Assembly (NCBI GenBank): GCA_004563595.2
Contig: CP042461.1
Span: 330,001 to 362,000 of the forward strand
Source of the DNA: Candidatus Saccharimonadota bacterium
GTDB lineage: Bacteria; Patescibacteriota; Gracilibacteria; BD1-5; UBA6164
Direction of reading: 5' to 3'
Length of the DNA stretch: 32,000 nt
Of this stretch, positions 1 through 32,000 are shown piece by piece (positions within the stretch are counted from its first letter, which is position 1; each line of letters begins with the position of its first letter). The translations under genes were made by a program, and so were the position numbers. Under the pieces are notes generated by a model. It did not search any database. It worked only from the letters and a program-made list of their open reading frames with translations, and had not been told where the DNA came from.

Positions 1-180
1 AGGGATCATTTACGTTTCAAAACAAAACATGGATACAAAATATTTTGATTCTGATTCTGAGAATACTTAGATCAAATTAAAAAAGCTGATAAAGTGGATC
101 TTATTTTTGATGTTTCTGAAGATGTTTGGATGGGGAAGAAAAATTTGATGTTAAAGGTGGTTGATATTGTAATATATTAA
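1..180 (+). CDS. recJ: C-terminal fragment of a RecJ-like single-stranded-DNA exonuclease (5' end outside window)
   Basis: Frame 1 is open to TAA 178-180 when TGA=Gly. The tail ..HLRFKTKHGYKIFGFGFGEYLDQIKKADKVDLIFDVSEDVWMGKKNLMLKVVDIVIY fits the RecJ C-terminal pattern. Three in-frame TGA give the GFGFG run. Confidence 0.5.
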
Positions 181-195
181 TAAGTGGGAGTACTA

Positions 196-227
196 AAAAA
201 CCGTTATGAATATTCATAACGGTTTTT
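196..227. terminator. Bidirectional rho-independent terminator
   Basis: Perfect palindrome aaaaaccgttatgaa-ta-ttcataacggttttt with A-run and T-run flanks, between convergent gene ends at 180 and 233. Confidence 0.85.
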
Positions 228-232
228 GTTCC

Positions 233-769
233 TTAAGCAGCTTTTTTGTAAGACTTCTTATTTTTTTTCATCTCGATTCTCTCAGAGAGTTCAATCCGAT
301 ATTTATTATTTTTTGGAGAGGTTCTTCTCCCATAGTCTTTACAATTTATTTTATACTTCTTCTTTGCATGATGAGTAAATAGAGCCATAAGACACTCTAC
401 TAAATCTTCTGCTGAGTCTTGTTTTAGGAATTTGGAAGCAGCATTACTTCCAAGACGTAACAAGGTTTCTAAAAAAAAGTATCTTTTCGTCCCATAGTAA
501 TTTTCAAGTATAATATTGTACTCAGTAAAATTATGGGATTTTTTTAGTATGACTTCTTCATTTGTAAAACGGCTACTTACGAGTACTCCTTTTTCTGTTA
601 GAATTAATCTTAATACAATACATGCAGCCTGCTTTCGATTTTTTTGAAAACCTTTTTGCTTTGCAACTGCGATAGCTAATTCGAATTGTTCATTTCCAAT
701 ATTTCGGAGATAAAAACAATCTTCTTTTTCTATATCTGTTTTAGTATCAACTGAAGTGAACTGTTTCAT
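233..769 (-). CDS. Hypothetical 178-aa protein, TGA-free, basic C-terminus
   Basis: Complete ORF under the standard code, ATG 767-769. GAAGGA lies 8 nt upstream of the ATG. All 6 Gly codons are GGN. I recognise no family. Confidence 0.6.
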   Translation of the reverse strand: MKQFTSVDTKTDIEKEDCFYLRNIGNEQFELAIAVAKQKGFQKNRKQAACIVLRLILTEKGVLVSSRFTNEEVILKKSHNFTEYNIILENYYGTKRYFFLETLLRLGSNAASKFLKQDSAEDLVECLMALFTHHAKKKYKINCKDYGRRTSPKNNKYRIELSERIEMKKNKKSYKKAA

Positions 770-896
770 AACTAAATTCCTTCTATTAATTCATTTATAT
801 TTATAATTATTATGAAAGAAAAGTCAAAAAATAAAATTTGCAGTATTCGTCAAAGAATAATATACTTATTTAGTATTATATTATTAAGAACATATT

Positions 897-1223
897 ATGT
901 CCCTACAAAAATGCCCAAACTGTAAAAAGAAAATCTCTTGGTGGAAAGTATATAAAAAAATTAACCAAAAAAGGTTTTATGGAAATCACTTATTAAAATG
1001 TTCAAAATGTTCTTATAAGTTATGACTGAAACTTAAGAAGAAAGACTTTACCGAGCGTTTATATAAAGCCTTCTTGTGGATGAGTTTCCCAATCTTATTA
1101 ATTGTGGCTGTTGCTCTATGAAAAATATTTTTCTGAACGGCAATTGTATTGGTTGTTTTATACCATTTTGCTGCAATGCATTATATTATTACAAAATATA
1201 AATATGATACATGTAAGAAATAA
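897..1223 (+). CDS. Small zinc-ribbon membrane protein (CPNC..CSKC plus 2 predicted TM helices)
   Basis: ATG 897 to TAA 1221-1223, 109 codons, 3 in-frame TGA=Gly. N-terminal CxxC-X22-CxxC followed by hydrophobic helices. An in-frame TAA at 885 bounds the start. Confidence 0.45.
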
Positions 1224-1225
1224 AA

Positions 1226-1261
1226 AACTGAGGGTTTAGATATTTTCTTCCCAACCCAGTT
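1226..1261. terminator. Weak bulged hairpin between convergent genes
   Basis: aactgagggtt ... aacccagtt followed by a T-run. It overlaps the mutY stop and is an imperfect stem. Confidence 0.3.
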
Positions 1262-2222
1262 TTTCTTTTTTATTAAAAATACCAAATTCATGTTCTCAGG
1301 CTTGAACTTGAGCATGATAAAAGAAATAGTTTCATTTATTTGAAGCTATTTTTTTGTATGGAGGTCTTACTGAGAGAGAAAGGTTAAATTTATTTTTAAA
1401 ATAAGCCTTTATAAAACCTCTGTGATCATCTCATGTTTTTCATAGCTGAAAAGCTTCAAATCTATCAGGATTTTCTGAATAATACTCTTTATGATCTTTA
1501 TGGATACAAACGAATATCTCTGCATCTTTTTTATTTATTTGTATAGATTTTTTTTCTGGCCTTGATTCAGATTTTCATTTATTTTTAAAAAATTGTGAAT
1601 TATGAAGAGGATAATTTTCCCAGTTAATATTTTGTTTTTCATTAATGTCAACAAGACTAGAAAAATCCATGAGAGCTGCATTTATTTCTCTTCATGAGAT
1701 TCAAGTTTTTTCAAATTGTTTTTGAATATTATTTTTAAATTCTTTAGAAAGTTTAATGAAACGGCTTCCAAGGTAGTATCTTGCAAATATTTTTTCTATA
1801 TTGGTATCAAAAGCTAATACACTTTGATTATGTCAAAAAGCAAGGATTGCTTGAGATGTATATGGTCAAACTCCAGGGAGAGAAAGAAGCTCATTATAAT
1901 CATTTGGGAATATTCAGTCATGATCATCTACTATAGCTTTTGCTGCTCCTAACATATTTCTTGCGCGAGAATAATATCAGAGTCATTCATAATATGGGAA
2001 AAAGGTATCATAGTCTATCTGAGCAAAATCATGAACTGTAGGAAATGCATCTATAACTTTTTCAAAGTAAGGAATCACACGTGAAACTTGGGTTTGTTGA
2101 AGAAAAATCTCGCTGATCCATACCTGATATGGCTCTTGTTTATGCCTCCATGGAAGATCATGACGTCAGTTTATTTTATACCAGTCCAAAATGATTTGGA
2201 AGGGGAAGTTTTCGAGTTTCAT
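1236..2222 (-). CDS. mutY: A/G-specific adenine DNA glycosylase MutY
   Basis: 329 codons with TGA=Gly. Motifs LDWYKINGRHDLPWR, PYQVWISEIFLQQTQV, GLGYYSRARNM and LPGVGPYTSQAI (HhH-GPD), plus a NUDIX-like C-terminal domain. Confidence 0.9.
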
Positions 2223-2291
2223 ATATTTGTTTTACTTGAAGAAAAATATTGATACTATCATACTAAGATTTAATAATTTTTCAAAACTCTT

Positions 2292-2936
2292 ATGGTCAAA
2301 AAAAAGCTACCAGGAATCTTGGAATACTTTATACATGATCAACTGGAAGATGATCCCTCTTTTTCTTATAGATCTATGTTTGGTTGATATGGTATTTATA
2401 GGTATTGAAAAATATTTTCTATACTACTTTGAAACCAGTTGTATTTCAAAGTGTGAGAAAATAATAGACAAGACTATTTAGATTATTGAAGCGAAGCATT
2501 TAAATATAAAAAGAAAACATGAGTCGTATGAGTTATGTCATATTATGAGCTCCCAGAAGATGTTATGGAGAATAGAGAATTGTTATTTGAATGGATTGAA
2601 AAGTCATTATCTGTTGAAACAAAAACGAAGAAAAAGACTCAAAAAGATAGAGAGCTTGATAAAAAAATACTTGAGTTTTTACAAGAAATACCAAAATGAA
2701 AAGTAAGCTCATACAAAAATCTTTGAATAAGGTTTGAGGTTCACCCAAGAAAGATAGCTTCAGTAATGAAGTATAACAAAAGTCCAGGAATATATCCTTG
2801 TTACAAAGTACTTGCTGACTCTGGAAAACTCAGTGGATATAATACTGATAGATGAGTTGAAGAAAAAGTAGAGAAGTTACAAGCTGATGGTATTGAGATA
2901 ATAAATGGAACCGTTGATAAAAAATATTTTATATAA
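2292..2936 (+). CDS. TfoX_N-domain / MGMT-family (Atl/Ogt-like DNA-binding domain) fusion protein
   Basis: ATG 2292 to TAA 2934-2936, 215 codons. N-terminal half MFGGYGIYRYGKIFSILLGNQLYFKVGENN..MSYYELPEDV matches TfoX_N. C-terminal half IPKGKVSSYKNLG..PRKIASVMKYN..YPCYKVL..GKLSGY matches the MGMT DNA-binding domain, with PCYK in place of PCHR. The N-terminal half is visible only with TGA=Gly. Confidence 0.75.
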
Positions 2937-2952
2937 TTAAAAAAAGTAATAA

Positions 2953-3423
2953 ATGGAAAGAATACAAAGAGCAGGATTCAAAGTAGCAGGATTAAAAATT
3001 ACAACTTCTAATACCCAAGCTATAAATGAAGGAAGTATTGGTATAGCATGGAATGATTTTTTTTCCAAAAATATATTCGCAAAAATACCAAATAAAATCG
3101 ATGATAGAATTTATGCCGTATATTCAAATTTTGAAGAGGGTTTCTCTGAAGATAATATGGATAAAAAATATGATTTAATTATTGGTTGTAAGGTTTCAGA
3201 CTTTACATGACTTCCAAAGTGGTTATCTAGCGCAGAAGTACCGGAACAAGAATATGCAAAATTTGTTGCAATCGGGAACCTTCCAAGAGCAGTACTTAAA
3301 ACATGGGAAGAAATTTGGGAATCAGATATTCCGAAAAACAATACATTTGATTTTGAGGTGTATTCTGAAAAATCTCAAAAATGAAATAATTCAGAAGTTG
3401 ATGTATACGTTTGAGTAAATTAA
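2953..3423 (+). CDS. GyrI-like / effector-binding (small-molecule binding) domain protein
   Basis: 157 codons with 3 TGA=Gly. The pattern ..IGIAWNDFF..IYAVYSNFE..YDLIIGCKV..EYAKFVAIGNLP..VLKTWEEIW..FDFEVY is typical of the GyrI-like/SbmC/Cass2 fold. Confidence 0.7.
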
Positions 3424-3453
3424 AAAAAGAGAAAGCATATGCTTTCTCTTTTT
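3424..3453. terminator. Bidirectional rho-independent terminator
   Basis: Palindrome aaaagagaaagcatatgctttctctttt. It overlaps the stop codon of the minus-strand M24 peptidase gene. Confidence 0.85.
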
Positions 3454-4510
3454 AAAACTCTACTTCACTAAAACATTCAACTCAGCCTTCTCATGCAAAA
3501 ACTATATTTTCAATTCTTACTCAAAATTTTCAGGGGATATAAATTCCAGGTTCAATAGTAAAAACCATTCAGGATCTTATTATATTTTGAGACTTCATTG
3601 TTATCCATGGTGCTTCATGAATATTTAAGCCTACTCAATGTCATGTAGAGTGTGTAAAATACTCTCCAAATCACGCATCAATAATGGAGTTTCTTGCCGC
3701 GGTGTCAATTAAAGTTGCTTTGAGTCATGGTTGAGAAATTTGAAATGCTTTCCTATAAGCTTTGGCTACAGCATTATATATTTTTTTGAATTCATCATAT
3801 GAACTATCTTTTTTTCATACCCAAAAGGTTCTGGTAAAATCACTACAATATCACTGGTATACTGCTCCCATATCAATTAAGAGAGGACCATCTCATATGA
3901 TAGTATCTCCAGCTGTATGATGTGGGATAGCTGAATTTTTTCAAAAAGCGACTATTGCTTCAAAACTTTCTGCTGATCCTCAAAACTCTAAGATTTTATT
4001 GACTATAAATGCTCTGATCTCTTTTTCTGTTTTTCAAATGAGTTCTCAAGTTTTTTTTAGGTCTTGTACTGCAAAAAATACTTTATCAATTATTTTTATA
4101 GCTTGTTTTATCTTTGTCTGTTCATTACTTTGTTTGATGATTCTTTTCTGTTCAAAATAAGGAGTTATAACTTCTATTTTATGTTTTGAGCCTTTTTCTA
4201 GTTGTCCGAAGTATTTAAGAGTTATATTGTCTTCTACTTTTTTTGTTTTTGAATCATGTGATTGATCTAAAATACAGTCAATAAGTTTTCATTCTGATTT
4301 TGTGAAAACTACTTTTTCTTTTCATGTTTTATGTTTGATACTCTCTATATCCACACACTCTTTTTTATTAAAATACCTTGAGTCAAGGATAATATTTATA
4401 CAGTGCTTTTTGATAATAATTCATCCGAGAGATGGTTGAAATCAGAGTAAATAATTGAACTCATTATTAATGATTCAGTTATCTGTATCTGTGATAATAA
4501 TAGTAGCCAT
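3452..4510 (-). CDS. pepP: M24-family Xaa-Pro aminopeptidase/dipeptidase
   Basis: 353 codons. Motifs LLIDMGAVYQGYCSDFTRT, THSTGHGVGLNIHEAP, FTIEPGIY and GVRIEN (pita-bread metal ligands), with many TGA at Gly. Confidence 0.85.
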
Positions 4511-4633
4511 ATTTTATATTTAGTATATATAAATCATTATAATATATTTTTCCAAAATAATCAATGAATAACTTTACAAAAAAGTAAAAACTCATAATAT
4601 GTATATATACTGTATATATTAAAAGAGTATTTT

Positions 4634-5761
4634 ATGGGAAAAGAAAAATTATCACTCAAAGATATGATGTTTAACAAACAAAGAGTTACTTTTTTATCTT
4701 GATTAATAAAAGAAGCATATAAGGAGTTTGATGAGGTGAACTTTATAGACGATGTTCTTGTGAAGTTTCCAGAATTAGAGCTCAAAGAAAGGATTTATCA
4801 TATAAAAGATAATTTAAAAATATATCTCCCAGATAATTATAAGCTAGCTGTGAGTATTATGCGTCAAAGTTTACCACCAGAGCTTGATCCAAATAAAACA
4901 GATGATGATTTTGGGTATTTTATTTTATCTTCGTTTTGAGAGTATATTGCAGAATACTGATGTAATTGAGAGTATCTAGATTTTTCTCTTTCTAATTTTG
5001 AAGAATTTACAAAAAGATTTTCTATGGAATTTGCGATTCGTCCTTTTTTGAAAAAGTACCCAGAGCAAACACTTGTCTATGTTGAGGAGTGGTCAAAACA
5101 TGATAATTACCATGTAAGAAGATTTGCGAGCGAATGAATTCGTCCAAGTCTTCCATGGTGAGGGAAAGTTGATATTGGGATTCAAAATACTTTTGATGTT
5201 CTGGATAATCTTTTTTCAGACCATACATCTTATGTATTTCGTTCTGTTGCAAACAATATGAACGATATTTCAAAAATAGATCCTATTTGAGTACTCTCAA
5301 AATTAGATGAATGGAAGAAATCAAGAAAACAATCAGAGAAAAATATGGACTATATTATGAGGCATTCACTCAGGACTTTACTGAGATCAGGACATAAAGA
5401 ATCTCTTCAGTTTATTTGATACCAAAAACCTGATATTTCTATCAAAAATTTTCAAATTTTAACTCCATCAGTTTCTTTATGAGAAAGCCTAAAGTTTGAA
5501 TTTGAAATAGATTCAAAAAATGACCAAGTCTTAATGATAGATTATATTATACATTTTGTGAAAGCCAGTGGGAAAAATTCATGAAAAACGTTTAAGATTT
5601 CAAAGAAAAAAATATGAAAATGAGAAAATATAAAAATAACAAAAAAACACCCACTTAGGGAAATGACAACATTGAAACTCTATCCTTGAAAGCATTTTAT
5701 TGAATTGCAAATCAATGGAGAGAAGTTTGGGAAAATAGAATTTGATTTTAAGATGAATTAA
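4634..5761 (+). CDS. DNA alkylation repair protein, AlkC-like HEAT-repeat glycosylase with C-terminal Ig-like domain
   Basis: 376 codons. Contains the signature HVRRFASEGIRPSLPW and a beta-rich C-terminal ~100 aa. This fits the COG4335/AlkC architecture. Confidence 0.7.
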
Positions 5762-5782
5762 GTCTACTAAAAAATATAGACT
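5761..5782 (+). terminator. Weak hairpin after the AlkC-like gene
   Basis: agtcta-N10-tagact followed by tt. Short stem with a poor T-tract. Confidence 0.25.
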
Positions 5783-5836
5783 TTATACAACATATATATA
5801 AAATATAATAAATTAATATTTAATAGAAAATAATAT

Positions 5837-7078
5837 ATGTCTCAAACAATAGTATGTCCAAATTGTAATGTAGAAATAGACTTGGATAAAATTGCTAATC
5901 ATAAATATGATGAGCTTTTAAAAGATCAAGAAAATAAATTGAAAAGCGAACAAGAAAAACAAAAAGCTCAATTTGAAAAAGATCTAGAAGAAAAAACGAA
6001 TGAAATGAGAAAAAAAGCAGGAGAATTTGCTGAAAGAAAAGCTGCTGAAGAAAGAAAAAAAGTAGAACTTGAAATGAAAGATATGCAAGATAGGCTTAAA
6101 AAATCTGAAATTGAACAACAGGAAGCGAAAAAGAAAGAACTGGAGCTTATTAATATGCAAAAAGACTTAGAAAACAAAGAGAAAAATTTTGAGCTAGAAA
6201 TGGAGAAAAAAATGATTGAAGAAAAGAAAAAATTAGAACAAACAATTGAAGAAAAATTAAAGCTAGAATCTAAAAAAGAATCAGATACTCAAATTGAAAA
6301 AATACAAGAAGAGCATAGAAAGAAAGATCTTGAAATGCTGAAACAACAAGAACAAATGAAAAAAACTATTGATGATCTGAAAAGAAAATCAGAACAAAAT
6401 AGCCAACAAATACAATGAGATATACAAGAAGATGATTTGAAACAAGCAATATCGAGTTCATTTCCTATTGATATTATTGAAGATGTCCCAACTTGAATCA
6501 AGTGAGCAGATATTATACAAAATGTAAAAAATAACCTAGGACAACCTGCTTGAGTTATTGTTTGGGAATCAAAAAACACAAAAGCTTGGACAGACGCTTG
6601 GGTAATGAAGCTCAAAGATGATAAGCTCAAAGTAAACTGAAATATTGCTATCTTAGTTACTACCGTTCTTCCAAAAAATCTTAAAAGTTTTTGAATGGTG
6701 GATGATGTTATGGTATGTCTCCCTGAATACGTGATTGCTGTTGCAACGATGCTCAGAGATAAACTTCTTGCAATTGCAAAGGTAGAAACTTCTCTGCAAT
6801 GAAAAGATCTCAAGATGGAAATGCTCTACAAATATCTTTCAAGTGAAGAGTTTTCTTCAAAAATTTCTATGATGGTTGATGTATTTGCACAATTAAAAAC
6901 ATGAATTGATTCAGAAAGAAGAGCCATGGATAAAAACTGGAAAAAAAGAGAAAAGGATCTGGAAAGAGCTACTTTTGCTATAACTGGAATGTATGGAGAA
7001 TTAGAATCACTTATGTGACAAGCCTTACCATGAGCAGAAAAGCTTGAACTTGGAGCTTGAGATGATTTTGAAGATTAA
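5837..7078 (+). CDS. DUF2130-family protein: N-terminal CxxC, long K/E-rich coiled coil, C-terminal PD-(D/E)xK-like domain
   Basis: 414 codons. The first 193 aa are the standard-code ORF, and reading continues through TGA 6416. The C-terminal ..GADIIQNV..GVIVWESKNTKAW..AITGMYGELESLMGQALPGAEKLELG matches DUF2130 as I remember it. Stop TAA 7076-7078. Confidence 0.7.
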
Positions 7079-7094
7079 GGAAGACAAGTAATCG

Positions 7095-7265
7095 CTCCCT
7101 CTGTCCTAGGGGACATCTCCCTCCAAGAGGGAGAACTTAGTATGAATAATAATTTTTATATTATCTTATTTAAAGAATTATTTTTAATAAAATAGATAGT
7201 TCTTATTTGTTGCAACAATTTTAAGTTCCCCCTCATGGAGGGGGATGCCTGAAAGGCAGGGGGAG
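7095..7265. mobile_element. MITE-like element: two ~42-nt GC-rich imperfect inverted repeats flanking an 88-nt AT-rich core
   Basis: The left arm 7095-7136 (ctccctctgtcctaggggacatctccctccaagagggagaac) matches the reverse complement of the right arm 7225-7265 (ctccccctgcctttcaggcatccccctccatgagggggaac) at about 32 of 42 positions by hand. Each arm holds its own hairpin (7116-7134; 7228-7244 and 7247-7257). Confidence 0.5.
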
Positions 7266-7294
7266 TTTTTCTTAAATAATTATTTCTACTCTAT

Positions 7295-7690
7295 ATGTAT
7301 GAATTTACTCAAGATTTTCTTCACTCAAGGTGATTAATTTTATGAAACCATAGATTACCTTACAATCCAAAACTTAAAGAACGAGCAAGAGAATTAAGGA
7401 AAAATATGACAAAACCTGAAATGAAAATCTGGTTTGATTTTTTGAAAAATTGGAAATATACAGTTTTGAGACAAAGACCCATAGATCATTTTATTGTAGA
7501 TTTTTATTGTAAAGAATTATCTCTTGTTATAGAAATTGATTGAGAGAGTCATCATGAGAATTGAGCTCCAGAATATGATACCGAAAGAACAAATGTATTA
7601 AAATGATATGACCTTAAAATTTTAAGATTTACAAATGACGAAATAATGAAAAATTTTAGCTGAGTCTGTGAAATACTAAATAAATACTAA
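7295..7690 (+). CDS. DUF559 (Vsr-like) endonuclease domain protein
   Basis: 132 codons. LPYNPKLKERARELRKNMTKPEMKIWFDFLKN..LRQRPIDHFIVDFYC..LVIEIDGESH..RTNVLKGYDLKILRFTNDEI is the classic DUF559 pattern. Confidence 0.8.
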
Positions 7691-7696
7691 TTACTC

Positions 7697-8113
7697 ATGA
7701 CAAATAAACTTTCACTCAACCTTTGAGGTTCTAAAAAACCAAATTTTAGACGTAAAATAATGCAGAACGTTATTATTGATAGGAAATCAAAGTATACAGT
7801 TATAGGGTGATATATTGAATCATCAGAAGAAGTAAAACCTTTTATAAAAGAGTTATTGAAAGATAAGTATTTTCAGAAGTCTACTCATAATACTTATGCG
7901 TACAGGTTAGAGTTAGAAAATGGAAGTATTTTAGAATGAAAAAATGATGATGGAGAAGTTTGAGCTTGAAATTGTATACTCAGAGAGCTACAAAGAGATA
8001 ACTGTATAAATACTATTGTGGTAGTAACAAGATATTTTTGATGAATTCATTTACAAGCTGATAGATTTAAAAATGTAATTGATGCAACAAAGATAATCCT
8101 ACATGAATTTTAA
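7697..8113 (+). CDS. YigZ / IMPACT-family (UPF0029) protein
   Basis: 139 codons (alternative in-frame start 7760). Motifs HNTYAYRL, DDGEVGAGNCIL and IVVVTRYFGGIHLQADRF. Confidence 0.75.
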
Positions 8114-8143
8114 TGTACAAAAAAATAGCTATTACAAAGTAAA

Positions 8144-8179
8144 AAATAAAGAGTTTTTTAAAAAACTCTTTATTTTTTT
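8144..8179 (+). terminator. Rho-independent terminator
   Basis: aataaagagtttttt / aaaaaactctttatt hairpin followed by a T-run. Confidence 0.8.
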
Positions 8180-8262
8180 GAAAAAAGTTGTCACACTATT
8201 ATGTTTCAAACGTATAAAAGCCTGTAGTCGCTACGATGAATTATATTTTAAAAAACTATATT

Positions 8263-9405
8263 ATGAAAAACTGAACAAAAAAAACTCTATTAACTACTAG
8301 TATTATATGACTTGCATTACTAGTAAATCCTGTTAGTGCAGCAAACCTATCATTTGATGAGGCATTTAAAAATCAAATTTTAGAAGAAGTTAAAATGGAA
8401 CTAAAAGATGAGGTAAACGGTGCAGAAGAAATAAACTCTATATCAAAAGAACTAGATGAGTTAATCAAAAATTGAGACCTTAAGAATAATCTTTTAACTG
8501 AGTTAAAAGAGGAAATAGCTTTTCTAAAAAATGCTGATTTTAAAAATCAATTAGCACAAGATTTAAAAAGCTTAGAGGAAATTAATGATGGAAAAAAGTT
8601 TTATGACGTATTGAATGATGTATATGAGAAATTAGATAATTATTATGAAGAGCATGATGAAGAGATAGAAGGTGAGGATGATTTTGAAGACTATAGTTAT
8701 AGTTTTACTAATGAAAAAACAGACATTATAGAAGCTTTAGAAGAAGAAGTGAGTTATATTAACGATAAAAAATTAAAAGACGTTGTAGTATCAACGATTC
8801 AAGAATTAAAATCTATAAATAATGAAGATACATTTTTTGAAAAACTTGATGTAACTTACGATAAATTAGATGAATACTTTGGAGAGGATGATGATTTCGA
8901 AGATGATAACTTTGAAGACGAATGAGAAGATTATAATTTTACAGAAGATAAAAAAGATATATTAAAGTATCTTTGAGATGAAATTAATAACTTAGAAGAT
9001 TCAACATTTAAATCTGATATGTTATCAAATATTCAAAAATTGAATGCTCAAAATAATGAAGATGATTTTTTTGATACATTAGATAAAGTTTATGAGAGTG
9101 TAGATAATTATTATGAAGAAAATGGAACTTCATTTAATGAAGACTTTGATTTCGAAGATATAGAAGACTTTGATTTTGATACTGAAAAAAAAGAAATTAT
9201 ACAATCTATTACTGAAGAAATTAATAGTTTAGATAATGAAGAATTAAAGAATGAACTCTTAGTGGCTTTGGAAAAAATAGAAAATGAAACAAACCCAAAT
9301 AATTTTTTCTCAAAAATTGATGATATATATGATATATTAGATGATTCATATGATGATTTTAATGATATTGATGATGAAGATGAATTTTTCGATGACGAAA
9401 AATAA
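8263..9405 (+). CDS. Secreted hyper-acidic tandem-repeat protein
   Basis: 381 codons (alternative in-frame ATG 8236). Signal peptide MKNGTKKTLLTTSIIGLALLVNPVSA|AN. The remainder is extremely D/E-rich and built from repeated modules. 5 in-frame TGA=Gly. Confidence 0.75.
8707..9402 (+). repeat. Three tandem ~75-79-aa coding repeats (8707-8940, 8941-9177, 9178-9402) plus a degenerate unit upstream (~8440-8706)
   Basis: Each unit has the form T-E/D-K-K-D/E-I-I..L..EI..L.D..LK......I..L....N.D.FF..LD.VYD.LD.YY.E....EDFDFED. Conservation is clear at the protein level and diverged at the nucleotide level. Confidence 0.7.
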
Positions 9406-9412
9406 AGATATT

Positions 9413-9440
9413 ACAACCTGCAGCTTTTTGTGCAGGTTGT
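9413..9440 (+). terminator. Hairpin terminator after the acidic repeat gene
   Basis: acaacctgca-gctttttg-tgcaggttgt, a 10-bp GC-containing stem. The downstream T-tract is modest. Confidence 0.55.
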
Positions 9441-9476
9441 ACTTATTGCTTTAACTTAATATCTAAATATAATATA

Positions 9477-9953
9477 ATGATACAAAAAATCAAAACTGTT
9501 ACTATAGCATTACTTCTAACGGGTTTCTTTATTTTTAACTGAATCAACTCCTCATATTCTTACCACTCAGAAAATAATATATGAGAATTCAAACAAGAGT
9601 TACAAGCTATAAAAAATTGAGAATTACTTGTAAATAAAATTGATAAAATAGTAACTAAAGTTGTGAAAAAGAGTAAAATGAATAAAGCCTTTTGACTCAA
9701 ATTAAAAGATAAAATTATTACTATAAAAAATAAGCTTTCAAAAAAAAGTGATTCGAAGTCAAAAAAATATGTAGTAATACTCAATTACCTACATGCGAAA
9801 CTTGAATGAGAATTAGAATGAAAAAGCCCTCGAGTTATGAAAAGAATTATTTCTCATAACAATAAAAGTAAAGCTAAAGTCGCAAAAGATAGAGTAAAAA
9901 AAATTAAAAGTAAGAACGTTTTAGATAGATATAAGTGAAGAAAAAAAAGATAA
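9477..9953 (+). CDS. Small Lys-rich (very basic) signal-anchored protein
   Basis: 159 codons. N-terminal hydrophobic segment TVTIALLLTGFFIF, then a K-rich helical region. 7 of 8 Gly codons are TGA. Confidence 0.5.
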
Positions 9954-9985
9954 ATTGTAGCTCTCTTTATAAATAACAAAAAAAT

Positions 9986-10507
9986 ATGAATTATATAGAT
10001 TGTTATAATCAATATAAGAATAAAATTTTTTCATACTTCTATTATAACTTAGGCAAAGATAGAGAATTAGCCGAAGATTTAACGAGTGAAACCTTTTTAA
10101 AATGATATGACAAAATTGATAGTTATGATGATACATTTAGTTTTTCTACTTGGATTTTTAAAATAGCTAGAAATAAACTTATTGATCATTATAGAAAAGA
10201 TACATCAGATGTAAGTATAAATGGAGATGAAAATTTGGATATTGAAGAGTTTATTAAATATGAATGAGATTTTACTCGAAAGATTGATACTGAATTTGAT
10301 ATGAAACAGGTATATATGGCTCTAGATAAAATTCCAGAAACTTATAAAGACTATATTGTAATGAAATACTTAAATGAATTTTCTACAAAAGAGATTTCAA
10401 ATATAACTTGAAAAAGTGAGGCGAATATAAGAAAGATTATAAGTAGAGGTCTTGAGAGATTAATAAACATTTTACAGCCTAATACACCTGAGTATGAAAA
10501 ACTTTAA
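9986..10507 (+). CDS. ECF-type RNA polymerase sigma-70 family factor
   Basis: 174 codons. Region 2 is LAEDLTSETFLKGYDKIDSY..FSTWIFKIARNKLIDHYRK. Region 4 is LDKIPETYKDYIVMKYLNEFSTKEISNITGKSEANIRKIISRGLERL. Confidence 0.85.
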
Positions 10508-10907
10508 ATTAAAAGAGGAAAAAATTCCTTTGAAATTAGATTATAATATTAGAATAAAACTCTATTTTTTAATGCTTAAAAAAAATATACTTAATGTATT
10601 TTCTATAAAGAACATTAAATTTATAGTTCCTGCACTTGCTATGTTTGTTTTTGTAGTAGGAATATTTAATATTACAAGTAACGATAAAATTACTACTCCT
10701 CATAACGGTGATCAACTTGTAATAGAAACCTCTGTTATTTCTGACATGAAAGTCATCAATCCAAGGTTGACTGAGCTATGAACTAAACAGAAAACAAATA
10801 AATATAAAGAAACCTGAAAAGATAGAGTTGCAAAAGCAAAAACACAACATTACAAAAATCTTGCATACGTAAGAAAAGTTAGAGCGAGGCAAAAAAACAT
10901 GAATTAA
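10494..10907 (+). CDS. Putative anti-sigma factor (single-pass membrane protein)
   Basis: 138 codons. The start overlaps the sigma gene end by 14 nt. It has a central TM helix (FIVPALAMFVFVVGIF). The assignment rests on position and topology only. Confidence 0.45.
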
Positions 10908-10910
10908 TAA

Positions 10911-10943
10911 AAAAATAAAGACTATGAACGTCTTTATTTTTTT
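10911..10943. terminator. Bidirectional rho-independent terminator
   Basis: ataaagac-tatgaac-gtctttat with A-run and T-run flanks. It contains the stop of the minus-strand gene at 10934-10936. Confidence 0.75.
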
Positions 10944-11338
10944 AATTTGTAATAAAATACAATTTGTAATAATCCGAAAATCACCTCTACAAAGAAAAAA
11001 CTAACAATCACAAGTGATACTTGATAGTATAGCATATAAAATGCCATAAGAACTGCAAGTGAAAGACGAATCAGACCATCGTAGTATCAAAGAAGAATTG
11101 ATGTATGTTTGATACGTAAAATTGCCCAGAAAAATGAAACAATTCCCATAAGATTTACAAAAAGTAAGTGGATTGGTTCAAAAATTCAAAAAACTCCGGG
11201 GAGATTAAGAAATGTATGGGTAGTGTTAAGAAATCATATGAGAAGTATACTTGTAAATGGAATAGCAAGTATCCCGGTAATTACTAAATCATACCAAGCA
11301 CTTAGAGTCACTATTTTTAAATATCTTTTTTCTTGCAT
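10934..11338 (-). CDS. Small integral membrane protein (about 4 TM helices)
   Basis: 135 codons, hydrophobic throughout, 3 TGA=Gly, bounded by an in-frame upstream stop. Confidence 0.5.
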
Positions 11339-11501
11339 TATGTTTTTATAAGTAAGTATTTCTTGTACAGGAAATATTATTTACTAATTTTTTAATTTCA
11401 AGACTTTTTTCAAAGTATCTAAAAAAAGTCTTGAAAAAATACAAAAATTCACTAATATAATGACTGAAACACTTATTTTAGTCATTATATTAACCAAGCA
11501 A

Positions 11502-12071
11502 ATGAACATACTTATTATTACAGCACATCCAGGGAATGGGGGGTTTACAAAACTTATTGCAGAAAACTATAAGAAGTGACATACTGATGCATGAAATAAA
11601 GCAGAAATAGTTGATTTATATGCTGATGAAAATGCTCAACCATTTTTGACTTTCTGAGAAAATATGAAATATGGTGAGGATAAAAATAGAAAAATAATGC
11701 AAGATAAAATTACTTGGGCAGATCAGCTTGTATTTATTTTTCCAATCTGGTGGGGGCAAGTACCAGCTATTATGAAAAACTTTTTTGATACAAATTTTGA
11801 AAATAATTTTGCTTTTAGGTATACAAAAAAATGACAAGAGTGATTGTTGAAATGAAAAACAGCAAGAGTATTTGCTACTTGTGATGCTCCATGATTTATA
11901 TATAAATTGTTTATCTTTCCAAACAGAATAAAAGGGTATTTCAAAATGTACCTATTAGGTTTCTGTGGGATAAAAACTTCAAGTTTTCATTTATTTGATT
12001 CAATGAGAAAAAGAGATGATGCGAGTAGAAAAATAACTCTTGATACTATTTATAATATGTGAAATAAATAA
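11502..12071 (+). CDS. Flavodoxin-like fold NAD(P)H-dependent oxidoreductase (Flavodoxin_2 type)
   Basis: 190 codons. MNILIITAHPGNGGF.. and ..WADQLVFIFPIWWGQVPAIMKNFFD are typical of the family. Confidence 0.75.
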
Positions 12072-12078
12072 GCAGAGA

Positions 12079-12597
12079 ATGCAAAACTATAAGTTAATAA
12101 AATCATTTAGAAAGACACTTGCATTGCAAGTAAAAAATGGAGAAATAATAGTAAAATCTCCATTTTTTGTGACAAAAAAAACCATTCATAACTTTCTTGA
12201 AAAACATCAAAACTGGATTGTAAAAAAACTTCAAAATACAAGAAAAAGTATTATTGATAGCGATAAAATTGAGTTTTATAAAGAAAAGGCAAGAAAATAT
12301 ATTCCATGAAGAGTAGCTGAGTTAGCAGAAAAAAATTGATTAACATATAATGTTATTAAAATTACGAGCGCAAGAACTAGGTGGGGAAGCTGCACGAGTA
12401 AAAAGAATTTAAACTTTTCATTTAGGCTGATCTTAGCACCCAAAGAAGTGATAGACTATGTGATAATCCATGAACTTTCACATCTTATTCATATGAATCA
12501 TTCAAGAAGATTTTGGACACAGGTAGCTGAAATGATGCCTGATTATAAGGTTCATGAAAAATGGTTAAAAGAAAACGGAGATTTTTTTGTTTATTAA
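12079..12597 (+). CDS. YgjP-like (DUF45, SprT/WLM-like) metallopeptidase
   Basis: 173 codons. RTRWGSC..., IDYVIIHELSHLIHMNHSRRFW (HExxH). An alternative start at 12040 would overlap the previous gene. Confidence 0.8.
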
Positions 12598-12673
12598 TCA
12601 AATTAGATTTACTTTTTACTTTTTATTTTATCTATGTTACTATTGTTACACTTATATTTTAATATCAAATTTT

Positions 12674-12985
12674 ATGATAATTACAAATTTAGAATATGTT
12701 CCTGGAAAGGAAGCAACTGCTCACTTCGGTCTTGTTAATGGGAGCACAGTAAGAGCAAAACATTTTTGAAGAGACTTGATGGCTGGATTAAAAAATATTG
12801 TTTGAGGAGAATTAAAAGGGTATACGGAACTCTTAGAAGAATCTAGAAAAGAAGCTATTTCAAGAATGACAAAGCAAGCAGAAGAAATGTGAGCAAATGC
12901 TATTTTGAATGTAAGATTTTCTACTTCATCTGTTTCAGCAGGTGCATCTGAAATTTATGTATATGGTACAGCTGTGAAACTTTAA
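12674..12985 (+). CDS. YbjQ-family (UPF0145) protein
   Basis: 104 codons. ..GLVNGSTVRAKHFGRDLMAGLKNIVGGEL..EESRKEAISRM..GANAILNVRF..IYVYGTAVKL. Confidence 0.85.
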
Positions 12986-13004
12986 TTTTTAGAATTTATT
13001 TATA

Positions 13005-13451
13005 ATGTTTGATTTATTAATATTATTATCTTTAGTTATTTTATGATTCGTTGTATGATCAATTCTTGAGAAGAGACACTTTAAAAGTATTGAAGAAAGG
13101 GAAGTAAAATACAAAGAGATTATTCAAATAACAAAAACAGATTCAAAAAAAATGAAAATAGAAAATGGAGAATTACTGTCTTGAAATGTAGTAATTTCTA
13201 TAGATTTTTTTAAGAAATTTATAGCTTCATTTATAAATTTCTTTGGATGAAGATTGTTTGTGTATGAATCTCTGTTAGACAGAGCGAGAAGAGAAGCTAT
13301 TCTCAGAATAAAAGAAGAAGCTCATAAAAAATGATATAATTGTCTTGCGAACTTAAAAATTGAAACTTCAAGTATTTCAAAATGAAAAAAATGAAGTATA
13401 GGAAGTGTTGAGATTTTAGCATATGCAACAGCAGTAAACCTAAATAACTAG
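13005..13451 (+). CDS. YbjQ-like paralogue with an N-terminal TM helix
   Basis: 149 codons. TM segment LLILLSLVILGFVVGSI, then ..FFGGRLFVYESLLDRARREAILRIKEEA..GYNCLANLKIE..VEILAYATAV. Confidence 0.6.
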
Positions 13452-13483
13452 TTCGTTTTATTGCAAAAAAAATGAAATAGACT

Positions 13484-13517
13484 ATAGTCACTTATGATAT
13501 AAGTGACTATTTATTTT
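13484..13517 (+). terminator. Rho-independent terminator
   Basis: atagtcactta-tgata-taagtgactat followed by ttattttt. Confidence 0.8.
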
Positions 13518-13530
13518 TGTGTAAAAAAGT

Positions 13531-14283
13531 ATGAAAATTGTTATCCCAGAATGACCCGAGAAGAATTATAACATATCAGAAAAATCACAGCTTATCTGAT
13601 GAATGAAATTGTTATGAACTTTTTTTGCAATCATTTTTTCATTCTATTTATTTTTTCTTTTAGTCGCTCATTATTTAGTATATTTGGTCCCTCTTGAAAA
13701 AGAAATAGAATGGTTTTGAGAAGGTTCCGTTACATCTGAGAATATTCAACTTACAAAAAAAATAAATGAAATTTTCCCAGATATAAAATATAGCTTACAT
13801 GTTATCTCTTCTGAAGAAGAGAATGCGTATGCAAAATTATGATGAAAAATACTTGTAACTGAGTGATTATTGAATTCAATTGAATATGAAAATGAGCTAT
13901 TAATGATCATATGACATGAAATCTCACATATTGAGAATAGAGATGTTTTTAAAAAAATAGTTTCAGAATTTCCGATTCAATTATTGTTATTACTCATCTG
14001 ATTTTCCTGAAATGAATGACTGTATATTTTTGATTCGGTTTCATCCGTGTATAACAAGGAAGTTGAAGAAAGATCAGATTTTGAATGAGTAGATTTTGTA
14101 AATAATGAAAAAAACCATATAGGATGTATAACCAGGTTTTTTGAAAAAAATAATGATAATTTAGATAACATAGTGAGTTTCCTTTCAGATCATCCGATGA
14201 CAGCAAGTAGAATTACAGAAATAAATGAGTATGCACAATCAAAATGATTCATCGAAAAAGAATGTAGTAAATTTGAATTTTAA
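13531..14283 (+). CDS. M48-family zinc metalloprotease (membrane-anchored)
   Basis: 251 codons. TM segment, then ..NAYAKLGGKILVTEGLL..LLMIIGHEISHIENRD (HExxH) ..SDHPMTASRI. Confidence 0.8.
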
Positions 14284-14299
14284 AATATAATTTTTTATT

Positions 14300-15076
14300 A
14301 TGAATAAACTGGAATTAGTAAAATACTTAGATGAATATTTACAAATCGATAATTTTCAAGATTCATCAAAAAATGGACTTCAAGTTGATTCAGAGAAAAT
14401 AGAAATTAAAAAAATATGATATAGTGTGGATGCAAGTACTTATATTTTTGATAAAGCTATAGAAGAAAAAGTTGATATGGTATTGTCTCATCACGGTATA
14501 TTTTGGGGACACGAATCAGTATTAACTGGAATTCCATTTAGAAGAACCAGGCAATTATTGAATAATGATATTGCTTTATATGCTGTACATCTTCCACTTG
14601 ATGCTCATAGAGAAGTAGGGAATAATGTTGGACTTATGCATGCTTTCATAAACATGTTTTGATTACAAGACTGAGAGTATAAGGTAGAAAATTTTTGAGA
14701 ATATCATGGATCAACTATTTGATTCTGACTGAGGTTTAAAAATAAAATTCATATTTCAAATATGGTTACACCATATGCAGAGATGATGCAGTTAAATAAA
14801 AGACTCTATAACTTCTGAAATAAAGAATATTTTAGCTCCATTGCATTTGTTTCAGGTTGAGCTCTATCAAGTGCCTGAGATGCAAATAAAGAATGATATG
14901 ATGTATTGCTAACATGAGAATGAGCTCATCAGGATATGATTTTAGCAAAAGAATTATGACAAACAGTATTGATATGAGGTCATTATGAAACAGAAAAAAT
15001 ATGACCAAAACTTCTTGCGTATCATCTAAGAGATAAGTTTGGAATTGAAATAGTCTATTTAGATGAGAAATATTAA
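14300..15076 (+). CDS. Nif3-family dinuclear metal centre protein (YbgI/YqfO-like)
   Basis: 259 codons. ..NGLQV.. VDMVLSHHGIFWG.. ALYAVHLPLDAH..GNN.. VLLTGEGAHQD.. LIGGHYETEK. Confidence 0.85.
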
Positions 15077-15110
15077 AAAAATACTGAAAGGATAGTTTCA
15101 GTATTTTTTT
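15077..15110. terminator. Bidirectional rho-independent terminator
   Basis: atactgaaa-ggatag-tttcagtat with A-run and T-run flanks. It overlaps the stop of the minus-strand gene at 15109. Confidence 0.8.
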
Positions 15111-15681
15111 ACACGTTGTATTCTGGAAGTTGAGCTTTTCAAGTTCATAACAGATATAAATCACGAGGGGTATTTATAATTCCTTTTCATATGTCGGTGA
15201 TAACTTTTACGGTGTTAATACCTGTATTGGCTAATCACATTGCTCACCCGTGTATATGCTCATGGGGCTTTTGAGGATTTTGTGCAATTTCTATACTCTT
15301 TTTTCAAAAGGTACTTTCTAAAGTGGAGGTATTTGATATTTTAGTTATCTCTTTTGAAGAGTAAGATTCTGAAATTTCATTGAGAAGGGATAACCTTTGC
15401 TGTTTTAATTCTTTTAATTCTCATAAAAGTTGTTGAAGATCGCCTTCAGACAATTGCGAAATTTTTTCTTTATCAGATTTTTTTATATCTAAATTACTCA
15501 GACTTTCTTGTAGTGAAATTCTTTCTTTTTGACTTGTAAAACTAGTTAATTGAACAATGGTATCATGAGAAAGTTTATATGTTTCTATAAAGTTTTTATA
15601 AAAAGAATCAATATTTGAATTTATATTTTCAGGTTTGTTTCAAAAATTTTCAGTTGATGTATTTCTCTTCTCTATATTCAT
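15109..15681 (-). CDS. Hypothetical protein (191 codons), Gly-rich C-terminus
   Basis: ATG 15679-15681 to TAA (complement of 15109-15111). It lies 4 nt downstream of the TPR gene stop, so is probably co-transcribed. About 8 TGA=Gly. I recognise no family. Confidence 0.5.
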
Positions 15682-15685
15682 AATT

Positions 15686-17269
15686 TTATTTTAATTCTAA
15701 TTTACCTTTTTCCATTTCTTTTAACTTATCAAGTTCTTCTCCAGCCATTTTTCCAAAATCTCATCACTTATCAAGCGAAACTGTTTTTTTGAAATAAATA
15801 AAAGCTTTTTTATTATCTCATTTTGCTTGTTCCAGCTTTCACATTATAAGATATATCATAGGATTTTTTTTGTTTAATTCAAGTCATTTTTTTAAGTTTT
15901 CTTCTGCAAGCACCAGGTATTCTTCAGTTTCAGTCTCTTGTAATTGAATCCATCACATATATCATAAAAATATTGCTTCCTCAGGAAACTTTTCTATACC
16001 AAAACTGCTAAATTCTTTTGCTAAGCTTTGTTTCTCATTTATTATATGGTGATATATAGCAAGACTCAAATCTTGAGGAGTGAGAGTCTCTTTATTATTT
16101 TCTACTATATCTTGAAGTGCTTGTAGTACTTTTTCGGTTTCTCATAGTCTCTCATAATTATATACCATCCTTCTTCTAACATCAAGTGAGTTATTATATC
16201 AGAGTTCTATTGCTTTTTTAAGATGTACTGAGCTCAGTACATATTCATGTAGTCTTTCATATACAGCTCAAAGAAAATAACTGACATCAGCTTCTTTATT
16301 TCATAGAGAATTATATTGTACTAAATATTTTTTTGCCTCAGAGTAATTTCATAACTCATAATGACTTTTTGCGACTATTTTAATAATTGGTCCATAATCA
16401 TCTTTTTCTCATAAAATATTTTTTGAGAGATGAATAGCAATAGGGTATAATCTATTTTTAAAGAAAGCTCAACTGATTAGGGCATTTTTATATGAGATAT
16501 CATCAATTTGAAAATTTGTATAATTTTCAAGAGCAAGCTTGATATTTTCAAGCTCTTCAAAGATATATGGATCTTCAACGAGAGCTCAGGACTGAGTATT
16601 ATTTTCTCATTCTATATTTTCAGTATCAGATCAAGTTTTTTGTATAAAGTAGTCTTGAAAATCTTGTTTACAGAGGGAAAAATCTTCTATACAAAAGAGA
16701 CTTGTTTTATAATAATATATTTGATCTTCATGGAGAGGAAAGGTATCTATTTCAGATTTTATATATGCTATATTTTTTTCGGAAAGCATTCTTGAATATA
16801 TAAGACTCAGTATTGCTCTATCCATATCTAACCTCTTGTAATTTTTGATCTGTGCATAATATTTATAGGCTTGAGGGTATTTTTTAAGATAAAAATAAGT
16901 ATTTCAGAGCTTTAATAGAGTACTTTTATCATCAGGTATATCCTTGAGAATTTGAAGATATTTACTTAGAGCAATCGTATATTCTTTGTTTTTTAAATGG
17001 ATATCTCATTTGATAATAAGTCACTTTAAAGCAAGCTTTTTCTTAATTCTACTAATTTTATCTTGTACGTTTATGGGATCTGATGAGTCGGTATTTTCAA
17101 TAATATTTCCTGTATCTATTTCTCATGCTTGAATTTGTTTTTCCTCTCAGCTTATATTTGAAAGCTCTGTATTATTTGTAAAATAATAGATTGTAGAAAA
17201 AATGATAATAAAAATGGTAATAAGAGACAGGGGGATAATGATTCATTTAAGTTGTTTTTTATTTTCCAT
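15686..17269 (-). CDS. Membrane-anchored TPR-repeat protein
   Basis: 528 codons. N-terminal TM helix (IIIPLSLITIFIIIFSTIYYF), then repeated A/Y/L-patterned 34-aa helical pairs (..LGNTYFYLKKYPQAYKYY.., ..AKSHYELGNYSEAKKYL.., ..LIMGKLEQAKGDNKKAFIYFKK..). Confidence 0.7.
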
Positions 17270-17399
17270 AGATTTCTTCTGTTTCAATAAATAGAGTTAG
17301 AAAAATTTTATTATTTAAATTGCTTTTGTAAAGTAAAAATATAATAAATACCTTTACAAAAAATACAAACCTCTTAGACTAAACTCAATTTATTACTCA

Positions 17400-18911
17400 A
17401 TGATACAAATGTTTAAAAAAATAGCTTCCAATACTCTGTCTCAAGTATGATCAAAAGCCGGAACAGCTATTATTTCAATTTTTCTTATCAGTATACTTAC
17501 AAACTATCTTACTATTGAATTATATTGATTATATTCGAAAGTGTATAACTATATATGAATTTTTGTTTTCTTGGCTGATTTATGACTCTATGCGATTGCT
17601 ATTAGGGAAATTTCAGCAAATAAAAAAGACTCTGAAAAAATTGTTTGAAATGTTATGTCTCTCAGGCTTATATTATGAATATTTGTACTATTTTTTGCAG
17701 TTTGAATTGCTTATTTTCTTCCCGGATATAATTCTGACTTAGCTCTAGTATCGATATTTATCGCATCAATCTTTACTATTTTTCAGCTTCTCAATTCATC
17801 AATATTAGCTCTCATGCAAGCAAATATGAGAATAGAATTTTCGTTATTCTCTACTGTTTTTTGAAAACTTATAAATGTTTTATTTGTAGTATTTATTATG
17901 TATGTATGCTATAACCAAAGCTATATTCTTGAATGAAATTCTACAGATAAAATTTACTTTAAACCTTTTGTTTTCATCATGATTGCGGGGGTTATTTGAG
18001 TCATTGTGAATACTGTTCTAAATTTTTGGTATGCAAGAAGAATTGTAAATATACGTTTCCACTTTGACCTTGAGTATATAAAATATATTTTTAAGATTTC
18101 TCTTCCATATTGAATTGCCTTATTTTTATCTGTTGTGTATTTCAAAGTAGATGTAATACTGCTTTCACTTATAAAGGGGCCAATAGATGGAGATGCAAGT
18201 ATTGCATTGTATTCACTCCCTATGAAAATAGTAGAAGTGATTATGGTAGTGGGGGGTTTTTATTTAAACTCTATCCTTCCATCGCTTACAAAGTTTTTTG
18301 AAGAGAATAAACAAAAACAATTAGATAATTTAATAGCTATTTCATTTAAAATACTCTTTTGATCTGCCATGTTAGTATTTACTTTATGAATATTATTTAG
18401 AGATTACCTTATTGAAATTATTGCAAATAAAGATTACCTTGATCCAAGTTATCTTTATAATTCATCAGATGCTTTTTTGGTTGTTTTTGCCGTAGTATTA
18501 TTCTATTTTATATCACTTGTCTTTATTTATACTTTGGTGGCATCCAAGAATCAATCAAAACTTTTGTATATAAATATTATAGTGACTTTATTTAATATAG
18601 TCTGAAATATTATTCTCATACCAAAATATTCATTTATGTGAGCTTGAATAGTAACACTTTTAAGTCAGATTTTATTGATGATTCTTGGATATTTTTATAC
18701 AAGAAAATTAATCACATTTTCACTACCGAGCCTATTTATTATGAAAAATATTCTTTTCGGAGCCATTATATATTTTGTAGGTTTTTATATCTTAGCTCAT
18801 TTTTCACTTGGATTATATCTCGATGTGATTATTTATGGAACATGATTATTTATTTTGTATTCTTGATTTTTGTATTGTGAATTTAGAGCAGAAAAAAAGA
18901 TAGAGGTTTAG
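17400..18911 (+). CDS. MOP-superfamily oligosaccharide/polysaccharide flippase (Wzx-like)
   Basis: 504 codons with more than 10 predicted TM helices. The N-terminal KIASNTLSQVGSKAGTAIISIFLISILTNYL.. LYGLYSKV pattern is typical of polysaccharide biosynthesis (PST) proteins. Confidence 0.7.
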
Positions 18912-18912
18912 T

Positions 18913-19557
18913 TTATTTTATCTTACTTATGACATTCTTATAATACTTACATTTATCCTGAAAGGGGCAAGTTTCACATTTTGGTTTTCTCGCCATACAG
19001 TGATATCTTCAAAATAATACCAGTGTATTATGTAGCATGGAATGATTATGTTTGCTGAAGTATGTGCTTATTTTTTTATCTGTTTCAAGAGGAGATTTTG
19101 TATTTACAAGTCAGACCCTATTCAAGACTCTATGCACATGCGTATCAACTCAGATATACGGAGCATCTTCAGTAACAGCTAAGAATACTTTTGCTGTTTT
19201 TATTCATACTCAGGGGAGGGTTATGAGTTCTTCGATTGTTTTTGGAATATTATTTTGGTATTTTTCTATTAATATCCCACAGGTTTTATAAATATTATTT
19301 GCCTTGTTATTAAAAAATGAAATGGAATTAATAAACTCTTTTATTTCTTCAACTCATAGTTCTATACCGTCACTTGGTTCTTTTAAAAACTCAAAGAAAT
19401 TCCTATTTACTTTATTTACTTGTTTATCAGTTGCTTGAGCTGACATAAGAATAGCAATGAGAAGTTGGAATTTTGAATGGTAATACAGTTCTGTTTTTGC
19501 ATCAGGAAACATTGTATTAAGAGTCTCAGCAAAAAATGGAATATCCTTTTTGTACAT
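18913..19557 (-). CDS. nth: Endonuclease III (DNA-(apurinic/apyrimidinic site) lyase)
   Basis: 215 codons. LLIAILMSAQATDKQVN, LITLPGVGIKTAKVFL (HhH), VDTHVHRV, and the Fe-S cluster loop CMARKPKCETCPFQDKC. Confidence 0.9.
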
Positions 19558-19620
19558 TTTTATTTTTTATTTAAGTATTTTACTTATAATAATCAAAATA
19601 CTCAGTAACTCAATAAAAAT

Positions 19621-20343
19621 ATGTATAGAGAGTGATTTTATTTAACTCAATCAGTCTGAAATAATACTTTTTCATATGATAACAGGAAAAATAAAAAATT
19701 GTATATCCCCTCACTTATAAACTGATCTATTGATGATATAAAATTATGAGATCAGGTAGTTTTTGAAGATTATGATTTTGATGATAAGTTGAGTTCTTGT
19801 TATGGACTGAAAAATTTCTATAAAATTCCTTGGGATTGAAAAGATATATATTTGTTTGATAACCATAATCATGCGTATTATTTTTGGTATTTAGCAAGAG
19901 CTCAGTGAATTATTTGAGATAATAATACATTGATTCATATTGATGAACATGCAGATACAAGAGATTGAGGTGAATATCTTTTGAAACCAGACTCTTGTGA
20001 TCTTAAAAAAGTATTTCAGTTTACAAATTTTACTCTTAATGTTGGGAATTATATTATCCCAGCGCAAAAAGAAGGAATTATAGCAGACATCATTCAGGTA
20101 AGAAATGAGACAAACTTAAAAGATTATATGGACTTAAGGTTAGATTTAGCTTGAGATATAGTATTGAATTTAGATCTGGATTTTTTTCAACCAGATTTGG
20201 ATTTTATTGATTTTAACTTAAAGAAAAAAGTTGTATTAGATGCTGCAAAAAAGGCGAAAATAATTACCGTTGCAACTTCTCCATTCTTTATAAACCAGGA
20301 GTTAGCAATAGAAGTATTCAGAGGCATATTTGAATGAAAATAG
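19621..20343 (+). CDS. UPF0489-family protein (arginase/deacetylase-like fold), tentative
   Basis: 241 codons. ..IYLFDNHNHAYYFW..LIHIDEHADTRD..LNLDLDFF.. recalls the UPF0489 pattern. The start is uncertain. Confidence 0.45.
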
Positions 20344-20417
20344 GAGAATATTTTTTTGCTTTTGATGATATTTTTTATATAATCATAAAATAATTTAATT
20401 AATAATTTAAAAGAAAG

Positions 20418-20729
20418 ATGGCAATTGTATTAAACGAAGAAAACTTTAAAGACACTATAAAGGAGGGGATAACTCTTGTTGATTTTTGGGCAGAATGGTG
20501 TGGTCCTTGTCAACAAATGCTTCCAATACTTGAAGATTTCTCAAAAGAAATGGAATGAAAAATGAAAGTATGAAAGGTCAATGTTGATGAAAATCCAGGT
20601 ATATCAGCTGAGTACAGAGTTATGAGTATTCCAACACTTATTGTTCTAAAAGATGGTGAGATGGTTGAACAAATGGTATGAGTAAAGAGTAGCGATGAAC
20701 TGAAAGAAGTTTGTGCTAAATACTTATAA
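20418..20729 (+). CDS. trxA: Thioredoxin
   Basis: 104 codons. [18 protein letters not shown] ... [12 protein letters not shown]. Three TGA align with Gly-type positions of canonical thioredoxins. Confidence 0.95.
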
Positions 20730-20743
20730 AAATATTAAAAAAG

Positions 20744-20778
20744 AACCCCGGTATCCTTTATGGATACTGGGGTTTTTA
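20744..20778. terminator. Bidirectional rho-independent terminator
   Basis: aaccccggtatcc-tttat-ggatactggggtt (13 bp with one G-U pair), with A-run and T-run flanks. Confidence 0.85.
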
Positions 20779-20928
20779 TTATGAGATAACATATAGTTTC
20801 CCTTGGCTGATCGCGTAGGGTACTATAACTATACTCAAAGCTATTATTAATAAGGGAACATACATATAAATTATGATTTCAGTATATGTATGTCCTTGCG
20901 CTAATAGGTCTTTTGTGATTTGTATCAT
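20779..20928 (-). CDS. Small hydrophobic protein (49 aa), TGA-free, strong SD
   Basis: MIQITKDLLAQGHTYTEIIIYMYVPLLIIALSIVIVPYAISQGKLYVIS. AAGGAG lies 7 nt upstream of ATG 20926-20928. One TM helix. The longer track ORF (to 20961) lacks an SD. Confidence 0.45.
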   Translation of the reverse strand: MIQITKDLLAQGHTYTEIIIYMYVPLLIIALSIVIVPYAISQGKLYVIS

Positions 20929-20994
20929 AGTTATTCTCCTTTTCGTGTTAGATGGTATCAACGATATTATATATGTCTATATATTATTAGTTTC

Positions 20995-21168
20995 TTAAAA
21001 ACATTGAGCTAATCCATAAATTACACTAGCTATAGAAGGACTTAATATTGCATAACATTTTAGTAACCTTTTTAAAGAGAGAGTTTTTGTTATTTTTTTC
21101 TGTTTTGGAAAAATAATAATCTCTGCTGTAGTGGGGGGTATTATTCTTTGTATATTATGTATACTCAT
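20995..21168 (-). CDS. Small basic protein (57 aa), TGA-free, strong SD
   Basis: MSIHNIQRIIPPTTAEIIIFPKQKKITKTLSLKRLLKCYAILSPSIASVIYGLAQCF. AAGGAGG lies 7 nt upstream of ATG 21166-21168, and a sigma70-like promoter lies just upstream. Confidence 0.45.
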   Translation of the reverse strand: MSIHNIQRIIPPTTAEIIIFPKQKKITKTLSLKRLLKCYAILSPSIASVIYGLAQCF

Positions 21169-21210
21169 ATCAAAACCTCCTTTTTATTGTGAGGATAGCA
21201 AGCTCAGCAT

Positions 21211-21239
21211 AATATACGTGGATTTATTGACAAGTCAAT
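21211..21239 (-). promoter_or_regulatory. Sigma70-like promoter for the small-ORF pair, with a palindromic operator-like site over the -35
   Basis: On the minus strand: TTGACT (complement of 21233-21238), 16-nt spacer, TATATT (complement of 21211-21216). The inverted repeat ATTGAC-aa-GTCAAT at 21226-21239 overlaps the -35. Confidence 0.5.
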
Positions 21240-21356
21240 GTTTTTATTGAAACGTTTGACAATTTCCTGGTTGCTTAAATGTAAAGAATCTGACAAAGTT
21301 AGATTTTCGATATTATCTCTACAAAGGAGATAGAAATATTCTTGATAACACAATTA

Positions 21357-21384
21357 TTGACTTTCTATTATAACTCATTATATT
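21357..21384 (+). promoter_or_regulatory. Sigma70-like promoter upstream of the structured leader and CHC2 gene
   Basis: TTGACT 21357-21362, 16-nt spacer, TATATT 21379-21384. It would give a leader of about 190 nt. Confidence 0.4.
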
Positions 21385-21481
21385 AAAGTTAACTCTTCTC
21401 ATAAGATCTTTTAGTAGCTTAATAGATACCCTGTTTTTTTTCAGGATAAAATATTTATAGAGTTAGAAAGTGAAGTGAAGA

Positions 21482-21576
21482 GAGATGTTCGCAGTCCAAC
21501 GGTAGGTCTTGTATGGACTGATAACATCTCGTTAGTTGTACTTCGGGACCTACCACTTATTACTTTTTAATTTTTT
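21482..21576 (+). ncRNA. Candidate structured leader / small RNA with pseudoknot or attenuator potential
   Basis: Nested helices gagatgtt (21482-89)/aacatctc (21523-30) and cagtcca (21492-98)/tggactg (21514-20). The loop sequence ggtaggtc (21501-08) is complementary to gacctacc (21547-54), which is followed by a T-rich tract up to 21576. Confidence 0.4.
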
Positions 21577-21582
21577 ATAGTT

Positions 21583-22212
21583 ATGAATTCATTCAATGAT
21601 TCTGATTATTGAGAAATTGAAAAAAATGATCAAAATAGCAGAGGAAATCTTTCCTCTGCTATTAATGTATTATCTCAAAATGAAAATAATTATATTGACG
21701 ATATTAATGATTACGTAAATCAAGTAACTGATATATTACATCAAGAAAAAAAAGAAAAAAAATATTCTGATATTTATGGCAATACTTATGAAAAGATTGC
21801 TTGATTGAAAGAAAGGAGAATAAAAAAATCATCAATTGAGTTATTATTATCAAAGGTAAATATAGCAGATATTGCTGCGAGCTTATGAATGAAACTTAAT
21901 AATAAGCCTGGATCAAAAAATAGATATGTGAAATGTTTTACTTCTCATGATGAAAAAACTGGTTCCCTTTGCTTTATTCAGGATAAACAGTTTTATTACT
22001 GCTTTTGATGTGGCGCATCTGGGAATGCTATAGAACTAGTTATGGAGTATAGTAATACACATGCGCACAAAAAAAGAAATTTTTTTCAAGCAGTTCATTA
22101 TATCAAGAAAGTCACCGGTATAAAAGATAAACTCGAATATGAAAGTGTAGAAAAAATATATAAATCACCGATCATAAATAAATATGATCGTAAATATATT
22201 CATTTATTTTAA
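21583..22212 (+). CDS. Stand-alone CHC2 (DnaG-type) zinc-finger protein without a primase catalytic domain
   Basis: 210 codons. ..YVKCFTSHDEKTGSLCFIQDKQFYYCFGCGASGNAIELVMEY.. is the CHC2 zinc-binding motif (the Gly of CFGCG is TGA). No TOPRIM or RNA-polymerase domain follows. Confidence 0.7.
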
Positions 22213-22214
22213 TA

Positions 22215-22244
22215 AAAAAGACCTAAAATTTTTAGGTCTTTTTT
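22215..22244. terminator. Bidirectional rho-independent terminator
   Basis: aaaagacctaaaa-t-ttttaggtctttt. It overlaps the hrcA stop (22243-22245). Confidence 0.85.
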
Positions 22245-22941
22245 ATATGATTCCTCTTACAGCACTAATATTAAAGCTATAATTCATTTTCAACGATCAA
22301 ATAATTCAGATGTATCAGATATTTCAGTCTATTACTATAGGTTTTAGGATCATGGTATAATCTTTGAGGAATGGAAGTATATTTTCTTCTCAGATAAAAA
22401 GATTTATTCATTCTTGTTTTGGGAGCTCTTGGATAAATTTTGAGAATGCAAACTTGTCTTCGAGGATTTTTATGATAGAAAAAATAGAGTTTCATAACCT
22501 TTTATGGTTTTTCTCAAGGAAATTTCATGCTCAAGAGTGTTGAGTAATATGTTTTTCTGGTATGATAAAAAAAGCAATCTCTCAGGTGTTTTTTGCTAAT
22601 TCAAATGTAATTTTATGAGTGTAATCTGAAAGTTTATTAATTTTTTCTTGGCTTAAAAGTGAGTTTTCTTTTTGTAAGAAATGATCAGGGGAACTTTGCA
22701 TGAGATAGTTTACAAATGCTCTGAGTCACTTTGATGTTGGAAGCCTTCCTGCTGAATTGTATGGTTGATAGATAAGTTCAAGAGTTTCAAGCTTTGCCAT
22801 ATCATTTCTCACAGTGGCAGAACTGACTCACAGGTCATATTTTTGTAACAAAAGTTTACTTCATAAAACCTCTCAAGTTGCTAAATATTCATCAACAATG
22901 ATTTTAAGGATTTCTATGTTTCTATTTGTTAACTTTGTCAT
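22243..22941 (-). CDS. hrcA: Heat-inducible transcription repressor HrcA (compact, 232 aa)
   Basis: N-terminus [68 protein letters not shown]-terminus ..[23 protein letters not shown]. Both ends match conserved HrcA termini. Confidence 0.8.
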
Positions 22942-22953
22942 TATATATAATAA

Positions 22954-24042
22954 TTAACGTATAATTTCTAGGAGCTGTTGGACGGTTTTTTCTTTGTTAT
23001 AGTTTCATAATATAGCAGAGTAAGAAATTTCTTTATTTTCTTTATTTAAGAATTTTTTCATTTCCTCTAATATGCTATTCGTTGAGATTGGAGAGAAATA
23101 ACTCGCATCCTCTCAAAAAATATCTTTTATATTCATGAGGTTACTCGCTAAAATTGGTGTATTTAAAAAGAATGGTTCAGAAAGTCTAAATGGAAAAGGC
23201 TCGTATAGACTTGGGAATATAACTCAAAGAGACTTCTTGTATAAAAGGCTCTTATCGCTGGGGTTTAATAATCATAAAAAATGAATATTGGTTTGAAGAT
23301 TATGCTCTATTACTAGAGTTCTGAGAGCTATGTTTTTTGAAATAGTATCTCATAACATGACTAAATCTATATTCAAATTTCAGTTATTCTCTTTTTTGAG
23401 TCTATCAAATACATGAATAAGCCTCTCTACATTTTTTTCTATCCCATCACTTCATGAATATATAAGAAAATCATTTTGAAGTTCAAATTTCATTTTAATG
23501 TTTGTTTTCAGGTTTATATCTGAGCTGATAGCTTCTCTATTTATAAAAAATGCTGGTAATAGTGAGATTTTATTTTCGGGAAGATTTAACCTTTCGATCA
23601 ATTCATTTTTTGAATTCTCATCAAAACAGATGACCTTATGAGAGTTCTTTAAGTTTTTCTCAAGAAGATAGAGGTATTTATATTTACTAATATAATTACT
23701 GAAGTTTTGATAATAGATATCTTTTAATGAGCAGAGAATAGTATAATATTCTCATTTATAAAAAATAGGTTTATTATGATTAAAAAATATCATAAGGTCA
23801 TTTTTATCATTTTTCAATATTTTGAGAAACTTTATTTGCTCGTGCAAACTTCCATTTTTTATGTTTACTTGCTTGATTTTACTATTATCCACCTTAAAAA
23901 CATCACTATTATGATTTGTGTAAATGGTATATATTATATCGGGACTTGTTTTGATAAGCTTAATTACAAGTTCAATAATGAAGAGAGAATATGAGCTACT
24001 ATCTAAGAATCTAAGATCTAAACCAATTTTCATTGTATACAA
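22954..24042 (-). CDS. GT-B fold glycosyltransferase (family 4 / group 1)
   Basis: 363 codons (MKIGLD at 24033 is an alternative start). The C-terminal ..LGVIFPSLYEPFPFRLSEPFFLNTPILAS.. is the E-x7-E GT4 signature. Confidence 0.75.
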
Positions 24043-24112
24043 TTTTTAAAAATTTTAACTTTTCCTTACCCTTGAGTATACTATAAAAAATAAATTTTAA
24101 AAGAATATTTGT

Positions 24113-24379
24113 ATGATTTTAAAAGAATATATAAATAAAGAAAATTGAAAACGAGTTTTTAAAATAAAAGTTGTCCCAAATTCTAAAGAGACAACTTTTT
24201 TTTCAGTAATGGATAATGGCATATTAAAGATAAAACTGAGATCACTACCTGAAAAATGAAAAGCGAATAAAGAGCTTATTGACTATTTTGCAAATAAATT
24301 AGAAGTTAAGAAAAATAAAATAAAAATTTTATCTGGATTAACCGATAAAATAAAATTAATTCAGGTTGATTTTCTTTAA
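24113..24379 (+). CDS. DUF167 (YggU-like, UPF0235) protein
   Basis: 89 codons. ..KIKVVPNSKET..LKIKLRSLPEKGKANKELIDYFANKLEVKKNKIKILSGLTDKIKLIQV. Confidence 0.75.
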
Positions 24380-24412
24380 TTATACTATATAATTCTAGAC
24401 TGATAGACCTTA

Positions 24413-24643
24413 ATGAAAATTATTATGATAGTTAAGTTATGATTGTTGATTATTTATTTGATAGCAATGTGTTTATTCTTTGTTTTAATTAATAAAAGAC
24501 TAGGAATTCTCAACGAAAGGCATATGAAACATATATGAAGTATATGTTTACAAGGAAATCATAGTATAACGATGAAAATCATTATATTTCTATTTATTAT
24601 ATTGATTATATTATCTGCCATTGTAATATTTACAGTTTTATAA
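24413..24643 (+). CDS. Small membrane protein (2 TM helices), hypothetical
   Basis: 77 codons, 2 TGA=Gly, bounded by an in-frame TAG at 24404. Confidence 0.35.
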
Positions 24644-24659
24644 TATTAACTTATATATT

Positions 24660-25241
24660 ATGTCGAGTTTCTGTACAAAAGATTGATATACCGTTATTAG
24701 AAGGCATTATATACTTCCGCTATTAAAAGGTTGTAAATTTATGTTTCTCCTTACTTTGAGTTTCTTTTTATATTGGCTCGCTCTTAATTTTATCGGCAGT
24801 TTAGAAGGAATACCATATGTAAGAATGATTCTATTTCTTTTTGTTTTTCTTACCTTAAATTATGCCTTTATTAGTTTTATTCTTTACTTAATTTATTTTA
24901 GTTATAATCTGATTGTAATATTTCAAGATCAGATAGTACTGATAAAATGTTCTTTGTTACTAAGAGATGATATTGAAGTAATAGATTCATATAGGATTGT
25001 AAAAGTTGATGGTTTTTCTCGTTGATTTTTTGCAAATGTTTTATGATATTGAAACTTAGTGATAGAGCAACAAAGAAATGATGTAAGATTATTCCACTTT
25101 GTTCCATTACCATATAAAGTTTTACTTATTATAAAGCAGCAGAGAGAAGATGTTTTGGCTGATAGGAAGAGAAAATATATAATCTCAGAAAGTGAAGAAG
25201 GAAAATTGAATGAAAAAGAGGAGGATATACAAATATTATAG
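24660..25241 (+). CDS. Membrane protein with a bacterial PH-like (bPH_2/DUF304, YdbS-like) domain
   Basis: 194 codons. ..VIRRHYILPLL.., two TM helices, then ..IVKVDGFSRGFFANVLGYGNLVIEQQ..VRLFHFVPLPYKV.. and an acidic tail. Confidence 0.5.
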
Positions 25242-25260
25242 ATAACGAATAAAAAGAATA

Positions 25261-26316
25261 ATGCCCAAGAAGATTTTAGTTTGATTATCATGAGGAGTTG
25301 ATAGTGCTGTAACAGCTTACCTCCTAAAAAAACAGTGATATGATGTTACTGCGTGATTTATGATCAACTATTTAGCCCCAGAGTGAGAGAAGTGTTCTAC
25401 TCTGGAAGATATAGAAGTCGCAAAAGAGGTAGCTAAATATTTAGATATCCCTTTTTTTACCTTTGATTTTCGTAGTGAATATGAGGAAAAAGTCTTAAAC
25501 TATATGTATGAATGATATAAAAAATGAATCACCCCAAATCCTGATATCATGTGTAATAGTGAGGTGAAGTTTAAAGTATTTTTAGATGAAGCACTTGAGG
25601 CTTGATTTGATATGGTAGCAACAGGGCATTATGCAAAAATCACAAAAGGTAGTGGAGATATATTTCATTTAAAAAAATGAGTTGATCAAAATAAAGATCA
25701 ATCATATTTTCTTGCAGGTTTAAATCAAAAACAGCTCAGTAAAGCATTATTTCCCATTTGAGATTTGGAAAAGCCTCGTGTAAGAGAAGTAGCGTTAGAG
25801 GCTGGACTTCCAAATGCTATGAGAAAAGATTCTCAATGAATTTGTTTTGTATGAAAGGTGAATATGGCTGATTTTTTAGAAAAGAAAATTAAACCAAAAC
25901 CAGGGAATATAGTAGATACCAACTGAAAAATATTATGAATTCATAAATGATCATTTTATTATACTATCTGACAAAGAAAAGGCCTTGATCTTTGATGACA
26001 ACCTGAACCTGTATTTGTGGTGAAAAAGGACCTTGAAAAAAATGAAGTAGTAGTTTGAACTGAAAAAGATATGGATCTCTACGACGATAAACTTACGATA
26101 AAAAATATGCATTTCATTGGAAAAACTGATTTTAAATTTCCAATGAAGCTCAAGTGCAAAATTAGATATAGACAAGCTGATCAAGACTGTAGTCTTACAA
26201 AGACTTGAGAGAAATATGAGGTTATATTCAACGAAAAACAAAGAGCCATTGCTTCATGACAAATATGTGCATTTTATGATGGGGATGATTTAATTATGAG
26301 CGGAGTAATAGAATAA
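25261..26316 (+). CDS. mnmA: tRNA-specific 2-thiouridylase MnmA
   Basis: 352 codons. KILVGLSGGVDSAV (PP-loop), TPNPDIMCN, VATGHYA, DQNKDQSYFL, KDSQGICFVG, and C-terminal ..AIASGQICAFYDGDDLIMSGVI. Confidence 0.95.
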
Positions 26317-26361
26317 TAATTCAGGCAAGAGATAATAAAGAATATAATAAATAATAAAATA

Positions 26362-27378
26362 ATGAAACAAAAATTTTTAGAAGCAACAAGAAACATACTC
26401 TTTCAAAATATGAGAGTCACTGATGAAAGAGTCGTATTAGTGTATGATTTGAATTCAGCGCTTTCAAAAGAAGTATCAGAATGATATATTCAAAACTTAA
26501 AAGAAAGAAAAAATACTGAGCTCATAGATTTTGATCAAATAGAAAAACCAGATTTGAAAGAAAGACTTTTTAATCTCATAGAATGATCAACAGTTATACT
26601 TGTCCAATCAACAAACTTTAGATTGGATGATTTTCGTATACGTCTTAATCTCCATAATGCTTGAGTATGATGCCTTGAACATAATCACCTTGCTTATATC
26701 AAAGATGATCAAATAGAAAATTATGCTGATGCTATTGAGTATAAAACTCCTTATTATGATCAGCTATCAAGTGCATTGAAGGATAAACTTGATAATGCAA
26801 ATAAGTTAACCGTTGAGACTTCAGGGAATTGAAGATTGGAGATTGAAGGTGGGTTTGAAAATATGAAGCAAAATACATGAAATTATAATTGAAAAAAGAG
26901 ATGAGGAACTTTTCCTATCTGAGAAAACTTCTCTGAAGCCAAAGATTTTGTACAAGTAAATGGTGAAATTACTATTTATGCCTATCCTGACTTCAACTTT
27001 GAAGTACAATTTTGTGAACCTTTCAGAATTAAAATTTCTGAGAGTAAAATTACATGTGATGATCAGAATTGTCCAGAAGAGTTCAGAAAACTATTAGATA
27101 AAATTAGTGATTCTGAAGATGGGGAAGTATTTATGAGAGAGTTATGATTTGGTATCAATACATGAATCACAAAACAAAAACCACTTTCGGATGTAAATGC
27201 CTTTGAGAGAGTCACATGATTTCATATGTCACTTTGAAAGAAACATAATATTTATAGAAAAAAAATTCATAAAAGTATTATTCAGAGGTATCATATAGAT
27301 ATTTTTCCAGATATAGAGAGGATACTGATTGATGGAGAGGTTGTTTTTGAAGGAGAAAAATATGTAATAGAAAAATAG
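26362..27378 (+). CDS. M29-like (AmpS/PepS-type) aminopeptidase, tentative
   Basis: 339 codons. ..RGGTFPIGENFSEA.., ..RELGFGINTGI.., ..TGFHMSLGKK.. resemble thermophilic metalloprotease (M29) motifs. The protein is shorter than typical members. Confidence 0.5.
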
Positions 27379-27410
27379 GCTAACCTTACGGTAAGCCTAT
27401 TTCTTTTTCT
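27373..27410. terminator. Bidirectional rho-independent terminator
   Basis: ataggctaacc-ttac-ggtaagcctat (one mismatch) followed by ttctttttc, between convergent gene ends at 27378 and 27418. Confidence 0.75.
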
Positions 27411-27417
27411 TTTCAAA

Positions 27418-28806
27418 TTACTGAGTCACAACTTTGAGACCATTAATTTGAGTACTGTTTTTTCCTCTTAAAAGTAATTTTAATTTAACTTCAGATTGTG
27501 TTAATCTATTTTTTAAGGTATTCCATTCTTCAAAGATTTCTATCGCTTTATTTGCTTTTTCTTTGTTTCCTGGAATTGCACTAATGACTGTATTATTTGT
27601 ATTAAATGTATTAAATGTTGTAGCTATAGTCACTGTAATTGAACTATCCTCAGCATTTGCATTTATTTGTTTAATAAGGTCATCAGCATCTTTTTTAGCA
27701 TCGTCATATATTGCTGTATATTTTGCTAAAGTTAATTGCTGTTTAATATCTGAAATATTCCCTTGTTCTGAGAGTATTTTAGAATATATATCTTCAAAAG
27801 ATAATAGTTCAGCAACATTATTTATTTCTAGCTGTAGATCTGTAACTTTTTTCTTTTCTTTTGTTGTAGAAGCGCCTGTTTTCAGAGTAATAAAGGTATC
27901 ATTGAGAAGTCTATTGAAACTATTTTTTAATAAATATTCACTTAAGATCGAATCATTCTGATCGAGATTATCTATTAAGTAAAGAGCAAATAGTCTTTCA
28001 TTTGATAAACGTTTTTTGCTTCCAAAAAGTAAATCATTTACTTCTACAGAAGAAGCTGTTAAATTTCCTTTATTTGTAGCATCAAGTACTTTTTGATTTG
28101 ACTTCACTTTAATTGTAGCGAGTTCGACACTTGCCTCAATGAAGTTTTCAACAGATCTACGCGAACATGAATCATGATACGTTCGAATTTCTCTTTGGGC
28201 CTCTTTATATGTATATGCTTCAGATGCAGATAAGAGAGTAGTTTTGTACTCTTTTCGTGCATTTTCAAGCTTACTATATATTTTTGGGAGGGTGCCATTT
28301 AGACGAAAATATCCTTTATGGTTTTCTATTCCAGCGTTTGTTGCTCCTAGCATAATAGAAAAAATACCCATACCTGTTGTACTTGAACCTGCTAGCCCAG
28401 CTATGCCTAGCAGGCTATCACCAATAATATTTATTAGGCCTTGGTTTGAATCTAGTTTGGTGTCTTTTGACATCATAGCATCAAACCAAATCCGACAAAG
28501 GTTATTAGAAGACGTTATAGCGGAATCAACTAAAAGTCTTATATTCTCAGGGCTTGGATTCCCCGCTTTAACCACCTCTCCTTTTTTATTTAAAGTACCT
28601 CGAACTATATTTTCTATAATAGTAAGATCTTTATAGTCCTGTTTTATTGACTCTAGTGATCCTTTTTCTGGATTTTCTAAATCCTGAATATTATAATTTA
28701 ATGGAGGTGCTAATGAAAAAGTTCTTTTCATTGCTCCATACGTTCCACAACCAGAAACGCTTATTAGTAACATTAATATGATGATTTCTCTCATACTTTT
28801 TTTCAT
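27418..28806 (-). CDS. TGA-free 462-aa lipoprotein with a central glycine-zipper hydrophobic segment and helical C-terminal half
   Basis: The only long standard-code ORF in the window. Signal peptide plus lipobox MKKSMREIIILMLLISVSG|C. GGAG lies 7 nt upstream of the ATG. All 25 Gly codons are GGN (hand count). I recognise no family. Confidence 0.85.
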   Translation of the reverse strand: MKKSMREIIILMLLISVSGCGTYGAMKRTFSLAPPLNYNIQDLENPEKGSLESIKQDYKDLTIIENIVRGTLNKKGEVVKAGNPSPENIRLLVDSAITSSNNLCRIWFDAMMSKDTKLDSNQGLINIIGDSLLGIAGLAGSSTTGMGIFSIMLGATNAGIENHKGYFRLNGTLPKIYSKLENARKEYKTTLLSASEAYTYKEAQREIRTYHDSCSRRSVENFIEASVELATIKVKSNQKVLDATNKGNLTASSVEVNDLLFGSKKRLSNERLFALYLIDNLDQNDSILSEYLLKNSFNRLLNDTFITLKTGASTTKEKKKVTDLQLEINNVAELLSFEDIYSKILSEQGNISDIKQQLTLAKYTAIYDDAKKDADDLIKQINANAEDSSITVTIATTFNTFNTNNTVISAIPGNKEKANKAIEIFEEWNTLKNRLTQSEVKLKLLLRGKNSTQINGLKVVTQ

Positions 28807-29085
28807 ATTTTTTCTCCACGTGGTCTAAATAATGAAAATGGGTTATATTTATTTTTGTTTTTTTTAGATTTCTTATTTTTATTTTTGTTAAAAAATCGGA
28901 GAGATTATACTGAACTGACATTAACAGGGCATTAATATTTGGAAGTTTTTATTTTTATAACTTGACATAATTGTAAAATATTGTAGTTAAATTGAGGGTA
29001 TTTATTATAATAAGAATTTTCATTTGCTAATATACTCATAATATATACACTAAAACCTGATTTATATAAATATATCTACTGTTAC

Positions 29086-31362
29086 ATGGATAAATTAGAG
29101 AGTATATTACAAGGAACTTTTGGTTTAAAATCATTTAGGGAATGACAAAGAGAAGTAATAGAAAGTGTCGTGAATGGAAATGATACTCTTGTTTTTATGC
29201 CAACATGAGGTTGAAAATCTTTGACCTACCAATTGCCAGGAATGGTAAGAGAGGGGGTAACGCTTGTTATTTCTCCTCTTATTTCTTTGATGAAGGATCA
29301 GGTGGATAAACTCAATGAACTCTGAGTGAGAGCTGAGCTTATAAATTCAACGATCAGTTTTTCTGAACAACAAGATATCCTCAATGAACTTTCAAAATGA
29401 AATACAAATATAAAATTTCTCTATATAGCTCCAGAAAGACTCAATAGTAGGGATTTTCAAAGAATAGTCGGGCAAATAAAAATCTCACTTATAGCAATTG
29501 ATGAAGTACATTGTTTAAGTCAATGGTGACATGACTTCAGACCAAGTTACATGAAAATAAAAGGTTTTATCGAAAGACTCAGAGGGGAAGAGAAAAATAT
29601 CCCAGTAGTAGGGCTCACAGCAACGGCTACAGAAAAAGTAAGAGTAGATATTGTAACAAGACTTGGGCTCACAAAATATAGAGAATTTACAAAGTGATTT
29701 GATAGAAAAAATATCATTCTCATAGTCAGAGAGCTTTCAAAAAAGGATGAAAAGTTTCAAAAACTCTATGAGATAATCAAAAATACAGCATGATCAGGAA
29801 TTGTATATTGTTCAAGTAGAAAAGTAACCAAAGAAGTATATGAGTTTTTACAAGAGAATGACATTTCTGTAGGTATGTATACCTGAGCAATGAATCATGA
29901 TGATAGAGAAACAATGCAACAACAGTTTATGGATGATGGGCTCAAAGTAATAGTCGCTACTAATGCCTTTGGGATGTGAATTGATAAAAAAGATATTAGA
30001 TTTGTAGTTCATTATAATCTTCCAGGGAGTATTGAAAATTATTACCAAGAAGTATGAAGAGGATGAAGAGATGGTAAAAAAAGTTACGGAGTGGTACTTG
30101 CGAGTTATTGAGATACAAAAATACAAGAATTTTTTATTGAGAATTCAAATCCTGAAAAACAAGAAATTCTTGATTTTTATGATTACCTGTATAAAAATAA
30201 TAAAATCTGAGAAGGTTCAGGAGAACAAATATTAAAAACATACTATGTAATGGCCTCTGAGTCCGGAGTATGAAATGATATGAAAGTATGAAGTATATTA
30301 AAATTACTTGAAAAATATGGAATCGTAAGAAAGTGATTTGAATGAGAATCAGAGGATAATTTTAGAGGGAGAGGTATAACTCTTATGCAAGAAAAAAGAA
30401 AACATTCAGGGTTATTAATTGATTGGAAACATCAAGAATTATTGCGTGATGAAGCTTATTTTAAGTTGGAGCAAATTAAGAAGCTTCTTTTTTACCCATC
30501 ATGTAGGAAGAAATTTATTCTTCAATATTTTTGAGATAAAGAAGATTTAAAAACTCTTCCTGATAATTGCTGAGTATGTGATTATTGTCTAGATAAATCA
30601 AAATATCAATCATGAGATATAGAAAACCTGGTTCAATTATCAGTATTTGAAATTGTGCTTGATGTTATGTCAAAGTTTGATAAAAGATTTGGAGTGAAAG
30701 TAATAACAAACTTCTTACGGGGGAGTTCAGAAAAGAGAATTATTGAATGGGGACTTGATAAACATGAGGATTATTGAGTACTTTCAGAGTACAATTCTGA
30801 GCTTGTTGAAGCTTTAATAGAAGCTTTAATTCAACATGATTATCTCGAAAAAACAACATGACAGTATCCACTTCTCTGAATGACAAAAGTTGGAACAGCT
30901 GCTCTGAGGAATGAAGATATACTCAAAGAAGATGAGTCAAACCTTCAATCATTTCTGATTATGAAGGTAAAAAGATCAGCTTTTAAAAAAGCAAAAACAT
31001 GATCATCTTGAGATAAAAAAGCAAAAACTCCAAGATGAGCTACCTATAAAGAAACTCTCAAGCTATTAAAAGAATGAAAAAGCCTAAAAAAAATAGCAGG
31101 TCTTCGTGAAATAAAAATTCTTTCAATAGAATGACACGTTCTTAAACTTTATGAAGACTGAGAATTATGACTTCAGGATATTTTAAAATTAGTAGACTTT
31201 AAAAATATAAAAGAAGTAAAAGTTATATTAGAGGGAACCTTTTGATGAGTTCCTGATAAACTAAGGCCAATTAAAGATAAATTGGAAGAAGAGGGAAAAG
31301 AATACATTAGTTATTTTGAGATTAAAGCCTGTATTAGTATGTTGGGGAAGGGGGATTTATAA
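29086..31362 (+). CDS. recQ: RecQ-family ATP-dependent DNA helicase with an extended C-terminal winged-helix/HTH region
   Basis: 759 codons. FMPTGGGKS (Walker A), [18 protein letters not shown] (DEVH), [42 protein letters not shown], and zinc motif PSCRKK..DNCGVCDYC. Confidence 0.95.
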
Positions 31363-31363
31363 T

Positions 31364-31392
31364 AAAAACGGAAAATTTATTTTCCGTTTTTT
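31364..31392 (+). terminator. Rho-independent terminator
   Basis: aaaaacggaaaat-tt-attttccgttttt hairpin followed by a T-run. Confidence 0.85.
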
Positions 31393-31432
31393 ATTTTTAG
31401 GTATACTAAGAGAGATACTTTAAACACCAACC

Positions 31433-32000
31433 ATGAAGAAAAATATAATCAAAAAATTTTTTGAACCAGTAATGAGGGAAAAAAAAGTTTCCTTTAAAGC
31501 GATTATCCCAGCGATATTATCGAGTCTTATTTGAATAATAACAGTGTACCTGTTAAAAGAAATCACAAATAATATTTCAAGATGATTGAATGAATCAATA
31601 ATACCATTAATAATTTTATTTGTAGCTTGTGTGATATTTTTCTATATTACTGTAATTATTTCAAGAAATTGGACTCATGGTACTATTTGGCCTACATTTC
31701 GAGCCGTTTTATATAAGAAATATATAAGTTTATATGTTTTTCTTGATAATAATGAGTCAGAAAGGGTAGGAAGCTGAAAGATGATTGCAATGATAGATAA
31801 AGGAATTCATTCTTGGGTTGCTTTAATTGAACAATCATTAGTTGAGATTTTATCAAATAGCTTATTTATTGTATACTCATTTATTTTTATTGGGTTTATT
31901 AATATATATTATTTAATAATAGTATTATTCTTATTTAGTACTATCTTTATATTAACTGTATTTTTACAAAAAAGAGCAAAAATATATAGGATTGAGAGAA
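31433..32000 (+). CDS. ABC exporter, N-terminal transmembrane domain (fused permease/ATPase type; 3' end outside window)
   Basis: Open from ATG 31433 to the window edge with TGA=Gly. TM1 is AIIPAILSSLIGIITVYLL and TM2 is IIPLIILFVACVIFFYITVII. The pattern ..FLDNNESERVGSGKMIAMIDKGI.. matches the ABC_membrane intracellular loop. Confidence 0.6.

Follow-up and report, generated by a model that had tools for sequence, protein, structure and literature searches.

Genes that avoid a reassigned codon

The closest precedent for the genes described here comes from phages. Code-11-compatible phages, which are TGA-free, have been predicted for Gracilibacteria and Absconditabacteria hosts (Liu, Jaffe, Chen, Bor, Banfield, mBio 2023; PMC10746230); they are linked to Gracilibacteria by CRISPR spacers, the prophages found were all TGA-rich, and the authors read the absence of TGA in the phages as a compatibility that is maintained, not as a mark of recency. 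A link with Shine-Dalgarno (SD) motifs and a conservation across host orthologues are not reported in that study (PMC10746230). The genes considered here, which we name cassettes, resemble such phages in that they are associated with a code-25 host, lack TGA, end at stops other than TGA and are read identically in codes 11 and 25, a pattern that suggests a class of genes readable in both genetic codes. Unlike the phages, which are whole genomes, they are single chromosomal genes without phage hallmark, with no match in PHROGs and no relative in viral contigs.

Phage morons are reportedly autonomous units, made of a promoter, an ORF and a terminator, that are located between conserved genes. 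Like morons, the cassettes consist of single ORFs that come with a promoter-like site and a factor-independent terminator of their own and separate genes found side by side in relatives, and their products are often membrane proteins or lipoproteins. Morons are defined within prophages, whereas the cassettes sit among chromosomal housekeeping genes and their promoters are candidates. Stop-codon-recoded phages are said to display two coding types per genome, and here also a single replicon combines genes that use and genes that avoid a reassigned stop codon, which may be read as two translational regimes. In those phages, however, the recoded late genes are the special ones, in a standard-code host, while in the present genome, itself recoded, it is the code-neutral genes that stand out. 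Bacteroidota are likewise said to translate mostly without SD motifs, with SD-led exceptions such as rpsU in Flavobacterium johnsoniae. The likeness is in the A-rich, G-poor leaders without SD and in the handful of strong-SD genes that form a separate initiation class; yet the SD-led genes of Bacteroidota are native and regulatory, in a lineage without codon reassignment, whereas the cassettes are accessory, partly xenologous and avoid the reassigned codon. Gracilibacteria, for their part, are often without bS21 (PMC9297842). Finally, ordinary horizontal acquisition is documented in CPR bacteria, with 126 such genes in Vampirococcus (PMC8080830), and the cassettes recall these in being accessory, in showing foreign affinity and in occupying variable regions of a genome with code 25. 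Ordinary xenologues would nevertheless be expected to gain TGA on amelioration, while the cassettes are native-like in their non-glycine codons and still TGA-free.

Two classes of genes in the window and beyond

The window, that is, the whole stretch of 32,000 nucleotides analysed, is part of the genome of Candidatus Gracilibacteria bacterium 28_42_T64, which is closed (chromosome of 1.34 Mb) and uses genetic code 25, where UGA stands for glycine, as is evident at conserved motifs such as PTGGGKS in RecQ and LPGVGPYT in MutY. With TAA and TAG as sole stops and the longest ATG-started frame retained, the window comprises 40 ORFs of at least 49 aa, 36 of which contain 2 to 33 in-frame TGA codons, where the sequence-only reading had put the number of such genes at roughly 40. 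In these 36 ORFs TGA makes up 61% of the glycine codons (328 TGA vs 213 GGN). Exactly four ORFs are free of TGA (Table 1); all end with TAA and all, as had been claimed, lie on the minus strand. As the two short ones share a single transcription unit, the independent loci number three, not four, and counted in this way the same-strand coincidence is weak (probability about 0.01). Zero TGA would be expected with a probability of 7.6e-11 for the 462-aa ORF, where every glycine codon is GGN. Taken alone, the absence is significant there and in the 178-aa ORF (P=0.004), but not in the 49-aa ORF (P=0.15) or in the 57-aa ORF (P=0.39).

SD motifs had been placed 7-8 nt from the ATG of all four ORFs, and they were found there again. 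Their strength was expressed as the duplex energy of positions -20 to -4 with ACCUCCUUA, an E. coli-type 16S tail that may not be that of the host; on this scale the four ORFs range from -5.7 kcal/mol, a value reached by about 4-6% of random 17-mers of the window, to the AAGGAGG of the 57-aa ORF, the strongest match at any ORF start. None of the 36 TGA-using genes has an SD motif, and their energies all lie above -2.5 kcal/mol. The four strongest matches are thus the four TGA-free ORFs, a perfect separation by TGA use (4/4 vs 0/36, Fisher p = 1/91,390, about 1e-5). AAGGAG shows no enrichment over the window (12 observed vs 14.4 expected), and a window-wide scan of SD-plus-start combinations yielded no further case heading an intergenic ORF. 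The existence of two classes, TGA-free genes with SD and TGA-using genes without, is therefore confirmed.

This association, proposed as the sign of a distinct class, extends beyond the window. Among 49 related Gracilibacteria loci (855 ORFs, from naive first-ATG calls), an SD precedes 6 of 15 informative TGA-free ORFs (40%) and 13 of 669 TGA-using ones (1.9%; p = 8e-7), native starts having about 5% G at each position from -20 to -1. Of 12 cassette ends, 9 are followed by a hairpin and a T-run, while for native genes the count is 43 in 150 (p = 0.002). One further case, on a MAG contig of a kind that can be chimeric, is a TGA-free, SD-led protein of the DUF3373 family with a signal peptide and a C-terminal Phe, presumably an outer-membrane protein.

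Table 1. Features of the three TGA-free loci of the window
Feature	Position	Strand	Remarks
178-aa ORF, fast-evolving, A9Q91_01640	233..769	-	0 TGA in 6 Gly codons, P=0.004
SD GAAGGA of 178-aa gene	778..783	-	8 nt 5' of ATG; -5.7 kcal/mol
Promoter-like TTGACT-N16-TATAAA, 178-aa gene	800..827	-	read from sequence; conserved in 3/4 orthologues
Intrinsic terminator, 178-aa cassette	193..224	-	hairpin, -13.2 kcal/mol, and T-run
57-aa ORF, first short ORF, putative gene	20995..21168	-	TGA-free, one Gly codon
SD AAGGAGG of 57-aa ORF	21176..21182	-	7 nt 5' of ATG; -12.3 kcal/mol
Promoter-like TTGACT-N16-TATATT, both short ORFs	21211..21238	-	10/12 consensus positions; consensus match only
49-aa ORF, second short ORF, putative gene	20779..20928	-	TGA-free, two Gly codons
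SD AAGGAG of 49-aa ORF	20936..20941	-	7 nt 5' of ATG; -8.7 kcal/mol
Intrinsic terminator closing two-ORF cassette	20736..20774	-	hairpin AACCCCAGTATCC...GGATACCGGGGTT, -18.1 kcal/mol, then T-run
Lineage-specific insertion, 1.5 kb	20730..22242	.	between trx (20418-20729) and hrcA (22243-22941)
Lipoprotein ORF, 462 aa, A9Q91_01805	27418..28806	-	0 TGA in 25 Gly codons
SD core GGAG of lipoprotein gene	28814..28817	-	8 nt 5' of ATG; -6.4 kcal/mol
Intrinsic terminator, lipoprotein cassette	27365..27402	-	30-nt hairpin and T-run, -15.1 kcal/mol; begins 15 nt past stop

Three cassettes and their relatives

Each locus combines an SD, a TGA-free ORF ended by TAA and an intrinsic terminator, and a promoter-like site was read at two of the three, the lipoprotein locus being the exception; as the consensus scan is overall uninformative in this AT-rich DNA, these sites are candidates only. 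The 462-aa ORF, with its signal peptide and lipobox LLISVSGC, encodes a lipoprotein of an uncharacterised all-alpha family of 142 homologues, most of which carry the lipobox. Its frame stays open under code 11, over 469 codons without any of the three stops in DNA of 28% GC. The AF2 model is all-alpha (pLDDT 75.5) and matches no PDB fold, nor does the protein match Pfam, PHROG or PADLOC families. The terminator reaches into the 3' end of gene 26362-27378, which is convergent. Two other Gracilibacteria loci, L089 and L092, hold family members that are likewise preceded by GGAG at 7-8 nt and have no TGA in 15 and 18 glycine codons respectively, the neighbours of the L092 copy carrying 7-34 TGA. 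The L089 copy is syntenic, in a deeply diverged Gracilibacterium whose MnmA and RecQ are only 75% and 60% identical to those of the window genome, and its terminator, 16 nt past the stop, shows an identical stem-bulge-stem-tetraloop architecture. It is the sister of the window lipoprotein (79% neighbour-joining bootstrap, at a Kimura distance of 1.3 substitutions per site), the monophyly of the three code-25 proteins being at 54%.

The family is mostly rich in Gly, Ala, Arg and Pro, a composition that points to genomes of higher GC. All four members checked outside Gracilibacteria belong to non-recoded bacteria: three lie in loci read as standard-code (L090, L095 and L096) and one is a protein that NCBI assigns by name to Herbaspirillum. 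SD motifs precede most genes in L095 and in the AT-rich L096 (27% GC), and about half of those in L090, where the family member adjoins Fic and TraG-like genes. On this basis the family does derive mainly from SD-using bacteria with the standard code.

The 178-aa protein, of a family known only from Gracilibacteria, ends with a conserved AA. Its orthologues are syntenic in three other close relatives, where the variants (67-76% identity) are all TGA-free and SD-led, beside or near recJ. Third codon positions have the most substitutions (26/23/48 over the three positions), hence the ORF is coding. A purine-rich SD is kept at unchanged spacing in all four orthologues, in one of them (L085) although the remaining upstream region is beyond alignment. 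The terminator stem is also preserved, via compensatory changes (CCGTTAT/ATAACGG, CCGTTGT/ACAACGG, GCGTTAC/GTAACGC and TCGTTAC/GTAACGA). Glycine codons switch among GGA, GGT and GGG, never to TGA, while recJ of the same genomes toggles between TGA and GGN at 11-31% of its glycine sites.

The two-ORF cassette belongs to an insertion which also contains a structured non-coding stretch and a TGA-using gene of the CHC2 primase-type zinc-ribbon kind (21583-22212; Zn_ribbon_DnaG match, E = 6.5e-16), with no att-like repeats at its flanks; trx directly adjoins hrcA in L003, L015 and L021. A single transmembrane helix is predicted in the 49-aa ORF, with the hydrophobic stretch IIIYMYVPLLIIALSIVIVPYAI. 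No homologue of the 57-aa ORF appeared in the metagenome contig scan, and it matches no Pfam, PHROGs or PADLOC family.

Origin and maintenance

We may understand these loci as autonomous accessory expression cassettes, coding mostly for envelope or membrane proteins, that Gracilibacteria would have acquired from Gram-negative bacteria with the standard code and SD-led translation, or from the mobile elements of such bacteria. Their genes would be translated via classical SD/anti-SD pairing, while the host's own genes would rely on G-poor, A-rich leaders without SD. The presence of SD and complete absence of TGA would then be actively maintained, not remnants of a recent transfer, either by purifying selection in the chromosome or because the cassettes reside in mobile elements free of TGA, for instance the code-11-compatible phages of Gracilibacteria, and are re-seeded from them. 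To this combination of foreign derivation and active upkeep we grant an even chance of being correct. The distinct origin proposed from the sequence finds support in the lipoprotein, with its non-recoded relatives outside Gracilibacteria, and in the two-ORF cassette, as a lineage-specific insertion beside the zinc-ribbon gene; beyond the lipoprotein, a foreign source is what we would expect. No cassette homologue above 45% identity was present in any standard-code genome or viral contig searched, so nothing points directly to continuing exchange or to phages as a reservoir.

That the import was recent had also been proposed, and this part is not supported. Unselected arrivals from AT-rich, standard-code, SD-using donors, with TGA not yet gained and SD not yet lost, would account for the pattern, and AT-rich standard-code members of the lipoprotein family with SD-led genes do exist (L096). 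The mnmA-recQ interval is a variable insertion hotspot and the trx-hrcA junction takes insertions as well; a TGA-free, SD-led ORF of L015 has kept a foreign GC3 (0.21 vs 0.08), and the HaeIII restriction-modification pair of L048 is TGA-poor. The neutral probability of a TGA-free 178-aa gene across the four close lineages, calibrated on recJ, is about 0.05, which is marginal and not decisive. With a bootstrap of 54% and a donor of the L096 type, the lipoprotein copies might even stem from independent recent insertions at the same hotspot. Yet codon usage is native-like (z = -1.1 and -3.0 for non-glycine codons, vs a native sd of 1.24), as is GC3, which tracks the resident genome; the sister lipoproteins are syntenic, TGA-free and SD-led despite the divergence of MnmA and RecQ; the L085 leader has kept its SD and little else; and no near-identical donor was found among 5.8 billion proteins. 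We consider recent import rather unlikely, and a native high-expression set unlikely. In such a set the SD would boost initiation and TGA would be avoided because tRNA-Gly(UCA) would decode UGA more slowly or with lower accuracy, so that the correlation would reflect codon optimisation. Genes for which high expression is expected are indeed TGA-depleted in relatives (PNPase, DEAD-box helicases, L21, L1, L7/L12, L10 and thioredoxin), and in the cassettes the promoter-like sites come close to consensus and the terminators are strong. This suggestion of the sequence-only reading is nonetheless disfavoured: the ribosomal-protein genes are only partly depleted (L1 10/19, L21 2/9) and have no SD, the window thioredoxin uses TGA at 3 of 7 glycine codons, and TGA is the majority glycine codon (61-85%). 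The cassettes, moreover, are accessory and patchy, which is unusual for top-expressed genes, and their avoidance is absolute, with none in 25, 15, 18, 41 and 11 glycine codons.

An absolute, not graded, avoidance that persists in diverged genomes would be natural if the cassettes had to stay translatable when UGA decoding is off, for example under stress, or when a TGA-free phage inactivates tRNA-Gly(UCA) or supplies release factor 2. In that state, initiation led by an SD would help the cassettes to compete for ribosomes, and the lipoprotein and small membrane peptides would have roles in exclusion, in defence or in remodelling of the envelope. The mostly envelope-located products and the existence of TGA-free Gracilibacteria phages fit such a regime, but the products match no known defence families, and we regard it as highly doubtful. 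It is scarcely credible that SD-like motifs and TGA-free ORFs co-occur by chance, or that the ORFs are not genes: the two short ORFs have few glycine codons and no homologues found, and the two long genes have SDs of only moderate strength, but the separation is significant both in the window and in independent loci, and the long stop-free frame of the lipoprotein has its many homologues. ORF, SD and terminator are conserved in orthologues, and the same cassettes recur in assemblies made independently by JGI, ENA and Logan. For the two long genes, an artefact is already as good as disproved.

Genetic code and initiation signals

The window (27.9% GC) is covered over 9 kb by ORFs of at least 100 codons when TGA is kept as a stop, as against 43 kb when TAA and TAG alone terminate translation. 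The in-frame TGA triplets sit at conserved glycine sites, for example in RecQ (PTGGGKS) and in MutY (LPGVGPYT), and because such motifs read as glycine, decoding of TGA as tryptophan (code 4) was ruled out. The 462-residue lipoprotein described below has the same sequence as A9Q91_01805, a hypothetical protein of Candidatus Gracilibacteria bacterium 28_42_T64 (a 1,343,103-bp contig), a closed genome with a GC content of 28.9%, predicted to use code 25 and devoid of prfB (Sieber et al., 2019). Discussions of this recoding of UGA into glycine, in Gracilibacteria and in Absconditabacteria, often present it as a genetic firewall to gene flow (PMC8080830).

A naive calling, in which each ORF was begun at the first ATG of its longest open frame, yielded 40 ORFs. 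In-frame TGA is present in 36 of them, and with 328 TGA against 213 GGN it makes 61% of the glycine codons of the window. The remaining four are entirely free of TGA and all lie on the minus strand, just as the sequence-only reading had noticed, and all end with TAA; they make up the three loci that we term cassettes. TGA absence is highly significant in the lipoprotein gene (25 glycine codons, P = 7.6e-11), significant in the 178-aa gene (6 glycine codons, P = 0.004), and not significant in the two short ORFs.

Features of the window. SD motifs lie 7-8 nt before the start; energies are in kcal/mol, those of the SD being computed with an E. coli-type 16S tail
Feature	Coordinates	Strand	Upstream elements	SD energy	Downstream element	Product or content
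178-aa gene	233-769	minus	TTGACT-N16-TATAAA (promoter-like); GAAGGA	-5.7	terminator, -13	basic protein, A9Q91_01640
Repeat-protein gene	8236-9405				terminator	389 aa, signal peptide
Terminator of the repeat-protein gene	9412-9441					11-bp stem
trx-hrcA insertion	20730-22242					two-ORF cassette and zinc-ribbon gene
Two-short-ORF unit	20.7-21.25 kb	minus	TTGACT-N16-TATATT (consensus match), AAGGAGG-N7-ATG, AAGGAG-N7-ATG		hairpin, -18, and T-run	
49-aa ORF (candidate gene)	20779-20928	minus	AAGGAG	-8.7		one predicted transmembrane helix
57-aa ORF (candidate gene)	20995-21168	minus	AAGGAGG	-12.3		peptide
Structured non-coding segment	21430-21560	minus				candidate RNA
Zinc-ribbon gene	21583-22212					CHC2 primase type
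mnmA-recQ interval	26317-29085					variable hotspot
Lipoprotein gene	27418-28806	minus	GGAG	-6.4	terminator, -15	462-aa lipoprotein

The claim at the heart of the sequence-only reading, that Shine-Dalgarno (SD) motifs precede the UGA-free ORFs and not the UGA-using genes, is borne out. Energies of the duplex between positions -20 to -4 and ACCUCCUUA, an E. coli-type 16S tail that may differ from that of the host, separate the 4 TGA-free from the 36 TGA-using ORFs perfectly, every one of the latter scoring above -2.5 kcal/mol (Fisher p = 1/91,390). A 16S gene was found neither in the window nor in the retrieved loci. Loss of the anti-SD has been reported in the literature only for a subgroup of Parcubacteria (PMC9297842). 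AAGGAG is not enriched in the window (12 observed, 14.4 expected), and a scan of its whole length found no further intergenic ORF that opens with an SD-plus-start, which rules out native starts that would have been mis-called, concealing their SD.

A RecQ search of the genome collection returned 49 Gracilibacteria loci (approximately 0.85 Mb), so that relatives were sampled only around recQ, and all 49 decode in-frame TGA. If we name informative a gene with enough glycine codons for zero TGA to be surprising at P < 0.02, an SD of -4.5 or stronger leads 6 of the 15 informative TGA-free ORFs of these loci, compared with 13 of the 669 TGA-using ones (p = 8e-7). The class of TGA-free, SD-led genes is real, and the Gracilibacteria lineage overall does not use SD. 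Indeed, ahead of the starts of 795 TGA-using ORFs (loci L003-L050 and L063), G is near 5% at every site between -20 and -1 (genome value, 14%), the stretch between -12 and -2 is rich in A, and 61% of the starts have T at -1; this context looks like the SD-less initiation signal of Bacteroidota.

In the relatives, the SD-led TGA-free ORFs code mostly for signal-peptide or multi-transmembrane proteins, and most of their cassettes are also orphans. Two further groups of TGA-poor genes have no SD. One (PNPase, DEAD-box helicases, L21, L1, L7/L12, L10 and thioredoxin) likely gathers highly expressed genes; the other, a C5-methyltransferase and HaeIII-type restriction endonuclease pair (locus L048, 4187-6252), uses TGA at 2/22 and 0/11 glycine codons in a genome where the figure is 66%, and was probably acquired horizontally in a separate, ordinary event. 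Next to recQ on a 7-kb contig of a Patescibacteria MAG, possibly a chimera, stand two adjoining SD-led TGA-free ORFs (locus L027, 5164-6825). A DUF3373-family ORF of that locus has no TGA among 41 glycine codons, and its signal peptide and C-terminal phenylalanine would fit an outer-membrane protein.

Anatomy and products of the cassettes

The three loci are built as compact transcription units. At all of them a factor-independent terminator, made of a hairpin of -13 to -18 kcal/mol followed by a T-run, stands directly 3' of the ORF; when the cassettes of relatives are included, terminators are present at 9 of 12 cassette ends and at 43 of 150 native genes (p = 0.002). In this AT-rich DNA, scans for sigma-70 promoters returned consensus matches no commoner than in shuffled sequence, so that what may be said of promoters comes from conservation in orthologues only: the promoter-like site of the 178-aa gene is kept in three of four. 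The cassettes share with morons the terminator placed directly after the ORF and, at the trx-hrcA and mnmA-recQ sites, insertion between genes that adjoin in relatives; as for the promoter of its own that a moron possesses, the candidates here are promoter-like consensus sites.

The product of the lipoprotein gene begins with a signal peptide and a lipobox, LLISVSGC (MKKSMREIIILMLLISVSGC; criterion [LVI][ASTVI][GAS]C), which is found in most of its 142 homologues. The four TGA-free ORFs have no match in Pfam, PHROGs or PADLOC. A Foldseek comparison of the lipoprotein model with the PDB gave nothing with E < 0.8, and the AF2 model of the 178-aa protein (pLDDT 45) was unusable. No RNA gene was detected in the window by an Rfam scan at gathering thresholds and by ARAGORN; a permissive Rfam scan of 20650-21650 returned terminator-like chance matches only, so that the short-ORF region does not correspond to any known RNA. 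The non-coding segment located 5' of the promoter-like site of this cassette, a segment without Rfam match, folds at -29 kcal/mol (z = -2.7 against shuffled sequence) and is possibly a leader or a small RNA. Elsewhere in the window, the 389-aa signal-peptide protein, the gene of which has only 5 TGA, is built of several repeats, very acidic and each about 60 residues long, with motifs such as NNEDDFFDTLDKVYESVDNYYEE.

Persistence and origin

The TGA-free genes have the same GC (0.31) and GC3 (0.18-0.23) as their neighbours, and their codon usage outside glycine (z = -1.1 for the lipoprotein, -3.0 for the 178-aa gene) falls inside the spread of native genes (-3.1 to +2.3); in this native-like composition and codon usage they are unlike a recent horizontal-transfer island. 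The 178-aa gene has orthologues in three other close relatives (L083, L085, L088), beside or near recJ, with 67-76% identity between the proteins when RecJ reaches 90-95%. None of the four copies contains TGA; in all of them the spacing of the SD is unchanged and compensatory changes preserve the terminator. Their glycine codons turn over among GGA, GGT and GGG, and recJ in the same genomes toggles between TGA and GGN at 11-31% of its glycine sites. With recJ as calibration, a two-state calculation puts the neutral probability of the TGA-free state at approximately 0.05, so that this gene, taken alone, is weak evidence for selection against TGA and falls short of a proof. The protein, which evolves far faster than RecJ, has a conserved N-terminal part of 60 residues and an invariant C-terminus ending with AA, followed by TAA.

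Divergence is deeper for the lipoprotein. In the relative L089 its gene occupies the same place and orientation, head-to-head with recQ, with 0 TGA among 15 glycine codons, TAGGAGAT as SD and a terminator of the same architecture, at an evolutionary distance where RecQ is 60%, MnmA 75% and HrcA 73% identical to the proteins of the window. A third copy, elsewhere in the genome of L092 (code 25, 25% GC), has 0 TGA among 18 glycine codons, and its neighbours have 7-34 TGA each. In a neighbour-joining distance tree (232 columns, 500 bootstraps), the window and L089 lipoproteins are sisters in 79% of bootstraps, with a Kimura distance of 1.3, and all three code-25 lipoproteins group together in 54%. 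Had their codons drifted neutrally at the genomic TGA frequency over the divergence that separates the first two, TGA would certainly have appeared in them. A GGAG or GAGG-type core is found at the same spacing in all four 178-aa orthologues and all three code-25 lipoprotein genes, a conservation which suggests that the SD is functional in Gracilibacteria. Chimeric assembly was ruled out, the same cassettes being present in independent assemblies and in the closed, curated genome.

A full HMMER search recovered the 142 relatives of the lipoprotein, most of them rich in Gly, Ala, Arg and Pro (GARP), as is typical of higher-GC bacteria, and one named by NCBI as from Herbaspirillum; a word-indexed profile search returned only two proteins, and the family alignment is without any conserved stretch of 7-10 columns. 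One member sits in a 39% GC standard-code locus with porin, Fic and TraG-like genes (L090, 7559-9906), and two others in SD-using, standard-code loci near genes for CHAT-domain proteases, trypsin, amidase and DUF2272 proteins (L095, 1228-8510; L096, 243-7457), which hints at a context of conflict or of mobile elements in standard-code bacteria.

The short-ORF cassette and the TGA-using zinc-ribbon gene are the contents of a 1.5-kb lineage-specific insertion between trx and hrcA, which adjoin in L003, L015 and L021. In L021 nothing lies in the mnmA-recQ interval, and the genes that occupy it in L003 and L023 are different; in the window, L089 and L015 it contains, on the opposite strand, ORFs for secreted proteins that are TGA-free and SD-led, that of L015 being non-homologous. 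No integrase or transposase was found at the cassette borders and no att-like repeats flank the trx-hrcA insertion, the zinc-ribbon gene beside the short-ORF cassette being the sole candidate of this kind. The distinct origin that had been suggested for the whole class is thus supported for the lipoprotein, by its standard-code relatives, and for the short-ORF cassette, by its lineage-specific insertion; at least part of the class is, judged from these sequence relationships, of foreign, standard-code origin.

Competing explanations

The reading that we favour, to which we give about an even chance, sees foreign-derived autonomous cassettes with a maintained SD and a maintained code-neutrality. 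Three routes may have kept them free of TGA: a mobile reservoir, high expression or a translation independent of UGA. A hidden TGA-free mobile reservoir would fit the hotspots, the patchy distribution and the TGA-free phages published for Gracilibacteria, but no close relatives of the cassettes, viral or standard-code, were found. The four ORFs resemble the genes of code-11-compatible phages of Gracilibacteria in their lack of in-frame TGA and their TAA stop, a likeness statistically meaningful for two of them, and the cassettes differ from such phages in having no PHROGs match, no relatives in the viral contigs of IMG/VR scanned with the lipoprotein and the 178-aa protein, and housekeeping genes as neighbours. 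In metagenomes, a scan with the 57-aa ORF found nothing and one with the 178-aa alignment only one already known contig. A recent import without selection, which the sequence-only reading had put forward, is unlikely, as it conflicts with a native-like composition and with diverged syntenic orthologues that are still TGA-free and SD-led.

The other proposal of the sequence-only reading, a native set selected for very high expression, would account for the partial depletion of TGA in genes for ribosomal and other abundant proteins; these genes, however, still use TGA and have no SD, and the cassettes are accessory, which makes it quite unlikely. A translation regime independent of UGA would explain why avoidance of TGA is absolute, and yet we hold it for improbable. 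A more specific form of this idea, decidedly doubtful in our opinion, is that code-25 Gracilibacteria keep, under purifying selection, a small regulon of code-neutral, SD-dependent genes that must stay translatable in conditions where the reading of UGA as glycine fails. Such conditions could arise when TGA-free phages attack and either disable tRNA-Gly(UCA) or supply RF2; alternatively, the need could be for translation after transfer into standard-code partner cells. A chance co-occurrence of SD and TGA absence, to be set beside the separations measured in the window and around recQ, is extremely improbable.

Were the regulon to exist, the absence of a codon would act as a gate between two translational regimes in a single cell. 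TGA-free, differently initiated chromosomal genes would mark which genes cross the code firewall or stay outside it, and would do so despite otherwise native-looking codons and deeply diverged orthologues. The class offers a simple signature of two features, an SD and no TGA, that lends itself to scanning of all genomes with code 25 or code 4, and it links to the TGA-free phages reported for Gracilibacteria hosts. It makes testable the function of SD and anti-SD in an otherwise SD-less lineage, and whether decoding of UGA is ever switched off. If the cassettes were only slowly ameliorating xenologues, they would still calibrate the speed at which a reassigned codon invades imported genes.

The orientation of the cassettes may be recorded here. 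GC skew is positive throughout the window (1-32000) and 28 of the 36 TGA-using genes lie on the plus strand, the three cassettes being opposite to most neighbouring genes (probability of about 0.01 for three independent loci); if positive skew marks the leading strand, they are possibly head-on to replication.

Follow-up and report, generated by a model that had tools for sequence, protein, structure and literature searches.

A 462-codon lipoprotein gene of Candidatus Gracilibacteria bacterium 28_42_T64, an organism that uses genetic code 25 (TGA = Gly), contains no in-frame TGA, and the same is true of its relatives in two other code-25 genomes. In-frame UGA is excluded from the gene by purifying selection at translation, and not by the recency of its arrival. 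The best explanation, which we hold with moderate confidence, is that UGA is avoided due to a high translation load, the product being a very abundant envelope lipoprotein. We infer that this selection is probably the same as that which depletes UGA in ribosomal-protein, SecY and RNA-polymerase genes. The gene has long resided in the chromosome as a member of its family, and its ancestor very likely came from standard-code bacteria. Throughout, “the window” is the whole 32,000-nucleotide stretch of DNA analysed, and coordinates are positions within it.

Glycine codons in the gene and in the window

The coding sequence occupies 28806 to 27418 on the minus strand, with its ATG at 28806, 462 sense codons and a TAA stop at 27420-27418. 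Its GenBank annotation is A9Q91_01805, and the ORF is intact and conserved. Its glycine codons comprise 11 GGA, 7 GGT, 4 GGC and 3 GGG, i.e. 25 GGN codons and zero TGA, exactly as counted in the initial annotation. Over the remaining 37 ORFs of the window (those of at least 70 amino acids), TGA makes up 328 of 547 glycine codons (0.60), with 21 of 32 in MnmA and 33 of 68 in RecQ, in agreement with the earlier estimate of about half to two-thirds. The sole other TGA-free ORF of this set is 233-769, which the annotation had also singled out, and which has six GGN codons. The reading of TGA as glycine is confirmed by its use at invariant glycines of MnmA (SGGxDS), RecQ (PTGGGKS and GRGGRDG) and M24 (HGVG). 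The original judgement that zero of 25 could hardly arise by chance is upheld by a binomial model (P = 1.2e-10), and also by a beta-binomial fitted to the gene-to-gene scatter (P = 4.9e-7). TGA is present in all 14 additional genes of this genome found in 7-10 kb of flanking sequence, and the pilin-like genes of the genome use it freely.

The avoidance is confined to the reading frame: off-frame TGA is as dense in the lipoprotein genes as in their neighbours. Because this off-frame density is normal, avoidance of TGA as a sequence motif, such as an RNase or restriction target, is ruled out. With no in-frame TGA and a TAA stop, the gene is compatible with code 11.

The lipoprotein and its family

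The N-terminus of the translated protein (28747..28806, minus strand) reads MKKSMREIIILMLLISVSG followed by C, the cysteine being Cys20. A basic and hydrophobic leader thus precedes a lipobox, VSG followed by C, which fits the pattern [LVI][ASTVI][GAS]C, and the protein is a predicted lipoprotein on the basis of this signal peptide. In these respects it resembles lipoproteins with type II signal peptides, and a lipobox is found in the majority of its 141 relatives. Neither lgt nor lspA lies within the ~50 kb of the window genome that were examined.

The relatives were identified by an exhaustive phmmer search of a library of 1.84 billion representative sequences (standing for ~15 billion proteins), with E values from 9e-36 to 1e-3; together with the window protein they form 142 clusters at 50% identity. 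A word-indexed search returned the window protein alone, and a profile made from the three code-25 members recovered two of them. The family is found mostly in standard-code bacteria, and three members were found in code-25 genomes: the window copy and those of loci L002 and L084. The AT-rich members P0028, P0008, P0130 and P0073 are, all four, on standard-code contigs.

The alignment shows a conserved core at approximately residues 81-313 (27866..28565, minus strand), with invariant or near-invariant columns at C104, N126, N157, R184, Y210-H211 and C214-S215-R216. An AF2 model of the window protein is entirely helical, with a pLDDT of 77 and values above 85 over approximately residues 81-340, and the family is thus predicted to be all-alpha; it is unannotated. 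The mature part differs from known lipoproteins in this respect, as the window protein has no match in Pfam or NCBIfam, and its model has no fold match in the PDB or BFVD with Foldseek. PHROGs and PADLOC also gave nothing significant. In the variable C-terminus of one family member, P0008, there is a marginal match to EndoU (26.2 bits, cut-off 25.3).

Relatives in other code-25 genomes

The L002 copy carries no TGA in 15 glycine codons, as against 50 TGA in 132 for its neighbours, and is situated as in the window, between RecQ and MnmA and in the same orientation. The L084 copy is found in a different gene context and has no TGA in 18 glycine codons (P ~1e-11), where its neighbours have 285 in 375 (76%). 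Pooled, the three copies have 0/58. The window and L002 lipoproteins are 32% identical and are reciprocal best hits, and the neighbouring orthologues are 38-75% identical, suggesting from these two genomes only that the gene was present in their common ancestor. In a neighbour-joining tree of the family (Poisson distances) the three code-25 members group together; P0001 and P0002, which are reciprocal best hits, join with 84% bootstrap support, and deeper nodes have 38-45%. A search for contigs anchored on RecQ found two more distant code-25 loci (L003 and L004), in both of which the lipoprotein gene is absent beside RecQ.

Six neighbouring orthologue pairs of the window and L002 genomes share 106 conserved glycines, of which 28 are TGA in both genomes, 41 TGA/GGN, 13 GGN/TGA, and 24 GGN in both. 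The choice between TGA and GGN at these sites is independent between the two genomes, i.e. saturated. At lineage-specific glycines, the lipoprotein pair has GGN at 30 of 30 and the neighbours have TGA at 22 of 60 (~1e-6). Given the saturation of the neighbours, a lack of time to gain TGA fails as an explanation and selection must exclude UGA. The first of the three explanations originally proposed, acquisition from a standard-code donor with no later gain of TGA, is therefore insufficient, as the syntenic L002 copy is TGA-free amid saturated neighbours and the L084 copy has host-like arginine codons and still no TGA.

Signals flanking the gene

A Shine-Dalgarno-like GGAG lies 7 nt before the ATG (28814..28817, minus strand) and is overlapped by the 8-bp palindrome CCACGTGG (28816..28823); both features had been reported in the initial annotation and are seen where it placed them. 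The palindrome is not conserved in the two code-25 relatives. GGAG is: it stands 7-8 nt upstream of the ATG in all three code-25 members, and such a motif precedes only two of 416 other code-25 genes (five of 419 surveyed in all) and two of the 38 genes of the window. Upstream is a spacer of 279 nt (28807..29085, minus strand; 280 bp in the earlier description), divergent from recQ. It contains TATAAT at 28909-28904, within a block partly common to L084 (TTAAT..AGT.TAATC). A promoter scan made no call in the spacer, and searches of the 5' region found no Rfam element, no riboswitch and no RNA of a known kind. Downstream, in the region 27370..27415, the sequence can be read as an 11-bp hairpin with one mismatch and a GTAA loop (27400-27375), and there are runs of T on both strands. 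As first proposed, it is likely a bidirectional terminator, which would also serve the convergent ORF 26362-27378, even if a generic terminator scan did not call it.

In some bacterial lineages poor in Shine-Dalgarno motifs, a rare gene led by one is special, as is rpsU of Bacteroidetes. The scarcity of the motif in these code-25 genes, together with the well-spaced GGAG kept by the lipoprotein family, is similar. One paper finds the anti-Shine-Dalgarno motif missing mainly in some Parcubacteria.

Other codon usage of the lipoprotein gene

The earlier view that the rest of the codon usage is native holds for GC3, which is 0.184 against 0.201 for the neighbours in the window, 0.179 against 0.163 in L002 and 0.150 against 0.143 in L084, but not for arginine. 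In the window copy, 7 of 16 arginine codons are CGN (12% in the rest of the window), and it has 4 of the 13 CGA/CGG codons of the window (three CGA and one CGG), which are rare codons. CGN encodes R105 (CGG), R168 (CGT), R184 (CGA), R208 (CGA) and R216 (CGT) of the conserved core. The window and L002 copies both have CGN at four of four shared conserved arginines, which has the look of a foreign origin or of a constraint of another kind. The proteobacterial relative P0003 also has CGN at conserved arginines. The L084 copy, on the other hand, uses AGR for nine of nine arginines and GGT for 12 of 18 glycines, and has the top non-glycine expression-codon score of its locus.

The optimal-codon signature behind this score has AGA, CTT, ATT, TCT, ACT, GCT and CAA raised, and CGA, ATA and TTA lowered. 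The L002 copy is neutral for it, and the window copy, ranked 35th of 38, shows no optimal-codon bias; its departure from genome codon use and the signature of ribosomal genes are negatively correlated (r = -0.37 to -0.53). Since low scores are general among minus-strand genes, this low rank counts for less. Across the genes of the window, the score and the TGA fraction are negatively correlated (Spearman -0.37, p = 0.04).

TGA depletion in heavily translated genes

Evidence from ribosomal-protein genes comes from four code-25 genomes other than that of the window (loci L095, L149, L172 and L177); loci L171 and L155, which are not TGA-recoded, were left out, and the protein of the window genome was not among the matches listed (at least 120) in a search for L7/L12. 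In the four loci, TGA accounts for 22 of 291 glycine codons in ribosomal-protein genes (7.6%) and for 216 of 473 in other genes (45.7%). L7/L12 has none (0/10 to 0/14), nor does SecY (0/39), and RpoB/C have 128 of 588. In a broader set of 79 rpoC loci, 44 of 57 have a lower TGA fraction in RpoB/C than in the remaining genes. UGA avoidance thus marks heavily translated genes, given the 7.6% in ribosomal proteins and the absence from SecY against 46% elsewhere. A literature search found no report of UGA avoidance in ribosomal-protein, SecY or RNA-polymerase genes.

The strong in-frame depletion that characterises highly expressed code-25 genes is also that of the window gene (0/25), and the pooled lipoproteins are even more depleted than the ribosomal proteins (Fisher p = 0.03). 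It had been conceded at the outset that finding UGA-free genes to be common among highly expressed ones would undo the claim of an exceptional gene; the depletion found there is an outcome of that kind. The proposal of UGA avoidance in a very highly expressed surface protein is directly strengthened by the ribosomal-protein, SecY and RpoB/C genes of the four genomes; the lack of other optimal-codon bias in the window copy does not fit it.

Under a high translation load, UGA, read by tRNA-Gly(UCA), would be a costly glycine codon (slow or error-prone), and would be purged from mRNAs that are translated very heavily. The lipoprotein gene may be transcribed alone, from its own promoter region to its own terminator, and its mRNA may be loaded onto ribosomes via a Shine-Dalgarno site that is nearly unique among the genes of these genomes. 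Several observations sit uneasily with this scheme. Pilin-like genes make free use of TGA; the window copy contains rare CGA/CGG codons that ribosomal-protein genes avoid, and shares CGN arginines with L002; and the lipoproteins surpass even the ribosomal proteins in TGA depletion. In addition, the Shine-Dalgarno motif is absent from every gene of the three ribosomal-protein loci examined, so genes native to these genomes do not reach high expression by way of the motif.

Alternative explanations

Chance or a gene-calling artefact has in its favour nothing except the short TGA-free ORF 233-769; it is refuted by replication in three genomes (P <= 5e-7 in the window alone) of an intact, conserved and annotated ORF, and hardly merits belief. 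Recent neutral acquisition from a standard-code donor, in which the Shine-Dalgarno and CGN codons would be relics and TGA would not yet have arisen, is improbable. It would account for the CGA/CGG codons and the conserved CGN arginines, for a GC content slightly above that of the neighbours, for the centring of the family in standard-code bacteria, and for ORF 233-769, which likewise combines a Shine-Dalgarno motif, absence of TGA and CGA/CGG. GC3, however, equals that of the neighbours, so the extra GC is in codon positions 1 and 2, and the atypical synonymous composition is limited to the arginine family in the window and L002 copies. The gene is not missing from the syntenic site in L002, and its site and orientation are common to two genomes whose neighbouring orthologues are 38-75% identical, with saturated synonymous sites. 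No donor-like sequence exceeds 45% identity in the representative library, the L084 copy has a host-optimal codon score, and three independent recent events would be needed. Insertion by a mobile element is ruled out, with no tRNA genes or flanking repeats found, and phage or plasmid origin was rejected, with no matches in GenBank phages, PLSDB or IMG/VR; the neighbours (MnmA, a hypothetical ORF and RecQ) are all TGA-rich.

Selection for dual-code compatibility, in which the gene must over long evolutionary time remain readable by standard-code, Shine-Dalgarno-dependent ribosomes, is quite unlikely, and we give no more credence to its proposed route, which is either repeated transfer between the episymbiont and its hosts or mobile elements, or expression inside a standard-code host of the episymbiont. 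The signals kept by the gene are those of the standard code (no in-frame UGA, a TAA stop, a Shine-Dalgarno motif and partly CGN arginine), and among the 419 surveyed code-25 genes only this lipoprotein family combines Shine-Dalgarno with zero TGA. The CGN arginines recur in P0003, which with P0004 forms a standard-code sister clade and is found amid recombinase, TraG-like and Fic genes; the family as a whole is mostly standard-code, and code-11-compatible phages predicted for Gracilibacteria provide a precedent (Liu et al. 2023, PMC10746230). Against this, no close standard-code copy is found among ~15 billion proteins (the best has 38-44% core identity), every code-25 member forms a cluster by itself, and the phage, plasmid and defence resources gave neither homologues nor PHROG/PADLOC matches. 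Mobile-element genes, genes for tRNAs and flanking repeats are absent from the three code-25 loci, synteny points to vertical descent, L084 has native codon usage, and a mechanism for expression in a host cell is not known. The second explanation in the initial annotation, a code-agnostic gene, is thus fitted by the Shine-Dalgarno motif and CGN codons and finds no support from genomic context or close homologues in standard-code organisms, phages or plasmids. It is also unlikely that expression is kept independent of UGA by a physiological need unrelated to the sheer amount of protein: the product might be required in stress, phage attack or exit from dormancy, with tRNA-Gly(UCA) limiting, damaged or targeted, or misreading of UGA might be intolerable in it. 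Such a reason would suit a depletion that is absolute, beyond that of ribosomal proteins, and strictly in-frame, in a window copy devoid of general codon optimisation. Proteomics of a BD1-5 bacterium found a few peptides with residues other than glycine at UGA, tryptophan among them (Hanke et al. 2014, PMC4032931). PADLOC shows no defence-system signature, however, and conditional UGA decoding is not known from these bacteria.

Comparison with known systems and significance

Synonymous codons are under translational selection in highly expressed genes such as those for ribosomal proteins, EF-Tu and Lpp of E. coli. The pattern seen here is alike in that TGA declines with translational load, to 7.6% in ribosomal proteins and to zero in SecY, L7/L12 and the lipoprotein family. 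It differs in that avoidance falls on a reassigned stop codon, which is the majority glycine codon of the genome (60%), and in that the window gene, with its rare CGA/CGG codons, is not optimised at other amino acids.

Liu, Jaffe, Chen, Bor and Banfield (2023, PMC10746230) predicted code-11-compatible phages for Gracilibacteria and Absconditabacteria, found 34 of 38 predicted Gracilibacteria phages to be without in-frame TGA, found integrated prophages to be TGA-dense, and suggested that dense TGA use is codon optimisation. The lipoprotein gene resembles the former phages in having no in-frame TGA, a non-TGA stop and the same reading under codes 11 and 25, but is a single chromosomal gene in TGA-rich surroundings with no phage or plasmid genes nearby. 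Were dual-code compatibility the true explanation, the gene would be the first case of a cellular gene demonstrably preserved for use under two genetic codes, and a cellular counterpart of those phages.

The strong avoidance of UGA, the commonest glycine codon, in ribosomal-protein, SecY and RNA-polymerase genes goes against the suggestion of codon optimisation. If avoidance under high translation load is the right reading, UGA-to-glycine decoding would still be a second-rate step long after reassignment, which would matter for the way in which a codon reassignment matures and for choosing the highly expressed genes of uncultured code-25 bacteria. TGA depletion together with the unique Shine-Dalgarno motif would then flag the lipoprotein family as a probable major component of the Gracilibacteria envelope, and therefore as a candidate for host-contact biology.

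Genetic code of the window and absence of UGA from the lipoprotein gene

The 32-kb window has a GC content of 27.9%. ORFs bounded by TAA or TAG cover about 90% of it, while those of the standard code (code 11) cover only 8 kb, and invariant glycines are encoded by TGA in MnmA (PP-loop SGGxDS), RecQ (PTGGGKS and GRGGRDG) and the M24 peptidase (HGVG). The window genome therefore uses code 25, in which UGA is read as Gly. The lipoprotein gene lies on the minus strand, from the ATG at 28806 to the TAA at 27420-27418 (462 codons). Its product has the same sequence as A9Q91_01805, a hypothetical protein encoded on a 1.34-Mb contig of Candidatus Gracilibacteria bacterium 28_42_T64, the closed genome of which has been described (Sieber et al. 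2019, PMC6851277), and its N-terminus, MKKSMREIIILMLLISVSG followed by C, is a lipobox.

The observation in the initial annotation that this gene has no TGA is confirmed. Its Gly codons are GGA (11), GGT (7), GGC (4) and GGG (3), whereas TGA makes up 328 of 547 Gly codons in the remaining 37 window ORFs. Zero in 25 has a probability of 1.2e-10 in a binomial model and, when scatter between genes is taken into account with a beta-binomial, of 4.9e-7; 14 of 14 further genes of the same genome, taken from the flanks, contain TGA. The surrounding architecture is also as first described: GGAG is found 7 nt 5' of the ATG, overlapping the palindrome CCACGTGG, the spacer of about 280 bp measures 279 nt to the divergent recQ, and the likely bidirectional terminator, a hairpin of 11 bp flanked on either strand by T-runs, stands between the gene and the convergent ORF 26362-27378. 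The ORF at 233-769 is, as noted then, TGA-free, and is the only other one in the window. Elsewhere, the plus-strand gene at 8236-9405 encodes an extremely acidic secreted protein of 389 aa, without a family match, that has four or five internal repeats of ~60 aa (motif ..FF..LD.VY..LD.YY.E..) and normal TGA use (5/10).

The protein family and its members in code-25 genomes

The lipoprotein has no match in Pfam, NCBIfam, PHROG or PADLOC. Exhaustive phmmer searching recovered 142 cluster representatives of its family (E < 1e-3), most of which carry a lipobox, with amino-acid compositions ranging from those of AT-rich to those of GC-rich genomes, a range that points to a family living mainly in standard-code bacteria. 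The conserved core spans approximately residues 80-285 and includes C104, N126, R184 and YH..CSR. The AlphaFold model, built on a 141-sequence alignment, is predicted to be all-helical (pLDDT 77), and no match to it was found in the PDB or BFVD. Neighbours of standard-code members in three loci (L083, L176 and L173) encode CHAT/TPR proteins, a trypsin-like protease, Amidase_2 or DUF2272, an LCAT-like lipase, or Fic together with recombinase and TraG-like proteins; the member with recombinase, TraG-like and Fic genes alongside is P0003, on a Gram-negative contig of 40% GC. The variable C-terminus of member P0008 has a marginal match to EndoU nuclease. Together with the standard-code neighbourhoods, this hints at a role related to conflict or effectors.

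Three code-25 members are known. The best and reciprocal best match of the window protein, P0002 (about 31-32% identity), is encoded on an 8.8-kb contig (L002) with the order RecQ, lipoprotein gene, MnmA, membrane protein, YggU, GT1, HrcA, where the gene has the same place and orientation as in the window; the neighbouring orthologues are 38-75% identical. P0002 has 15 GGN and no TGA codons, compared with 50 TGA in 132 Gly codons of its neighbours. The third, P0009, is found in a different gene context on a code-25 contig of 25% GC (L084), and has 18 GGN and no TGA codons, its neighbours using TGA at 285 of 375. Four other AT-rich family members are all on standard-code contigs. In a neighbour-joining tree of the family core, the window protein groups with P0002 (84% bootstrap); P0009 and then the standard-code pair P0003/P0004 attach to this group at weakly supported nodes (38-45%).

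Codon usage and Shine-Dalgarno motifs

Several features of the lipoprotein gene are at odds with high expression. Ribosomal and RNA-polymerase genes have a non-Gly codon signature that agrees across three genomes (r = 0.5-0.7), and the codon deviation of the window gene correlates negatively with it (r = -0.37 to -0.53); its score ranks 35th of 38 window genes, minus-strand genes being generally low. Of the three copies, only that of L084 is positive, that of L002 being close to neutral. CGA and CGG, extremely rare in the window, occur four times in the window gene and nine times (7 and 2) in the 9,087 window codons outside it, three of the nine falling in ORF 233-769 (Fisher test, 7e-6). The window and L002 copies have CGN at 4/4 common conserved Arg, as against CGN/CGN once among 46 conserved Arg of the neighbours. 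Where it can be judged (RecQ LRG, codon 545), CGA/CGG in the window falls where Arg is expected. According to predictions by Shulgina and Eddy (2021), both codons have been reassigned to Trp in Absconditabacteria, and CGG alone in some Gracilibacteria.

GGAG is found 7-8 nt upstream of all three code-25 lipoprotein genes. Shine-Dalgarno (SD) motifs precede 2 of 38 window genes and 5 of 419 surveyed code-25 genes, in a survey made noisy by gene calls that are plain TAA/TAG ORFs from the first ATG, and were absent from all ~28 genes checked in three ribosomal-protein loci. In two code-25 ribosomal loci (L177 and L172) many genes have TTTAT/TTTAC ~17-22 nt before the start codon, a placement that suggests promoters just upstream and very short leaders. 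The other SD-like motif in the window (AAGGA) belongs to the minus-strand ORF 233-769 (178 aa; 6 GGN, no TGA), which has no protein-family match and is flanked on both sides by TGA-rich genes. It shares all three features with the lipoprotein gene and is possibly of foreign origin or a "standard-dialect" gene.

UGA avoidance in genes of the translation core

Code-25 rpoC loci were collected as metagenome contigs with the motif NADFDGDQM in which Gly is TGA, and further loci by L7/L12 searching. Ribosomal clusters were scored in four loci (L095, L149, L172 and L177), all from code-25 genomes other than that of the window. TGA accounts for 22 of 291 Gly codons (7.6%) in ribosomal-protein genes, 0/10 to 0/14 in L7/L12, 0/39 in SecY, 10/40 in EF-Ts and 128/588 (22%) in RpoB/C, compared with 216/473 (45.7%) in other genes; GGT is favoured in ribosomal-protein, SecY and RpoB/C genes of code-25 loci. 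Across 79 loci, the TGA fraction of RpoB/C is below that of other genes in 44 of the 57 that are comparable. UGA-free genes, long or short, are thus typical of the translation core, an outcome that the initial annotation had itself named as one that would refute its finding.

L177 (CP060224.1, GCA_023898445.1) and L003 (CAYWJC010000050.1), both labelled Candidatus Peribacteria, have abundant in-frame TGA at Gly and are therefore code 25; the recorded L177 gene calls are in code-11 style (RpoB in at least five pieces, S2 in two), and an error seems likely in either the taxonomic assignment or the annotated code. In L155 (Ga0194137_10016953, 400-426), the catalytic Gly of NADFD-G-DQM in rpoC is encoded by TGA, but no other TGA occurs in the rest of the locus (rpoC with 78 GGN, S12 and S7); either a sequencing error or a lineage that uses UGA very sparsely for Gly could account for this.

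Causes of UGA avoidance in the lipoprotein gene

One proposal was that the gene was acquired with too little time to gain TGA. At 106 conserved Gly in six neighbouring orthologue pairs, codons in the window and L002 are TGA/TGA at 28, TGA/GGN at 41, GGN/TGA at 13 and GGN/GGN at 24, matching expectation under independence, so that turnover has been saturated since the two lineages split. The lipoprotein pair has 5 common and 30 lineage-specific Gly, every one GGN, while lineage-specific Gly of the neighbours are TGA in 22/60; at that rate the chance of all-GGN lineage-specific Gly is ~1e-6. Off-frame TGA trinucleotides are as frequent in the lipoprotein gene as in its neighbours, and its GC3 equals theirs in all three genomes. 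The L084 copy lacks TGA although it has AGR at 9/9 Arg and its codon score is the most host-like of its locus. Lack of time is therefore insufficient as a cause, and a recent neutral transfer is very unlikely. Frame-specific purifying selection keeps UGA out of this gene.

As to why, we favour, at about even odds, a very high translational load: heavy translation, as for ribosomal-protein genes, would have selected in-frame UGA out. The suggestion of UGA avoidance in heavily translated genes gains support from the ribosomal-protein and SecY values. Pilin-like genes by the T2SSE ATPase of the same genome, right of the window (L001 182-1732 and 2921-3478), have TGA at 35/56 and 9/15 Gly; UGA avoidance is not universal among surface or secreted proteins of 28_42_T64. 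Selection for UGA-independent expression for some other physiological reason is unlikely. The gene might also be kept readable by standard-code, SD-using cells, an idea kept alive by its several traits of an ordinary standard-code gene (no TGA, SD, CGN Arg) and with a precedent in the code-11-compatible phages of Gracilibacteria proposed by Liu et al. (2023, PMC10746230). However, no close relative was found in standard-code organisms, phages, plasmids or viral contigs, mobile context is absent, and synteny with L002 favours vertical descent, which leaves this quite improbable. No statement of TGA avoidance in code-25 translation-core genes was found in the literature searched; Liu et al. speculate the reverse, that TGA is the optimal codon, and the avoidance seen here contradicts that speculation.
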